A stretch of 64,000 bases of DNA from Candidatus Poribacteria bacterium (GCA_965208325.1 OZ242326.1:4128001-4192000); one strand, 5' to 3'; counted from the first letter of the stretch, positions 1 through 64,000 are shown. The notes: generated from the sequence alone by a model not told the origin. Numbers and translations: made by a program.

Positions 1-83
1 GTTTCAAAACCTGACCAAACTGCCGCAGTTTTCCAGCTAAAGTCTCACGTATCGCCGTCTAAAGGATGGAGGAACGTTGAAAA

Positions 84-680
84 GTGATGAATCACACGGT
101 TGACGTTAACTTCGTAATATGCACGCTAATCTTTCCATGTGTAGGTTTCTTTTTAATGCTAACCCCATTAACGGGTTGCGGGCACACGCACCCGATACCT
201 AAACACGCGCATCCCCACGAACACGACCATCACCATACCCATCAGCACGACCACACACATGACCCTTTAGAAGAAGTGTCACATGGCGAATTGGCGGGAA
301 CGTATCGGCTTGAGAGCATTGCAAGGGTTCACCAAAATGAAGGTGTTGAACGGCCGTCGGGTTTGGAGGCGACAGGCGAAATACGAGGCGTACTAAGAAT
401 AACACTGGACCATAAATTCGTAATAACCGCCGAAAACAATCCTAATTGGTTGGGATGGACGGACTTGTTCGCCTGGATGCCGGCATCATTTTACTATCGC
501 AATTTGCCCGACTCACGAACTTTAGTTTTGTTTTATACCGACGGACATCGTTTTTTTAACAAAGACCCGGCCTATGCATTGGAATACAAGTGGAACGGTA
601 CGGTCTTAACGCTTACACATTTTGCCCTTCACGGACGTTACTCAGCCGACAACGTCACAATGAAGTGGCGCAAGATATAG
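84..680 (+). CDS. His-rich putative lipoprotein
   Basis: Hydrophobic N-terminus ending in lipobox LTGC, then HTHPIPKHAHPHEHDHHHTHQHDHTH, then a beta-rich domain; RBS GGAGG upstream. Confidence 0.7.
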   Translation: MMNHTVDVNFVICTLIFPCVGFFLMLTPLTGCGHTHPIPKHAHPHEHDHHHTHQHDHTHDPLEEVSHGELAGTYRLESIARVHQNEGVERPSGLEATGEIRGVLRITLDHKFVITAENNPNWLGWTDLFAWMPASFYYRNLPDSRTLVLFYTDGHRFFNKDPAYALEYKWNGTVLTLTHFALHGRYSADNVTMKWRKI

Positions 681-717
681 TTCTTCCAGAATGGGATCAA
701 CTGTACGTATGGCTTTT

Positions 718-817
718 GTGGGTTGGGTTAAGCGGGTTCGTGAATTACGCTGCACACGAGGTATGATTGCCACACCTAGATTCCATCTCAAGATAATAAC
801 GACGTAGCAAACCCAAC
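718..817 (+). repeat. ~100-nt REP-like element, copy A
   Basis: GTGGGTTGGGTTAAGCG...GTAGCAAACCCAAC, followed by GCTTTTT; the termini GTTGGGTT and AACCCAAC are complementary. Confidence 0.7.
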
Positions 818-850
818 GCTTTTTCTTTAACACAAGGAGAGAATTTCACT

Positions 851-2182
851 ATGAACCGAACCGATTCCGTCAATTGGCAACCCTATTCCCCAGCGCGCTT
901 CGAGGGAAAGCTGTGCTATCATCTTTGCACAACGGATTCAGAACTGCCATTGCGAATGGTAATTGAAGGTTACACCGAACCAAACTACGAAACGATGACG
1001 TACAACTACTACTGGTGCTGTAACCAGATAGGCGTCCGCGCCGCCGTCAACGATGGATTGTCACATATCCTATTTGTTACCCGTTATAAAGGTAAAAACC
1101 GCCAATACGCGGAACGCTGCTTTATCGTAGGGTATTATGAAATCGGATGGACAGATACGGTCGGTAACCGCACGGTCATTCGTCCGAAAAAACTCTCCTT
1201 CACGCGGATAGAGGATGCGTACGAAATCACGCCCGAGAGGTGGAAACGTATCAATCCCGACGGTAAATCGTACCAACCTGAGAGTCTCCGCTACGCGACG
1301 CAGCGGCTCAAAGGGAGTCTATTTGAGGAAATCGTCACCCATCTCGACGCGCACGACGCCACGGCAGATTATCTGTTCGAGGTTGCCCGGCTTAAAGCCG
1401 AAACTAATCCCTTTGAAGTTAGTCCGGCGGGTCGTATATTTATTATCAACGTCGGTGCGAACACGGACCACCGGCAACAGAGCCCACTATTCGAAGACGG
1501 CAGTTTCGAATTCGTTCCCATCCCTGCTTCTTCCGACGACGGTTGCACCTTTGCAAATCTCCGCCAGTTTAATGCGCCCGACCGTCCGCTCATTGACCAA
1601 CTCCAGTCGTTAAACATCTCACCCACAACGCAGATTCACAACGATCCCGAGTTCGCCACGTTCACGTTTGGAGACAGCCCCATTGTAAAACCCGGGCTTA
1701 AACCGATGACAAAAGGCGATTTTCTATTCTTCCTGGTACGTTTAGTTCCCTACCGAAACAAGCAATATAAAAACCAAGAAGGGATATTCGCTTTTATCGG
1801 TTTCCTCGAGATCGAAGAGGTAATTCCCCTCCCCTCCGACTCAACCATCGAACCGCTTCTCACAAGCCCCGCGTTCAACCGTAACGCCCACGTGATGCGT
1901 TGGTTTAATGATCGCGTCCCTTACGACGACGGATACGTAGTTTACAAAGGCTCGATAAATTCTCGCCGTTTCCGTAAATCCATCAGATTGGACAGAGCGT
2001 TTGTAGAAGACATCCCGTTACTGACCGCTGCCGGCGCCCCATGGAACTGGGAGACAAACACTGAACTCGCCGTTATCAACTCGCACACACGCAGCGCACG
2101 CCTGCACATTGACCCGAACGCAAATTCGGAAGGCGCCGCCCGCTTCTGGTCGCGAATATTTGCATCCCAAGGGTGGTCTTGA
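851..2182 (+). CDS. Two-domain protein: unassigned N-terminal domain plus C-terminal Nmad3-like (nucleotide modification associated) domain
   Basis: C-terminal half has INVGANTD..SPLFEDGSFEFVPIP..HNDPEF..TFGD..GDFLFF, resembling Nmad3; RBS AAGGAG. Confidence 0.6.
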   Translation: MNRTDSVNWQPYSPARFEGKLCYHLCTTDSELPLRMVIEGYTEPNYETMTYNYYWCCNQIGVRAAVNDGLSHILFVTRYKGKNRQYAERCFIVGYYEIGWTDTVGNRTVIRPKKLSFTRIEDAYEITPERWKRINPDGKSYQPESLRYATQRLKGSLFEEIVTHLDAHDATADYLFEVARLKAETNPFEVSPAGRIFIINVGANTDHRQQSPLFEDGSFEFVPIPASSDDGCTFANLRQFNAPDRPLIDQLQSLNISPTTQIHNDPEFATFTFGDSPIVKPGLKPMTKGDFLFFLVRLVPYRNKQYKNQEGIFAFIGFLEIEEVIPLPSDSTIEPLLTSPAFNRNAHVMRWFNDRVPYDDGYVVYKGSINSRRFRKSIRLDRAFVEDIPLLTAAGAPWNWETNTELAVINSHTRSARLHIDPNANSEGAARFWSRIFASQGWS

Positions 2183-2283
2183 ACCGCCGCGGGTTAAACC
2201 CGCCGCACCTTTACACCTAAATGGATTTCCATGACTGTATAAACATTGGGCGTAAGTAAATAAGGACGAAACGAGGTGAAGAA

Positions 2284-3222
2284 ATGAATGAGACGATTGG
2301 ACGTTTGAAAAAGGTGTCATTACGCGAAGTGTGGCCCCGTGAACCAAGTGATTTTACACCGTGGCTTGCGGAGAACATTGATGTGTTAAACGATACCATT
2401 CACATGTCACTCTCAATCGAAGAACGTGAGCATCCCGCGGGGATGTTCAGCGCAGATCTCCTCGCAGAGGATGAATCTGGCAATCCTATTATTATTGAAA
2501 ATCAGCTTGAGCGCAGCAACCATGACCACCTCGGCAAGGTAATTACGTATTTGTCCGTACTTGGGGCGAAAGCGGCTATCTGGATTGTATCTGATCCTCG
2601 GCCTGAACACATCACCGCAATCACTTGGCTCAATGAATCGTCATCAGCTTCTTTCTATCTTGTCAAACTTGAGGCGATTCGAATCGGTGATTCATTGCCT
2701 GCGCCGATGCTGACACTGATTGTTGGCCCAAGTGAGGAGAGCGAACAAGCTGCCGAAACAAAGAAAGAACTCAAGGAGCAGCATCTTCTCCGCAACCGGT
2801 TTTGGTCTCAATTGTTGAGTCGTGCTCGGGAAAAAACATCGTTACATGCCAACATTGCGCCAAACGATCGCTCATACCTATGGACGCCGGTAAAAAATGG
2901 ATTGTACTTGCGTTACGGGGTGCGGCAGCACGCATCCGATGTGAAGTTATACATCGATCGAGGCGCAGATAAGAAGGATAGTGAGAACAGTGAGATTTTC
3001 GATGCGCTCTTTGAAGCTAAAGCAGAGATTGAAGAAGTTTTTGGCGAAACGCTTGATTGGTACCGACTCGAAGACAAGCGTGCCTGCCGAATCGACAAAG
3101 AAATTTCATTGGGCGGCTACCGCGACGAGGAAAAATGGCAAGATATTCACGAGGCCATGATCGATGCGATGATTCGGCTAGACAAAGCACTGAAGCCCTA
3201 TATTCAGAAGTTATCGCTCTAG
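2284..3222 (+). CDS. DUF4268 domain protein with N-terminal NucS-like PD-(D/E)xK region
   Basis: LREVWPRE.SDFTPWL, ADLLAED..IIIENQL..HDHLGK; C-terminal FW..L...WYRLEDKRACRI. Confidence 0.8.
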   Translation: MNETIGRLKKVSLREVWPREPSDFTPWLAENIDVLNDTIHMSLSIEEREHPAGMFSADLLAEDESGNPIIIENQLERSNHDHLGKVITYLSVLGAKAAIWIVSDPRPEHITAITWLNESSSASFYLVKLEAIRIGDSLPAPMLTLIVGPSEESEQAAETKKELKEQHLLRNRFWSQLLSRAREKTSLHANIAPNDRSYLWTPVKNGLYLRYGVRQHASDVKLYIDRGADKKDSENSEIFDALFEAKAEIEEVFGETLDWYRLEDKRACRIDKEISLGGYRDEEKWQDIHEAMIDAMIRLDKALKPYIQKLSL

Positions 3223-3306
3223 CATTAATACCTTAAGGGATACAAAAGGATAGTATGATGGGGGCAACACACTACTCTTTACACCTGCCGTCAAAAGTTG
3301 CCGCTT

Positions 3307-3406
3307 GTAGGTTGGATTATACGGGCAAATAAAAGACGTTAAAAAAGTCGAATGGATATCGGTATTTGAATTTGTTCTGAAATTGTCAACACGCAGCGAA
3401 CCCAAC
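3307..3406 (+). repeat. ~100-nt REP-like element, copy B
   Basis: GTAGGTTGGATT...GCAGCGAACCCAAC. Confidence 0.65.
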
Positions 3407-3584
3407 AATCAACCGAGTGAATAACGAAGGCGGTAGTCTTGTCTTATTTACGAGACGTTTCGGTTGCCGGTTGTCGGTCGGAATGATAAATACGATTTGG
3501 AATAGAAGAAACAGAAGAGTTATTGGGGATTCGGGGCGGCGTTAGTGTTTGGTACTCGTTTAGGTTGGCGGAGGTTTTAAAAGC

Positions 3585-3687
3585 GTTGGGTTTCGCTCGA
3601 TTCATAGGATATTGTGCGTAGTTTGGTTGGCGGGGGTGGTTTATTAAACGGGCGATTTTTTGGGTGAATCTGCTCTACCCAACCTAC
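3585..3687 (-). repeat. ~100-nt REP-like element, copy C (inverted relative to B)
   Basis: Reverse complement reads GTAGGTTGGGTAGAGCAG...GAGCGAAACCCAAC, followed by GCTTTT. Confidence 0.75.
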
Positions 3688-3878
3688 AGGAGCTTACCGC
3701 AATTACATGAAAATTGGGAATTCCTCAAAGCTAACATGCCTGGGTTCAAAAGCAAAATAACCCAATCCAATGTCCAACAGTTTCATTACACGAGGCTATC
3801 AGATGGTTTACCGCAGAATATCAATGTTTACTATGATATACTTTACAAAGACTAAAATCGAGTCTAGGAGAACCGGCA

Positions 3879-4535
3879 ATGGCACAACTAGACCTCTTTT
3901 CCGTTTCAAATCACAATTCTCCTTTTCCGCAACCTCCGCCGAAAAATGAGAAAGCCACAGATACAATCAAAGGCTTCAAATACATAGAACGCTACATTAA
4001 CAAATGTGTACATGAACGGTTGATAGAACAGATTGACGGGAACTCATGGCTTGAAGATTTAAAGCGGCGTGTACAGCATTATGGTTTCAAGTACGACTAC
4101 AAAGCGCGGAAAGTCAACTATGGTATGCATATTGGGGATTTGCCGGAATGGCTGCAAATTCTTGGTCAAAAATTACATGAGGATGGTCACATGCCGGCAA
4201 TACCAGACCAAGTTATTGTTAACGAATACAAACCAGGGCAAGGGATTTCCAGTCATATTGATTGTGAACCTTGTTTTGAAAATATGATTGTCTCTTTGAG
4301 TTTGGGTTCAAGTTGTGTCATGGATTTCACGCACAAACTTGACAAGACAAAAAAAATACCTGTTTGGCTTGCGCCGCGAAGTATTATCGTATTGAGAGGT
4401 GAATCAAGATATTATTGGTTACACGGTATCGCTCCGAGAAAATCAGACCATTGGGATGGCCAAACGTATAATAGACAGCGCAGGGTATCGTTAACATTTA
4501 GAAAGGTGATTATCGAAAACCCTTTAAGGCAATAA
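3879..4535 (+). CDS. AlkB-family 2OG-Fe(II) dioxygenase
   Basis: RRVQHYG, NEY..GQGISSHID (HxD), WLHGI (distal His), RRVSLTFR. Confidence 0.9.
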   Translation: MAQLDLFSVSNHNSPFPQPPPKNEKATDTIKGFKYIERYINKCVHERLIEQIDGNSWLEDLKRRVQHYGFKYDYKARKVNYGMHIGDLPEWLQILGQKLHEDGHMPAIPDQVIVNEYKPGQGISSHIDCEPCFENMIVSLSLGSSCVMDFTHKLDKTKKIPVWLAPRSIIVLRGESRYYWLHGIAPRKSDHWDGQTYNRQRRVSLTFRKVIIENPLRQ

Positions 4536-4882
4536 CTGTAGCTCGAAGCTTTTTCGAATCTACATATCGGTTTTGTGGGGTGGGCAGAGCGCATCCGATG
4601 AAGTATGCCCTCCCTTAATCATAACCAATCATTAAATCACACAAATCACAGTTCATGCAGTTGTTGTACGTCTGGCAGAGAGAGCGGAAGTGTCGCAATT
4701 CGAATACCGCTCCTACGCAGGCGGGTTTTGGGGGTAAATTCAAGTAATATCATAATTCCTCCGATTTAGGAATGTTGCCTGACTTATGGCGGTCGTAGTC
4801 AATCCATTTTAACATGGTTTGGCAATTGCCACTAAATTCTAAATTGGCACGGTTTTGAGCGTATATACCCGGACAAAATTGA

Positions 4883-5770
4883 ATGCAAACGCACATCATT
4901 ACCCGTGACCACATCGTTTATAGTTTCGACCGAGAGCATAGCCCAGTTCGAAAAATCGATCCAGGCGACAAAATCCGCTTTGAAACGTATGACGCGAGAA
5001 CCGGTACGATTCGGAGCGAAGACAATCTTCTCGACCGCCCGCATCCACGTGGCGCAAATCCCGCTACCGGACCGGTCTTCGTGAAAGGTGCCGAACCGGG
5101 TGATACGCTCCGCGTTGAGATTCTAGGGATTGAACTTGCATCGCAGGGTTTCATCGCTATAAAGGCGGGGTTAGGAAACTTGGGGCATCTCGCCGAAAAG
5201 TATGTGACTCGCCTCGTTCAGATAGAGGACGGCATCGTGCACTATGACGACCGCATCCATTTTCCGGTGCGCCCGATGATTGGCGTCATTGGCACCGCGC
5301 CCAGTGGAGAAGCGGTGCCTACGCTTTACCCCGGTCCCCACGGCGGCAATATGGATCATAACGACGTAAAGGTAGGTTCTTGTGTTTACCTGCCTGTTTT
5401 TGTAGAGGGTGCGTTATTTGGGGTCGGAGATGTTCATGCGGCGATGGGGGACGCTGAAGTTACAATGACTGGGATAGAGATTTGCGCTGAAGTCACCGTC
5501 CTAGTGAATCTCATCAAGGGTGAATCAATCACCCGTCCGTGGATCGAGACGGATGCTTCATGGATTACTACCGGCGACGCGCCCAAACTTGCCGATGCCA
5601 TCACAATTGCCTGCGAAGAAATGGCAAATCTCCTCCAGCAGAAGCTCTCCGTTTCATTCGACGACGCCTATCTGTTGATGAGCGCCATCGGCGACGTTCG
5701 GATTAGCCAATCCTGCCAGCCGAACCAATTTCCCTCCACAATTCGTGTCGTATTTCCCAAAATCGATTGA
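4883..5770 (+). CDS. Acetamidase/formamidase family protein
   Basis: NPATGPVFVKGAEPGD, PMIGVIG, HGGNMD, GDVHAAMGD. Confidence 0.9.
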   Translation: MQTHIITRDHIVYSFDREHSPVRKIDPGDKIRFETYDARTGTIRSEDNLLDRPHPRGANPATGPVFVKGAEPGDTLRVEILGIELASQGFIAIKAGLGNLGHLAEKYVTRLVQIEDGIVHYDDRIHFPVRPMIGVIGTAPSGEAVPTLYPGPHGGNMDHNDVKVGSCVYLPVFVEGALFGVGDVHAAMGDAEVTMTGIEICAEVTVLVNLIKGESITRPWIETDASWITTGDAPKLADAITIACEEMANLLQQKLSVSFDDAYLLMSAIGDVRISQSCQPNQFPSTIRVVFPKID

Positions 5771-5833
5771 CGCTTCCAAAAAATAATAGAGCCTGTACGT
5801 CCTTGAATTGACTGCTTACGGCCGTAATGAACG

Positions 5834-5863
5834 TTGACCTTGACGGCTGGTATATGGTATATT
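5834..5863 (+). promoter_or_regulatory. sigma70-type promoter
   Basis: TTGACC-18-TATATT with extended -10 TG. Confidence 0.5.
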
Positions 5864-5870
5864 TTCACAA

Positions 5871-6143
5871 TCTGAGCGGGATCGGATTTCCAATCGTGTA
5901 GAAGGCGAGCATAGCAGTGTAAAGAATTCGCCCCGGCAATCCGAGAATCTCATTCAACTATTTACGTGTCAGGTCAATCTCCTAAAATCACAAGCGTTAG
6001 AAGACATAGCGGAATGATGTAACGATGTAGCGGCAAAAAGCTCAATAGACTTTACTTGTCTCGATCAGGGACGTTAAACATCTATCGAAGAAAAGCCCAT
6101 GTCTGAATCCGGGGCTGCCAACCGGATTGGTCGTGGGCTTTTT
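5871..6143 (+). ncRNA. Candidate structured ncRNA, family unassigned
   Basis: No ORF of 60 aa or more; 5' end 5871-5882 pairs with 6058-6069; two internal hairpins; bounded by a promoter and an intrinsic terminator. Confidence 0.45.
6091..6143 (+). terminator. Intrinsic terminator, possibly bidirectional
   Basis: AAAAGCCCATG..AATCCGG-loop-CCGGATT..CGTGGGCTTTTT. Confidence 0.7.
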
Positions 6144-6321
6144 GAATATAATGTCCTATCCTAGGATGCACGTTTGATATCGTTCGCAAAAAATGGTTTT
6201 GCCAGGTGTTTTTACTTACTTTATGGTTTCCGCGCTACTCCCTGTAGTCATGCAAATTTACTGGCACTACCACTAATTACGCCAGCCTGTAAGTCGGTGG
6301 GCCGTTGGAAGGAACTACCAG

Positions 6322-8022
6322 ATGACAAATGACGAAATTAGCGATGTTTTTAGAAACATCGGCAATCTCCTTCAGATTAAAGGTGAAGACTCCTTTCGCG
6401 CCAGGATTTATGAGAGAGCGGCGGAGTCGGTTGAGTCGCTCACCGTAGACCTGCATGAGTTAGTTGAAGAAGGGCGGCTTCGCTCCATACCCGGTATCGG
6501 TAAAGCAATAGAGCAGAAAATTATCGAAATGCTAGAGACCGGGCGATGTCGTTTTTATGAGAACTTAATTCAGGAGATGGGCTCGGAGGTGTTGGAATTG
6601 CTGCGCGTGCGGGGGATTGGGGCGAAAACAGCCAGCCGCTTTTATCACGAGTTAGGCGTGAAGAGTGCCAGCAATCTCCGGGAAGCAATTGATAGCGGTA
6701 AACTCAAAGAGATGGATCGGATGGGTGCCAAGACAATCGCGGCGATCAATCAGGGTTTGAAATATTTTGAATCACAGAGGCAATCGCGTCCGCTCTGGCA
6801 GATTTTACCGATTGCGCATACCGTTCTAGATGCGTTAGAGCGTTGCGATAAAATTGGAAGAGCTGATTTCACCGGAGACCTCCGTAGGTGCGAAGAAGTG
6901 TTGCAAAGCCTTGAGCTGATAGCTGAATGCGAAAACCCGGTTGCGATTGCTGAAATCTTGTCAGGGATAAAAGGCGTTGAATCACCGGAAATTGAGAATG
7001 GTGTTTTAATCGCTGCATCTGTAGATGCTGGGTTTCCATTGCGAATTCACTGTTACCAGCCCGAGGCGTATGCGGAAGGATTGTTGTTGACGACAGGTAC
7101 GCGTGAGCACATAGCTAAACTCAATCAGATTGCTAAAACTCGAAACCTGGACGAGTTATGCACGCCGTCACCAGTCCGGAGCAAAAATTCGACTGAAGCT
7201 GGCATCTATGATAAGCTTGGATTACCTTTCATCGTCCCTGAATTACGGCGGAGTGCAGATACAGTAGATTCCGCCTTGGCAGGTGAGTTGCCGACTCTAA
7301 TTGAGATCGAAGATTTGCGTTGCGATCTCCATGCCCACACCGACTGGAGCGATGGGCGGCATTCAATTAAGGAAATGATAGAAGCCGCCAAAGCGTTTGG
7401 ACATGAATACATCGCCATTACCGATCACTCGGAATCCTCGCGAGTGGCAAACGGATTGACTCCTGAACGGCTGCTCGAACAGATTAAACACATCCGCGAG
7501 GCGAATGCGGCGATCGGCGGCATTGAAGTGTTAGCCGGTTCCGAGGTCGACATCCGAATGAATGGAAGGCTTGATTTTTCCGATAATATCCTGGAACAAC
7601 TCGACATCGTTATCGCAAGCGTTCATTCTGGCTTTACGATGAGCAAATCAGCGATGACGAAGCGCGTGGTACGTGCCATAGAAAATCCGTATGTTTCAAT
7701 TATCGGCCACCCAACAGGGCGGTTACTGGGTCAACGCCCGGGATATGCGATTGACCTCGATGAAGTAATCAGTGCAGCCGCGGCGAATGATGTCGTGCTA
7801 GAAATTAACGCATCTCCCAGCCGGTTGGATTTGGAGCCGTCCGTTGCCCAAGATGCGCGGAGAAATGGGGTGTTACTAGCGATTAACACGGATGCGCATT
7901 CGACAAAACAAATCGAACACATCGGGTTCGGCGTCAACGTTGCACGGCGGGGTTGGCTAGAAAAGAAAGATGTGATTAACACTTATCCGTTGGCGTCATT
8001 GAAGAAGATAATTACCCGATAG
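6322..8022 (+). CDS. polX: DNA polymerase X/PHP protein with a degenerate polymerase active site
   Basis: HhH motifs IPGIGK and VRGIGAK; PHP motifs HAHT, TDHS, GSEVD, GHPTGR, NTDAH; the usual GS.RR..DxD region reads GDLRR...QSLEL. Confidence 0.9.
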   Translation: MTNDEISDVFRNIGNLLQIKGEDSFRARIYERAAESVESLTVDLHELVEEGRLRSIPGIGKAIEQKIIEMLETGRCRFYENLIQEMGSEVLELLRVRGIGAKTASRFYHELGVKSASNLREAIDSGKLKEMDRMGAKTIAAINQGLKYFESQRQSRPLWQILPIAHTVLDALERCDKIGRADFTGDLRRCEEVLQSLELIAECENPVAIAEILSGIKGVESPEIENGVLIAASVDAGFPLRIHCYQPEAYAEGLLLTTGTREHIAKLNQIAKTRNLDELCTPSPVRSKNSTEAGIYDKLGLPFIVPELRRSADTVDSALAGELPTLIEIEDLRCDLHAHTDWSDGRHSIKEMIEAAKAFGHEYIAITDHSESSRVANGLTPERLLEQIKHIREANAAIGGIEVLAGSEVDIRMNGRLDFSDNILEQLDIVIASVHSGFTMSKSAMTKRVVRAIENPYVSIIGHPTGRLLGQRPGYAIDLDEVISAAAANDVVLEINASPSRLDLEPSVAQDARRNGVLLAINTDAHSTKQIEHIGFGVNVARRGWLEKKDVINTYPLASLKKIITR

Positions 8023-8082
8023 AGCGCCATCCGGAAAACTCCCGCATTACTCCCAAGTTATACGCTCTTCGGGGCTTTTTCT

Positions 8083-8111
8083 TTGACATTCCCCGGCATT
8101 CATGATAAATT
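8083..8111 (+). promoter_or_regulatory. sigma70-type promoter
   Basis: TTGACA-17-TAAATT with TG. Confidence 0.55.
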
Positions 8112-8149
8112 TCCGTCGAATCCTACACTAGATCGAATTCACGAAAACC

Positions 8150-9991
8150 ATGAAAATCCGTATTGAAAATCAAATCTTTGACATAGACGAAAACACATTT
8201 TCAGAATGGTTGGAGTCAAGACGTATCCCCCCGGATGCGTCCATTCTTGTCAACAATCAGTGGCTGGTGGTCGGCGAATTGAAAGGTTATCAGCAGCCAG
8301 ACGCGGCTGAAAATCAACCGGACACTACGGGCGCGCAGGGCGAAGCGCCTGAAATGGATTCGCCCGCGGAGAAGGGATTTTTCGCCTCTCGGCGGCATCG
8401 TGCGACCGTTACCTTTGTCCTAATTGCTGTAAACACCATCGTTTTCCTGTTGTTAGATTGGGAAGGGATTAGAGGTTCAAGGAATGCATTGACCCTGATT
8501 CAGTTTGGCGCATATTCTCACCGCTTGGTTGTTTACGACGGTGAATATTGGCGTCTTATTACGCATACCTTTTTGCATGGCGGCAGCCTCCATCTTCTCC
8601 TAAACATGGGTGTGCTCTTCATAGTTGGCAGTTTGCTTGAAAGGCTGTATGGCGGCTCGCGATTTTTAATTCTCTATCTGATTTCGGCGATTGGCGGCAG
8701 TCTCGCAACGTTGTATTTTGTCAGGGATGCTCCCAGCGTGGGCGCTTCGGGCGCAATCTTTGGACTGATGGGTGCTCTGGTTGCACTTGGGCTGAGGCAT
8801 AAAAACCAATTGCCGCGCCGGCGAAATCAGGTCTTCGCCTTGGGACTTCTTCCGTTTATTGCATTCGATATTTTTCTGGGATTTGTCATTCCGCACATCA
8901 ACAACGCCGCTCACATCGGGGGATTGGCGGTCGGATTCACAGCGGGCTTAATATTAACGCCCGGAATCAACACCAATCGCGAGCGTAATCCAAAGGCGAT
9001 TCAAGCGCTTGCGTCCGGGTTGACAGGCATGGCCCTCGCATGCAGCGCGTTAGCAATCTGGCACTTTTTTGCCGATTCTGAACAGACGATTGAAAGGCGG
9101 ATGAATACCGCTTTCCCACGGTTGACCGTAGAGAGCCTTCCCGATTATATCCGACACTATGAGAAGGTGATTCGCCAAAAGCGTTACAGTCCTGAAGAAT
9201 ACAAAATTCTCGAAGAATTGTATTGGTGGGCGCATGAGAATTCGCCCGAAGATACGTCATGGACAAATAAGCTCATGTTATTCTACGAACAAGCGCTTCT
9301 TGCCGATCCCAATAAAACTGAGTGGAATAGGAATCTCCGTGCATTATATGAAAAGACTAATCTTGAAGACAATAATGAGATGGATGAGCTTAAAGGATAT
9401 ATCGAGTTGTGTGAAAAAGTTGCCAGACGGCATGGATATCATTTAAGACTGTATGAGAATCTGGAGTATTTCTACATGCGCGCTAGGCACTTAGTGCCTG
9501 AAGATAAGTCTTCTGCTTGGAATCGCAAGCTTGAGAGCATCTATGACAAAGCCATTAGGAAAGATCCTGAAAATGCTATGTGGAATAATAACCTAGCGTG
9601 GCTTTACGTTGAACGACAGATGATGGCGCAAAGCGCTGTTGAATTCGCGCGGCAAGCTGTTATGCAAGCCCCGAAAAACACCGTATTTCTGGATACCTTA
9701 GCCTGGGCATATTTGCGGAACTCGGAGCACGATAGAGCGTTAAAGACGTTCGAACAGGTTTTCTCAATCGCACCAGAAACCGAAGATGACCAGCATGCCC
9801 AAGAAAGTAGCTGGAAGGGTTTAACGGACCTAGTTCAATCAGAAATAAAATCTGAAAAATCGCAAGAATTCAATCGATTATTCCTGAATTTTCATAAACG
9901 TCTGTCGCGCCAACTTGGCGCTGAACCGGATGCTCAAGCAAAACTTGAAGCGGTATTCAATCTATTCCAAACCCATCAGATAGAAAGCTGA
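8150..9991 (+). CDS. Rhomboid intramembrane serine protease with C-terminal TPR region
   Basis: EYWRL, HLLLNM, GASG, AHIGG; TPR-like NNLAWLY and LDTLAWAY. Confidence 0.9.
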   Translation: MKIRIENQIFDIDENTFSEWLESRRIPPDASILVNNQWLVVGELKGYQQPDAAENQPDTTGAQGEAPEMDSPAEKGFFASRRHRATVTFVLIAVNTIVFLLLDWEGIRGSRNALTLIQFGAYSHRLVVYDGEYWRLITHTFLHGGSLHLLLNMGVLFIVGSLLERLYGGSRFLILYLISAIGGSLATLYFVRDAPSVGASGAIFGLMGALVALGLRHKNQLPRRRNQVFALGLLPFIAFDIFLGFVIPHINNAAHIGGLAVGFTAGLILTPGINTNRERNPKAIQALASGLTGMALACSALAIWHFFADSEQTIERRMNTAFPRLTVESLPDYIRHYEKVIRQKRYSPEEYKILEELYWWAHENSPEDTSWTNKLMLFYEQALLADPNKTEWNRNLRALYEKTNLEDNNEMDELKGYIELCEKVARRHGYHLRLYENLEYFYMRARHLVPEDKSSAWNRKLESIYDKAIRKDPENAMWNNNLAWLYVERQMMAQSAVEFARQAVMQAPKNTVFLDTLAWAYLRNSEHDRALKTFEQVFSIAPETEDDQHAQESSWKGLTDLVQSEIKSEKSQEFNRLFLNFHKRLSRQLGAEPDAQAKLEAVFNLFQTHQIES

Positions 9992-10051
9992 AAAGGCTGG
10001 AAACAGGAACGCGGTTTAACTAATTTTTATGTTTCTTCCGCGGGAATTAAG

Positions 10052-12355
10052 ATGGTGCAGAGAACGACACGAACAATTTTCAGTGCGATTTTGATATTGC
10101 AACTCATGGTTGTGATTGCCCTGCCGCATGCGTACGCGCAGGGTAGCGAAGAGAAACCGTTTTGGGAGAGATGGAGCACATTTGTCCTCCCGATTGCGTT
10201 GCTATTCTTTTTTGCCACGATTAACTACGCTTTTGACCTATTCAGAAAGGACAAAATCTTAAAAAAGTTGCTGAAAAAGTACGTCGTTTTTGAGATGAAT
10301 GACGGAAAGCGTTATCGTGGAACGATGCGTCTCGAACAAAACGGGATTGAAATCATATCGGAAGAATCCCGACAGCGCGGACATGCGCCAAGCTACATTT
10401 TCCGTGGTCCGGAGAGAGATGGGATTGTCGCGTATATTCGCTATCTCGATTCGATGAACGGGCGGGAACTACTAGAGCGGGATTGGGATTTCGATCGAAT
10501 TTACCACCCACGCTTTACAACACGCCTCCAGCGAAAAATCCGAAACCTCGGCGTCGCCCTTAGGTCCTCCATTAACAAAACAGTGGAGATGATTTGGGGA
10601 CAGATTAAGAAAACGACAGCTTTCAAGCCCGTTACGCAAGCGCCGCAACAGGGAGGAGTGAGTGCAGAAGGCGACATCGAGGAGATACGAAAAGAACTTT
10701 GGGAATATGCAATGGAGGAGCGCTACGAGCGGCTCATCGAACGGCTCGTCGGGACACGCGTCAAGGTGAAAACTGGTAAGGGAGAAGATTACACGGCTGT
10801 TTTGAAAGAATATACCGAAAAACACATCTACCTAATGGATGTAAAATGTGCGACGCCGCCTAATGACCAAAAGGGATACAAGGATGAATGGGAAACTACA
10901 TTGGACATCAAGCATGGTAAGATTAATTTAAGAGACGAGCGCGGCCTGCGCAGTAAGATTGAGGGCGACGACCTGGTTTTGGAGAATAATGCACCGTATG
11001 AAATTCAGCTTTGGGGACTTAAATATGAAAAACCCGATTCTCAAGAATCGGATGTGCACGATTGGAAATGGGGCTATGCCATTCCGCCATTCAGCGTGCA
11101 GCGAATCCATCTGAAGCCGAATCCGAAGCATCATAATGTAGGTCCGTTTCAACGAGTTGTGGTTCAAGAACCGCGAACATACAGGTACTTTCATCTGCTC
11201 AAACTTACGTTCAGATCGTTTCGAGATGCGGATATCGTCTTTACGCGAGCATGCAAAATAACTGAAAGCGCGGAGAAGTATGAGCGTGAGTCGCTTGACC
11301 TTGTTGGATTGACAACAGCGCTGCTTGCATCCGAGAAGGTGGAGGATGTTGCGATTACGGATGAATCGGGCGAATCCATCCACGGCTTAAACGTTATTCA
11401 CGGCTATATCACGAATATCAACGAAGATAGAATCGATGTCAAAGAAATCGATCAGTGTTACGACAGGCGTTGGTCCGTGGAAAGCGCGTTTGGGCGGTTT
11501 GATGATAAGTTGAGGAAGGTGGGGCCTCCTCATGTCAGAATTTTTCCGCCCTACCGCTCACGAATGGCAGCACAGTCGCTGCTTGTCGAGGAATTGGGCG
11601 AGAGCAGAGGCAGGCGCGAAATTCTGTCCCCCTTTCTTTTTACGCCCGTTGCGTCCCGTAGGAAACGGTATACAAAGCCCGAACTTCCCTTAAAAGTGAT
11701 GGCATTGACCGGCAACGTCACACAAGCGGAATTCCCCGCTCTACAGCAGCTTGAGCATGTCAACAAACATCATATAATCTATGAACCGGTGAGCGACCTG
11801 CGTACCGCCTACATGGCAAAAGCGCATATTCTTTGGATTGGACATGGGGAAATCTACAAAGAGGGTTACCGTCTCAGTATTGATGCCGAACACCGAATAA
11901 AAAATTTTGTCGGCAGAGGCGGCATTGCCATAGTATCCGGTCAGGACATAAGCAATATGCAGCGCCGTAGGCAAAGCGTCGGTTGGGTGCCGGAGCCGTT
12001 GATTGGTGTTGAATTCGACGAAACACAGGAATTTACGCCGACGCGCGCCGGCAAACGGGGGAAAATCTTCCACCATCCCTATAAGATCAAGTCCGGTGAG
12101 ATAAAATTGGACGACATGTGGATAGACCAACTAAGTAAATACACTTCCCTTGCGAAAGCGAATGGCGGCGATGAAGATGCTATACTTCTTCTACCCTTTC
12201 AGTCGGGAATGTACATCGTAACCAGCTTAAAAAACGAAACCGAAACGGACGTGCAGATTAATCATGCCATGATGGCGAATCTGCTGCATTTCTCCGTGAG
12301 GTTTATTGAGAAACAGAAGCATTCTCACCTGTATTATGTGGCTCAAGGCGCATGA
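10052..12355 (+). CDS. Hypothetical membrane-anchored protein
   Basis: 767-aa ORF with a signal-like N-terminus, one TM helix and a C-terminal alpha/beta (GATase/ThuA-like) region (IKNFVGRGGIAIV). Confidence 0.7.
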   Translation: MVQRTTRTIFSAILILQLMVVIALPHAYAQGSEEKPFWERWSTFVLPIALLFFFATINYAFDLFRKDKILKKLLKKYVVFEMNDGKRYRGTMRLEQNGIEIISEESRQRGHAPSYIFRGPERDGIVAYIRYLDSMNGRELLERDWDFDRIYHPRFTTRLQRKIRNLGVALRSSINKTVEMIWGQIKKTTAFKPVTQAPQQGGVSAEGDIEEIRKELWEYAMEERYERLIERLVGTRVKVKTGKGEDYTAVLKEYTEKHIYLMDVKCATPPNDQKGYKDEWETTLDIKHGKINLRDERGLRSKIEGDDLVLENNAPYEIQLWGLKYEKPDSQESDVHDWKWGYAIPPFSVQRIHLKPNPKHHNVGPFQRVVVQEPRTYRYFHLLKLTFRSFRDADIVFTRACKITESAEKYERESLDLVGLTTALLASEKVEDVAITDESGESIHGLNVIHGYITNINEDRIDVKEIDQCYDRRWSVESAFGRFDDKLRKVGPPHVRIFPPYRSRMAAQSLLVEELGESRGRREILSPFLFTPVASRRKRYTKPELPLKVMALTGNVTQAEFPALQQLEHVNKHHIIYEPVSDLRTAYMAKAHILWIGHGEIYKEGYRLSIDAEHRIKNFVGRGGIAIVSGQDISNMQRRRQSVGWVPEPLIGVEFDETQEFTPTRAGKRGKIFHHPYKIKSGEIKLDDMWIDQLSKYTSLAKANGGDEDAILLLPFQSGMYIVTSLKNETETDVQINHAMMANLLHFSVRFIEKQKHSHLYYVAQGA

Positions 12356-12385
12356 ACCGCAAATTTCTGGATTTTTCTCGATTTC

Positions 12386-15300
12386 CTACTGATACTGCTG
12401 TGCCTGCAATGCCCTCAACAGCCTCTCAAGCTCTTTAAATTCTTGAGCGGCTTCCGTGAGTTTTCCCTCGCCGGTTAACTTCAGGTACTGATCGAACTTT
12501 TCGTTGGCTAACCGAATCACGTCTGCCAACGTCGGCAACTCTCCTAACGTCCCCTCCGCAGTGTTCGCCGCGGGCTCAACTCCGATACCAATACCGAAGA
12601 TTTCCTGCAGGGCTTTATCGAATCTGTTCGCGTATGCAAACTGATCGCCAGCTTTTACAACAACCGTCTTTAATTGCGCGCGATTGCTGTCTTCGGGCTT
12701 GAGATAAATGGGCTCTACATAAAACAGGGTATTTTCTACGGGAATCACAAGCAAATTGCCGCGAATTACCTGAGCGCCTTTTTCATCTGATTGTCTGAAC
12801 CAAACCTCGTTAGCGAGCGCATTTTCAATGTCTTCTTCGACCTGCCTAGGTCCGTCGACAGTTGCCTCCGTCGGCAGCCGATAGATTACCAATTGACCGT
12901 ATGCCGCGCCATCACTGCGTGCGACAAGCCATGCGTTCATGAGCTTGACCCGTTTCGGTGGCGTAAAGGGCACCATGTTCACGAACTCCGATTTCATTTC
13001 GCCCGGCAACTTAAACGTCGCATAATACGGCACCATCCTTTGCTTTTCCGTATAGTATGTTTCGTCGGGGATATTCCACCGGTCAGAACCGTGGAAAAAT
13101 GTGTGGGCGTCCTCTACATGATAGTCGGTATACACTTCTGCCTGGGTGCGGGTGAGATAGTCCGGGTATCGAAGGTGGCTCTGCAAACCCGCCGGGATCA
13201 GATGTTTGGGTTGGAAAAGATTCGGGAAAGCGCTCTGATAAGCAGCCGTAATGGGCTCTTCAGCTTTGGTTAGATAAAAATTAACCTCCCCGCTATACGC
13301 ATTGACAATCGCAACGGCGGGGTTTCGAATGTAGTTGAAGCGGTCAAAGGCGGGTTCAGAATAGAGCGGCGGATTTTCAACGAGTTCTGTCGTATCGACA
13401 TAAACTTTAGCGTTCGGGTAATTCCGACTCGTGACGTAGATGTCGACCATCCACCAGAGTTTACCGTCATCCCCAATCACGATATAGGGGTCTGGGTCAA
13501 ATTTCAGAAATGGAGCAATGTGTGAGAGGCGATCTGTAATCGTCGCGGCAGTGACAGGGTCATGCGTTCCAATTTTTCGCCAAAAAAGCATTCTGCTTTC
13601 GGGGGTAAGGCTTCTGGACAACATTATTCGCCAGAAGTCGAAACGTGTTGCAAAACAGAGCCGCCTGAACCAACCGCCAATTTCGACGCCGCTCTCTCCG
13701 CTGAATCCCTCACCTTCCGGATCTATCTCCTTCTGCTTGTAAATCTTTAGTTCCCCATCCTCCTTACTGGCGATGTATCCCCGCTCATTGTCCTTATCAA
13801 CAATTAGCCATTGTCTACCTTCTTCCTTTATTGAAACAGCGACGTCCTCGGACAGCGTAGTTTGTTGTGTTTCAAACCTTTGCCGCAGGTCGTTAGAGAG
13901 GAACCCATTGTCTAAGTCAACTTGATACTTCAATTCGATTTGCGAGCTTAACTCGATGCTAAATCGCAACCACTGCTCGCGCTTGAAGTTAAGCAGTGAC
14001 CACGGCTCCTGTTCATAAATTCTCAGTTCCCCTTCTTCCTTACTGACAATGTATTCCTGTTCATCAGCTTTATCCGTTATCAACCATTTGCGCCCTGTTG
14101 CTTTAATCGAAATCGTGACATTTTCAGACAGCGGCATTTCACGCGCTTCAAACTCTTGTCTCAGGTCTTGTGAGAAACTGCCATTGTCAAGAGTTTTTAG
14201 TATCTCCGACTCAATTCCAAAAAGCAACTGTCTCTTCGTATTGACGATAATATAGTCGTTAGCCAATTCGCCAAAGTAGATTTGAGGTTTTGTCACGCGG
14301 AGCTGGTTACCGATTTGCTCAGGGTAGTCCAAAGGAATTCCATGCACCCAGAAGTTTGGATCGCCACCCTCAATTTTGAATTCATTTACCGGAACAACAC
14401 ATACTCCGTAGCCGTGGGTATAGACCATCTTCCGACTATCCCAATATTGGGCTTCGGGCAGTTCTTCTGGATCAATATCGATTTCTCTAGCGGCAATCAA
14501 TACCTGCCGATACTTTCCATTTATCCAATACCGATCGACATCTGTGTATGGGTGGAATTCGTAATACGGTTTAATGTTTTGTTTGTCTCTTAATACTTCG
14601 TAGAGGACACGCCGATCCCACAACTGGATGTTCTCTCTGATTTCAGGGTTGCGCTGAATCATCTCTACCGTTGCGGCGCCTTGGACGTGGCTGCTCTCCA
14701 CAATCCGATCTAGCCGAAATGCCTGCCGAGTCGATTCAATATGGCTTTTTAGATAGGACACTTCCGCCGACGCTCGATTCGGGCGAACTTCCGTCCAATG
14801 AACAAAGATTGGGTAGACTTGTATCAACACCAGATAGCTCAAGCCCCACATTGCTAGGGCGGAATACCAGACGAGTCGTTTCCGCCAAAACATGTTAATC
14901 AGGACAAGGACGCCAATCCCGGCGATGCAGACCATATAAATTTGAGTCGTGCCAATCAACGCCTCGTCAACGTAACCCATCCCGTCGACCCGGCCGAGTC
15001 CCCAAGGTGTTCGACGGGTGTATAGTACATTCCAGATGCTAACCTGGCTCCGGCATAAAGAGACACCGAGTAACGCCAGCCAGAGGGTAGAAACGTGCAC
15101 GGCAAACCGCCGTTCAACACGAACGGTTGCCCTCACGTCCCGCCGGCGGTAGAAATGATACAAGATTGCCACAATCACTATCGTAACCCACAGCAAAATT
15201 TTTAGCCATAGGCTGACCCAGCGATAGACGGGAAAATTAAACAGATAAAAACCGAGTTCTTTTTGGAGCGCATTATGAGAGACAAAGGTGATTACATCAG

Positions 15301-15796
15301 TCAATCCACGGTTTTCGTAACGGATGAAGTCGTCCCAGAAAAACATCATCGGTATCGCCAGAAAACAAGCGACCAAGACAATCGAGATTAGCATGGTCCA
15401 GTAGAAGCGCCTTGTTTGTTCGCGAGGCCAACGTGTGCCGTCGCTCGCAATAGGACACAGCTTATCCCCAATGAAGAGATTCAGTCCCAAAAACCCTATC
15501 GCTGCAATAGCAAATTTAGCGAAAAGTCCCCATCGCGCTTGCAGAACGCCCCAAAAAATATTGGCGTAACCGACGCTCACAAACCAGAGATGTTCTATGT
15601 ATAGGTATGCCAGCGCCGGCCAAAGCAGCACAACCGTCAGCAACAAACCCGCTAACCAGGTGCCGTAGGCTTTTATCAGCAATCCCGGATTCTGTATACG
15701 CCTGGCTCGCCTGTACACAAATACACCTGCGGTTAGCGTGCTCAGGCCAATGGCCAATCCTACCAAAATTTGGGCAATAGCAAGGTCAGCATTCAT
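12386..15796 (-). CDS. UPF0182 family membrane protein with a duplicated internal insertion
   Basis: Multi-TM N-terminus; DVDRY, AARE, YTHGYG, PQIYFGE, DPDPY, FNYIRN, GNLLVIP, YVEPIY. Confidence 0.9.
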   Translation of the reverse strand: MNADLAIAQILVGLAIGLSTLTAGVFVYRRARRIQNPGLLIKAYGTWLAGLLLTVVLLWPALAYLYIEHLWFVSVGYANIFWGVLQARWGLFAKFAIAAIGFLGLNLFIGDKLCPIASDGTRWPREQTRRFYWTMLISIVLVACFLAIPMMFFWDDFIRYENRGLTDVITFVSHNALQKELGFYLFNFPVYRWVSLWLKILLWVTIVIVAILYHFYRRRDVRATVRVERRFAVHVSTLWLALLGVSLCRSQVSIWNVLYTRRTPWGLGRVDGMGYVDEALIGTTQIYMVCIAGIGVLVLINMFWRKRLVWYSALAMWGLSYLVLIQVYPIFVHWTEVRPNRASAEVSYLKSHIESTRQAFRLDRIVESSHVQGAATVEMIQRNPEIRENIQLWDRRVLYEVLRDKQNIKPYYEFHPYTDVDRYWINGKYRQVLIAAREIDIDPEELPEAQYWDSRKMVYTHGYGVCVVPVNEFKIEGGDPNFWVHGIPLDYPEQIGNQLRVTKPQIYFGELANDYIIVNTKRQLLFGIESEILKTLDNGSFSQDLRQEFEAREMPLSENVTISIKATGRKWLITDKADEQEYIVSKEEGELRIYEQEPWSLLNFKREQWLRFSIELSSQIELKYQVDLDNGFLSNDLRQRFETQQTTLSEDVAVSIKEEGRQWLIVDKDNERGYIASKEDGELKIYKQKEIDPEGEGFSGESGVEIGGWFRRLCFATRFDFWRIMLSRSLTPESRMLFWRKIGTHDPVTAATITDRLSHIAPFLKFDPDPYIVIGDDGKLWWMVDIYVTSRNYPNAKVYVDTTELVENPPLYSEPAFDRFNYIRNPAVAIVNAYSGEVNFYLTKAEEPITAAYQSAFPNLFQPKHLIPAGLQSHLRYPDYLTRTQAEVYTDYHVEDAHTFFHGSDRWNIPDETYYTEKQRMVPYYATFKLPGEMKSEFVNMVPFTPPKRVKLMNAWLVARSDGAAYGQLVIYRLPTEATVDGPRQVEEDIENALANEVWFRQSDEKGAQVIRGNLLVIPVENTLFYVEPIYLKPEDSNRAQLKTVVVKAGDQFAYANRFDKALQEIFGIGIGVEPAANTAEGTLGELPTLADVIRLANEKFDQYLKLTGEGKLTEAAQEFKELERLLRALQAQQYQ

Positions 15797-15872
15797 GTTA
15801 TTCGAGACCTAAAAATGGGCATTACCCGTGTATATCCCTACCCACCGACCGGCAAAACAAAAACCGTGCGTG

Positions 15873-17303
15873 TCAATCAAGGTTTTGCTCTTTTTTCGTT
15901 TTACCGGACGGCTCTTCGACGTAACGCTTGAGTTTATATTGTAGGGAGCGCAGGCTGATTCCCAACGACTGCGCAGTTAAGGTACGGTTGTTTCCCATTC
16001 TTTCAAGTGTTTTGAGGATCAATTCCTTCTCCATCTCCTTCATCGTCACGTTGACTGAAGGGAAATTCAGTTTATCATCCGTCGTACCTTCAAAATTTGT
16101 GGGCGATTGAATTTCTTCGGGAAGATGTTTGGGGAGAATTACGTCGCCTTCGGCGAATAGAACGGTTCTCAAAATTGAATATTCTAATTCCCGCACGTTT
16201 CCGGGCCAATCATACTTTGATAGACAATCCCTTGCCTTTTGACTAATCCACCGTATGGGTTGGTTGTGTGAATTGCTGTGTTTCTTTAAGAAGTATTCAG
16301 CTAAAACCAAAATATCGTCACGGCGCTCCCTTAAAGGAGGCAGGTAAATGGGAATGACATTCAGCCGATAATAGAGATCTTGACGAAATGCCGCTTTTTC
16401 AACGGCCAGGCGCAAATCTTTATTGGTCGCGGCAATGATGCGGACATCAACGCTAATGACTTTTTCTCCGCCGAGACGCTCGATTTCGCCTTCTTGTATG
16501 GAACGTAACAGCTTTGCTTGCAGTGAAATCGGAGTATCTCCGACTTCGTCTAGAAAAAGCGTGCTTCCATGTGCACGTTCAAATTTTCCAATTTTTTGGT
16601 AAGTTGCGTCAGTAAATGCACCGCGCTCATGGCCAAAGAGTTCGCTTTCGAGAAGATTCTCTGGGATTGCGGTACAATTTACGACGACCATGTCTTTATC
16701 GGTGCGTGAACTATTTTCGTGAATTGCGCGCGCAACCAATTCTTTCCCAGTGCCGCTCTCGCCCTGAATGAACACCGTAGAGTTTGTATCCGCAACCTTC
16801 TCAATAATCTTCAATACTTCGATAATCTGGGGGCTTTCACCGAGAATTTCTTCGTAGCTGCCGATGAGTTCGTCTCTGACGCTGTGCTCCGTCGCGCGAT
16901 GATGGTCCAAGGCTTGATTGACCTTTTGCTGTATGTGTTCCGGTAGGAAGGGTTTTTCCAAAAAATCGTGTGCGCCATGTTTGATGGTTTCTACGGCGCG
17001 TTGAATAGTTCCATGAGCTGTCAACATAATTACGAGTAAACCCGGATACGCTTTACGAATCTGTTTTAGGGTTTCTGTGCCATTAATTCCCGGCATTTGG
17101 ATGTCCAACAACACCAGATCCGGCAGTTCCTGATCAATTAAAGCGAGGGCTTCATAACCATCTGACGCGGTTGCGACAGTAAAGTTGTCCATCTCAAGCC
17201 GATCTTGTAAGATCATTATGGTATCGGGTTCATCATCGACTATGAGAATTCTCTCTCGTACTCTCACCCTAAAATCCACGAATATTGTTTCATTTCCAAG
17301 CAA
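15873..17303 (-). CDS. NtrC-family sigma54-dependent response regulator (REC-AAA+-Fis HTH); start may be GTG at 17267
   Basis: ILIVDDE, DIQMP, GESGTGKE, ESELFGHERGAFTDA, WPGNVREL, C-terminal HTH. Confidence 0.95.
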   Translation of the reverse strand: MLGNETIFVDFRVRVRERILIVDDEPDTIMILQDRLEMDNFTVATASDGYEALALIDQELPDLVLLDIQMPGINGTETLKQIRKAYPGLLVIMLTAHGTIQRAVETIKHGAHDFLEKPFLPEHIQQKVNQALDHHRATEHSVRDELIGSYEEILGESPQIIEVLKIIEKVADTNSTVFIQGESGTGKELVARAIHENSSRTDKDMVVVNCTAIPENLLESELFGHERGAFTDATYQKIGKFERAHGSTLFLDEVGDTPISLQAKLLRSIQEGEIERLGGEKVISVDVRIIAATNKDLRLAVEKAAFRQDLYYRLNVIPIYLPPLRERRDDILVLAEYFLKKHSNSHNQPIRWISQKARDCLSKYDWPGNVRELEYSILRTVLFAEGDVILPKHLPEEIQSPTNFEGTTDDKLNFPSVNVTMKEMEKELILKTLERMGNNRTLTAQSLGISLRSLQYKLKRYVEEPSGKTKKEQNLD

Positions 17304-17460
17304 AGAACCAGCCCGCGTTTCGTTAAAGAACGGATGTTAATTTTACCAGAAATGGCAAGGAGCATCAATACAAACATTGAGTCCCTAAAAGCGGCGCGTT
17401 AGTTTTTGCTTTTTGCTAGATTGCTAAGATTGGATTGTGCTATGATTAAACTGTGTTCAA

Positions 17461-18546
17461 TTGATTATTGGAGTTAGCAAAATGGAGCCTGATTGCCGTC
17501 TTCCCGGCATCCGCAAAATCTTAATCATTCGTAACGATGGCATTGGGGATCTACTAAATTCTACGCCCGCAATCTCACTTTTGCGCCAAAACTATCCGCG
17601 CGCGGAAATTACCGTACTTGCCCAATCGACGACCGCCCCAATGTTAGTTGGAAATACTGATGTGGACCGCGTTCTGATATACGATCGACGGCGCGCCCAT
17701 CAACGGTTGGTAAATCGCCTGAAGTTCTATCTCGGTCTGCGGCAAACTAAATACAATCTCGTTGTAGCAATGCGGACAGCGTCGTGGTCCAATTTTGTGG
17801 CGTTTCTATCGGGAGCAAAGTATCGGCTGGGACGGCATCAGAAACGGTTCAAAAGCACGTTGACGCACGTATGGCGTGCGCAATACCAGAAAGGGCATGT
17901 CCACGAAATCGATCGCAATTTTGATCTGGTTGGGCTAATTTGCAAGGGTACGGGCGATCGGCGGCTTGTCCTGAAGGTTCTGGATGAGGAGATTGCCCGC
18001 GCGAAGAGAAAATTAGCAAGTTGGGGGGTCACTCCCAACGATTATGTACTTGGCATTCACCCTGGCGCAAGTTCGTTCGATAAACGTTGGCCAGAAGAGA
18101 ATTATGCCGAGATAGCAGACACGCTTGTACGTGAACGTGCGGCGAAGATTTTGATTCTCCGGGGACCTGAAGAAACCGAATTGGCGCGGAATATCCAAAA
18201 AGCTATGCAGGTCGAATCTATCGCCTATGCTCCCCAATCAATTCGCGAGCTTGGTGCGCTGATTCGATGCTGTAATCTAGTTGTGTGTAATGACTCTGGT
18301 CCCATGCATATCGCTGCGGCGCTGGATGTGCCGACGGTTGCGGTTTTTGGTCCCACAGATCACGTTGTTTGGAAGCCGCAATCCAAAAACGCCGCGATTG
18401 TTAGGCGTGACATGCCGTGTTGGCCATGCAGCGCGCACAAGTGCAAAATCGGATGGGAATGCACAAAGAAACTGCCCGTTGATATGGTGTTGGAAATGGT
18501 CAGGGGACCCACCAAATCATTCCACTCCCCGCTGCGGAATCCTTGA
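17461..18546 (+). CDS. GT9 ADP-heptose:LPS heptosyltransferase-like protein
   Basis: ILIIRNDGIGD, HPGAS..KRWP, NDSGPMHIAAA, FGPT. Confidence 0.9.
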   Translation: MIIGVSKMEPDCRLPGIRKILIIRNDGIGDLLNSTPAISLLRQNYPRAEITVLAQSTTAPMLVGNTDVDRVLIYDRRRAHQRLVNRLKFYLGLRQTKYNLVVAMRTASWSNFVAFLSGAKYRLGRHQKRFKSTLTHVWRAQYQKGHVHEIDRNFDLVGLICKGTGDRRLVLKVLDEEIARAKRKLASWGVTPNDYVLGIHPGASSFDKRWPEENYAEIADTLVRERAAKILILRGPEETELARNIQKAMQVESIAYAPQSIRELGALIRCCNLVVCNDSGPMHIAAALDVPTVAVFGPTDHVVWKPQSKNAAIVRRDMPCWPCSAHKCKIGWECTKKLPVDMVLEMVRGPTKSFHSPLRNP

Positions 18547-18554
18547 GGTAAACA

Positions 18555-19820
18555 GTGAGAATTGTGTTGACGACCTGGGGTTCAACCGGCGATGTTCAGC
18601 CATTTTTGGCGCTAGCGCGGAAGCTGCTCAATGCGGGCCATGAAATTCGAGTTTGTACTTCAGAGATATTCCGTGAACGCTTTATGGTGCACTCGGTTGG
18701 CTTCTACGCGGTTGGCGTTCCATTCGACTTCTATCGTATGCACCGCGCAATGGATAAAGTCGTAAAAATTAAAGACCCGCTCAGGTCGTCAATCTTACTT
18801 GTAAAAGAAGGTATCCTGTACAAAGCGGAAAAGTGGTACCAAGGCTGTCTCGAAGCAATGGCAGGGCAAGATTTAGCAATCTGCCATTCTGCCGATATCG
18901 CAGGCCAGGAAGCGGCGATTAAACGAAACTTGCCGTGGATTAGTGTCAGCTACTGCCCCGGATTTGTCAAGACGGCCGAGAATGCGCCGCACCCAGTGCC
19001 AAATCTTGGCAAACCATTCAATACGCTGGCTTGGAGATTAGTTGAATGGCTGATGCGAAAGCAGGTCGATCCGCTATTCAATGAATTTGTTACGTCGATA
19101 GGCGGAAAACCGCGCCGACTATTCGGTTTGGACGGTATGTATTCGCCAGAGCTGAATCTCATCGCTGCGTCGCCGCATATCAGCAGCCCGCCTCGCGATT
19201 TTCCGATAAAGCATAAATTCACGGGGCCGTGGTTTCTTGATGAGCCGGATTATGAACTACCTCCGGACCTGTTGAATTTTTTGGATCGAGGCTCGCCGCC
19301 CGTTATAATTACCTTCGGTTCCATGGGCGGAACTAAAAGTGTCGAAACTACGAAGCTACTCGTAGAAGCCGTTCAGCGTGCCGGCGAACGCGCCATCATC
19401 CAAGCTGGGTGGGGAAACCTTGGACTCGATAAAGCGCCGGAAACAATCTATTTTGTCGGATTTGTGCCGCACGCCGTGCTATTTCACCGAGGGTGCTGTG
19501 TTATTCATCATGGCGGGGCAGGCACGACAGCATCAGCCTGCCGAGCCGGCGTGCCTTCAATTATTGTTCCGCATCTCGCGACGGATCAGTCCTATTGGGG
19601 ATTGTCGTTGTACAAGTTAGGGGTTGCCCCCAGGCCGCTGCATCGTTGCGGCATGACCGCTAAACGGTTGGCGAAACGAATTGAGGCGGTGAAGTCTTCA
19701 AATTTTATGGCGGATAGAGCAAAAACACTAGGAAGGAAAATTCAGGTTGAAGACGGATTGACGACTGCGGTAGGGTTGATTGAGGAATTTGCTGCAAATC
19801 GGAATTTAGCCGTTCATTAG
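18555..19820 (+). CDS. GT1 (sterol glucosyltransferase-like) glycosyltransferase
   Basis: GSTGDVQPF, TFGSM, FVPH..LF..HHGGAGT...DQ.YW. Confidence 0.85.
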   Translation: MRIVLTTWGSTGDVQPFLALARKLLNAGHEIRVCTSEIFRERFMVHSVGFYAVGVPFDFYRMHRAMDKVVKIKDPLRSSILLVKEGILYKAEKWYQGCLEAMAGQDLAICHSADIAGQEAAIKRNLPWISVSYCPGFVKTAENAPHPVPNLGKPFNTLAWRLVEWLMRKQVDPLFNEFVTSIGGKPRRLFGLDGMYSPELNLIAASPHISSPPRDFPIKHKFTGPWFLDEPDYELPPDLLNFLDRGSPPVIITFGSMGGTKSVETTKLLVEAVQRAGERAIIQAGWGNLGLDKAPETIYFVGFVPHAVLFHRGCCVIHHGGAGTTASACRAGVPSIIVPHLATDQSYWGLSLYKLGVAPRPLHRCGMTAKRLAKRIEAVKSSNFMADRAKTLGRKIQVEDGLTTAVGLIEEFAANRNLAVH

Positions 19821-19925
19821 AGTAAGATTTAAATTTTTCGTTGAAACAGTGTGAGAAGCAGCAGCACCTAACGGCTGCCTCTTGCGCTATATTGAGATGA
19901 GGCTCACCAACAATGGGAGTCCTTC

Positions 19926-20915
19926 ATGGCCGGTACTCGAATTCAAAAGGTCTTGGTCTTTAGCTTCAGCTTTATCGGCGATGCGGTTCTATCAACGGCA
20001 GTAATCCATCCACTACGCCGGCGTTTTCCCGATGCGCAGATCGCATTCCTTGTCGGTGTGCGTGCGGCAAAACTATTTTCGGGCGACCCACAGATTGATG
20101 AGGTGTTTGTTTACGATAATCACGGCGTACATTCCGGCTGGCGTGGGAAAGTTCGCCTCATCGAAATGCTGCGCCGCGAGAAATTTGATTTAGTGATAAA
20201 TCTCCGGGATAGCGTCTGGTCTAGGTTCGTTGGCGAAAAACATTGGGGCATAAAACTGAGAGGTGCGGATATGCACGCTGTGACGCGCTACCTCGACGTT
20301 TTGCATCGGCATGGAATTGACACAACTGCGGCGCAGCCAAAACTAGAAATCACCGATTTGGAGCTTTCGAAACGGGACGAGTTTCTGGAGGAATGCGGAG
20401 TCGATCGTAGTCGTTTGTTGATTGGGGTTCATCCCGGCGGAAATTGGGTTTACAAATTGTGGTCACCGAAGAATTATGCGCGGATGTCGGACGCGCTGCA
20501 TGAAAGATGGAACGCTCAGATTCTGCTGTTCGCGGGCCCGGACGAACAGCAATTGCTCTCGGAGGTGGTTGCCACAATGAACTACCAGCCAATCGTCGTT
20601 AGAACTCACGATTTGCGCCGAGTTGCGGCTTTGATAGAAGCGTGCAATCTTTATATCGGAAACGATACGGGGCCGATGCACATCGCCGCCGCTGTTGGGA
20701 TTCGTGTTGTCGGCATTTTCGGATCAACAAATTACCGCCGCAGCGGGCCTTATGGAAAGGAACATACAGTTGTGCAAAGCGGGCGTAATCTGGGTTGTAA
20801 TCCGTGCCACCCCGGTAAACACCCCGGTAGTTGCGGGAAACGTAGTTGCGAAGTCATTGAGGCTATAACCGTTGAGCGGGTGCTCAGTGCTATCGAAGCG
20901 TTAAGGGCGGCATGA
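19926..20915 (+). CDS. GT9 heptosyltransferase-like protein
   Basis: FIGDAVL, HPGG..KLW, NDTGPMHIAAA. Confidence 0.9.
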   Translation: MAGTRIQKVLVFSFSFIGDAVLSTAVIHPLRRRFPDAQIAFLVGVRAAKLFSGDPQIDEVFVYDNHGVHSGWRGKVRLIEMLRREKFDLVINLRDSVWSRFVGEKHWGIKLRGADMHAVTRYLDVLHRHGIDTTAAQPKLEITDLELSKRDEFLEECGVDRSRLLIGVHPGGNWVYKLWSPKNYARMSDALHERWNAQILLFAGPDEQQLLSEVVATMNYQPIVVRTHDLRRVAALIEACNLYIGNDTGPMHIAAAVGIRVVGIFGSTNYRRSGPYGKEHTVVQSGRNLGCNPCHPGKHPGSCGKRSCEVIEAITVERVLSAIEALRAA

Positions 20916-21128
20916 ACCATGGAATGAAAAGATGCAATGCAACGCGAGACATTACTTAGGCTCCCGGAATCGCTCCAGAGTCAATCTACCTTGCCAAATT
21001 ACGGAGGATTGTAACTCAGAGAATCGCATCTTACAGATTATGCACGACGCATTACGAGGCATTACCAAACGCCGTATTACAAGGATACCGAAGATGACAT
21101 GCGGCAGATTACAGTGAGGTGAAAACAT

Positions 21129-22757
21129 ATGGCATTTCCATCATACGGTAACACCCATCGTTCAACCGTGACCGGCACGCGCGGCATGATTGCGAGTGCA
21201 CACCCCCTCGCGAGTTTGGCGGGCGCGCGTATGTTGCTTCAAGGTGGCAACGCTTTTGATGCGGCGATAACTGTCGCATCAACGCTAAACGTTGTCGAGC
21301 CATACATGTCTGGCATCGCGGGAAACGGGTACATGCTGCTCTATAGTGCCGAAGAGCGGACTATCCGGGTACTCGACTACGTGGGGACAAGTCCATACGG
21401 TGCATCGCGCGACGCCTTTCCAACCCCGGAGTTTATGGACATCGGCATACGGTCAGGGATGGTTCCTGGGGCATGCGGCGGTTGGATGGCGGCACTCGAT
21501 CGATACGGCAGTATGAGCCGGGAAGAAATCTTTGCGCCGGCGATCGAACTCGCGGAAAATGGCTACGCAGTCACCGTCAAAAATGCCCATTTTATGGCGG
21601 AAGTAGCGCCGCGTTTATCGCCCACCGCCGAGAAGGTCATCATGGCGCGCGGACGGACGCCTTTGCCCGGTGAGATTCTGGTACAAAAAGACCTCGCCCG
21701 AACCTTCCGAAAGGTCGTGGAAGGTGGGGCGGAAGTCTTTTATCGCGGCGAAATCGCCCAGCAGATTGCTCAATTTTGCCGCGAAAACGATGGGTTAATT
21801 ACCGAACAGGATTTAGCGGATTTTCGCGTGGAATGGCAGGAACCGATTTCGGCTTCCTACAAGGGATATGAGATTTACTGCCCGCCGCCGCCGTGTTCAG
21901 GATTCCAATATTTAGAGACACTCAACATTCTGGAGAACGACGAACTCAAAGATTTGGGGCACAACTCGGCGGAGTCTCTTCATCTGGTGATTGAAGCCAT
22001 TCGGCTCGCGAGCGCGGACCGAGCGGAGTACGCCTGTTTGCCCGATTCGCCAATTACCGGACTGCTCTCCAAGGGTTATGCTGCCGCACAGCGGGAACGG
22101 ATCGGGAGCCGGGCATCAGTAAGCGGCGGCGAGCGTTATACGAAAGAGAAATTACCCGGAGAGGTGATAGCAGGCGACCCCGGTGAATGGATGCGTGAAT
22201 GCACAACGCACTTCGATGTGGTTGACAGCATGGGCAACGCGGTTGCGGTGACGCAGAGCATCGGACACCCCTTCGGCTCTGGAACGATTCTCGGCAAAAC
22301 CGGGATGTTCCTAAATAATTTTATCAACTGGTTCGATTTTCTGCCGGAGAGCCCAAATGTCATCGCGCCGCACAAAAGGATTGAGATGTGCATGTCCCCG
22401 TGCCAAATCTGGAAAGACGGTAAGGTGTTCGCAGTGCTCGGGACGCCGGGAAGTCACGGGATTTTGCAAACGACAGCTCAAGTCAACCTCAACCTACTTG
22501 AGCACGGCATGAACATCCAAGCCGCAATCGAAGCGCCGCGTATCCGCCTTGAACACCCGGGTAAAGATGTCGGTATAGAAAGCCGGATTTCGTCTGAAGT
22601 CAGGAACGACCTTACAGTGCGCGGCCACGATGTTCGTTTGCTGCCGGACTGGACGGCGCTCGTTGGGGGAGCGCAAGGCATAGTAATTGACTTAGATGAG
22701 GGTACGTTCATGGGCGGCGCCGATCCGCGCCGCGATGGATACGCCATTGGAATTTAA
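21129..22757 (+). CDS. ggt: Gamma-glutamyltransferase
   Basis: GGNAFDAA, TTHFDVVD..GNAV (Thr nucleophile), GTPG, ADPRRDG. Confidence 0.92.
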   Translation: MAFPSYGNTHRSTVTGTRGMIASAHPLASLAGARMLLQGGNAFDAAITVASTLNVVEPYMSGIAGNGYMLLYSAEERTIRVLDYVGTSPYGASRDAFPTPEFMDIGIRSGMVPGACGGWMAALDRYGSMSREEIFAPAIELAENGYAVTVKNAHFMAEVAPRLSPTAEKVIMARGRTPLPGEILVQKDLARTFRKVVEGGAEVFYRGEIAQQIAQFCRENDGLITEQDLADFRVEWQEPISASYKGYEIYCPPPPCSGFQYLETLNILENDELKDLGHNSAESLHLVIEAIRLASADRAEYACLPDSPITGLLSKGYAAAQRERIGSRASVSGGERYTKEKLPGEVIAGDPGEWMRECTTHFDVVDSMGNAVAVTQSIGHPFGSGTILGKTGMFLNNFINWFDFLPESPNVIAPHKRIEMCMSPCQIWKDGKVFAVLGTPGSHGILQTTAQVNLNLLEHGMNIQAAIEAPRIRLEHPGKDVGIESRISSEVRNDLTVRGHDVRLLPDWTALVGGAQGIVIDLDEGTFMGGADPRRDGYAIGI

Positions 22758-22811
22758 GCAAGCGGTGTGATTAGGCTAAACTGAACTCGAGTACAACGCA
22801 GTGTATTCCGT

Positions 22812-23918
22812 TTGAACAAGGAAATGGCTAAAGGGGATATTTCCCTCAAAAACGTAACGAAGTATTTCGGCAATACTCTCGCCGTTGACAACGTGTCGCT
22901 CGACATCCAAAGCGGCGAATTTTTCTCGCTGCTAGGTCCAAGCGGCTGTGGAAAGACGACGACGCTCCGCATGATTGGCGGGTTTGAGCACCCGAATGCA
23001 GGCGGTATTTATATTAACAATCAGCTGATGGAACAGACTCCGCCATTTCAACGGGATGTCAATACGGTGTTCCAAAATTATGCCTTGTTCCCCCATAAAT
23101 CGGTTGCCCAAAACATCGCATTCGGTATTCAGATGAAGGGATTTGCTAAAGGGGAGATAATCGAGCAAGTCAATCATTTTTTGAAGATGGTGCGGCTGCC
23201 GGAGCATGGGAGCCGCAAACCCGACGAACTTTCCGGCGGGGAAAAACAACGCGTGGCTTTGGCGCGTGCACTCATCAACCGTCCGTCGATTTTGTTGCTT
23301 GATGAACCTTTGGCAGCGTTAGATCTCCAGTTGCGGAAACAGATGCAATCCGAACTTAAATCGCTAAAGAGCGAGATAGGAATCACGTTTGTCTATGTCA
23401 CTCATGATCAGGGCGAAGCGTTGGCATTGTCTGACCGAATCGCTGTAATGAATCGGGGGAAAATTCTTCAGGTCGGCAAACCTGCTGAAATATATGATTT
23501 ACCGAATAACCGTTTTGTGGCGGAATTTATCGGAATGTCGAATTGCTTTGACGGCACATTATCGGGAATTGCAAATGAGCGGGCCGAGGTCAAATTAGAC
23601 ATAGACTCGCAGGCTCGATGCGTCGGACGACCCAACGGTAACCTCGTTCAGGGGGATGCAGTCACAGTGGTTGTGCGCCCTGAACGGATTGATATGGCGC
23701 ATCAGCCCATCCGGAACAATGAAAATCAGATGGAAGGAGTTTTACAAGATGAGAATTACATGGGCACCACCATCCAATATACAGTGCTCGTTTCCCATCA
23801 GATTCTGGTTGTAGTAAATCAACAAAATGCGGGGTTGACGAATGGAGACCGCATCCGAGTCGGTAATACAGTCTACCTGAGTTGGAGGACCGACAGCGCG
23901 ACGGTATTGAAACGCTGA
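22812..23918 (+). CDS. PotA-like ABC transporter ATP-binding protein with TOBE domain
   Basis: GPSGCGKT, VFQNYALFPH, LSGG, LLLDEP, VTHDQ. Confidence 0.9.
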   Translation: MNKEMAKGDISLKNVTKYFGNTLAVDNVSLDIQSGEFFSLLGPSGCGKTTTLRMIGGFEHPNAGGIYINNQLMEQTPPFQRDVNTVFQNYALFPHKSVAQNIAFGIQMKGFAKGEIIEQVNHFLKMVRLPEHGSRKPDELSGGEKQRVALARALINRPSILLLDEPLAALDLQLRKQMQSELKSLKSEIGITFVYVTHDQGEALALSDRIAVMNRGKILQVGKPAEIYDLPNNRFVAEFIGMSNCFDGTLSGIANERAEVKLDIDSQARCVGRPNGNLVQGDAVTVVVRPERIDMAHQPIRNNENQMEGVLQDENYMGTTIQYTVLVSHQILVVVNQQNAGLTNGDRIRVGNTVYLSWRTDSATVLKR

Positions 23919-24095
23919 CATCGGTTCTTTAACAGCGGCAGGTTCCGCCCAGATTGGCAAAGGCAGAGGGTTTTTTAGCATAGCATTTGTCCTCGGAGCA
24001 GATTATGCAATCGTGCGCATGTTGGGCAAATCCTGTAATCGACTAAAGAACTAAGGAGTCAGGTTAGTGCCTTTTTTCGGTAAGGAGACTTTTAG

Positions 24096-24536
24096 ATGAT
24101 AACCAATTTGCACCATGTTGCTATCCTCACGTCAAACATTGAAGAAGCCATCCAATTTTATACGAATCTGCTTGGCGGCCAGTCTCCAAGAATTGCAGAG
24201 GTGGACCGCCCCGGCGTAAAGCTGAAGTCCGCAATGCTCCCAATCGGACCGACCGGAGATACGTATCTTCAGCTCATTGAGCCGTCGGAGGGGCCGGGCG
24301 TGGCGGAATTAGAGCGCGGCGGGGAAGGAACGTTATTCGAAGTCGGTTTTCAGGTGGATGATTTAGCGGACCTTCACGACCAGATGGACGCTAGAGAGAT
24401 TAGACCGCAAGACCTGGCAGGCGATTCCATAGAAGATAAATTCATTGAATCAAAGTTTGGAAATCGGTACTTTTTTCTGCCAAAAGACAAAACGAGGGGG
24501 ACAAGGTTGGAGTTTGTGCAGGTTATTAACAAGTAG
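24096..24536 (+). CDS. VOC family protein (methylmalonyl-CoA epimerase-like)
   Basis: LHHVAI, C-terminal TRGTRLEFVQ. Confidence 0.75.
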   Translation: MITNLHHVAILTSNIEEAIQFYTNLLGGQSPRIAEVDRPGVKLKSAMLPIGPTGDTYLQLIEPSEGPGVAELERGGEGTLFEVGFQVDDLADLHDQMDAREIRPQDLAGDSIEDKFIESKFGNRYFFLPKDKTRGTRLEFVQVINK

Positions 24537-25173
24537 TGCGTGCTAACTGCTGGCTGTGACATGCTAAAAATTTACCATGACAATTTTGTGCATTTCGCTG
24601 CTCTTGCTTACTGTCATATTTTTGCTTGCAGAACACCTTCCGATCTAGTATTGGTCGCACTTTGTACTAGTGCGTGCAGCAGTTTGTGTCATATTACGTG
24701 ATGAAAGGTCTCATGGAATTCGGAGTGACATACACACAAATTTATGGGAGTCTGCTGGAAACGCTTTTGGGCGCCCACGGGCAATAAAACTGAAATCTTT
24801 TGGCGGTTACCTGTTGGTGTCCACGTTAATTGGAACTGTCCATCTTAAGGTCACAATGCACCAGCACGAGCCCGAGTTGAGAGAAACTGTCAATGCGATG
24901 AACGAACATTTCCGCACTTACCTCAGTCGTACAGATTAAACCTCGTTTGCTTTCTATTCAACCGCTGCGCTTTCTCTACTCGCAATTGGCGTGATGTTCT
25001 ATTCTGGCTCCTTCTAACATGCCGATGAGTTTACGGCTAAATTGGCGGTGTGTTTCTTTGGTATAGAGGCAGCGGATTCGGATTGGCTGAGTGGTTTTTC
25101 GGCAAAACCCGCTGCGCTTACCGATTTATCGAATAACGGATTATTTAGGGCGCAATATAGGAGACACATTACG

Positions 25174-26658
25174 TTGTCAACGTCAACAATTGAACAAACC
25201 AGATTGCGGATATCAAAAACCACCAAAGCAAATAAAAAATCGCAGTTCGGACAGTTTCTAACATCAGAAAGAACTGCGACTTTTATGGCCAGTCTTTTCC
25301 CTAACGGGAAAGGCTTGTGTCGCTTACTTGATGCGGGAGCCGGAATTGGTTCGCTTTCTGTAGCTTTCTTAGAAAGGTGGGATGCTGCTGGTTTTGACTT
25401 TCAGCGTGTCGAACTAGATGCTTTCGAGATTGACGATTCTCTGCATTCCTGTTTGAATCAATCATTGGAAAAACACAGAGCTAACCAAGGGTTTATTCCG
25501 GAAATTCGAAAGGTTGATTTTATACACGCCGCTGTAGATTGGCTTTCCGGAAGCCTTTTCGCCGAAGAGTTCCAGAAATATACTCACGCCATTCTTAACC
25601 CACCTTACAAAAAAATCAACAGAAATTCATCGTACCGTTTAGCCTTACGCCGAGTTGGAATCGAGACGGTGAATTTGTATTCGGCTTTTGTGGCGCTTGC
25701 TGTTGCGCTAGCCGCGCCGGGCGGACAGATCGTGGCAATTATTCCGCGCAGTTTCTGTAATGGACCGTATTACCGTCCATTTCGTGACTTCATCCTAAAA
25801 CGCGTAGCCATCCGGTACATCCATCTCTTTGAATCTCGTAACAAAGTGTTCAAAGATGATAATGTATTGCAAGAAAACATTATTATCCGACTTGAGCGTA
25901 GTGGACAACAAGGCCCGGTAACAGTATCGACTTCAGCTGATGATACCTTCACCAACCTGACCACTCACAAATATTCGTTCGATCATATCGTTTCTCCTGA
26001 TGACTCGGAGCGATTCATCCGTGTGCCATTATCACCCACGAACGCTGTCGAATTAGCCCCGAGCGCCCGCTACACCCTAGTAGATCTTGGCATTGATGTT
26101 TCAACAGGTCCGGTAATTGATTTCCGGCTGAAAGATTACTTGCGTGACATGCCGGAGGCAGATTCTGTACCGTTGCTCTATCCGTGCCATTTCCACGGTA
26201 TTGGCACGAAATGGCCGGTTACCGGTAAGAAGAAGCCAAACGCTATCCTGCGTAACGATGATACCGAAAAATGGCTATGTCCAAGCGGCTTTTATTGCGT
26301 AGTACGACGTTTCACATCTAAGGAGGAAAGACGCCGAATCGTAGCGAGCGTGGTTGACCCCAGCGACCTTAATAACGCCCCCATGCTGGGCTTTGAAAAC
26401 CACCTAAATTTTTTCCACGAGAATAAGAGGGGATTGCCACAGGCACTGGCACTTGGGCTAGCCGTGTTCCTCAATTCAACTGCTGTTGATGACTATTACC
26501 GATGCTTCAGCGGCCACACGCAGGTCAATGCTACCGACCTCAAACTTTTGAAGTACCCGAACCGTGATGCTCTAGTTGACATTGGTAAATGGACCATGCA
26601 ACAAAGAGAACTCACGCAAGTTATGATTGACGCCAAGCTAGGGACTTTAGCCGAATGA
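25174..26658 (+). CDS. BsuBI/PstI-type N6-adenine DNA methyltransferase; TTG start inferred from RBS (ORF is open from 25042)
   Basis: GQFLT, LDAGAGIG (motif I), ILNPPY (motif IV), GHTQVNATDL. Confidence 0.9.
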   Translation: MSTSTIEQTRLRISKTTKANKKSQFGQFLTSERTATFMASLFPNGKGLCRLLDAGAGIGSLSVAFLERWDAAGFDFQRVELDAFEIDDSLHSCLNQSLEKHRANQGFIPEIRKVDFIHAAVDWLSGSLFAEEFQKYTHAILNPPYKKINRNSSYRLALRRVGIETVNLYSAFVALAVALAAPGGQIVAIIPRSFCNGPYYRPFRDFILKRVAIRYIHLFESRNKVFKDDNVLQENIIIRLERSGQQGPVTVSTSADDTFTNLTTHKYSFDHIVSPDDSERFIRVPLSPTNAVELAPSARYTLVDLGIDVSTGPVIDFRLKDYLRDMPEADSVPLLYPCHFHGIGTKWPVTGKKKPNAILRNDDTEKWLCPSGFYCVVRRFTSKEERRRIVASVVDPSDLNNAPMLGFENHLNFFHENKRGLPQALALGLAVFLNSTAVDDYYRCFSGHTQVNATDLKLLKYPNRDALVDIGKWTMQQRELTQVMIDAKLGTLAE

Positions 26659-27608
26659 ACAACAAAAACGATTACATCGAAGCCGCTCACCAGATCATTA
26701 TTTCGCTAGGTCTTCCACGGGCGCAACAAAACGAGCGTTCCGCTCTTTGTTTGCTGGCACTCCTGAACCTCACGCCAGGCAAAATTTGGGTCGACGCCGA
26801 AAACCCGCTTTTAGGTATCACGCCCATCATGGATTGGGTGCGGGAGCACTACGACAAGGAATATGCACCGAACACCCGTGAGACAATTCGTCGCCAAACA
26901 ATGCACCAGTTCTGTGATGCCGGTATCGCGCTTTACAACCCGGACAGGCCGGATCGCCCAATAAATAGCCCGAAAACAGTCTATCAAATTGAACCCGCAG
27001 CGTTGGTTCTGCTTCGTACCTTTAACTCTCCCGCATGGCATGATGCACTGACGACCTATCTGGCCCAGCGCGAAACTCTGATAGTCCGCTACGCTAAGGA
27101 GCGGAAGCAGAATCTTATCCCAGTTAAGATTTCACCGGGAAAGGAAATCACTCTTAGCCCCGGCGAGCACAGCGAATTGATTCGAGCCATCATTGAGGAC
27201 TTCGCTCCACGATTCGCTCCGGGTAGCGTACTGGTCTATGTTGGCGATACCGGAGACAAGTGGGGTTATTTTGACGTGGGTCTACTGGCCGAACTTGGGG
27301 TCCGTGTGGATTCCCACGGCAAGATGCCTGATGTAGTTCTGTACTTTACTGAGAAGGATTGGTTGCTCTTGGTTGAGTCGGTTACCAGCCATGGTCCCGT
27401 TGATGGCAAGCGACATAGTGAACTCACTAATCTCTTTGCCAAGTCAAAGATTGGACTAGTTTATATTAGTGCTTTCCCAAATCTCGCCATCATGGGACAG
27501 TATCTCGGCGAAATCGCTTGGGAAACGGAAGTGTGGGTCGCCGATACTCCATCGCATCTAATCCATTTTGACGGTGCCCGTTTCCTTGGACCATACAATT
27601 CGCTCTAA
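26655..27608 (+). CDS. BsuBI/PstI family type II restriction endonuclease
   Basis: YAPNTRETIRRQT, LSPGEHS, HGKMPDVV, ESVTSHGP, AWETEVW; ATGA overlap with the methyltransferase. Confidence 0.92.
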   Translation: MNNKNDYIEAAHQIIISLGLPRAQQNERSALCLLALLNLTPGKIWVDAENPLLGITPIMDWVREHYDKEYAPNTRETIRRQTMHQFCDAGIALYNPDRPDRPINSPKTVYQIEPAALVLLRTFNSPAWHDALTTYLAQRETLIVRYAKERKQNLIPVKISPGKEITLSPGEHSELIRAIIEDFAPRFAPGSVLVYVGDTGDKWGYFDVGLLAELGVRVDSHGKMPDVVLYFTEKDWLLLVESVTSHGPVDGKRHSELTNLFAKSKIGLVYISAFPNLAIMGQYLGEIAWETEVWVADTPSHLIHFDGARFLGPYNSL

Positions 27609-28356
27609 CAAGGCGCTGCACCGGAAAAATTTCAGAACCAAAGTCCGAATGAACTTGATAGTTAAAATGAAGATTTTGTTGAAAAACGCAATATACACCA
27701 AAGAATATCCAACAGAATTCATTGACCACACGGAATTTGAATTTCTATGCATCATCTGAACAATAAGTTCAAGTTGAGTAAAATCAGAAGACGAATCCAA
27801 CCTATACTACTTTTAAAGGAGAGAAAAATCATCACGACAGTAACCCGAGTTATTATTGTTCGCGCCGGGAGAAGTTCGCAATAGAAACATCTGCAGGGTC
27901 GTCAATATGCCGAAGAGTTTTCTGTTAATCTACACGCTGGAGGCGGGCAAACATGTGATTCGCTAAAAGCCACTTGTAGGGAACGCAAACGATGGTCAAG
28001 CCATGGTCTACGCCCAAATGGTATCAGGAAAAGTGCTTCAGATTGGGATATAATTCCGTTTGGGGGCGAGTGCCGGGACGTTGCGTAAATTGTAACAGCA
28101 GAGTTATTGATTGCGATAGAACGCGGTATAGGTTAAGCCATATCTGGAAATTTCGCACATAGCGTGAAGAGATCTATTTGCCCTAAACGGTTCAGGTCTC
28201 TTGACATCTTGCACCAAATTGTGCAGCCGCGCTTTTTGAATTTGAGGGAAAAAAATTACTCCGCACCGCTACAAAAAGGACAAAACAAACGTCAGCACCT
28301 GATTACAGCCATGAGCGAAAGCACGCCAAAACTCTGTGTATAAAAATATAATGTAT

Positions 28357-28372
28357 TGGCACATTAATTGCG
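28357..28372 (+). promoter_or_regulatory. sigma54 -24/-12 promoter
   Basis: TGGCACATTAATTGCG, with exact GG-N10-GC spacing, ~85 bp before the LamG start. Confidence 0.65.
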
Positions 28373-28454
28373 TTAACATATGGCAGTTTGAGAGGAAACG
28401 GTCCACATGCTAGATTACTAAAGAGCATCTTTACAGAGACTAAGGAGGATCAAA

Positions 28455-29273
28455 ATGTTCTCAAAGACTGCTGTCGCCGCTTTCGTTTTAACGGTTATCG
28501 CATTGGCGGTTTTCCCTGTTAATGAAGTAAAAGCTCAGGAATACGTAGCTAGGGACCTCATGGGCTATTGGACGATGGACAAGGCAAATATTGATGGGCA
28601 AATCGTCAAAGATATTTCGGGAAAAAACAATCATGGAGTAATTATCGGAAATCCCCAAAGCGTCAGTGGAATAATTGGGGAAGCTCTCGATTTTGACGGG
28701 GTGGATGATTTTGTCGCCCTGCCGGATTTGGGGCGTGAACATGAAGTGACGGTAGAGGTCTGGGCAAGTGGCGATCAGCCTTTCCAAGTTAATGGGTTGG
28801 TTTCTACGTCCGTTATCCCGGAAAAAATGCCGGGAAGCGTTGTGACCTTCAGCGTTAGATTCAATCGAATCGACCTCCACATAAAGTACACGGGCGGCTA
28901 TATGTCGCACCAAGGCGGTTTAGTAAAACCGCACACGTGGTATCACTTTGCCTATACTGCCGACTTGATTAAACCGTTCGGTGAGCAATTCGCGGTGTAC
29001 ATTAATGGTAGCGACGGGATCGGGGGAATTCACGGCGTGCAGGAGTTCCCAAACGTTGAAAAGCCGCCAATCAATCTCACGCGGCTCAGAATCGGAAGCG
29101 AGCTCAAGGGCAGGTACTTTCCCGGTATCCTTGATGAAGTCCGTATCTATAATCGCGCATTAACGCAGGAAGAGATACAGCAAAATTTTGAGTACAGAAA
29201 CAATGCACTGGCGGTTGATGCCGCGGGAAAGCTGGCCGTCACTTGGGGCGCGATGAGGAACTCACAGAATTAA
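28455..29273 (+). CDS. Secreted LamG/concanavalin-like domain protein
   Basis: Signal peptide; ALDFDGVDD, WYHFA, GILDEVRIYNRAL; tail AVDAAGKLAVTWGAMR. Confidence 0.88.
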   Translation: MFSKTAVAAFVLTVIALAVFPVNEVKAQEYVARDLMGYWTMDKANIDGQIVKDISGKNNHGVIIGNPQSVSGIIGEALDFDGVDDFVALPDLGREHEVTVEVWASGDQPFQVNGLVSTSVIPEKMPGSVVTFSVRFNRIDLHIKYTGGYMSHQGGLVKPHTWYHFAYTADLIKPFGEQFAVYINGSDGIGGIHGVQEFPNVEKPPINLTRLRIGSELKGRYFPGILDEVRIYNRALTQEEIQQNFEYRNNALAVDAAGKLAVTWGAMRNSQN

Positions 29274-29550
29274 GTGCCTATGATTATATTGTGGTGCAAG
29301 ATGAGTTGCTTTAGCTCCCGATTCATGAGGTAGAACCGAACGGCGATCTCTGCCTGCGGACATTGGTGTTGCAGTGGTCAAACTCAGGCTTACATTCCGT
29401 AGAGAAAATACGCAAAAATCAGAGTATTAAGGAATGCGGAGTTTTTTGGTGTGTGTTAAGAAGAAACGATTATTTTCGCTCTTTCCAAACCATTGTATTA
29501 TCGTATATAATAATGCGGAACAAACCTAAAACCCAAAAAGGAGAAAAAAA

Positions 29551-30360
29551 GTGAAACACACGATTTTTATTGCATTAATCCTCTGTTTGACTCTCGCGTT
29601 CCAACTTGAAGACTCGGCGGCGCTCGAAGTTGACAAGGATGTAGTCCTCGCTATCACGTTTGACGAAGGAAAGGGTGATGTCGCCAAAGACCTGTCGCCG
29701 CACGGCAACGACGGCACGTTGCAACAGAAGGCGAAACGGGAAAAGGGAAAGTTTGGGCAGGCGATACGACTGGACGGTACGAACCAAGTCGAGGTTGAGA
29801 ACGACGACAGCCTCAGTCTACACAAATCCGATTTCACCATTGGGGTATGGCTCTATTTTGAGGAAGATCCGCCGAAAGGGAACCGGGGTTCTGCGGGCTT
29901 TACGCTGCTCGGACATGACGAGGGGGGCGGTTCCACAAACAAGTGGATTTGGTGGTATTCCGGAAACGGAATCGACTTCCACATCAATACCGCCGGCGGC
30001 GCGGGCGTCGCTTGGGTCGATTCCGAGCCGTGGGACCCCAAGCTAAAGCAGTGGTATCAGATGGTGCTCACCAAGGAGGGGAGGAAATACACTTATTATT
30101 TAGATGGAAAGCCGTTCGGAAGAGTGGATGACAACGTGGCAATCCCCGAAGAGATTGACCACGCGCTAAATATCGGCTGGTCGGAAGGCCCGTTCTTTTT
30201 CAACGGTATGCTCGACGAAGTCTTAATCGTTAAACGCGCCTTGAGCGCAGACGAGGTTGAAACGCACTTCGATGGCGGATTGAAAGGATTTCTCGCCGTT
30301 CACCCGCACGGAAAGATTAGCACCACATGGGGTAACCTGAAGGCAAGCGCATCAAATTGA
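29551..30360 (+). CDS. Secreted LamG domain protein
   Basis: Signal peptide; FDEGKG, GMLDEVLIVKRAL; tail AVHPHGKISTTWGNLK. Confidence 0.88.
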   Translation: MKHTIFIALILCLTLAFQLEDSAALEVDKDVVLAITFDEGKGDVAKDLSPHGNDGTLQQKAKREKGKFGQAIRLDGTNQVEVENDDSLSLHKSDFTIGVWLYFEEDPPKGNRGSAGFTLLGHDEGGGSTNKWIWWYSGNGIDFHINTAGGAGVAWVDSEPWDPKLKQWYQMVLTKEGRKYTYYLDGKPFGRVDDNVAIPEEIDHALNIGWSEGPFFFNGMLDEVLIVKRALSADEVETHFDGGLKGFLAVHPHGKISTTWGNLKASASN

Positions 30361-30380
30361 TGTAGGTTGGGTAGATAAGC

Positions 30381-30896
30381 GTGAAAATGAAACGATTCAT
30401 TATCCTCATCTGCATCGTATTCACCTCAGCTTGCGGCGGGGTGAAGTTAATCGACATCTCAAAATCCTCATCCGCGCTGAACCTGTCATCGGAACAGCTA
30501 AATGTCATTTCGCCCAAAATTTCAGTCATTAGGGACATTGTCGAAGACTACAAATTTGAAAAAGACGTGTTAGAGTCGCACTACCACGGCTATCGCAGCG
30601 AAGCACGGATGGATCGATTGAGCCCGTACGAAGGCGACCGGAGAATGTATCGGCAGTCGGTGAGGGCACGACACGCGTTGAGAGCCAAGATTCGGGAGTT
30701 CATAGTTCAACGCAATGCGTACCTCAAGGAGATTGGCGGGCTCCTAAACGAAATTAAAGCCGCACTCACGCCCGAACAACTAACTCGGTTTGACGAACTC
30801 AAGATGCCGGACCTGAAACTACCGACGATGATAAAACCCAATCACTTCCGCGGCTTAGACGCAATGCCCGGTACATTTCCGTTTGGGCGCCTCTGA
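30381..30896 (+). CDS. Helical putative lipoprotein with LTxxQ (Spy/CpxP-like) motifs
   Basis: Lipobox TSAC; LSSEQ and LTPEQ. Confidence 0.6.
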   Translation: MKMKRFIILICIVFTSACGGVKLIDISKSSSALNLSSEQLNVISPKISVIRDIVEDYKFEKDVLESHYHGYRSEARMDRLSPYEGDRRMYRQSVRARHALRAKIREFIVQRNAYLKEIGGLLNEIKAALTPEQLTRFDELKMPDLKLPTMIKPNHFRGLDAMPGTFPFGRL

Positions 30897-30907
30897 GCGA
30901 AGCACAC

Positions 30908-31009
30908 GCAGTTTGAGTAGATCGGATTTTTCCAAACCTGTTCTTGCGGCAAATGCCGTGCCTTACGCCGAACGGTGAGATTGCCAGATTAACCCGAGCG
31001 AACCCCAGC
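30908..31009 (+). repeat. ~100-nt REP-like element, degenerate copy
   Basis: GCAGTTTGAGTAGATCGG...GAGCGAACCCCAGC; an inverted left-end remnant CTCAACCTAACCTAAC lies at ~31057. Confidence 0.45.
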
Positions 31010-31075
31010 GCTTGTGTAAACACCAGGCGCAATAATTAAAATATTTCATCGCACCACTCAACCTAACCTAACTGG

Positions 31076-31792
31076 CTACGTAAAGAATTCCTCGTTATAC
31101 GGGCGCAAATCCAGCTCAAACGTCCATGAACTCCGCGGCTGCTGGGCAAGACTCCAATATGTCTCGGCAATCTCGTCCGGATCTAGGGTCGGTTCATCAT
31201 CGTCCAGCTGGTATCGGGTGCGCACGTCAGGTGTATTGATGATTCCGTCCACGATAATGTGAGCAACATGAATCCCTTGATGCCCAATCTCGCGCGCCAA
31301 CGCCCAGGCTAGACCGCGCACGGCAAATTTTGCGCTGCTAAACGCTATTGCCCCCGGTCGTCCGCGAATGGCTGAAGTTGCGCCGGTAAAGAGGATGGCC
31401 CCACCGCCCCGCTCCACCATATCGGGCACGGCTTCTTGTGCGCACAAAAACGCCCCCAGCGCGCACACACGCCAAGAATGCTCAAATGCATCGGGCGTCA
31501 ACTCAGAAAAATTGCCCCACGCGGCATTTCCGGCGTGGTTGACCAAAATATCGACGGGGCCCAACGTTTCTCGCACTGCCGAAAAGCTGCCCGTAATTTG
31601 AAGTGGGTCTGTAATGTCCGTCGGTAACGCGAGGCAAATCGTCCCCGCTTCCCGAAGTTCCGCAGCCAGCGCATCAATGTAACCCGAAGAACGTGCGAGC
31701 AGCGCTACGCGGCATCCTTCGCGCGCAAATTTTTTTGCTAAGGACGCTCCCAATCCGGCGCCGACACCGGCGATTACCGCTGTCTTTGACAT
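31076..31792 (-). CDS. Short-chain dehydrogenase/reductase
   Basis: AGVGAGLG, NHAG, FTGAT, FSSAKFAVR, HVAHIIVDG. Confidence 0.9.
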   Translation of the reverse strand: MSKTAVIAGVGAGLGASLAKKFAREGCRVALLARSSGYIDALAAELREAGTICLALPTDITDPLQITGSFSAVRETLGPVDILVNHAGNAAWGNFSELTPDAFEHSWRVCALGAFLCAQEAVPDMVERGGGAILFTGATSAIRGRPGAIAFSSAKFAVRGLAWALAREIGHQGIHVAHIIVDGIINTPDVRTRYQLDDDEPTLDPDEIAETYWSLAQQPRSSWTFELDLRPYNEEFFT

Positions 31793-31845
31793 TTGAGTTT
31801 CCTTCCTCCAATTTCAGTGCAATGATTTTAGTTTCCATGTCTCCT

Positions 31846-31947
31846 GTAGGTTGGGTTAAGGTGGGTTTTACCAAATACATAGCCAAGCGAAACTACGCCG
31901 CGAACTTGAATTGGCGACATTGGCATATACCCGGAATAAAACCTAAC
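31846..31947 (+). repeat. ~100-nt REP-like element, copy E
   Basis: GTAGGTTGGGTTAAG...AAAACCTAAC; an inverted right end AAAACGTTGGGTTACGC lies at ~32000. Confidence 0.6.
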
Positions 31948-32020
31948 GCATTTAGGGTTTTGCATAGCCTCAAATATACCAATCGCATTGTGCAACCAAA
32001 AAACGTTGGGTTACGCTATT

Positions 32021-33802
32021 TCAATCCCTTACGACCCTGTAATCCGGATTGCACAAATCGCAATTACCGCATCTGTAATCCTCTGGAACCGATTCGCCGA
32101 AATACCTCCGTGCGGCGCGCCCGCGGCAATGGTCTGCGAGCGCATAATGTACTACCTGATCCAGCTGCCGCCGCTTGCCTAGAATGAAATCCTCAAATCC
32201 CATCTGATCCTCAGAAATCGAACCGAAGAGGTGGCTCTCACGCAGCAGCTCAATGAGCATCGAATCCTCTGTTCCCCAATACCGCAGATACCCATCGTTC
32301 TGCAAGTCAATTAGTTGTTCCATCAAATCGTCCGGACGGATATCTAAGTCCCTGCAAAATTCCATCGTGTTCAATTCGGATTGTGTCCGCAGTTGCTCTA
32401 GCAGCGCACGTTGGTCGTGATCTTCTATCCTGTAATTTGGGACGAACGGCGTCCGGATTGACAGTCTTGAAGGGATGTCATACATCCTTCGCAGGAACCC
32501 GAGTTTCTGCAGGTAGCTGATGCCGACCCTGATTTTTCCGGCGCTAAAGCCGCTCAACCACTCCAGTTCTTCTGCAGGAATCATGCGGAATTGGTGCAGG
32601 GCGGGAAATGTTTCAATTAACTTGAGAAGTTTAAGCAGATTGCGCTTGTTTGGCGCGTCTTCCTTGATAAACCATTCGCGCAACCTCCGATCGTCGGGAC
32701 AATAAAAGAGCACACAGTTGGAGTCTCCCCCATCCCGGCCAGCACGCCCTGATTCCTGATAATATTCCTCCAGTGTCCCCGTCATCGCCCAATGGATGAT
32801 GTATCGGATGTCAGATTTGTCAATCCCCATTCCGAATGCGTTGGTCGCCGCGATGAGGTCTATGCCGTCAGGTCCATCTTCAAAGAATCCATCCTGCACC
32901 CGTTTTCGCTCTGACGCATCGCGCCCGGCATGGTAATAATCCACGCGCCGTCCGTGCGATCCCAAAACGGCCGCAATTTCCTCCGTGTCGCGTCGGCGCC
33001 CCGCATAAATAATTCCTTTGCCTTCAAGTTTTTCCAGGCAGGCATGCAGCATCGCGTATTTTTCGGTCTCGCTGGAGAGGGCACAGACGCTAAATTTCAG
33101 ATTGCGGCGCACAATACTTCGTAAAAAGGTTTCGCAGCGATCAACGTCCAACTCACGCAAGACGTCCGCACGCACTTCCGGGGTCGCGGTCGCTGTGAAA
33201 AGGGCAATCGAGCGCGGGTGCAGTACCCGGATGGCGTCGCGCAACGCCAGATACGCGGGTCGGAAGTCGTGCCCCCACTGGGATATGCAGTGCGCTTCAT
33301 CTATGACGAACAGCGAGATAGGGAACGCGTCGAGACGCGCCAAAAACCGACGACTTCGAAACCGTTCCGGTGCAGCATAGAGCAATTTTATCTCACCGCG
33401 TTTCAAACGGTCCAACTCAGCCTGATACTCCTCCAAATTTAGGCTGCTGTTGATTAGCCCGACCGAATGGATACCACGCCCACGCAATGCGTCCACCTGA
33501 TCTTTCATCAAGGAGATTAACGGCGAAACGATGATGGCGACGCCGGGCTGAATTAGCGCAGGCAACTGAAAACAGAGTGATTTGCCGTAACCGGTCGGAA
33601 ACGCAGCGAGGACATTGCCGCCGTTAAGGATTGCTTCAATTATTTCGCGCTGCCCGCCTCGGAACGCGGAAAGTCCGAAATAGTGTTTGAGCGCAGCAAG
33701 TAACTCGTCTGAAGTATTGACAGGCAGTGCCGGCGGCTCCGAGGAAGGCTGTAGGTCGATGAGTTGATCGATATTTTCAAGTAGATTCTGTAAATTCTTC
33801 AT
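32021..33802 (-). CDS. recQ: RecQ family DNA helicase, no HRDC domain evident
   Basis: PTGYGKS, DEAHCISQWGHDFRP, TATAT, AFGMGID, QESGRAGRDG, C-terminal CGNCDLC. Confidence 0.92.
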   Translation of the reverse strand: MKNLQNLLENIDQLIDLQPSSEPPALPVNTSDELLAALKHYFGLSAFRGGQREIIEAILNGGNVLAAFPTGYGKSLCFQLPALIQPGVAIIVSPLISLMKDQVDALRGRGIHSVGLINSSLNLEEYQAELDRLKRGEIKLLYAAPERFRSRRFLARLDAFPISLFVIDEAHCISQWGHDFRPAYLALRDAIRVLHPRSIALFTATATPEVRADVLRELDVDRCETFLRSIVRRNLKFSVCALSSETEKYAMLHACLEKLEGKGIIYAGRRRDTEEIAAVLGSHGRRVDYYHAGRDASERKRVQDGFFEDGPDGIDLIAATNAFGMGIDKSDIRYIIHWAMTGTLEEYYQESGRAGRDGGDSNCVLFYCPDDRRLREWFIKEDAPNKRNLLKLLKLIETFPALHQFRMIPAEELEWLSGFSAGKIRVGISYLQKLGFLRRMYDIPSRLSIRTPFVPNYRIEDHDQRALLEQLRTQSELNTMEFCRDLDIRPDDLMEQLIDLQNDGYLRYWGTEDSMLIELLRESHLFGSISEDQMGFEDFILGKRRQLDQVVHYALADHCRGRAARRYFGESVPEDYRCGNCDLCNPDYRVVRD

Positions 33803-33882
33803 GTGACGATCCGGGTGAATTGCAATTTAATACCAGTCGATCCGCCCCAAGTGCCCAAATGACGCCGATGTTCAATCTCGGA

Positions 33883-34581
33883 TTAGTCCTTGAATCGAAA
33901 ACGGATAATATGATACATTGCTGCAATCCCATCCTTCCAACTCACTTTTTTCCCCTCGTGATAGTCGCGTCCACGATAGGTTACCGGCACCTCACAGATT
34001 CGGCATTTGCGTTTTGCGAGTTTTGCGGTAATCTCCGGTTCAAATCCGAATCGATCCGACCGCAGCGGAATATCCAACAAAATTGAGGATTTTATTGCCT
34101 TGTAGCAGGTTTCCATATCCGTCAGCTTAAATCCGGTGCACAGATTGGAGAACGCAGTCAAAAATCTATTCGCGGCATAACTCGATAACAGCGCATGTCC
34201 GCGTCCCGTTTGGAAACGCGAACCGTAGACCGCGTCCGCAACACCGTCCAAAATCGGCTGGATTAGTTCCGGGTAGTCTTGTGGATTATACTCCAAATCG
34301 GCGTCCTGAATGAGAGTTATGTCACCCTCAACGTGCTGGAATCCGGTGCGCAAGGCTGCGCCCTTGCCATAATTTACATCGTGGTAAAAGGCGCGGATGG
34401 GTGAGTCGCTAGACGATTCAATCTCCCGGAGAAGTTCACGCGCCCCATCGGTTGAGCAATCGTCCACCAAAACAATCTCTTTTTCAATCCCGATGTCGAC
34501 CGCTTGTACCTGCCGGAGCACTTCCTCCAATGTGCCGACCTCATTATAAACGGGAATTACAATGGAGAGCTTATGCTGCAT
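33883..34581 (-). CDS. GT2 (DPM1-like) glycosyltransferase
   Basis: IPVYNE, DDCSTD, QDADLEY, TDMETCYK, FEPEIT. Confidence 0.92.
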   Translation of the reverse strand: MQHKLSIVIPVYNEVGTLEEVLRQVQAVDIGIEKEIVLVDDCSTDGARELLREIESSSDSPIRAFYHDVNYGKGAALRTGFQHVEGDITLIQDADLEYNPQDYPELIQPILDGVADAVYGSRFQTGRGHALLSSYAANRFLTAFSNLCTGFKLTDMETCYKAIKSSILLDIPLRSDRFGFEPEITAKLAKRKCRICEVPVTYRGRDYHEGKKVSWKDGIAAMYHIIRFRFKD

Positions 34582-34648
34582 GGCCGACCACCTGACGGAC
34601 GAAAGCAGATGTTACTTTGTAATTTAACACATAAACACCTAACACGCC

Positions 34649-34750
34649 GTTGGTTGGGTTGAACGGATTTGGCAGACTCATACTTTTAGAAGAAAAAACG
34701 CGGCGGGCAAAAACGAGGTTGATAACACAATCCGCGAAGCGAAATTCAGC
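34649..34750 (+). repeat. ~100-nt REP-like element, copy F (degenerate right end)
   Basis: GTTGGTTGGGTTGAACGG...GAAGCGAAATTCAGC. Confidence 0.5.
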
Positions 34751-34809
34751 GCGGTACGTTAGACAGTACCGACTCCGTTCAACGAGATGACTCTCAATAG
34801 CCAAAAGGC

Positions 34810-34905
34810 GTTGGGTTACAGAGAAAACTGCCGCCTAAAATCTCTTTCGCCCAAAATATTCCTCCGGTTGGTGTTGTTCGATCGCGCGGCCTCAACCCAA
34901 CCTAA
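34810..34905 (-). repeat. ~100-nt REP-like element, copy D (inverted relative to F)
   Basis: Reverse complement reads TTAGGTTGGGTTGAGG...GTAACCCAAC, followed by GCCTTTT. Confidence 0.65.
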
Positions 34906-35024
34906 GACTGCTACGATTGCCTCCTAACAGAGAAGATAGCATAACATATCTATACTGTCGAATCAAGCGTTTTCACGTCTCGCCATTTGTGTCCCGGGGC
35001 TGCTTCGTTCAGAGTGTGGAAGGG

Positions 35025-36971
35025 TTATGGAATCATACTTGGGCGTCCGTGCCATGCCATGTTATACGTAACAATATTCAAGGATGCGCTGATAATGCTC
35101 CAAATGCAACCCATCGTGTAATCGCCGAGTACCAATCCCGCGAAAAACGGGATGGCGCGGCGATACCCCTTCAAGCCGCCGTAACGTAGAATGGTGAATT
35201 TAAGAAACCAACTAACCAGCATCGGACACCAGATGTAACTCATTTCCGACGGGCTTACCCCCATGACATATCCCACCGGATGAAATGGCCACCACAGAAA
35301 CCGCATCTTCATGACTAGCAGAACGGTTGTTATGCCAAAACCGAGGCTTATCATGCTCATGGTTAGGTAGTCCGGTTCGAGGGGAACGCTTAACCACGGC
35401 TGAAGCCGTCTCGTAAAATAGTCTGTACCCATCCCAACAATGTGTGATGCGGAATTTCCCGCCCCGTGGTGGTATGTGAGACCGAGGTATATAACGAAAG
35501 TCGCGGGTATACCGATGATGAGAGTAATAAGCATTGCCCATAACACTCTTCGATAATTCGTGCCCGTCTGCTCCGCGATGCGGAATGCTTCGAGTTGATT
35601 CGGCATCGGATGCGCGACCAGCTCTCGGTTCAGCCAGAAAAGGAAGGTCAGCACCGTCAAGTTCCGCGCCCCGAATGTGCGTGTCCCAAACGCGGTCACC
35701 ATCGTGCGCTGCGGATCTACCCAGATGATGTGATGAATCGACACCCCCAAACTCGCCCTGAGTTTTGCTACTCCGATGGCAATGGAACAGTACAAAACCA
35801 AAAACATGAGCATTACCCATGCCGACAGCCCCGCTCTGTACGCAAATGCAATTAGAAACAGGAACCCTGCAATTATGCCCAATACAGCGGTGCGATACCG
35901 CATCGGCTCGTTCGAGTCATCGAACCGGTTATTGCCGCTGAACGTCTGGAAGAAGGCGCGTTTGAGGTGTCTGCGCCCGACCCATAACGCCAGAATGCCC
36001 AATCCAATCCAACCACCCTGTGCTTGTTCATCGAAGTACGGGTTTCGTATTCCCATCGCCGCGCCCAACAACACTCGAATCAGAAGCTGTAGGATGAAGA
36101 AAAACCACGCGGAAAACGCGAGATCCAACGGCATGAAATACGAAAGCCCAATCACGAATGGCTGGAAAGAGACCAGCACTCCACCGGCGTAACTCCACGG
36201 TTTTTCCGCGAAACTAACCCGTTGCCACCAAACGGGCACAGCGGGAACGAATGGGAATAAGGTGTGCAAGCCGTTTAGCAGACTGATTCCCGCCGCGATT
36301 CCAAAGCCTAGCCACATTAACTTGTTCCTCAGAAACCCCGAGATATCTCTCCCCATCTCTAGGGGCATCCAAGTAATCGGATAGGTGAGCCGTTCATGCT
36401 CGGTGAATTGCTTTCGCAGAATCACGTTGATGCAGATAAGTACAAAGTAGAGGACAAACATGAAAGCTGACCAATAGAGCAACGGGGCCAGCCACGGTTC
36501 GACGTATTTTCGGTCAAAGAAGGATGTCCCCCCGTGAAAAAAGCTACTGAGGGCATGTGTGTCACGGGTGGTGAACCAGTCGGGAATATACTGCCAGAAC
36601 AGATTGCGCCAATCATTTTCCGGCGTGGCAAACCAGTATGGGTGCGCGAGAATTCCGATTACATGGCTCATGCTCGGATGGCCAGATACCGTTGTCACGG
36701 TGACAACCATAACGTAGATAACGAACAGGTCGGATCTGCTGAGCATAAACCGCGGCAGCAGTCTTTTGAGAAGCAGATTCAGTAGAATGAGCGCAAACAG
36801 GGTGAAGACTGCGTTGCTGAACAACGACATATAGTTGTGCAAAGGACCGACGATAATGTCATTGATTGCGACCCAATATGCATTGAGCGCCATCAATATT
36901 AGGCCGATGACAACGACTCTGATGCGAATACCGCCTCGAATCCGGTTCTGGACTTCGGTCTTTTCATTCAC
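35025..36971 (-). CDS. Polytopic membrane protein, DUF6785/DUF6784-like putative transporter; GTG start inferred (ORF is open to 37136)
   Basis: Many TM helices; RKQFTEHERLTYPI, WWPFHPVGY, RYGG..YRR..PFF.GL.LG. Confidence 0.75.
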   Translation of the reverse strand: MNEKTEVQNRIRGGIRIRVVVIGLILMALNAYWVAINDIIVGPLHNYMSLFSNAVFTLFALILLNLLLKRLLPRFMLSRSDLFVIYVMVVTVTTVSGHPSMSHVIGILAHPYWFATPENDWRNLFWQYIPDWFTTRDTHALSSFFHGGTSFFDRKYVEPWLAPLLYWSAFMFVLYFVLICINVILRKQFTEHERLTYPITWMPLEMGRDISGFLRNKLMWLGFGIAAGISLLNGLHTLFPFVPAVPVWWQRVSFAEKPWSYAGGVLVSFQPFVIGLSYFMPLDLAFSAWFFFILQLLIRVLLGAAMGIRNPYFDEQAQGGWIGLGILALWVGRRHLKRAFFQTFSGNNRFDDSNEPMRYRTAVLGIIAGFLFLIAFAYRAGLSAWVMLMFLVLYCSIAIGVAKLRASLGVSIHHIIWVDPQRTMVTAFGTRTFGARNLTVLTFLFWLNRELVAHPMPNQLEAFRIAEQTGTNYRRVLWAMLITLIIGIPATFVIYLGLTYHHGAGNSASHIVGMGTDYFTRRLQPWLSVPLEPDYLTMSMISLGFGITTVLLVMKMRFLWWPFHPVGYVMGVSPSEMSYIWCPMLVSWFLKFTILRYGGLKGYRRAIPFFAGLVLGDYTMGCIWSIISASLNIVTYNMAWHGRPSMIP

Positions 36972-36979
36972 AAATCTTC

Positions 36980-37860
36980 TCACAGTGATAGTCTTGGATT
37001 TCCGCCTCCCTTTGTAGCGGAGAGAATCCATGCCATCCACTTCTCTGGATCCACTGTAACCCCGTGTACAACCATACCCCAGTGAAGATGCGAGCCGGCC
37101 CCCAGACCCGTTACAACCATCAAACCGATTCGCCACCCGTTTTCTACCGCGTCGCCAACGTTTACGCCGATTTCGTTGAGATGCTTATAGCTTGCCAAGA
37201 CACTATGCCCAACCGAATCTTTGTCCTGCAACAAGAGCGGACAGGTCTTGGCTTGCCGCGTATCGCTCACTCCAATTAAACCTCGGTGCACGTTTTTCCA
37301 TCTAATCGGATAGAATGGAACAATTTGAATCGAAAATCTTGCCGTTTGTTTCGGCCAGGTGCTCATTAAATCGGGCGAAAATCCCGAGCGTTTTAACTTG
37401 TTGAGCGCTCAATTATTCGGTAGAGAGCTGAAACTCCGACGGGGTTTTATCAACGAAGGACACGAACGCTTTGCAGGGAGATTGTATCTACAACAATCTA
37501 TCCGTGCCGCAGGCGCAATTGTGATTGCGCCATGGCGGCGGGCTGATGTATCCGGTGTCCTGATAGTGTGAATTTTTCTGTTCTCACCGAGCTTCAAACG
37601 TTCTGGGACGCCATGATTAATCTGGATTGTGACCGTGCCGAGTGCTGAACCATCACCGCTTGCGGCGACAAATTTAGCGTATTCTCCCACGATAGGTATT
37701 CTGCGAGTCGATTCTGTTCAGATTGAGCGGAAGCGGTGCCGCACCGAACACAATATACCGAAAACGGTAGCTCAACAACCACAGCCGCGAGATTATCAAG
37801 AGGCGGATAACCCCAAGACGAAGGAAAAGGCGAATTCTAGTGGCACCGTGATGAGGCGCA
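36980..37860 (-). pseudogene. Degenerate M23 metallopeptidase remnant
   Basis: GHSVLASYKHLNEIGVNVGDAV..IG..TG...HLHWGM..VDP; upstream part broken across frames; no intact HxxxD. Confidence 0.6.
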
Positions 37861-38340
37861 TTGAGGGATGTCCATGTCGTGTAATGCTAATCAAAATGAC
37901 TAAAAAAGTTACCGGTCAATCACGGGAATTATATCATATCGGTGCGTCAATACGAAATGTTTGATCTGATTTTGCCACACCAAGTTGCGCGTGACTTTCA
38001 GGGTTGAGACCGCGGCGGTTCTCTCTTAACAAATGGTCATAATGGATTCTCCATTTTCGCAGAAAGAATCGGCGTCCCTCGCTGATTTTACGGTCGAATG
38101 TGGCAGAATCTGCGGATTTATGGTATTATATTATGAAAAGGTGTATGCGTCGAACAATTGCGTTAAACCGGTCGCATGTGTTGGTTGGATTCAAGGTGTG
38201 CAGCATGTACCGGTTCCGCAGAGGGTTGTCGGGAGACGACCATTCGACGCATTGGAGGCGCAAGAATGGTTCTACTGCCATACGCTAGAACAACTTAGGC
38301 TGCGATATGTGAAACGGTTCATTTATAGGAGGAGATTTTA

Positions 38341-38634
38341 ATGAATATCTACGTCGGGAATTTGTCCTTTAGTGCCACCGATGATGACGTGCTTGAAGCT
38401 TTTCAAGAATTTGGAAAAGTGGAAACGGTGAATGTAATTCGAGATTCATATGACGGTCGATCTAGAGGATTCGGGTTTGTCGAAATGCCAGAAGATGCAG
38501 AAGCGAAATCAGCCATAGAAGCGTTAGATGGCAGCGAGTTTATGGGACGAAATTTGAAAGTGAACGAGGCGCGCCCAAAGTCTAGACGAAATCAATCAAG
38601 AGATTACCGAGGGGGCGGATCTGACAGATGGTAG
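38341..38634 (+). CDS. RRM RNA-binding protein
   Basis: RNP2 IYVGNL, RNP1 RGFGFVEM, LKVNEARP; RBS AGGAGG. Confidence 0.95.
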   Translation: MNIYVGNLSFSATDDDVLEAFQEFGKVETVNVIRDSYDGRSRGFGFVEMPEDAEAKSAIEALDGSEFMGRNLKVNEARPKSRRNQSRDYRGGGSDRW

Positions 38635-38666
38635 CGCGTTCGGCTTATACCATGGGATATCATCGC

Positions 38667-38702
38667 AAGCACCGGTTCCGTGTGATGAATCGGTGCTTTT
38701 TT
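38667..38702 (+). terminator. Intrinsic terminator
   Basis: AAGCACCGGTTC-loop-GAATCGGTGCTTTTTT. Confidence 0.75.
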
Positions 38703-38814
38703 ATGATTCAGGTAGGTTAGTTATTGAATAAAAGCGCCGAGAGGAAAATTTTCTCGTCCGCCACAAACTCCTATGTGATTTACTTCATCGCTAAGAATTG
38801 AGGTAATCAAAGCC

Positions 38815-40092
38815 GTGAGGAATGGATCTCAAATGCTAAATCACTTGGTCGATACGGAATTTGCAGGTGACTTTGAAGTGCCGGAAAAAGAAGGTTTGAA
38901 AATGCCGCCCAGTAAAAATCTAACCGATGACAGAGGAGAGCAGTTGCCGGTTTCGGACCTTGATGAACTCATCCCCGCCTCAAATGCGAGTAGCGATGCG
39001 GTATTCAATTTTGAGGATGGTATGGTTCCTTACCTTCAGCAGATTTCGAAAACACCGCTGCTAACACCTATCGAAGAGACCCAACTCTTCGAACAGTTTT
39101 CAGCCAAGATACAGCGGATTGACGAATTATTCAAGCAACTCCCGCCTTCGATGCTGGAGTCTGTGCAGTCTAACCTGCGCCGCAGTAGAAAGGCAAAGCG
39201 GAAGTCCGTACGCCGTTGGTGGTCGCCGATGGAGGTTGGCGGAATAATAGATTTAATTTCTGCCGAGATTGGGGCGTATCAAAACGGGCAAACCGAGGAT
39301 AATCCATACCAGAAAAATGCCATGGAAACACTCCGGGAAAAGATAAGTATTGCAGTCGACGAGATGACGGCCGTACGAGAGAAGATTATACGCGCAAACT
39401 TGTTACTCGTTGCCAGCGTCGTGATGCAGTATCGCGCTTATTCAGCATCAATGACGTTGCAAGATTTGATGCAAGAGGGGAATATCGGTTTGATGAAAGC
39501 CGTCGAAAAGTTCGATCTTCGAAAAGGGTGCAAGTTTAGCACTTACGCCTATTGGTGGATTATGCAAGCAGTTCAACGAGCTCTAGCACAGCATAGCCGC
39601 ACTGTTCGGTTGCCCTGCTACATTGGGACGTTGCGACAATCGATATTCGACACTCAGACCCGACTAACCAAAGAACTTAACCGCGAACCTACTTACAGAG
39701 AGGTTGCGAAGGCAATGGGTATGGATGAGAATCGTGTCGTCGAAATACTTCAAAGCGGACAAGGCACCATTTCACTCGATTCGCCGCTGTTCGACTCAAA
39801 CGACACGACCGTTTCTGACACACTGGAGGACGAATCAAGCCTTGCTCCCGATAAGGAAGTGCTTACGCGGTCAAGGAAGGAGTCGTTAGACAAGGCGCTT
39901 AACACGCTAACGTGGCGTGAAAAGGTTGTAATGCAGCTGCGATTCGGCTTGACTGACGGCACAGAATATACTTTGGCAGAAATTGGACGAGAGTTGGGAA
40001 TTAGCCGTGAGCGCGTTCGCCAGATTCAGGAGGAGGTCCTACGAAAATTCCGCCATCCAATCTATTCAAAATCCCTCAAAGAACTGCTTTAA
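38815..40092 (+). CDS. RpoD/SigA-family sigma70 factor, divergent
   Basis: Region 1.2 [36 protein letters not shown]; region 4 TLAEIG..SRERVRQI. Confidence 0.9.
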   Translation: MRNGSQMLNHLVDTEFAGDFEVPEKEGLKMPPSKNLTDDRGEQLPVSDLDELIPASNASSDAVFNFEDGMVPYLQQISKTPLLTPIEETQLFEQFSAKIQRIDELFKQLPPSMLESVQSNLRRSRKAKRKSVRRWWSPMEVGGIIDLISAEIGAYQNGQTEDNPYQKNAMETLREKISIAVDEMTAVREKIIRANLLLVASVVMQYRAYSASMTLQDLMQEGNIGLMKAVEKFDLRKGCKFSTYAYWWIMQAVQRALAQHSRTVRLPCYIGTLRQSIFDTQTRLTKELNREPTYREVAKAMGMDENRVVEILQSGQGTISLDSPLFDSNDTTVSDTLEDESSLAPDKEVLTRSRKESLDKALNTLTWREKVVMQLRFGLTDGTEYTLAEIGRELGISRERVRQIQEEVLRKFRHPIYSKSLKELL

Positions 40093-40236
40093 GTGATGCG
40101 GTATCCACAGAAATTCAATGAGAGAAATTGGGCTTCCTCACGACTCAAAACTTCGTCCAAAGTAGCCATGCAGGAGAAAATGCGCGCCGCTCACCCATTT
40201 GGAACCGCTTTTTAAACCTTTCGGAAGGATTTCAAC

Positions 40237-40626
40237 ATGAGCAACGGCTCCGCATATGATGGATTGCAGAATCATATCCGGCAGATGGAAACGCCGGCAA
40301 TCGAAACTTGGAAGAACGAGTACGGCGACAGAGATTACACTATCGAAATTACCAACCTAGAATTTACGACAATCTGCCCCAAGACCGGCCATCCCGATTT
40401 TGCGTCCATCCGAATTACCTATGTTCCGGACAAGTACTGTGTTGAGCTCAAGTCCTTAAAAGAGTATTTCCTGTCTTTTCGAGAGGTAGGAATCTTTCAC
40501 GAGCATCTTGTCAACAAGGTCATGGACGATTTTGTGGCTGCGTGCAAACCACGCCGTGTTCAGGTAGAAGGGGATTTTAACATTCGCGGCGGACTGAAGA
40601 CGGTAGTGCGCACGAGTCACGACTAA
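40237..40626 (+). CDS. queF: 7-cyano-7-deazaguanine reductase (type I QueF)
   Basis: CPKTGHPDFA, VELKSLK, FHE, RGG. Confidence 0.93.
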   Translation: MSNGSAYDGLQNHIRQMETPAIETWKNEYGDRDYTIEITNLEFTTICPKTGHPDFASIRITYVPDKYCVELKSLKEYFLSFREVGIFHEHLVNKVMDDFVAACKPRRVQVEGDFNIRGGLKTVVRTSHD

Positions 40627-40806
40627 GCAGTTTGAATGCGTTTCCCAACCTACTACCCACGGATTCCATCTCGGTGCAGCGTGAATCAAACCGGTCAATG
40701 CCAGGGGACTAGCGCTGGATTCGCTTGCAGCCTCATGCGCACGTGTGCTAAACTTTCCCATCTAGTAACGATGTACCGCTTTACCAAACTTGCCCTGCGG
40801 CGATTC

Positions 40807-42738
40807 ATGTTGTTCCGTATCGCAATACCGCTCGCCATCACGTTTTTCGTATTAAGTCCAACGGGGTTGTTCGCTGTAATTGACCTGTCGATTGTGCATC
40901 CTAAGACAGACTTTACCACAAACAACCAGGCGTTGTCGATTGAAGGAATTGTTGAATCCTCAATTCCGACAAAAGTTGTTGTCACGGCCAACACACCGGC
41001 CGGAGTTCCGGATTTGGAGCAGTTGGCACATTCTCTCCACGCAATTGTTCTCGACCTTGGAAGTTCACGTCAGCTTAAGGCAGCTTTAATACGTCCCGAT
41101 GCTGACCTAGATTTCTCGTTCGGACCAAGAATGGTACAGATGGCATTTGCGCAAGACGACACAAATTTTCCCGAAGGTCATCGCTTGAACGTACCCTCCA
41201 GCATAGGTACGTCTTTCAACAAGGCCGTGGTTGACTTTCCGGGTATCGTTTCTGCGCAGTTCGTCCAGATTGTGATGCTCGAAGGCTGGCAGCGGGAGAG
41301 AATTGCCATCGAATCCGTTGAATTTCTAGATCCAAACAATCAGATTATACAGGCCGGTATCCAGTCCATTTCTATCTTGCTAGATCTATCAGTGGACAAT
41401 CGGGCGCCATTTTCCGTTCAGGTTTTGCTCAAGGCGGGAGAGAACCGACTTACGTTGTTCGCCCGCACACTCGTATTGCCAGGCGCCAATCAGATTGAAA
41501 CCGCCGATTGGGTGACAATTACGCCGTTTTATCTTTCTGAATTGCGGCCAGATGCCGCCGATGCGGGATATTACACGTTGAGCGATGGCCATCGGGCGCA
41601 GATTGTATTGGCAGTTGATGCTTTTGATGAGAAAATCAAAAAATTACAGTTCTATTCCGTTCCACGCGAGCAGTTTGATTCTTTGTCCTATTCGGAAAAC
41701 GAACAAATTGTTGAAGGGACGGCTCCTGCCGTGGTGTACCGATTTGAAGCGCTGAAGCAGGGCGTGTTCGCTGCAGAGGCATCGAATTCCTTACGCGATC
41801 AACCACCGACGCTCGCGTTTGACGGCATATTGGATTTCCCTTCGACATGGGTCGCAGGGTTAGTGCCGTTGCCTATCTCGCTTACTGCCGATTTGGGTGA
41901 GGTGCGTGCAATCAGCCGAATTGTCGTGCACGCGAACGTTACCGAGAACGGTTCTTTTGGACCACAAAACGCAATAATATTCACCTCCAATGATAATGTA
42001 AACTTCACAGAGTTATTTGAGTATTCGGGGTTTGATGATCGTACGACAGCAATTGAGTTGCCATCTCACCCGTCGGCTCGGTATGTCCGACTCAAAATCA
42101 CGGAGAGCAAACAGGCAAATAATGTTCAAATTAACGAGGTCGAATTATTTGACGTGTCTGACTCGAAACTTGTTCCGCTTGTAGCGGTAGATCGGATTTT
42201 GCTCCAACGTCCGGCGCATCTAGAATTGAGTTATACCGCGTCCGATTTGCTTGCGGCGAATATCCGCCGAGAATCGGACCTTAGAATTTTTGCATGGGAC
42301 GACCTTGGCAAGGAATGGCAATTCGTTGGAGGGGAAATTGACCTGGATCGTCAGACGGTCAGTTTAGAACTCAACTATATTTCCGAATTTGCGTTGTTCC
42401 AAGCTGTCATTTCGAAAATACAGACGGCGTGGAGTTTGAACCCGTTTTCGCCTGACGGAAACGGAATCGCAGATGTAACACGGCTAACAATCATTAACGC
42501 GGACACCTCGCCGTTCCACCAGAGCGAACTTATCGTTGAAATCTTTGATCTCAACAACAGACTCGTGCGCACGTTGGTAAATCGAACTGTCATGCATTCA
42601 AACGCAATGAGTGTCGAATGGGACGGTCGGGATGGAACCGGGCGAATTGTAAATATTGGGCCGTATATCTATCAGATTCAGATTCAATCTGATACGCAGA
42701 AAGACGTCCGAAACGGCGTTATTGTTGTGGGAAAATGA
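40807..42738 (+). CDS. Secreted protein with discoidin-like domains and a C-terminal FlgD-Ig-like domain; start inferred (ORF is open from 40636)
   Basis: Signal peptide; ARYVRLKI..INEVE; NPFSPDGNG..IFDLNNRLVRTL..WDGRD..GPYIY. Confidence 0.75.
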   Translation: MLFRIAIPLAITFFVLSPTGLFAVIDLSIVHPKTDFTTNNQALSIEGIVESSIPTKVVVTANTPAGVPDLEQLAHSLHAIVLDLGSSRQLKAALIRPDADLDFSFGPRMVQMAFAQDDTNFPEGHRLNVPSSIGTSFNKAVVDFPGIVSAQFVQIVMLEGWQRERIAIESVEFLDPNNQIIQAGIQSISILLDLSVDNRAPFSVQVLLKAGENRLTLFARTLVLPGANQIETADWVTITPFYLSELRPDAADAGYYTLSDGHRAQIVLAVDAFDEKIKKLQFYSVPREQFDSLSYSENEQIVEGTAPAVVYRFEALKQGVFAAEASNSLRDQPPTLAFDGILDFPSTWVAGLVPLPISLTADLGEVRAISRIVVHANVTENGSFGPQNAIIFTSNDNVNFTELFEYSGFDDRTTAIELPSHPSARYVRLKITESKQANNVQINEVELFDVSDSKLVPLVAVDRILLQRPAHLELSYTASDLLAANIRRESDLRIFAWDDLGKEWQFVGGEIDLDRQTVSLELNYISEFALFQAVISKIQTAWSLNPFSPDGNGIADVTRLTIINADTSPFHQSELIVEIFDLNNRLVRTLVNRTVMHSNAMSVEWDGRDGTGRIVNIGPYIYQIQIQSDTQKDVRNGVIVVGK

Positions 42739-42777
42739 AGACTAACCGCCGCAGAGATATGCCGGTCGATTATTATT

Positions 42778-44091
42778 GGTTCTTCAGGGTTAAGTGTGGG
42801 AATGAAACTTGCTTTATGCAATTACGTTTTTCCTATGCGTGTAAGTTGATTTCAATAATCCCCGATATAGTTCTGGAGTCTGCGATGTATACCCTTTTAA
42901 CACAGTTGCTCGACATTCCCAGCTACCAAGTGATTTCTGCCGATATTAGGAGCGATAAAATCACGTTGGACATTGAATCGGTATCTCAGACAGTGGCATG
43001 CTCTCACTGTGGCAAAACCTCAAAAACGTTGCACGAAAGACACCCTCGCATCGTTCGCGACCTTCCTATCAGTGGCAAGCCGACTTATCTTCGCTTTATC
43101 AGACGACGATTCTTTTGTCAAGATTGTCACCGAGTGTTCTCTGAATCCCTAAGCTTTGTCGACGAGCGACGCGATTACACCCATCGTTATCAGGATTGGA
43201 TATTCCGCCAAGTTCGAGAGAACAACATCAGCGCGGTACACCGTGCTGAAGGACTGACTTATGACCAGATTGAAAGCATCTTCCTCCACGAAGCGAGATG
43301 TCGCATTCCCTTAACTCCCTTTGCCAATCTCAAACGTTTGGGTATTGATGAAATTGCGTTGCGTAAAGGAAGAGGAGACTTCGCTTTGATTCTGACGAAT
43401 CTGGACACAAAAGGGGTCGTTGATGTGCTCAAAGCGCGAACCCAAGAGAAACTTAGGGCGCGACTTGAACAGGTATCGCCTTGTGAGCGTGCACAAATTC
43501 AAGAAGTCGCCATCGACATGTGGAATCCCTATGATACGGTCTGTGCTGAATTGTTGCCCCACGCGGTGATTACTGCCGACCGGTTTCATGTGATGCAAGC
43601 GGTCAACCGGGAACTCAAGCTGTTGAAGAATCAGCAAAAGCAGGCGCACCCCCAAATACTGCAAGGTGCTCATTATGCGCTGTTAAAGAATCGTCAAGAT
43701 TTAACCGATAAGCAGCAAGCGGTGCTTGAACACGTTTATCAGGTGTCGCCTTTGGTCAAGACGGCTCATCGGCTCAAGGAGTGTTTGCGACATATCTTCG
43801 AGTGTAAGTCCACTAAAGAAAAGGCGATTAAGCGCCTGCGGAAGTGGAGCCTTATTGCTGAGAAAGCGGGGTTGTTTCCACAATTCCGTCGGACACTAGC
43901 AAACTGGGAGCACCAAATTGCCAATTACTTTTGCCACCGTACGACTAGTGGCATCGTCGAAGGCATTAACAATAAAATCAAGCTCATCAAGCGCCGGGCT
44001 TTTGGGTTTCGCAACTTTGAGCATTTCCGAATCCGTGTCATTGTGGCATTCCTATAGCTAAGCTCATTACCACACTTAACTCTGAAGAGCC
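42778..44091 (+). mobile_element. ISL3 family insertion sequence, 1314 bp
   Basis: Left IR GGTTCTTCAGGGTTAAGTGTGGGAATGA; right IR reverse complement GGCTCTTCAGAGTTAAGTGTGGTAATGA; TSD TTATTATT at 42770-42777 and 44092-44099. Confidence 0.95.
42885..44057 (+). CDS. ISL3 transposase; start placed inside the element after GGAG
   Basis: CSHC..RRFFCQDC, LGIDE, AIDM, DRFH, EGINNKIKLIKRRAFGFRN. Confidence 0.95.
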   Translation: MYTLLTQLLDIPSYQVISADIRSDKITLDIESVSQTVACSHCGKTSKTLHERHPRIVRDLPISGKPTYLRFIRRRFFCQDCHRVFSESLSFVDERRDYTHRYQDWIFRQVRENNISAVHRAEGLTYDQIESIFLHEARCRIPLTPFANLKRLGIDEIALRKGRGDFALILTNLDTKGVVDVLKARTQEKLRARLEQVSPCERAQIQEVAIDMWNPYDTVCAELLPHAVITADRFHVMQAVNRELKLLKNQQKQAHPQILQGAHYALLKNRQDLTDKQQAVLEHVYQVSPLVKTAHRLKECLRHIFECKSTKEKAIKRLRKWSLIAEKAGLFPQFRRTLANWEHQIANYFCHRTTSGIVEGINNKIKLIKRRAFGFRNFEHFRIRVIVAFL

Positions 44092-44163
44092 TTATTATTG
44101 AACTCGTTGGAGACGTGTAACCGTCATAGCGGAAGGAGGCAGCGAAAGGGGGTTTAACCGACG

Positions 44164-45177
44164 GTGTCAAAATGGAAAAGTGAGAGACCATCGAATTGTA
44201 ATAATCCCTTTTTCTTACCGTATCATCGCATAAATTGCCCGCCAACCCATCGATTGGCACTCCTAATTTTCTTAATTTTCATGGGTATAGCCGGTCTATC
44301 TAATTGGACACATGCCGCGTTCGACGATCAATTCGTGGGGGCGCGTGCATATGCGATGGGAGGCGCGTTCGCGGCGACAGCGAATGAATCGGACGGTCTA
44401 CTCGTAAATCCGGCGTCAATCTCGAATCATTCCGTGCCGCGGCAGTTGTCTGCGACAATGGCTAGACTCCATGTCGGCTTGACCGACGAGACTTCAATCT
44501 CGCAAAGCTTGATCAGCTATACCAATCCAGCTCCTCTCAGAAGTTCAATCGGGTTGCTTTGGAAGCGGTTGAACGTCAGCGCACTTTATTCGGAGAATTA
44601 TTTGGTCATGGGATTGAGCAAGGGTTTAGCGTTTGGAACGAATGAAGAACGCCGTCTGTCAATCGGAGCGGCGTTAAAGCTGTTACATTGGGACACGGCG
44701 CCTACAATTGGGACAAGCGGTTATATTGTAGAGGATTTGCCGGGCTCAAGCCGGTTTAGCTTAGACGCAGGCGTGGTTTTTCGCCCGTCCGAGAATATTC
44801 CGCTTGCGTTGTCGGTTCAGAACATCAATACGCCCAACATTGCTTCGAAGTCGTCGAAGATTATAGAGGATTTGCCGGCGCAGGTGACGCTTGGCATCGG
44901 AATATTGGGGCGGCGGTCTACATGGGGGATGGATTTGGTATTCAACCGCAGCCAGACTGATGTCAAGATTGGGATTGAGCAACAATTCTATGATGGAAGG
45001 GTGTTGCTGCGCGGCGGATTTCGGTTGGAAAACCTCGCTTGGGGCGCAAATCTGACGCTCGGGGGAGGGTATCACTTGAACAGTAGTGTTCGAATGGATT
45101 ACGGCTCGGCTTTTCCGATTGGTGGCATTGTAGACACGTACGGCAGCCATCGAGTTAGCCTTGTATATATTTTATGA
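44164..45177 (+). CDS. PorV/PorQ-like outer-membrane beta-barrel protein
   Basis: GARAYAMGGAF..NPA, LRGG, C-terminal MDY..SHRVSL. Confidence 0.7.
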   Translation: MSKWKSERPSNCNNPFFLPYHRINCPPTHRLALLIFLIFMGIAGLSNWTHAAFDDQFVGARAYAMGGAFAATANESDGLLVNPASISNHSVPRQLSATMARLHVGLTDETSISQSLISYTNPAPLRSSIGLLWKRLNVSALYSENYLVMGLSKGLAFGTNEERRLSIGAALKLLHWDTAPTIGTSGYIVEDLPGSSRFSLDAGVVFRPSENIPLALSVQNINTPNIASKSSKIIEDLPAQVTLGIGILGRRSTWGMDLVFNRSQTDVKIGIEQQFYDGRVLLRGGFRLENLAWGANLTLGGGYHLNSSVRMDYGSAFPIGGIVDTYGSHRVSLVYIL

Positions 45178-45239
45178 TGCAATCGAGCAGCGGTAGACGA
45201 GTGGAATGCGTGATTGGAACAGTCTAAGAAGCACGGAAT

Positions 45240-47585
45240 ATGAGTATAGGAGCAATCATGCGTCGCGCCTCACACATAATCCGTACCGCATTGCACCTGA
45301 TGCTATGGTTGTTAGTCTGCGCCCAATTTTTGGGTTCGGCGCACGCACAGCGTGTGGACCCACTGGGAAATCCTGTATTTGATAAGAGCGGCAAAGAACT
45401 CTATAGGATTCAGGCAACGTTTGGCGTGTTAGGAGGCGATTCGACGTTGCGCCGTGATGAGGAATTTCGGAAAAAGACAAGTAATCGAAACTTTTTCACG
45501 TTCAACATCCCCAGCGAAAGCGTGCGCCACCAGTTGACTGTCGGCAATTTTCCGACAAAATTTTCCAGCTTTACGTTAAACAAGGAGCTGTTTGATGCAG
45601 CACGCTGGAATATTTCGATTCCGAAAGCGCGTGGAGGAATATCGGCGTTTGTCGGGCGGGTGACCAACAATACGTTTGACATTTTAGGAGAGCGTGCTAC
45701 CCCCATCGAAAACGTTGATATTACGAGTACCGCCGATTGGTTCATGGTCGGGTTCCGAGCGGAGGCAAATCTTGGCGCTCACGATATCCGGCTGGGGACG
45801 TTACCAGATCTAACGTTGCCATTGCCTCGGCTCGGCATCAACTATGTGAATCGTTTTTTTACAAACTACGACCTAACTCGTACAACGAATCCATTTCGAG
45901 GGGTCACCGTCGCCAATCCGCCGCCTGAACTATTTCTCCGCTTCAGTGACGCTTCACCGGAAAACCCCGGCGGCGGGAAAGTTTTCCGTGTGCGCGTTTT
46001 CGTTGACGGCGCCCTTGAATACGAGATATTCGGCGGGAAAGAGCCGCCGGGCGTTCTGCTCCTCCCGCACCAGAGCCGACGGGATCATCAGTCACGCTGG
46101 GTGGATGGCGAAGGGTCGTTCACGTATCGATTTCTTCTTTTCAACCCACAGGAAATCAGAAGCGTGCGGTTTGAAGTCGATATTGCCAATGATTATCGGG
46201 TTGAATTGTCGCCGAACAATCGGGACTTTCAATTGGAACTCAGCGCCGCAGGCAACGTCAAAGACGAGTCGAACCGCCAGGTACACAGATTTTACTACGG
46301 CGAATTGACAGATGAAACCACAATGGGTCTCGATTTCCATACGACGCTGTTCGGTATTTCGATTGAGGCGGAACGCGCATGGTATTCACAGACGAGGCAG
46401 TATCCTATTCTGAACGGGCGAAGCACACAGCGAACCACCGGCGCATGGTTCGTTGATGTGAATCGAAATTTTGGCCCCCTTACCTGGCGCAGCGAATATA
46501 CGCGAATCGATCCCTTTTATACGGCGGACAACTTCGTGGACGACAACGATGATGACGATCCATACGCAGATTCGCGTGAACCAGAGATTTTGATTTCTGG
46601 AAACACAAAGGACGATCTGGATGGCGACCGCATTAAAGATTGGGATGACGATTTTCTACTTTTCTTTGCAGACCCGCCGAGATTTCGCTTGGGACTCAAT
46701 CGCGAATCAATTGATTTTAACAACAATGGCGAGCCGGATAATCTTGAAGATGATGACAAACCCAACTACCGATACGATTACGACAGAGGTTCTTACGGCC
46801 ATCACACCTATTTTAAGCTGGATTTACCATTCACCGCAGGACTTTCGGTTATACCCGGATATTATTCGAAACACTTGATTCTTGAACATAAAAGTGCAAG
46901 AGGATGGTATAATATATTTGCATACGCGCCGAATCGGATTCTTCACTTTGGAACGGTTAAATTCCGCCATACCCTTCGCCGTTCGCGCGACATTATCCCT
47001 GATGACGTTGTTATTCGCAGCACTGGGGAACAGATTGAGGACAATTTGGCGCTTCAAAACTATCTGAGCAATATCTTCACGATGATTGTCGATTACGACA
47101 ATATTGAGAACCTCACTATCGTCAGCAAATTCAAATATCAGCGTGATGCGCTGTTTCACAGCCGCCAGCACGTTATTGATACTGCGTTGATTAACCAGAT
47201 TCGATATGACTATAGAGTGCGCGATGATCTCACGGTCGCGCCCGCTTTTAGGAGCGACCGTACAATCGGTTATATCGTCCCGTTAGATAAACTGATGTCA
47301 GTTGATTTCATCCGAAATGCCTACATCTTGACCTTGACGCATCAAGTTGCGGCACAATTGCAATTGAGCGCCGGCGGGCAGTTTCTCACGTGGCGTGACT
47401 TTAACGATTCTCAGAATAATTTCAACCGCACGGTCGGCTTCTTAGAGCTGGTGTTACAGGGCGATGTCTTCGGTCAGAAGATGGGGCTTTTGATTGCTTC
47501 CGACTATATCATTCAAAGCTTTATTGAACCCATCGGCGGCGCAGAAAAACGCACAAATATCGGGATTTCGTTGTTTTTATTATAG
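45240..47585 (+). CDS. Putative outer-membrane protein with Asp-rich Ca-binding-like loops
   Basis: Signal peptide; alternating beta-strand pattern; DDNDDDD, DDLDGD, DFNNNG. Confidence 0.65.
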   Translation: MSIGAIMRRASHIIRTALHLMLWLLVCAQFLGSAHAQRVDPLGNPVFDKSGKELYRIQATFGVLGGDSTLRRDEEFRKKTSNRNFFTFNIPSESVRHQLTVGNFPTKFSSFTLNKELFDAARWNISIPKARGGISAFVGRVTNNTFDILGERATPIENVDITSTADWFMVGFRAEANLGAHDIRLGTLPDLTLPLPRLGINYVNRFFTNYDLTRTTNPFRGVTVANPPPELFLRFSDASPENPGGGKVFRVRVFVDGALEYEIFGGKEPPGVLLLPHQSRRDHQSRWVDGEGSFTYRFLLFNPQEIRSVRFEVDIANDYRVELSPNNRDFQLELSAAGNVKDESNRQVHRFYYGELTDETTMGLDFHTTLFGISIEAERAWYSQTRQYPILNGRSTQRTTGAWFVDVNRNFGPLTWRSEYTRIDPFYTADNFVDDNDDDDPYADSREPEILISGNTKDDLDGDRIKDWDDDFLLFFADPPRFRLGLNRESIDFNNNGEPDNLEDDDKPNYRYDYDRGSYGHHTYFKLDLPFTAGLSVIPGYYSKHLILEHKSARGWYNIFAYAPNRILHFGTVKFRHTLRRSRDIIPDDVVIRSTGEQIEDNLALQNYLSNIFTMIVDYDNIENLTIVSKFKYQRDALFHSRQHVIDTALINQIRYDYRVRDDLTVAPAFRSDRTIGYIVPLDKLMSVDFIRNAYILTLTHQVAAQLQLSAGGQFLTWRDFNDSQNNFNRTVGFLELVLQGDVFGQKMGLLIASDYIIQSFIEPIGGAEKRTNIGISLFLL

Positions 47586-47646
47586 CCTCAATTAACCCTT
47601 AGTTAAACCGAGGATTTTATTCGGTTCACTGAAAGGAGTAATTTCA

Positions 47647-48612
47647 ATGCAACAGCAATCGTGGGATGATTTGCAGCCGTATATTCGGTTCATCACCGCA
47701 AAACGTGTATTTTGGGTGATACTCATTGTGTTGGCCGTCGCTGCAGCCGCAACGAGTTTTTACACCGTTGAAGCCGATGAGGAAGGTGTCGTGCTCCGGT
47801 TTGGAGAATACGTTAGATCTGTCCCGCCGGGGCTGCACTTCAAGGCGCCGTTCGGGATTGAACAAGCAACGGGTGTCGCGGTCCGAAAAGTTTCGAAAGA
47901 GGAATTCGGTTTTCGCACGCTTCGGGCTGGCGTCCGTACTCAATACGATACTCGAGATTATCCGGAGGAATCACTTCTGTTATCGGGAGATCTCAACATT
48001 GCCGATGTGGAGTGGGTTGTACAATACCGCATTGACGAACCCCGAAAATTTCTGTTTGAAATCCGTAGTGCGAATCAAGCCTTGCGAGATCTCTCCGAAG
48101 CCGTTATGAGCATTGTTGTCGGTGACCGCACGGTCACAGAGGTGCTTACCGTCGGGCGCGAAGAGATTGCCATGGACGTCAAACAAGGGCTGCAACAGTT
48201 GTTAGATTTGTACAATGCGGGTTTACACATCGAAAACGTTACGTTGCAAGATATTAATCCGCCGGAGGCCGTGAAGTCCGCTTTTAATGAGGTAAATGAA
48301 GCGAAGCAAGAGAAGGAGCGGTTAATCAACGAAGCCTTGCGTGATTACAACGAGTCCGTTCCGAAAGCCAAAGGGCTCGCGTTGCAACAGATTTCCGAGG
48401 CGGAGGGGTACGCCCTGAAACGCGTGAACGAGGCGACGGGAGATGCAGATCGATTCAACTCGATTCGGAAAGAATACCAAGGCGCCAAGGATGTAACCCG
48501 GCGCAGGCTTTACCTTGAAACGATGAGTGAGATTCTGCCGAAAGTAAAAGAGATTTATATTATTGACGATGAATCGAACAGTCCCATTCCAATTTTGCAA
48601 CTCGGACAATAA
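47647..48612 (+). CDS. hflK: FtsH modulator HflK
   Basis: SPFH domain; GVVLRFG, D.NIADV, EAEGY, RRLYLETM. Confidence 0.92.
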   Translation: MQQQSWDDLQPYIRFITAKRVFWVILIVLAVAAAATSFYTVEADEEGVVLRFGEYVRSVPPGLHFKAPFGIEQATGVAVRKVSKEEFGFRTLRAGVRTQYDTRDYPEESLLLSGDLNIADVEWVVQYRIDEPRKFLFEIRSANQALRDLSEAVMSIVVGDRTVTEVLTVGREEIAMDVKQGLQQLLDLYNAGLHIENVTLQDINPPEAVKSAFNEVNEAKQEKERLINEALRDYNESVPKAKGLALQQISEAEGYALKRVNEATGDADRFNSIRKEYQGAKDVTRRRLYLETMSEILPKVKEIYIIDDESNSPIPILQLGQ

Positions 48613-48624
48613 AGGAGATTCGCA

Positions 48625-49593
48625 TTGAACGCAAAAATTTTGATACCGTTAATCATAATCGTTGTAATCGCCATAGTGATTGGTCCTTCAATGCTCTATA
48701 TTGTCCACGAAGGCCGTCAGGTGGTGATTACCGAATTTGGCCGACCGATTGGTGAACCGATTGACAGTGCCGGTTTAAAGATTAAAACTCCGTTTATTCA
48801 GAAAGTCCACCGATTTGAGAAGCGAATCCTCGAATGGGACGCCTCACCAAATCAGATTACGACGAAGGACAAGCGTTTCATCTGGTTGGATACCAGCGCG
48901 CGGTGGCGCATTAAAGACGCGCTTAAATTCTACCAAGCCCTCGGTACGGAGACCGACGCTCAGTCGCGTCTGGACGACATAATCGACTCCGCTGCCCGTG
49001 ATTTGGTGACGGGACAACTGTTGGTCGAGGTGGTGCGCGATTCGAATCGTATCATCGACCTGAACCTCGAAGGACTGGAAGCAGAAGAAGGGGGCGGCAG
49101 CGCTGAACCGTTGGAACGGATTAATGTCGGAAGAGGGCAAGTTGCGCAAATGATCCTAGAGAAAGCGCAGCAGAGCTTGCCCGACAAATTCGGAATCGAA
49201 CTCATCGATGTGCGGATTAAGCGCATTAACTATGTAAAAGAAGTCCAACAGAAAGTGTTTGCCCGCATGATTTCCGAACGGCAGCGAATCGCGGCAAAAT
49301 ACCGATCGGAGGGCGAAGGCGAAGCCGCGGATATTAAAGGGCAAAAACAGAAAGAACTGGAGCGCATTCAGTCTGAAGCCTATAAACAGGCAGAGCAGAT
49401 TAGAGGAAATGCGGATGCCGAAGCGATAAAAATTTATGCGCAGGCGCACGGCAGAGATTCGGAATTTTACGCCTTTCTTCAGACCTTACAGACTTACCGG
49501 GCAACAACGACTGAAAACACGAAGCTAATTTTATCGACGGATAGCGATCTTTACCGATATCTGAAAAAAAGCGGCATTCTGAATCGTCGATAA
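48625..49593 (+). CDS. hflC: FtsH modulator HflC
   Basis: SPFH domain; DVRIKRI, RMISER, FYAF..L; directly downstream of hflK. Confidence 0.92.
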   Translation: MNAKILIPLIIIVVIAIVIGPSMLYIVHEGRQVVITEFGRPIGEPIDSAGLKIKTPFIQKVHRFEKRILEWDASPNQITTKDKRFIWLDTSARWRIKDALKFYQALGTETDAQSRLDDIIDSAARDLVTGQLLVEVVRDSNRIIDLNLEGLEAEEGGGSAEPLERINVGRGQVAQMILEKAQQSLPDKFGIELIDVRIKRINYVKEVQQKVFARMISERQRIAAKYRSEGEGEAADIKGQKQKELERIQSEAYKQAEQIRGNADAEAIKIYAQAHGRDSEFYAFLQTLQTYRATTTENTKLILSTDSDLYRYLKKSGILNRR

Positions 49594-49780
49594 TGTTTGT
49601 GTAGCAACTAGAATAAACGGCGCTTCGTCCTTTAATTCCACTGACCGGAGCGGCAAAATCTTCAGTGTTGAAAAGGAGATTGTCCGGGTGCGTCTTGGAG
49701 GGGCGTGCCCCAAATTTTCGTTGCGTCCATTTGTTGTCTTAAGATTACGTATCACGACTGACAATTGAGGGTGATGAAGT

Positions 49781-50722
49781 ATGATTCGTTCCCTTCCACT
49801 ATATGAAACCGACAAAGGATCTGCATGCGCTGCGGGCAAAGAATCCGCCCGGTATTCGTCCGGGCGGCGCCATCCGCCCTGGATTCGAGCTCGAATTCCA
49901 GCAGGACCAAACTATGCAGATCTCAAGGCAATGATGCGTGACTTAGAGCTCCATTCAGTCTGCGAGGAGGCACGCTGCCCCAATATCGGTGAGTGTTGGG
50001 AAAATCGAACGGCGACCTTTATGATTTTGGGGGATGTGTGCACGCGCCGCTGCATGTTTTGCGCAGTCACCAAAGGGAAACCTACACAAGTAGACCGTGA
50101 TGAACCCCGGCGGATTGGGGAGGCAGTAGCCTATCTGAAACTCAAACATGTCGTCATTACCTCGGTCAACCGTGATGATCAAGTTGACGGCGGCGCCAGT
50201 ATCTTTGCTGCATGCATCCAAGAAGCGCGCGCCAATAACCCCGATTGCACCGTTGAAGTGCTTATCCCGGACCTTGAAGGAAATTGGGATGCATTAACAG
50301 TAATCCTACACGCAAAACCGGATGTGCTCAATCATAACACTGAAACGGTACCGCGGCTTTATCGGCGAGCCCGTCCCCAGGCCGACTATCACCGCTCTTT
50401 AGACCTCTTGCGCATTAGCAAGGAGGTTGACGGTACAATCCTGACCAAATCGGGATTGATGGTTGGCTTAGGTGAAACAGATTCCGAGTTGTTGCAGACT
50501 ATGCAGGATATTCGCCATTCCTACTGTGACATTCTGACAATTGGGCAGTACCTCGCGCCAACCTCACGACACCTTCCAATTCAAAAGTATTACACTCCAG
50601 AGGAATTCAAAGCGTTGAAAGCCGCGGGCATGGACATGGGATACCGCCATGTGGAGTCGGGACCGCTGGTGCGGAGTTCCTACCATGCGGGAGAACAAGC
50701 TGCATTGTCAATTAGCCGTTGA
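49781..50722 (+). CDS. lipA: Lipoyl synthase
   Basis: CEEARCPNIGEC, CTRRCMFC, VRSSY. Confidence 0.97.
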   Translation: MIRSLPLYETDKGSACAAGKESARYSSGRRHPPWIRARIPAGPNYADLKAMMRDLELHSVCEEARCPNIGECWENRTATFMILGDVCTRRCMFCAVTKGKPTQVDRDEPRRIGEAVAYLKLKHVVITSVNRDDQVDGGASIFAACIQEARANNPDCTVEVLIPDLEGNWDALTVILHAKPDVLNHNTETVPRLYRRARPQADYHRSLDLLRISKEVDGTILTKSGLMVGLGETDSELLQTMQDIRHSYCDILTIGQYLAPTSRHLPIQKYYTPEEFKALKAAGMDMGYRHVESGPLVRSSYHAGEQAALSISR

Positions 50723-50746
50723 ACAAAAGAACTCAGTAAAGATTGC

Positions 50747-50775
50747 TTGACATGAAATTCTAATTTCGCTAAGAT
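50747..50775 (+). promoter_or_regulatory. sigma70-type promoter
   Basis: TTGACA-17-TAAGAT. Confidence 0.6.
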
Positions 50776-50876
50776 TGAAGTTGATGCCACGGTACCCTAT
50801 TTATGGGATTCTCAACGGGGTTTAGAATTCGGTTTTAATTGCGGTTGAATCTAGTTGTCAATAAAGGAGGGTTTTG

Positions 50877-51713
50877 ATGTTTCGTACTTTCTCACTTCTA
50901 ATGATAATTTCCATTCTCGCCATGCCGAGCCTCGCTTCAGGTGCGCTGACCGATGGCTTAATATCAGTCTGGAACTTTGACGATGAAACCGCAAGTGACG
51001 CACTTGGCCGCAATGACGGCATACTTAGGGGCGGTGCGGCGTTCTCGGACGGCCCGAGCGGCAAGGCGGTTGATCTCAACGGAGTCGATGCTTTTGTAGA
51101 AGTTCCTCACAGCGATTCCATGAACGGCCTCGAGAATGCATTCAGCGTCACTGCATGGGCATTCTTCCGGGAGCACGGCAATTTTGTTGGCATAGTTTGG
51201 AAAGGAAGACAAGTTGGCTGGGCAGCCGGTTTCACGTTTGAAATTGTAAGCTTAGCAAACAGGAATCCAGAATTGATGGGATGGGGTGCTTGTACTGCGG
51301 ATACCGAGGGTTGGTATCATTCTCTACACCCGCATCTGCAAACTTGGTTTCACGTGGCGCAAATCGCGGACGGCAAAGAACTCCGTTCTTACTTTAACGG
51401 CGAACTTGTGGAAGTGCCCCACGCAGGCGAAACTTGGCTTGGGGCGGCAGGAGTCGGTAAAGTTCCACAGCCGCTCGCCGCACCCTATGCGCTCTTTCCA
51501 GATCAGCCGATACGTATGGGAATGAGCCAAGGTTTAAATAACAACCTAGACACGAAAACTTATCTTGACGGATTCGTGGATGAGGTGATGCTGTGGGACC
51601 GTGCACTCTCAGAAGATGAGGTCAATCAGGTTATGCGGGGCGAACTTGTAGCGGTTGAACCGAAGAGCAAGCTCGCCGTTACGTGGGGCGCACTAAAGGC
51701 ACACCATCGTTAG
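50877..51713 (+). CDS. Secreted LamG domain protein
   Basis: Signal peptide; WNFDD, WFHVA, DEVMLWDRAL; tail AVEPKSKLAVTWGALK. Confidence 0.88.
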   Translation: MFRTFSLLMIISILAMPSLASGALTDGLISVWNFDDETASDALGRNDGILRGGAAFSDGPSGKAVDLNGVDAFVEVPHSDSMNGLENAFSVTAWAFFREHGNFVGIVWKGRQVGWAAGFTFEIVSLANRNPELMGWGACTADTEGWYHSLHPHLQTWFHVAQIADGKELRSYFNGELVEVPHAGETWLGAAGVGKVPQPLAAPYALFPDQPIRMGMSQGLNNNLDTKTYLDGFVDEVMLWDRALSEDEVNQVMRGELVAVEPKSKLAVTWGALKAHHR

Positions 51714-51751
51714 TCTGCCGAACGTCTAATTTGAGAAGGAGGTTATTCACG

Positions 51752-52510
51752 ATGAGAACGATTTTTTATTTTACGGCAATTGCTATTTGTGTACTTGTCT
51801 TTCATCTGAGTGCTCCTGCTGACATTCTAGATGGGCTTGTGGCTTTCTGGAGCTTTGATGAAGGCGAAGGTGATAAGGCTGGAGATTCCATCGGGGAACA
51901 TCATGGAGAAATAGATGGCGCTACTTGGACAGATGATGCCATGGAAGGCACAGCATTGGATTTTTCTCCGAAGAAAGACTCATCTGTAATTATCGAACAC
52001 ATAGAGGGCATCGACGAATTGCCGAGCGGGTTTACGATATCGCATTGGGCAAAACAGCGCGGACGGGGTGCGATGATGGATAAATCCGAGAACGATGGCG
52101 CGAGGATTCAGTGGTTCTTGCTCAATGACACACGCCTGCATTGGGGAATCGGTAATTCCTTTGGGTTCGCCCCCGGACTTGGTGAGGTTAGGCAGTGGAT
52201 GTATCTAACATGGTCACACGAGCCGGGAGACAGCCAGGTGTACATAAACGGCGAAAAAGTCGGCGGCGGGCCAGAAGGGCCTGTTCCGGTAACCGGCCGC
52301 CCCATGTATTTTGGGACCCGGATGCCTTGGCAGCAATTCGGTAAGGAACAGCGGTTCGACGGTATTCTGGACGAAGTGGCTTTTTGGACCCGCCCGTTGT
52401 CAGTCAAGGAAGTTGAAGAAGTCACCGAAAAGGGAATACAGCAAATTCTAGCTGTTTCGCCGAAAGCCAAATTGTCGACAAAGTGGGCAAGCCTGAAAAC
52501 CAAACTGTGA
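51752..52510 (+). CDS. Secreted LamG domain protein; ATG after AAGGAGG
   Basis: WSFDEGEG, GILDEVAFWTRPL; tail AVSPKAKLSTKWASLK. Confidence 0.88.
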   Translation: MRTIFYFTAIAICVLVFHLSAPADILDGLVAFWSFDEGEGDKAGDSIGEHHGEIDGATWTDDAMEGTALDFSPKKDSSVIIEHIEGIDELPSGFTISHWAKQRGRGAMMDKSENDGARIQWFLLNDTRLHWGIGNSFGFAPGLGEVRQWMYLTWSHEPGDSQVYINGEKVGGGPEGPVPVTGRPMYFGTRMPWQQFGKEQRFDGILDEVAFWTRPLSVKEVEEVTEKGIQQILAVSPKAKLSTKWASLKTKL

Positions 52511-52658
52511 GAGTGTTTCGGATGAACCCCAAGGTGCAATAAAATTGCTAGATTGTGGTCTTTAACATCACTCTTCGCGCCGCGAAGAGAATGCAAAACC
52601 CTCGGGCGATCAAACGAAAATCGAGGAAGCCAATACTTGAATACGGTCGAAGTGTAGA

Positions 52659-53096
52659 TTGGCAATAATGACGATGCTGAAAATGACGCGCCCTATCGTT
52701 GATATTGCAATTACGTGCAGCAACTTCAACGAATCGCTTCGATTCTACCATGAACTCTTGGGATTTGAGATAGTGATGGCGGTTGACACTTCAGACGAAT
52801 TGGCAGAAGCGATTGGGCTCGCACCCCGCGGGTTTCATCAAATCCGCTTAAAGGCGGGAAACACGCTGATTAAATTGATGGATATTAAATCCCCGCCGCC
52901 GCCCGCTAATCACGGCTTTGACACGGGATTGGGGTGGTTCACTATTCTCATTGAAAACATTGCCGAAACCGTGGATGAATTGAAGGAGAAAGGGGTGGAG
53001 TTTGTATCTGAGCCGGTCGATGCGCCGGAAGCTGTAGTGGCTTGTGTTAAAGCCCCCGATGGAATCCTCATTGAGTTCGTGCAGCTCAAAAAGTGA
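52659..53096 (+). CDS. VOC/glyoxalase family protein
   Basis: SLRFYHELLG, APDGILIEFVQ. Confidence 0.85.
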   Translation: MAIMTMLKMTRPIVDIAITCSNFNESLRFYHELLGFEIVMAVDTSDELAEAIGLAPRGFHQIRLKAGNTLIKLMDIKSPPPPANHGFDTGLGWFTILIENIAETVDELKEKGVEFVSEPVDAPEAVVACVKAPDGILIEFVQLKK

Positions 53097-53100
53097 AGGC

Positions 53101-54216
53101 TTAACTCAAATTGATTTCGCTCCGCTGCTTTGCGGAGCGGTACATCTCCTCAATGAGACGGGTCACGGTCAAACCGATAGCCGCGGTATCAATCATTTTA
53201 ACCCGGCCTAACGCCCCCCAAACGAAGTGCTGCTGTGGGTCGTCGCAGCCTTCCGCCATCAATCCGAGCAATCGCATCCGTCTTTCGTAAGCGTCGATAT
53301 TGAAGTGGACATCAGCCTCAATGCCGTACATATCCGTATAGAGCGTGAACGGCTGTTGTGTAGTTTCATTCGACTTTGTATCGACGTGGAACGCCAACGG
53401 TTCTAGCCGCAGCCCGCCTTTAGATCCCATGATGCAATCTCCATCGCCGCCGTCCAGATTTACAGCCCACGCCGTTTCGACAAACATCGTGATGCCGCCT
53501 TTGAAACGAATAAAGCCGGTGCCGATTTCTTCTACGTTGTAACCGCTCTCTCGACGGCGGATTTCGTCCATTTCCAGCGACTGAAACGTTGACGCGGTTA
53601 CGGATTCAACCTCCGGATTGTTTAGCAGGTAAACCATTCTCGCCATCTGATAGACCCCAACGTCTATTAGGGCACCGCCGCCGGATTTCTGCTTCTGCAC
53701 AAAATGGGGCGTCGCGTAGCCATCCACATACACCCGTGCACGGCGGAGATACCGACTCGTCTTAGCATAGTAGGTTCGCCCGAGCGCGCCTTCTTGGATT
53801 AAGTATTTGGCTGTTCGCGTCTCTTTGCTAAAGAGCGTTCTCATCTGCACCGCCAGTATTTTCCCCGTCCGCTGTGCGGTGTCATACATCGCCCGCGCTT
53901 CTGCATACGTGGTCGCCATTGGTTTCTCACAGTAGACATGCTTGCCAGCTTCCAAGGCTGCGATTGTAACCGGGGAATGCAAGAAATTGGGGAGACAGAC
54001 ATCGACACTGTCAATCTCGTCAATGTTGAGCAGGTCACGATAATCGGAAAATACGCGTGCGATGCCGTGTTCATGGCCGACACGCTGTGCGTCAGCGACA
54101 TTGAAATCGGCTACCGCGGCAATCTCAACCTCCTGGCGCATTGATTGGTAGTTTTGAATGTGGCGTTTGCCGACGAGTCCTGTTCCGATTATTCCGACTC
54201 TGAGCTTGTCTGACAT
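53101..54216 (-). CDS. Gfo/Idh/MocA oxidoreductase
   Basis: GIIGTG, HVYCEKP, GGGALIDVGVY. Confidence 0.92.
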   Translation of the reverse strand: MSDKLRVGIIGTGLVGKRHIQNYQSMRQEVEIAAVADFNVADAQRVGHEHGIARVFSDYRDLLNIDEIDSVDVCLPNFLHSPVTIAALEAGKHVYCEKPMATTYAEARAMYDTAQRTGKILAVQMRTLFSKETRTAKYLIQEGALGRTYYAKTSRYLRRARVYVDGYATPHFVQKQKSGGGALIDVGVYQMARMVYLLNNPEVESVTASTFQSLEMDEIRRRESGYNVEEIGTGFIRFKGGITMFVETAWAVNLDGGDGDCIMGSKGGLRLEPLAFHVDTKSNETTQQPFTLYTDMYGIEADVHFNIDAYERRMRLLGLMAEGCDDPQQHFVWGALGRVKMIDTAAIGLTVTRLIEEMYRSAKQRSEINLS

Positions 54217-54236
54217 AGATTCTCCACAAAACTAGT

Positions 54237-55964
54237 CTACCAGCGGACAACTTCTTTGGGAATGAAATAGGTCCGGCCGATTTCCGATACGCCGTTATGT
54301 ACCGGTTTGCCTTGCCACATCGGCCCAATATTTCCGGGCGGGTCGAAGTCGACGACTTCGTTTCCACGCAAGGTAACGGTTGCCTCAATGTGCCCCACCT
54401 GCATCCGCGTCGTTCGCTCCGGTAAATCAAAGGTCAAGAGAAGTTCCTCTCCAACCGTACGCTGCGATATTGTCGCGTACGGCCCGTCATGATTGAATGC
54501 TACCGTTTCTCCGGATGGTCTGGACGTGATGGCTAGTGATCTGGGGTTTAGCCATGATGGCATACGAACCCGTAAGCATGCCTGCTTCTTCATGTGGATA
54601 CTCACCCTGCCCGCATAAGGTAGGTCGCTGGTTACGTCCGCAGATTTGGACGCTCGATTCATCAGCAGTTCGACCGTTACACGCTCCGGTTCCTCGTTTA
54701 GCATGCGGCACCAAGCGAAGTAGAGGGCTCGTGACGAATTCGCGACGCAGCACTGTGTGATGCCCGGATTCCATACGCGGAACTCGTTGGGGCTTGCCCA
54801 AGCCGCAAAGTTGCCGACGAGCCGTTCGGGCACCTGCTGTATCTCATCCAGCTCCGGATCAATTGGCGTCTCTGGTACGGATGAGAGTGATTCCTCAATC
54901 CACCGAGAACTGGTCAACTGGCATTCGGTCAACATATTTCTCACGTAACAATCTACGTGTTCCCAATAGTCCCCAATTCCCGCTTCAGTCAGCTTAAGCG
55001 CGGCGCCAGTCATGGCAGCGGTGTCACACGCCTCGCAGTTGATGACGCCGCCGCGGTCTTGGGGCCACTCGAGATACTCGGGGAAAAAACCAATCTCTGG
55101 AGCGCCGTGCGTCCTAGCAAATTCGTAACCCTTGCGTGCAAACTCCGCGAACGACCGGTCGCCCGAAACGAGGGTGTATTCGGTCAACACGAGAAGTCCG
55201 TTCGCGTGACAGTAGAAATGGATGGCAGATTTTGGCCCCAAATAGCCCTCGTGGCGTGCTAAAAATTGGCCGTCTTCGCAGAAATACTCCGCATGGTAAC
55301 GTATGAATCGGGCGAGTTTTCCGGCAAGATCCGATGCGGCGGCGTCGCCCGTTTCGCGAACGAACGCACACAGTCCCTGAAGCAGATAGACGCTATGCCG
55401 CGCCGGCCAACCTTTCGCATGTTCGACGCCCATGTAGTCCGGTCGTCTGCCCGACTGCGTCGCCGGACGATAGTTCAAATCATATTTCGCCGGGATATAA
55501 GCGAAATCGTCTATCTTTGGACAGATAGTGTCGAGGCGTTCGACCACGCGCTGTCCGGTCTCCAACCATGCTGGATCGCGTGTTAGCCGGTAATGGAGGG
55601 CTATGGCACATAGACTGCGTCCCATGTAGACTGGATGAAGATGTTCAATACCATTGCGCCGCGCATGAAGCCATTCGATCCAAGCCGCATCAACATCCAT
55701 GTTTGCGAGATTGCCCGTCATCAGCCGGTTAAGCAGGAGCGGTTCAGAGAGTTTCCCCTGTGCTGATTCCCATGTGTGACTGATTCGCGGCGGGTTCACG
55801 ATGATATTTCCGCGAAAGTAGGTGTCGTAATCCCGTCTTGGATTTACGCTGCGCGTAATCGCGTTAAGCGCAAGTTCAGCACGGTAAGCCAAATCGAGCG
55901 TGTCGGGGACAACCCGAAGCTCGTAAACCCCCGCTGGGATGGGCGCGGTTGATGAAGCATGCAT
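54237..55964 (-). CDS. GH127-like (alpha/alpha)6 glycoside hydrolase-like protein
   Basis: CEAC and QCC motifs resembling the HypBA1 Zn ligands; LPYAG, LRVRMPSW. Confidence 0.6.
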   Translation of the reverse strand: MHASSTAPIPAGVYELRVVPDTLDLAYRAELALNAITRSVNPRRDYDTYFRGNIIVNPPRISHTWESAQGKLSEPLLLNRLMTGNLANMDVDAAWIEWLHARRNGIEHLHPVYMGRSLCAIALHYRLTRDPAWLETGQRVVERLDTICPKIDDFAYIPAKYDLNYRPATQSGRRPDYMGVEHAKGWPARHSVYLLQGLCAFVRETGDAAASDLAGKLARFIRYHAEYFCEDGQFLARHEGYLGPKSAIHFYCHANGLLVLTEYTLVSGDRSFAEFARKGYEFARTHGAPEIGFFPEYLEWPQDRGGVINCEACDTAAMTGAALKLTEAGIGDYWEHVDCYVRNMLTECQLTSSRWIEESLSSVPETPIDPELDEIQQVPERLVGNFAAWASPNEFRVWNPGITQCCVANSSRALYFAWCRMLNEEPERVTVELLMNRASKSADVTSDLPYAGRVSIHMKKQACLRVRMPSWLNPRSLAITSRPSGETVAFNHDGPYATISQRTVGEELLLTFDLPERTTRMQVGHIEATVTLRGNEVVDFDPPGNIGPMWQGKPVHNGVSEIGRTYFIPKEVVRW

Positions 55965-56248
55965 GCTGTTGGCCTCCTTTCAAAAAATTTGATTCGGAAA
56001 TCTTCGGATAAAATATGTTAACCGTGTGAGATACTTTCCACTCTGAAAATGTTTGCTTCGGCTATTTTGCGCAGGAATTGTAGCGAGGAGTACGTGCAAC
56101 CAGTTTATAAAGACATTTCCTCAACTGTTTTAGCATTGCTTATCCATAAAATAATTCCACTCTAAACGATTTTTCAGCTAAAGCGTCAAATTGACATGAT
56201 GCTAATTTATTGACCATGTTTTCCAAAATGAATAAGGAGAATGAAACA

Positions 56249-56842
56249 ATGGAAATGCGAATCTGGCCGCACAAGCATTGGATTTATGAATCTGTTGTGT
56301 TCTTGTTTATACTTTCACTCATCGGTTGCGACGCTCTAGAACAGGCGCAGCAACGGCGGAATAAACGACTCAATCCGAACTTTACCCAACAGAATCCGCT
56401 GTCAAGTGTTCAAAGCGCAACAGCTTCGCTCACCAATCAACCCGCGCCATCCTTCACGTTGCAGGATTTAAACGGTAATCAGGTGAGTCTGGCAGATTTC
56501 AAGGGCAAGCCAGTCATTTTAAACTTCTGGACGACGTCGTGAGGGCCATGCCGTGTGGAGGTTCCACACTTGAACAGGCTATACCAGAAATACAAAGATC
56601 AAGGACTAGTGGTCATTGGTGTGAGCAGTGAACCAGATTTTAGAGTGAAAAGTTTTGTGCAACGGACACCCATCGCTTATACCATCCTTTTGAACGGGCG
56701 CGCTCAATTTCAAGCATACAGTGTGCAGGGTGTCCCATCCACCTATTATATTGATAAAGAGGGCATTGTGCGCTACCGTGAGGTTGGCTTTGGACCCGGC
56801 GGCGAGATAGCCATAGAGCAGAAGATAAAGGAACTCCTTTAA
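56249..56842 (+). CDS. TlpA/ResA-like thioredoxin-fold lipoprotein, probable selenoprotein (Sec at UGA 56540-56542)
   Basis: Two in-frame ORFs join as [15 protein letters not shown]; lipobox [19 protein letters not shown]. Confidence 0.85.
56553..56569 (+). promoter_or_regulatory. Candidate bacterial SECIS hairpin
   Basis: GTGTGGA-GGT-TCCACAC, 10 nt after the UGA. Confidence 0.6.
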
Positions 56843-56910
56843 CTACGTCCCTTGATAGAAAATTCATCCGCAAACGTACGGATTTGTAGATTGAATGAAA
56901 GAGTACCGCC

Positions 56911-57741
56911 TTAGAAATCCGGATATCCTTCTGTGTCCAATGCTGGAGACTCCGGTGGTTGAGATATTGTGTCCGCCGATTCATTTCCGGTTACTTCAAT
57001 TTCGACGATTCGGGCGGTACTCTTTTCTATCACGCTACCAAACGTGCGATCCACTACTTTTCGGTCATTGCTGCGATACACGACAAATTGAACCTTGGTG
57101 ATTTTCATTGGGGAAAACCTGAACTCAATTTTGCCGCCAGCCGGTTTTCCATAGGATGCTTGAGTCCTATACTCAATCTTTCCGGTTTTAATTCGACCTA
57201 AAGTTTCCCACCGTTTTTCGCGCCAAACTCTGAGAAGTCCCGAATAAATGCCAAATTTCGAAGCTGGATACTCGGAAGAATCCAGTGTGTGAATCACAAT
57301 CCGATTGACCCGTTTTCGTTCAGGAAAATGCACTTCAATCCAAGCGCAACCTTGTGATTCCCCGGGTATGTTGTCATCGAACGGATTTAGGAAGGGGTTG
57401 TAGCCGTGAATGCGTTCAAATTGAACTTCCCAACCTTCCCCCTTATCCCAATTTTCTGAGGAAGCGATACCGTTGATAGCCGTTGCGGCGTCATGTCCTG
57501 GGGTGGAGGTTGAAGTTATGGAGTATTCGATGCCGTCGTGAGTGGAATCGATCATGGATTGAACCCTGTGACCGGGCGTTCCCATTGAAGCAATAACCGT
57601 GGCGCCGTTTTGTGCGGTTGCATGGTCGAGTAGCTTTTTGTCCCGTGCAACTTCCGGAATCACTTGCGAGAGGCAGCCAATCCCCCCAACAGATACCAAA
57701 AACACAATCCAAATCTTAACCAAAGCGTTTAGGCTTTTCAT
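56911..57741 (-). CDS. Lipoprotein with discoidin/galactose-binding-like domain
   Basis: Lipobox GIGC; AWIEVHF..VNRIVI, ARIVEIEV. Confidence 0.65.
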   Translation of the reverse strand: MKSLNALVKIWIVFLVSVGGIGCLSQVIPEVARDKKLLDHATAQNGATVIASMGTPGHRVQSMIDSTHDGIEYSITSTSTPGHDAATAINGIASSENWDKGEGWEVQFERIHGYNPFLNPFDDNIPGESQGCAWIEVHFPERKRVNRIVIHTLDSSEYPASKFGIYSGLLRVWREKRWETLGRIKTGKIEYRTQASYGKPAGGKIEFRFSPMKITKVQFVVYRSNDRKVVDRTFGSVIEKSTARIVEIEVTGNESADTISQPPESPALDTEGYPDF

Positions 57742-58173
57742 GCCAAGCCTCCCTGATATTGGATCGCCGAAGCGGTTATCTCAACAAAATATTGTTGGAA
57801 TATTAATATAGGTTCTTTGGAATGTCAAGAAAACGTCTGGTGCATGCTGTATATCTAATAACACCTGAAATTGGCGAGGACGCGATTTTAGCGATTTGGC
57901 AACTTAGACAAAGCCGCCGAAGAAAACGTCTGATTGCGGCTGCGAGCGATTGAATACGTGTAGGACACAAAGGGGTTTGACTTAACCTGCGATAGCGGTT
58001 TGCCATTTGCTGGTGATTTCGAAGCGACATCAGTCCTCAATAAGGCATTGCGGGAGCAATTTCAAGACAACTGTGATGATGATGGCCGGTTGGACGAAAA
58101 ATCTAAACGATGGGGAAATTTTGGGAGCGATGATTGGGTGTTGCCTAGTCGTGAAAATTGCACTTCAACAGGT

Positions 58174-58806
58174 TTACCCTTTACTCGGTTGGTAGTAGGG
58201 ATTTGTACCTGCGGCGTGATCCGTGGTATCTACGATTTGAGTAATCTCCGGGAATACATCCTTAATCATTGATTCAATCCCGTGCTTCAATGTGACATTC
58301 GCCATGCCGCAACCCTGACATCCGCCTCCCATGTGTATGTAGATTGAATCATCCTTGACGTCTAAAAGGTCAATATGCCCGCCGTGTGCTGCTACCGCGG
58401 GATTAATCTGTTCGTCAATGAGTTCCTGAATCTTTTGAGCTTTGGGGTTATCCCAAGTTGGCGTGTTTGGATTCTCAACATTAAAACCGCTCGAATTCAG
58501 GGTTTCCACATAGTCAATGGTCGAGCCCTTCAGATTTTCAGCGCTCTCCGGATCAATTAAAACCTTGAAGTCGCCGCAGTCAACGACGACATCGTCCGGA
58601 GCTGCTTCTTCTTCAAGCCCTAGCCCGTACTGGAAGGCAGACGCAGTACGTCCTTCAATGGAGATTCGGAGACCTTCAACTTTTGCCTCTTGTCCATCAA
58701 TAATCGAATTTACCTTTTGCCTTGCAGCGTCGGTAACCGAGATGGAAAAATCCCCGTCCCCTGCGTCGGGTTGTTTCATCCTTAGCTTATTCAGCAGATT
58801 TTTCAT
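58174..58806 (-). CDS. nfuA: Fe-S biogenesis protein NfuA (Cys-poor A-type domain plus NifU domain)
   Basis: IDYVE..GF..ENPN; INPAVAAHGG; GGCQGC; DTTDH..NPYY. Confidence 0.9.
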   Translation of the reverse strand: MKNLLNKLRMKQPDAGDGDFSISVTDAARQKVNSIIDGQEAKVEGLRISIEGRTASAFQYGLGLEEEAAPDDVVVDCGDFKVLIDPESAENLKGSTIDYVETLNSSGFNVENPNTPTWDNPKAQKIQELIDEQINPAVAAHGGHIDLLDVKDDSIYIHMGGGCQGCGMANVTLKHGIESMIKDVFPEITQIVDTTDHAAGTNPYYQPSKG

Positions 58807-58932
58807 TGTCTTTGAAACATTCCGTAGAGAATGCTCTCTCCTTTCGTAGTATGGGAGGTCAAATTTTAAAAATGCTGCGGCGAGAAAACGAATTCCTTCC
58901 CGGTAAATCAGTGGTTTTCGATGGCTGAATTG

Positions 58933-59898
58933 CTAGGCTGCCGATCTACACAGGGGTTTTGCGAGCAAACGAAGTTCGCCGTTTTCGTCATACAAACGCT
59001 GAAGTCGGGCGATTGCTTCTGCTTCCAATTGGCGAATGCGCTCTCTTGTAACGTTTAGTTTCTCTCCGATTTCAAGTAAGGTCCTCTCCTCACCATCTTC
59101 AAGGCCGAACCTCATTCGTAGAACGGCTCGCTCTCTTGCCTTTAATTTGCCAAGCAGCGAATCCACTAAATCTCGATCAATCAGTTCTGAAATCAACCCA
59201 ACCTCTGGGTTTGCCTCCGAATCTTCAATCAAATCTCCCAAACTATTCGCGTCTCTTTCATCGGTCAAAGGCAACTCTAACGAAAGGATTTCCGAGTTGA
59301 ATTCGAGTATTTCTTCGATCTGTTTATCGGTAAATTCGAGTGATTTGGATAATTCTTCAACTGTTGGTTCCCGTTGCAAATCCTGACTCAAGTTTGCATA
59401 AGTCGAGTCAATTTTGTTGACTTTCGCAACGATATATGAAGGCAACCGAATTGACCGAGAACAGTTATCTAGCGTTCTCATTATGGCTTGTCTAATCCAC
59501 CAAATGGCATAGGTGCTAAACTTAAAGCCTTTACGGTAGTCGAATTTATTTACTGCTTTCATTAATCCAATATTGCCTTCTTGAATAAGGTCTTCCAAGG
59601 GAACATTGTTGCCTTGGTATTTTAACGCTACGGAAATCACTAACCGCAGGTTTGCCTCAATCAATTCACTACGAGCGGATTCATCGGCTGCTTCAATTCG
59701 TTTGGCAAGCTCTATTTCTTCTTCCCGGGATAAAAGTTCATGGTGCGACGCTTCGCGCAACCAACTACTTAGCGCATCGATTTGAGTGCTGCTTGATTCA
59801 TCGTCTGATAACGCGGCTATCCAACCCTCATCGTCCTCAATATACGCTTCTTCTGTTCCCTCAACCAAGGTCTTTCCCCGGACATCATTTTCATTCAT
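58933..59898 (-). CDS. Group 2-like sigma70 factor
   Basis: [37 protein letters not shown]; no region 1.1. Confidence 0.92.
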
Positions 59899-59974
59899 TT
59901 CCTTTGTTCCCCATAGTCCGTTTACCGCTCCATTTAAATACTATCCATAATCGGCGTCTCATCTAACTACGGGA

Positions 59975-60059
59975 ATAATATCATCTTATCTAAGTTTAGT
60001 CAAGTAAATAACTTAAAAAATCATTTTAACTTGTAAATTTGGAATTTTGTTGATATAAT
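59975..60059. promoter_or_regulatory. Divergent sigma70 promoters
   Basis: Minus strand TTGACT-17-TATTAT (60003-59975); plus strand TTGTAA-17-TATAAT (60031-60059). Confidence 0.6.
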
Positions 60060-60085
60060 CTAATGTGTGAGTTGAAGGAGGTGCA

Positions 60086-60721
60086 ATGGTGAAATCGCTG
60101 CCGAAGGAAACACGGGGAGAGATTGTTTCTCTTTTGAAAAAGAGCGATGGCATGACTGCGGGCGAAATCGCGACGAAATTAGACCTCCATTCAATGACGG
60201 TTCGTCAGCATCTAACCGTTCTGGAGCGCGAGGGTTATATCCAATACAACCGAGAAAAAATCGGGCGGGGTAGGCCGACGTATGTATATCGCTTAGCAGA
60301 AGAGGCGGCAAGGTTATTTCCGAGCAACTATCCACGATTCACAATGGGAATCTTGGATGCATTAGTTATGGTGGATGGTGCAGAGAAAGTCGACCAGATA
60401 CTTGCTTACGACATGGAAGCAAAGATTTCAACGCACTTTAAAAACATTGAGGAAAAGAGTTTGGAGCGAAGGGTCGAAATGCTCGTTGATTTCTTGAATG
60501 AGGAGGGCTATATGGTTGAGGTTGAAGAAACGCCAACGGCTTTCATCATGAAAGAGCATAATTGTGCACTCGGTTCCGTAGTAGAAAAATACAATCAGCT
60601 CTGTCAGCAAGAACTCTCTCTTTTTGAGAGGTTACTCAGTGTTCCGGTTGAACGGCAATGCCACATGGTTACAGGCGATCACCTTTGCAGCTATAAGATT
60701 TCCAAAGTGGGCAATGCATAG
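60086..60721 (+). CDS. SufR-like winged-HTH metal/Fe-S regulator
   Basis: TVRQHL..L, GRP..Y.L, C-terminal HNC-x12-C plus two more Cys. Confidence 0.8.
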   Translation: MVKSLPKETRGEIVSLLKKSDGMTAGEIATKLDLHSMTVRQHLTVLEREGYIQYNREKIGRGRPTYVYRLAEEAARLFPSNYPRFTMGILDALVMVDGAEKVDQILAYDMEAKISTHFKNIEEKSLERRVEMLVDFLNEEGYMVEVEETPTAFIMKEHNCALGSVVEKYNQLCQQELSLFERLLSVPVERQCHMVTGDHLCSYKISKVGNA

Positions 60722-60786
60722 CGTACGTGAAAACGGCAAACTATACATCACACCGTCCACACTCGCATCTTACAAGGATTATTCTC

Positions 60787-61956
60787 TTACCCCAGTGCTT
60801 GGCGAATCCGATCAAGCGCCTCTTCTAATCGTGCATCGGGAACCGTCAGCGCGACCCGAAAATAGCCTTCACCAAACTCACCGTAAGCTGAACCAGCCGT
60901 AATGACAACCGCCGCCCTCTCAAAGATAAACGTCGCAAAATCGATCGAATTCATCTCATTGGGAGTCGGCAACCAGAGGTAAAATGTCCCCTTTGGCGGC
61001 GCGTAACTTGCCGGGACGACCTCCTTGAAGGTGTTTAGGATTTTCTCACGCCGGCGCGTATATATTTGCAGCATTTGCCCGATGTTATGCTGGCATTGAG
61101 ACAACGCTGCAATGCCAGCATATTGAATAGCGTTAAACACCCCAGAATCGGTATTTTCTTTGACCTTGGCTATTCCTGAAATGAGTTCTTGGTTGCCCAT
61201 CGCCATACCGATTCGCCACCCGGTCATATTGAATGGTTTCGACAGTGAATTGAGTTCAACCCCCACATCTATTGCACCCGGAGTCGATAAAAAACTCAAC
61301 GGCTCAGTATCGTCAAACACGATTTCACTGTAAGGATTATCGTGGCAAATGGCGATGCCGTGTGTTTTTGAAAATTCGACGACCTCGGCGAAGAATTCTG
61401 GAGTCGCGATGGCGCCGGTGGGATTATTCGGGTAATTCAGGAACATCGCCGTCGAGCGTTTAGCTACGTCTGACGGGATATCCGCGAGCCTTGGAAGAAA
61501 CCCGTTATCTACCGTAATAGGCACATTATACGGTTCGGCTTCCGCCATCAGAATGCTCGCGCGGTAAGCCGGATACCCTGGATCTGTCATCAAGACTGTG
61601 TCACCGGGATTGGCAACCGCCAGGATAAAATGGTGGCATCCCTCTTTAGAGCCGATTAAGCCCAACACTTCGCGTTCCGGGTCTAAATCAGCGTTGTATC
61701 TGGCCGCATACCAATCTGCAACGGCACGCCGAAAAGCAAACATTCCCTTTTCTTCGTCCGTTGGATAACGGTGGTTAGCTGCTTCTGCAGCCGATCGATT
61801 GAGTGCGTCAATTACCGGTTGGGGCGTTGGTTCAACCGGATCCCCGACCGCGAGGCTGATGACATCAATTCCCTCGGCTTTTGCCTTGTTGATTTTATTG
61901 CGCAATTCCATGAATAGATAGGGCGGAATCCTCTTTAACCGGTTCGCAATCTGCAT
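60787..61956 (-). CDS. dapL: LL-diaminopimelate aminotransferase
   Basis: PPYLF, GSKEG, NYPNNPTG, SLSKPFNMTGWRIG, GEGYFR. Confidence 0.85.
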   Translation of the reverse strand: MQIANRLKRIPPYLFMELRNKINKAKAEGIDVISLAVGDPVEPTPQPVIDALNRSAAEAANHRYPTDEEKGMFAFRRAVADWYAARYNADLDPEREVLGLIGSKEGCHHFILAVANPGDTVLMTDPGYPAYRASILMAEAEPYNVPITVDNGFLPRLADIPSDVAKRSTAMFLNYPNNPTGAIATPEFFAEVVEFSKTHGIAICHDNPYSEIVFDDTEPLSFLSTPGAIDVGVELNSLSKPFNMTGWRIGMAMGNQELISGIAKVKENTDSGVFNAIQYAGIAALSQCQHNIGQMLQIYTRRREKILNTFKEVVPASYAPPKGTFYLWLPTPNEMNSIDFATFIFERAAVVITAGSAYGEFGEGYFRVALTVPDARLEEALDRIRQALG

Positions 61957-62133
61957 GTTTTCTCCCACAAGTCTGTTGAATTTGGTGTTAGGAAATGGAA
62001 AATTTGCCGTTTTTACTTGATTTTGGCAATTAATACGCCGGATTTTTTGCAAAATAAAACATCACGACATGCCGCAGTGTATTTTAAGGGAAAAGCCGTG
62101 CGTTCTTTTGCATCTGCCCCTGCGAGGCTGAAA

Positions 62134-62976
62134 TCAAATCTCTACGAATTCGGCTTCCACGGAATTTTTGATAATTCCAGATTTGTAGCCGCGACGCAGC
62201 AGTTCTTTGACGCCGGCTCTGCCCTTTTCACCGTAGTCAAGGGTGTAGTCGTTGACATACATACCGACAAATCGATCCGTAAGATTAGTCTCCATGTCAC
62301 GTGCATAGGTCATTGCATACGCCAGTCCCTGTTCACGATGTTCAAGCGCGTATTGGATGCTCTGCTTGAGGAGCGAAGTAATTTGTTGGATGTCCTCGTC
62401 CCCGATATTTCGGCGGATTGCATTAGCGCCTAGCGGAAGCGGCAACCGGGTTTCCTCGAACCACCATTCCCCCAGATCGACAACTTTGCACAATCCTTCG
62501 CGTGAATACGTCAGTTGGCCTTCGTGAATAATTAATCCGGCATCGGCGCGGCCGTCTTGAACATATTGCAAAATTTGGTCGAATCGGACTACTTCGGGTT
62601 GGAAGTCCGGTTGGAAAAGACGCATCGTCAGATAGGCCGTGGTCATCTTGCCGGGAATTGCGATTTTTTTACCGGCAAGTTCTTCACGCGACATGGGTTC
62701 TTTAGAGACGACTAGCGGCCCGTATTGGTCGCCGATGCTTGCGCCGCAGGGCGTCAAAACGTAGTTTTCCGCGACATAAGCGTAAGCGTGAACAGAAATC
62801 GCTGTAACCTCCAATTCCGCATTGAGCGCACGGCAGTTTAAGCTCTCAATGTCTTCAATAACGTGCACAATCTCAAGATTATTGGTAGGGATAAGTCCTT
62901 CGGCGAGGGCATAAAACATGAAGGCATCATCAGAATCTGGGCTGTGACCAATTCGAATTTTTTCGATTTGCCGCAT
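62134..62976 (-). CDS. mqnD: 1,4-dihydroxy-6-naphthoate synthase (futalosine pathway)
   Basis: GHSPDSDDAFMF, IIHEGQLTY, LPLPLG, MYVN. Confidence 0.9.
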   Translation of the reverse strand: MRQIEKIRIGHSPDSDDAFMFYALAEGLIPTNNLEIVHVIEDIESLNCRALNAELEVTAISVHAYAYVAENYVLTPCGASIGDQYGPLVVSKEPMSREELAGKKIAIPGKMTTAYLTMRLFQPDFQPEVVRFDQILQYVQDGRADAGLIIHEGQLTYSREGLCKVVDLGEWWFEETRLPLPLGANAIRRNIGDEDIQQITSLLKQSIQYALEHREQGLAYAMTYARDMETNLTDRFVGMYVNDYTLDYGEKGRAGVKELLRRGYKSGIIKNSVEAEFVEI

Positions 62977-63052
62977 ATTTTCTCCGATTTGACTCCAGAA
63001 TGTTTGAAAGTTTCGTAATTTTCGTGACGTTAAAATTTGATTATCCGAGTTG

Positions 63053-63081
63053 ATTATAGCAAACGGAGAAAATCGTGTCAA
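63053..63081 (-). promoter_or_regulatory. Consensus sigma70 promoter for mqnD-dapL
   Basis: TTGACA-17-TATAAT, perfect consensus with TG. Confidence 0.75.
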
Positions 63082-63232
63082 GACTCAACCGGACCGGAAC
63101 GAAGACCGAGATGCTTAGCGTTGACAAAATCTATTTGGATGTGCCAAAATATCGAAAATCGACATAGCATTCGGCGTTCTCTGCCGATTGAACGCTGTGC
63201 GTCGAGAAAAGGACAGATGGGTAAAAAGTAAA

Positions 63233-63802
63233 ATGAAAATCTACACAAAAACGGGCGACACAGGCGATACAGGACTTTATGGCGGGCAGCGGATCTCCAA
63301 GGACGCCAAGCGTGTAGAGGCGTTCGGTACGATTGATGAACTCAATGCTTGCATCGGATTTGCGGAATCGCAGATTGGAGACGGAGAGATTGGCACAATC
63401 CTAGCTGGCATTCAGAGCGAGCTCTTCGATCTCGGCGCAGATCTCGCGACGCCGGATGCACACCGAAGAGCGGAAGGTCTGAGAATTACTTCAGATTTGA
63501 CGGCTTCGTTGGAGAAAATGATAGATAGATTTCAAGAAATACTGCCGCCTATGACGCATTTTATTTTGCCAGGCGGGGCCAAGGGCGGCGCCGGGCTGCA
63601 CCTCGCTCGAACGGTGTGCCGGCGCGGCGAGCGCTGCGTTGTCAGCCTTGCAAAAACGGAATCCGTTAACCCAGAAATCTTGCGTTACTTGAACCGGCTT
63701 TCAGATTTTTTGTTCGTGCTTGCCCGCGTGGTGAATCACCGCGGCGGGATACCTGAATCAATTTGGCGGTCCCAGTTAGAGCGAGTTAAAGATGAACCGT
63801 GA
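63233..63802 (+). CDS. pduO: PduO-type cob(I)alamin adenosyltransferase
   Basis: MKIYTKTGDTG, GTIDELN, FILPGG, RTVCRR.ER, YLNRLSD. Confidence 0.93.
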   Translation: MKIYTKTGDTGDTGLYGGQRISKDAKRVEAFGTIDELNACIGFAESQIGDGEIGTILAGIQSELFDLGADLATPDAHRRAEGLRITSDLTASLEKMIDRFQEILPPMTHFILPGGAKGGAGLHLARTVCRRGERCVVSLAKTESVNPEILRYLNRLSDFLFVLARVVNHRGGIPESIWRSQLERVKDEP

Positions 63803-64000
63803 GTACTGTTTAATCTTTATCGGTTTGGGCGCCGATTTGACCGAGGCGAACATATCGAAATTGCGGCATGTAAAGCCATGGTTCACCCACTCTTTAACAG
63901 CCCCGAAAATTGCACAAATTTGGATAGTTCGATGACAGTCTGGGGAGCGGAAATCTCTTCTCCAGCGAGTTGCATCGCAAAAAGGTGGTCGCATAAGCGT

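Follow-up and report, generated by a model that had tools for sequence, protein, structure and literature searches.

What are the ~100-nt repeats found between the genes of this Candidatus Poribacteria genome? The window is a single stretch of 64,000 nucleotides (GCA_965208325.1, OZ242326.1:4128001-4192000), in which a first-pass annotation had listed seven intergenic copies with conserved, pairing ends and unrelated cores. All seven are present at the positions given there, and all lie between crude ORFs (Table 1). With a probability of roughly 0.8, they are oversized, long-loop REPs of the GTAG superfamily, with the loop expanded to ~70 nt, that make up an orphaned population linked to a REP-associated tyrosine transposase (RAYT).

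The element is abundant and uniform. About 250 near-full copies occur in the 4.7 Mb genome, each beginning with GTAG-GTTGGGT and finishing with GCGAAACCCAAC. With up to two mismatches, the 5' motif GTAGGTTGGGT is matched 27 times in the window (9.2 expected; none of 100 shuffles reaches 27), and exact copies number 296 genome-wide against ~2 expected. When one mismatch is allowed, 472 5' ends are found in the genome, of which 292 have a 3' end no more than 400 nt away. End-to-end lengths of these pairs are 100-104 nt in 206 cases, 119 of them exactly 102 nt, and a 31-35-nt form is in the minority (19/292). Of the 292 hits from an nhmmer profile search of the genome, 250 are near full length, and 243 of these lie within 2 nt of the model length. 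Element length is sharply fixed (mode 102 nt, standard deviation ~1), and the constraint on core length proposed earlier is borne out by the narrow distributions from both end pairing and the profile search.

Read 5' to 3', the element consists of GTAG, an arm (GTTGGGT), a small internal loop, a 2-bp mini-stem (R15-C16 with G-Y), the ~70-nt core, and the second arm (ACCCAAC). In the copies of exactly 102 nt, GTAG occupies positions 1-4 in at least 117 of 119, with the arm directly after it at positions 5-11, a figure partly imposed by the search motif that gathered the copies. Pyrimidine runs containing CT flank the element, AGYTCTT upstream and GCTTTT downstream, the latter after the 3' arm in most copies. 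Of 209 copies, 139 have a CT in the 8 nt before the element and 158 in the 8 nt after it, compared with 0.32 for random 8-mers. Most copies (171/209) lie mostly outside crude ORFs, and their orientation with respect to neighbouring genes is unbiased (58, 44, 37 and 32 over four classes).

The two element ends form the REP stem, as their compensatory changes show. Pairing was assessed in 307 REPs adjoining RAYTs of the cognate clade at 106 loci. Canonical arms were present in 204 of these, and a further 70 have changes in both arms that keep all seven pairs (GTCGGGT/ACCCGAC in 54, GATGGGT/ACCCATC in 10, GCTGGGT/ACCCAGC in 5 and GTTGGGC/GCCCAAC in 1); the remaining 33 show other arm changes, mostly one-sided. 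The pair at columns 15 and 108 covaries across the long loop: in 64 long forms it is A-U in 29, G-C in 26, G-U in 2 and something else in 7, a signal reached by none of 500 shuffles and destroyed when the partner columns are slid. The closing stem is weak by itself. When six elements were folded as ssDNA, z-scores against shuffles ran from -1.0 to +1.5, and the full end-to-end stem appeared in the minimum-energy fold of three elements, with a partial stem in two more. Only this end stem is predicted consistently; the core lacks self-complementarity. A REPIN, in which two inverted REPs and a spacer make one long hairpin, was rejected since the core is not self-complementary and the halves of a doublet differ in core. 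An integron attC site was also rejected. Such sites run RYYYAAC ... GTTRRRY, inverse core first and core last; the boxes here (GTTGGGT ... ACCCAAC) stand in the opposite order on both strands.

GTAG directly 5' of a stem-loop, compensatory arm changes, high copy number and extragenic location are all as in known REPs. Size is the exception, with a mode of 102 nt and a ~70-nt loop beyond the mini-stem in place of 20-40 bp and a short loop.

Constant length and stem covariation would equally fit a structured small RNA or cis-regulatory RNA, whose ends close a stem that is followed by a T-run and whose length reflects its fold. The GCTTTT after the 3' arm would suit such an RNA, and REPs of other bacteria are described as acting in transcripts in the relevant part of PMC3733652. 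However, no nested covarying pairs were found inside the core among 109 unique 102-nt copies, and the mean z-scores for folding of the core are -0.24 and -0.12 for the two strands. An Rfam search of the window at gathering thresholds found nothing, and neither did one of window positions 1-5000 at E<=5. Since the copies also lack an orientation preference relative to genes and convergent pairs are common, an RNA family is improbable.

The cores themselves have no fold of their own, and they are neither hypervariable nor captured. The earlier statement that they are dissimilar holds for the seven cores of the window but not genome-wide, where subfamilies form: clustering at 70% identity yields 49 groups, of which the largest have 55, 45 and 28 members. 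Median pairwise core identity is 0.55, compared with 0.53 for shuffled cores, and weak position-specific motifs are shared across subfamilies and genera. In a relative that is 94% identical (G002), the same elements occupy the same sites with the same cores. For the one profile-detected element of the compared stretch (31842..31953), 11 of 112 sites differ between the two genomes, a per-site divergence of 0.098 (n=1 element); for other non-coding DNA the figure is 0.097.

The first-pass annotation had gone further and raised the possibility of captured cores and a dispersed spacer-like system; in such a system each core would be foreign or host DNA acquired to a measured length. Length does stay constant while cores are very different, and one tandem array contains two units whose flanks match (0.90 and 0.91 identity) but whose cores are unrelated (0.53). 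Against this stand the retention of the same cores in G002, the ordinary rate of divergence of the element compared, and the motifs common to core subfamilies and genera. A search of the genome never found cores outside REP ends; the significant matches elsewhere were degenerate family copies or GATAG mini-elements, plus one 21-nt match. Tandem units usually have near-identical cores, and the arrays are tandem duplications of whole units. Capture is accordingly the least credible of the readings considered, and on these comparisons within the genome and with its relatives the long-loop REP belongs with known selfish elements, as a variant form, and not with systems that capture spacers.

The enzyme expected to act on such REPs is found in related genomes. 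Against NCBIfam NF047646 (REP-associated tyrosine transposase; cut-off 80) this 182-aa RAYT reaches 201 bits, and it matches E. coli TnpA-REP (4ER8) with E 2.6e-37. All 14 aligned members have identical HUH and YxHxNP motifs (LPDHLH and YIHYNPVKHG). Ends of the GTAGGTTGGGT type occur within ~600 nt of the RAYT gene in all 26 ortholog loci (68-100% identity, 26 genomes), including those of the congeners G001 and G003; read by eye, 18 of these loci have 97-104-nt forms and 8 have short forms only. By comparison, such ends are absent from the vicinity of the gene at all four paralog loci (43-45% identity), one locus having a single end ~1.4 kb off. A RAYT flanked by the same ends is therefore present in related Poribacteria, and the proposed tie of a GTAG-tagged REP family to a RAYT is confirmed there. 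In this clade it is adjacency and homology that connect the element to its putative transposase.

In the window no RAYT is present, as had been noted, and tblastn did not find the cognate gene in the whole genome. The best hits were two other RAYTs (26-28% identity), neither of which is flanked by the long-loop REP motif. The closest relative also lacks the cognate RAYT, and the syntenic RAYT interval in this genome holds only a tail-to-tail doublet. The gene has been lost from this genome and its nearest relative; sister species retain it.

That the ends belong to a RAYT-linked REP also bears on the proposal of a classical MITE, descended by deletion from a DDE-type IS, carrying terminal inverted repeats and moved in trans by the IS transposase. 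The ~100-nt size, inverted ends and intergenic spread would suit a MITE, as would some copies with fully symmetric ends finishing CCTAC. Nevertheless, there is no target-site duplication, and the flanks differ (AGYTCTT versus GCTTTT) and are part of the element or the target. No longer, autonomous copy was found within such ends, and genes between paired copies are, by eye, unlike transposases. A MITE origin is very improbable.

The long form has a restricted distribution. Of 151 Poribacteria genomes, 78 contain its pattern, and these belong without exception to three families of a single order; none of the 15 genomes from other Poribacteria families has it, and a reversed control pattern gave 0 matches. 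It is present in 22 of the 26 genomes with a RAYT ortholog and in 56 of the 125 without one, and since the latter keep elements with no ortholog, the association is loose over evolutionary time. Among 80 RAYT relatives from other phyla and Poribacteria (cyanobacteria, Chloroflexota, methanotrophs, Bradyrhizobium and others), the same motif flanks 57, almost always as a form of 29-37 nt. A true form of at least 95 nt was seen in a single Poribacteria record (L075). Because the same RAYT clade is flanked by an ordinary 29-37 nt hairpin outside Poribacteria, the ~70-nt loop is a Poribacteria-specific expansion, and the short form is ancestral.

One candidate explanation of how the loop grew, compatible with the REP interpretation, is that two mobile units of ~36 nt became nested in the loop of an ordinary 30-nt REP, so that the inserts would quantise its length and the transposase would not be what measures it. 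The length classes are suggestive: the 31-35 nt class consists of bare hairpins, 4 of 6 members of the 62-64 nt class are a hairpin with one GATAG mini-element in the loop, 2 of 3 in the 96-97 nt class have two GATAG units, and the main class follows at 100-104 nt. Core autocorrelation peaks at shifts of 36-37 (z 5.8 and 5.2; 72 representatives), and in cyanobacterial relatives inserts in the loop of the same REP bring its length to 51-54 nt and 70 nt. Yet the periodic signal comes from few columns, the cores are unlike the GATAG unit consensus and never occur outside REP ends, and a half-length intermediate with a core-type insert was not seen. Nesting also leaves a fixed length after gaps unaccounted for. 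On balance this origin is unlikely, though it deserves more weight than the other alternatives. Small dispersed repeats of Nostocaceae, of which Elhai et al. wrote in 2008, are reportedly very small and lodge within other repeats. The GATAG mini-elements resemble them in sitting in REP loops and directly after ACCCAAC, a likeness that concerns these nested passengers and not the 102-nt REP.

As long-loop REPs, the copies can be compared with several known systems. The E. coli REP/BIME elements with TnpA-REP (REPtron; PDB 4ER8; PMC3479197, PMC8266576), as far as these sources describe them, share a GTAG that immediately precedes an irregular hairpin stem, CT on both sides (in the account of PMC8266576, the TnpA-REP cleavage site), intergenic copies numbering in the hundreds, pairs of different REP types in alternating orientation, and a single-copy RAYT flanked by its REPs, which in Poribacteria is seen in the relatives. 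The E. coli loop is only a few nt (REP 20-40 bp), whereas the Poribacteria loop of the 102-nt element is ~70 nt, not palindromic and not conserved, yet fixed in length; and the cognate RAYT is missing from this genome. The REPINs of Pseudomonas fluorescens SBW25 (Bertels and Rainey 2011, PMC3116915) are, in the portion of that paper concerned, also ~100 nt and RAYT-linked, with two conserved inverted ends, a less conserved spacer whose length and hairpin-forming capacity appear critical, and singlets that are read as decay products. A REPIN, however, is a long imperfect palindrome that has a complete REP at either end; in the Poribacteria element one REP hairpin supplies both ends, an arm each, and doublets join two 102-nt units with different cores.

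The survey of GTAG REP families by Di Nocera et al. (2013, PMC3733652) describes, in its pertinent sections, the same GTAG tag, stems of 6-9 bp and dimers 20-100 bp apart. Published REP size there is 20-40 bp and the largest loop described is ~27 bp, so that the 102-nt element lies outside the range given. Cyanobacterial GTAG-15 is singled out for 'large loops (9-15 bp)'; RAYT relatives in Nostoc, Calothrix, Cyanothece and others have the Poribacteria-type hairpin at 29-32 nt, a possible counterpart of GTAG-15. By the account in these sections, the method discarded repeats with unusual loops, and Poribacteria are not named among the phyla. The 'peel and paste' elements IS200/IS605 (IS608, ISDra2) are similar, in the treatment of PMC8266576, in having a Y1 HUH enzyme, ssDNA hairpin recognition, a tetranucleotide 5' of the hairpin that guides the cleavage site, and no target duplication. 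In contrast to these, the Poribacteria elements have no transposase between their ends and are bounded by one hairpin, not by separate left and right end hairpins.

By homology with the REPtrons of E. coli, Stenotrophomonas and Marinomonas, the two ends would pair in ssDNA, and one specific clade of REP-associated tyrosine (HUH/Y1) transposase would recognise GTAG and the irregular stem and might cut at the flanking CT dinucleotides. The element could then be moved or copied, often as a tail-to-tail doublet of two core types, much like a BIME or REPIN. The loop sequence would be a passenger that drifts, its length being held within ~2 nt most likely by the geometry needed for recognition or amplification. 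On this reading the ~250 copies of this genome are an orphaned, slowly decaying population inherited in place. A more speculative and rather doubtful extension is that the ~70-nt loop is no drifting passenger but a length-gauged slot, either because the transposase, or a host protein that sits between the arms, gauges ~100 nt or through two nested ~36-nt mini-elements with core exchange at the ends, the latter suggested by the array with 90% identical flanks and unrelated cores. If so, long-loop REPs would be a hairpin transposon that can both carry and swap fixed-size cargo, and the whole a three-tier nest of selfish DNA.

The arrangement of the copies is that of a BIME, with differing REP types, alternating orientation and set spacers. 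Neighbours no more than 400 nt apart are convergent (+-) in 50 cases and divergent (-+) in 13, the pairs having quantised spacers of ~16-17, 43-49 and 126-128 nt in profile coordinates. In most convergent pairs one core is of the 'ATCC-CAAA' type and the other of the 'TGAAA' type. Nothing seen in this genome points to current mobility, and no clean presence/absence polymorphism with exact boundaries was found. Core identity of at least 85% is reached by just 28 pairs whose copies lie over 5 kb from each other; the best distant pairs reach 93-96%, and those at 96% share flanks too.

Table 1. Long-loop REP copies, lone ends and doublet spacer in the window
Feature	Position	Strand	Evidence or remarks
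Copy A, 718-817 (100 nt), then GCTTTT	712..823	+	nhmmer E 5.6e-10; closing stem in predicted ssDNA fold
Copy B, 3307-3406, left half of tail-to-tail doublet	3304..3410	+	nhmmer E 9.6e-7
B/C doublet spacer, starting with nested GATAG mini-element right after ACCCAAC	3411..3578	.	
Copy C, 3585-3687, right half of B/C doublet	3579..3694	-	nhmmer E 3.5e-14, best in window
Degenerate lone 5' end (GTGGGGTGGGCAGAGCG)	4567..4583	+	3 mismatches to 5' consensus; no 3' partner
Lone 5' end with exact 11-mer, just upstream of ORF start	30362..30378	+	kept in G002 with one change
Decayed copy, both ends degenerate	30908..31009	+	read from sequence; below nhmmer E<=1e-3; kept in G002
Degenerate 5' end, opposite orientation	31056..31071	-	2 mismatches; probably remnant of a partner copy
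Copy 31846-31947, decayed 3' end	31842..31953	+	nhmmer E 1.6e-5
Lone 3' end (GCGTAACCCAACGTTTTT, minus-strand reading) facing copy 31846-31947	31995..32018	-	conserved in G002; remnant of tail-to-tail partner
Decayed copy, good 5' end, degenerate 3' end; left half of convergent pair	34649..34750	+	below nhmmer threshold; kept in G002 with 4-nt core deletion
96-nt copy, recognisable ends; right half of convergent pair	34810..34905	-	below nhmmer threshold; kept in G002

At E<=1e-3 the profile detects four of the seven window copies; the other three are decayed, with degenerate ends. The lone ends reported near 4575, 30362, 31057 and 32000 are all present, the last being a 3' end on the minus strand. 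The copy at 30908-31009 is missing from the short intergenic stretch of G003. The two pairs of the window, B/C and F/D (34649-34750 with 34810-34905), had been called head-to-head; they are in fact convergent, each pair having its 3' ends turned towards one another, which makes them tail-to-tail when GTAG counts as the head. The core of copy B is 78% identical to that of the copy at genome position 4225394, and the B/C doublet can be aligned over its full extent, with the spacer, to the one at genome positions 4225394-4225779 (~76% identity).

The seven copies of the element annotated in the window are all present, and all are intergenic. Four of them are detected by a profile (see the table), while the remaining three are decayed, with degenerate ends that the profile misses at E ≤ 1e-3. 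With up to two mismatches, the 5' motif occurs 27 times in the window as compared with 9.2 expected occurrences, a count reached by none of 100 shuffles. The exact 11-mer is found 296 times in the 4.71-Mb single-contig genome that holds the window, where about 2 are expected.

Profile-detected copies of the element in the window (E ≤ 1e-3, profile built from genome copies)
Feature	Position in window	Strand
Copy of the element	712-823	+
Copy of the element	3304-3410	+
Copy of the element	3579-3694	-
Copy of the element	31842-31953	+

The near-constant core length proposed by the first-pass annotation holds genome-wide, and the distribution is very sharp. When each 5' end (with at most one mismatch) is joined to the nearest 3' end within a limit of 400 nt, 206 of the 292 paired ends are 100-104 nt in length, 119 of them exactly 102 nt. 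Short forms of 31-35 nt account for 19 of the 292, and 180 of 472 5' ends have no partner inside 400 nt. An nhmmer search of the genome likewise yields 292 matches; 250 are near full length, and 243 of these are within 2 nt of the model length. The copies (171 of 209) lie mostly outside crude ORFs and exhibit no preferred orientation to the neighbouring genes (58, 44, 37 and 32 in the four classes). A full-text literature search for the 11-mer returned unrelated primer matches only, and among the matches listed for the REP, RAYT (REP-associated tyrosine transposase), REPIN and MITE literature none mentions Poribacteria.

The conserved 5' side consists, in order, of AGYTYTT, GTAGGTTGGGT[A/T]GAGCGG and a weak CC/TG-AAA at positions 25-29; the conserved 3' side is GTAGCG[A/T]AACCCAAC followed by GCTTTT. 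Among the 307 REPs at 106 RAYT loci examined, 204 have canonical arms. Both arms are changed with all seven pairs kept in 70 others, which represent four different variants, and 33 have other arm changes, mostly one-sided. A second mini-stem across the loop covaries in 64 long forms (elements of ~97-104 nt) from many genomes. In these, pair 15:108 is A-U in 29, G-C in 26, G-U in 2 and some other combination in 7. The covariation at 15:108 is reached by 0 of 500 shuffles, and the signal is lost when the partner columns are slid. Together with the arm changes, this covariation identifies the two ends of the 102-nt element as the arms of one REP hairpin, despite the ~70 nt between them.

Two coordinated end types occur in the genome, distinguished at positions 12 and 94: A/A in 148 of 209 copies and T/T in 46. 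In the T type the internal loop beside the stem becomes two extra base pairs. End type also goes with the 3' tail, GCTTTTGAAACC versus GCTTTTCG or GTTTTT. When related copies in unrelated flanks are compared, the left boundary falls no more than ~7 nt from GTAG; the right boundary is variable, commonly ~19 nt past ACCCAAC. The dinucleotide CT is enriched on either side of the element (139/209 and 158/209 copies, compared to 0.32 for random 8-mers), in agreement with the CT cleavage sites of characterised TnpA-REP enzymes. Passages of PMC8266576 present a model in which GTAG acts as a guide, and, for the E. coli system, assign the loop a non-specific role. An attC site was considered as an alternative reading of the ends and rejected because the box order is inverted.

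The cores had been described as showing no similarity to one another. Median pairwise identity is indeed 0.55, versus 0.53 for shuffled cores, but clustering at 70% identity sorts the cores into 49 groups, with 55, 45 and 28 members in the three largest, and position-specific motifs are common to them. The core is not a structured RNA. Rfam gives no family at gathering thresholds for the whole window, and none at E ≤ 5 for window positions 1-5000. Averaged pair probabilities reveal no consistent structure beyond the end stem, a positional covariation scan of 109 unique 102-nt copies finds no nested helices in the core, and RNAalifold returned no structure for 72 representatives. Core folding energy is that of shuffles (mean z -0.24 for one strand and -0.12 for the other), and whole elements folded as single-stranded DNA have z from -1.0 to +1.5. 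A peptide-coding core was rejected as well: by eye, a canonical copy has stops in all three forward frames, and the spread of lengths over 100-104 nt is a further argument against a reading frame.

Nor, by comparison with this genome and with its closest relative, is the core captured DNA, as had been suggested initially. Matches to the genome outside the strict catalogue were obtained for 62 of 209 cores, and those listed are degenerate family copies, units of a small nested repeat (the GATAG mini-element) and one 21-nt match. The closest relative (G002), ~94% identical over window positions 30000-35500, has the same elements at the same places. The sole profile-detected element compared with it has 11 differences over 112 sites, or 0.098 per site, and the corresponding value for other non-coding DNA is 0.097. 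The shared sites and ordinary divergence indicate that cores are passed on in place, drifting at the rate usual for non-coding DNA. In a tandem array outside the window (genome 1111500-1112920), units 1 and 2 have flanks that are 0.90 and 0.91 identical and cores that are unrelated (0.53); either a core was replaced in situ or the two units inserted independently at one target. No other clear case was found, and a genome-wide search with strict criteria gave no pairs with the same flanks and different cores.

Core length is held more tightly than the occurrence of gaps might imply. In non-coding DNA, this genome and G002 differ by 12 gap events per 277 substitutions (0.043). For cores paired at 70-100% identity the ratio is 0.05-0.12, with some of the gaps possibly alignment artefacts, and the mean length difference of the same pairs is just 0.08-0.68 nt. 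Across 209 copies, length has an sd of 0.97. At face value, the cores do acquire indels, yet their net length is held. The long form in other genera has the same length range, 97-104 nt. A spacer length constraint for REPINs is reported in a passage of Bertels and Rainey (PMC3116915); the REPIN spacer, however, is part of a long hairpin, unlike the core of the long-loop REP.

The long loop may have originated by nesting of mini-elements. The GATAG mini-element, ~34-37 nt with a consensus of roughly ..GGATCAAC.GA.CGAATAGCGA.GGCGATAGT.T, occurs directly after ACCCAAC in 27 of 209 copies (the window instance is at 3407-3445). It is also found inside REP loops, generating forms of 62-64 and 96-97 nt. 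Length classes of ~33, 62-64 and 96-97 nt exist in the family, with one unit in the loop of 4/6 of the 62-64-nt forms and two units in 2/3 of the 96-97-nt forms. Autocorrelation of the cores peaks at 36-37 nt, a periodicity close to the unit length that rests on few columns, and the GATAG units themselves bear no resemblance to cores. The 8-mer GCGATAGT has 365 occurrences in the genome. About 250 copies of 102 nt and the nested mini-elements represent much of the assembly-breaking intergenic repeat load of Poribacteria. A further pitfall is to mistake long-loop elements for small RNAs or CRISPR-like units.

A RAYT gene flanked by the same ends had been envisaged in the first-pass annotation, and such genes are found in relatives. 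Within five other copy-rich Poribacteria genomes, two weak PF01797 matches (one in G073, one in G084) have the element on both sides. The encoded protein, of 182 aa, is clearly a REP-associated tyrosine transposase (NF047646, 201 bits with a cut-off of 80) and matches E. coli TnpA-REP (4ER8) with E 2.6e-37; all 14 aligned members keep the HUH and YxHxNP motifs unchanged. Orthologs at 68-100% identity are present at 27 loci in 26 of 151 Poribacteria genomes, three of them with an in-frame stop. All 26 ortholog loci fetched have GTAGGTTGGGT ends a few hundred bases from the gene. Such an end is near the gene in none of four paralog loci (43-45% identity), one of which has a single end ~1.4 kb off. 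By reading, 97-104-nt forms flank 18 of the 26 ortholog loci, typically as convergent doublets on both sides, and only 30-nt hairpins flank the other 8. Short hairpins, oriented with GTAG outwards, often bracket the RAYT directly.

Relatives of the RAYT with 50-78% identity are found in named records from Poribacteria, many cyanobacteria, Chloroflexota, methanotrophs, Bradyrhizobium and others. The same motif is near the gene at 57 of 80 such loci, almost always as a 29-37-nt hairpin. Forms of 43-70 nt occur at a few cyanobacterial and Chloroflexota loci, and the true form of at least 95 nt solely in one Poribacteria record. In Calothrix, Okeania, Tychonema and Coleofasciculus (records L089, L081, L091 and L092), recurrent forms of 51-54 and 70 nt are produced by loop inserts. 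These inserts in the same REP indicate that loop expansion of the hairpin is not confined to Poribacteria. The long-form pattern is detected in 78 of 151 Poribacteria genomes belonging to three families of one order (12/25 besides this one, 56/100 and 9/10), and in 0/15 genomes of other families; a reversed control pattern has no match in the 151. Of the 26 genomes with the RAYT ortholog, 22 contain the long-form pattern, as do 56 of the 125 without it. Since the short form is found across phyla and the long form in three Poribacteria families, the long loop is an expansion, specific to this lineage, of a REP that is itself widespread.

This REP/BIME-type family, whose RAYT clade has been identified, is a known kind of element. 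Two features are new. In several phyla, a single RAYT clade, one close to the enzyme of E. coli, is linked to one hairpin, and in a single order of sponge-symbiont bacteria the loop of that hairpin is about five times longer than described, sequence-free yet length-fixed. For comparison, sections of PMC3733652 give REPs as 20-40 bp with loops up to ~27 bp, in a survey that discarded repeats with unusual loops. REPs are among the commonest bacterial repeats, and their spread and recognition by domesticated transposases are known from a few proteobacterial models with tiny loops. The natural series of ~30, 50-70 and 102 nt provides a way to test whether the enzyme reads just GTAG and the stem foot or the spacing of the arms as well.

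This genome and G002 have no RAYT ortholog; the best matches, at 26-30% identity, are to other RAYTs. Each of the congeners G001 and G003 does carry an ortholog, located between the orthologs of this genome's ~4224755 and ~4226268. A rearrangement at window ~29500 puts that interval outside the window. At this synteny break G001 and G003 continue with orthologs of genome 4221783-4231989, which are ~64-74 kb downstream here. In this genome the interval has no RAYT; its contents are an ORF of 140 aa, a convergent doublet and further repeat modules. The doublet, with its spacer and nested GATAG unit, is ~76% identical over ~400 columns to the window doublet formed by the second and third copies in the table, which suggests that the doublet was copied as a whole. 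Of the copy pairs separated by more than 5 kb, just 28 have core identity of at least 85%; the best are at 93-96%, and the 96% pairs share flanks too. So few near-identical distant copies are consistent with an orphaned population. A natural lineage pair with and without the transposase is also new. Comparison of G001/G003 with G000/G002 (G000 being this genome) would test whether REP populations freeze and decay after RAYT loss.

Two PF01797 RAYTs of this genome, at L001 (genome 1954441-1957773) and L002 (genome 3320444-3323779), were rejected as cognate since each is flanked by its own REP type and not by the element motif. One is flanked by GTAG and a GC-rich 19-nt palindrome. The other has AAACCGAGTTTT..AAAACTCGGTTT hairpins on its flanks, and the same hairpins recur inside mosaic arrays. 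The second RAYT adjoins ORFs of 324 and 323 aa. A candidate empty site in G003 for the 30908-31076 block of the window was also rejected: the block is absent, and what little remains resembles a scar left by a deletion. Indels between this genome and G002 are seen at genome 78-82 kb, none involving the long-loop REP family; those at 78104-78313 (~210 nt) and 79423-81420 (~2 kb) are beside an element cluster outside the window. Four DNA-contig runs contained only joints from other copies sharing ends and bear on neither expression nor mobility.

Neighbouring copies within 400 nt are convergent in 50 cases, divergent in 13 and tandem in 54. The two pairs noted in the window, the second of which is at 34649-34750 (+) and 34810-34905 (-), are convergent, with 3' ends facing each other, rather than head-to-head. 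By eye, none of the genes between paired copies is transposase-like. Convergent pairs have quantised spacers and usually combine an 'ATCC-CAAA' core with a 'TGAAA' core. This pairing of two core types recalls E. coli BIMEs, with their Y/Z pairing, more than a palindromic REPIN. Many copies belong to tandem arrays whose constant periods range from 158 to 352 nt; these arrays are duplications of larger mosaic units that hold other repeat modules too.
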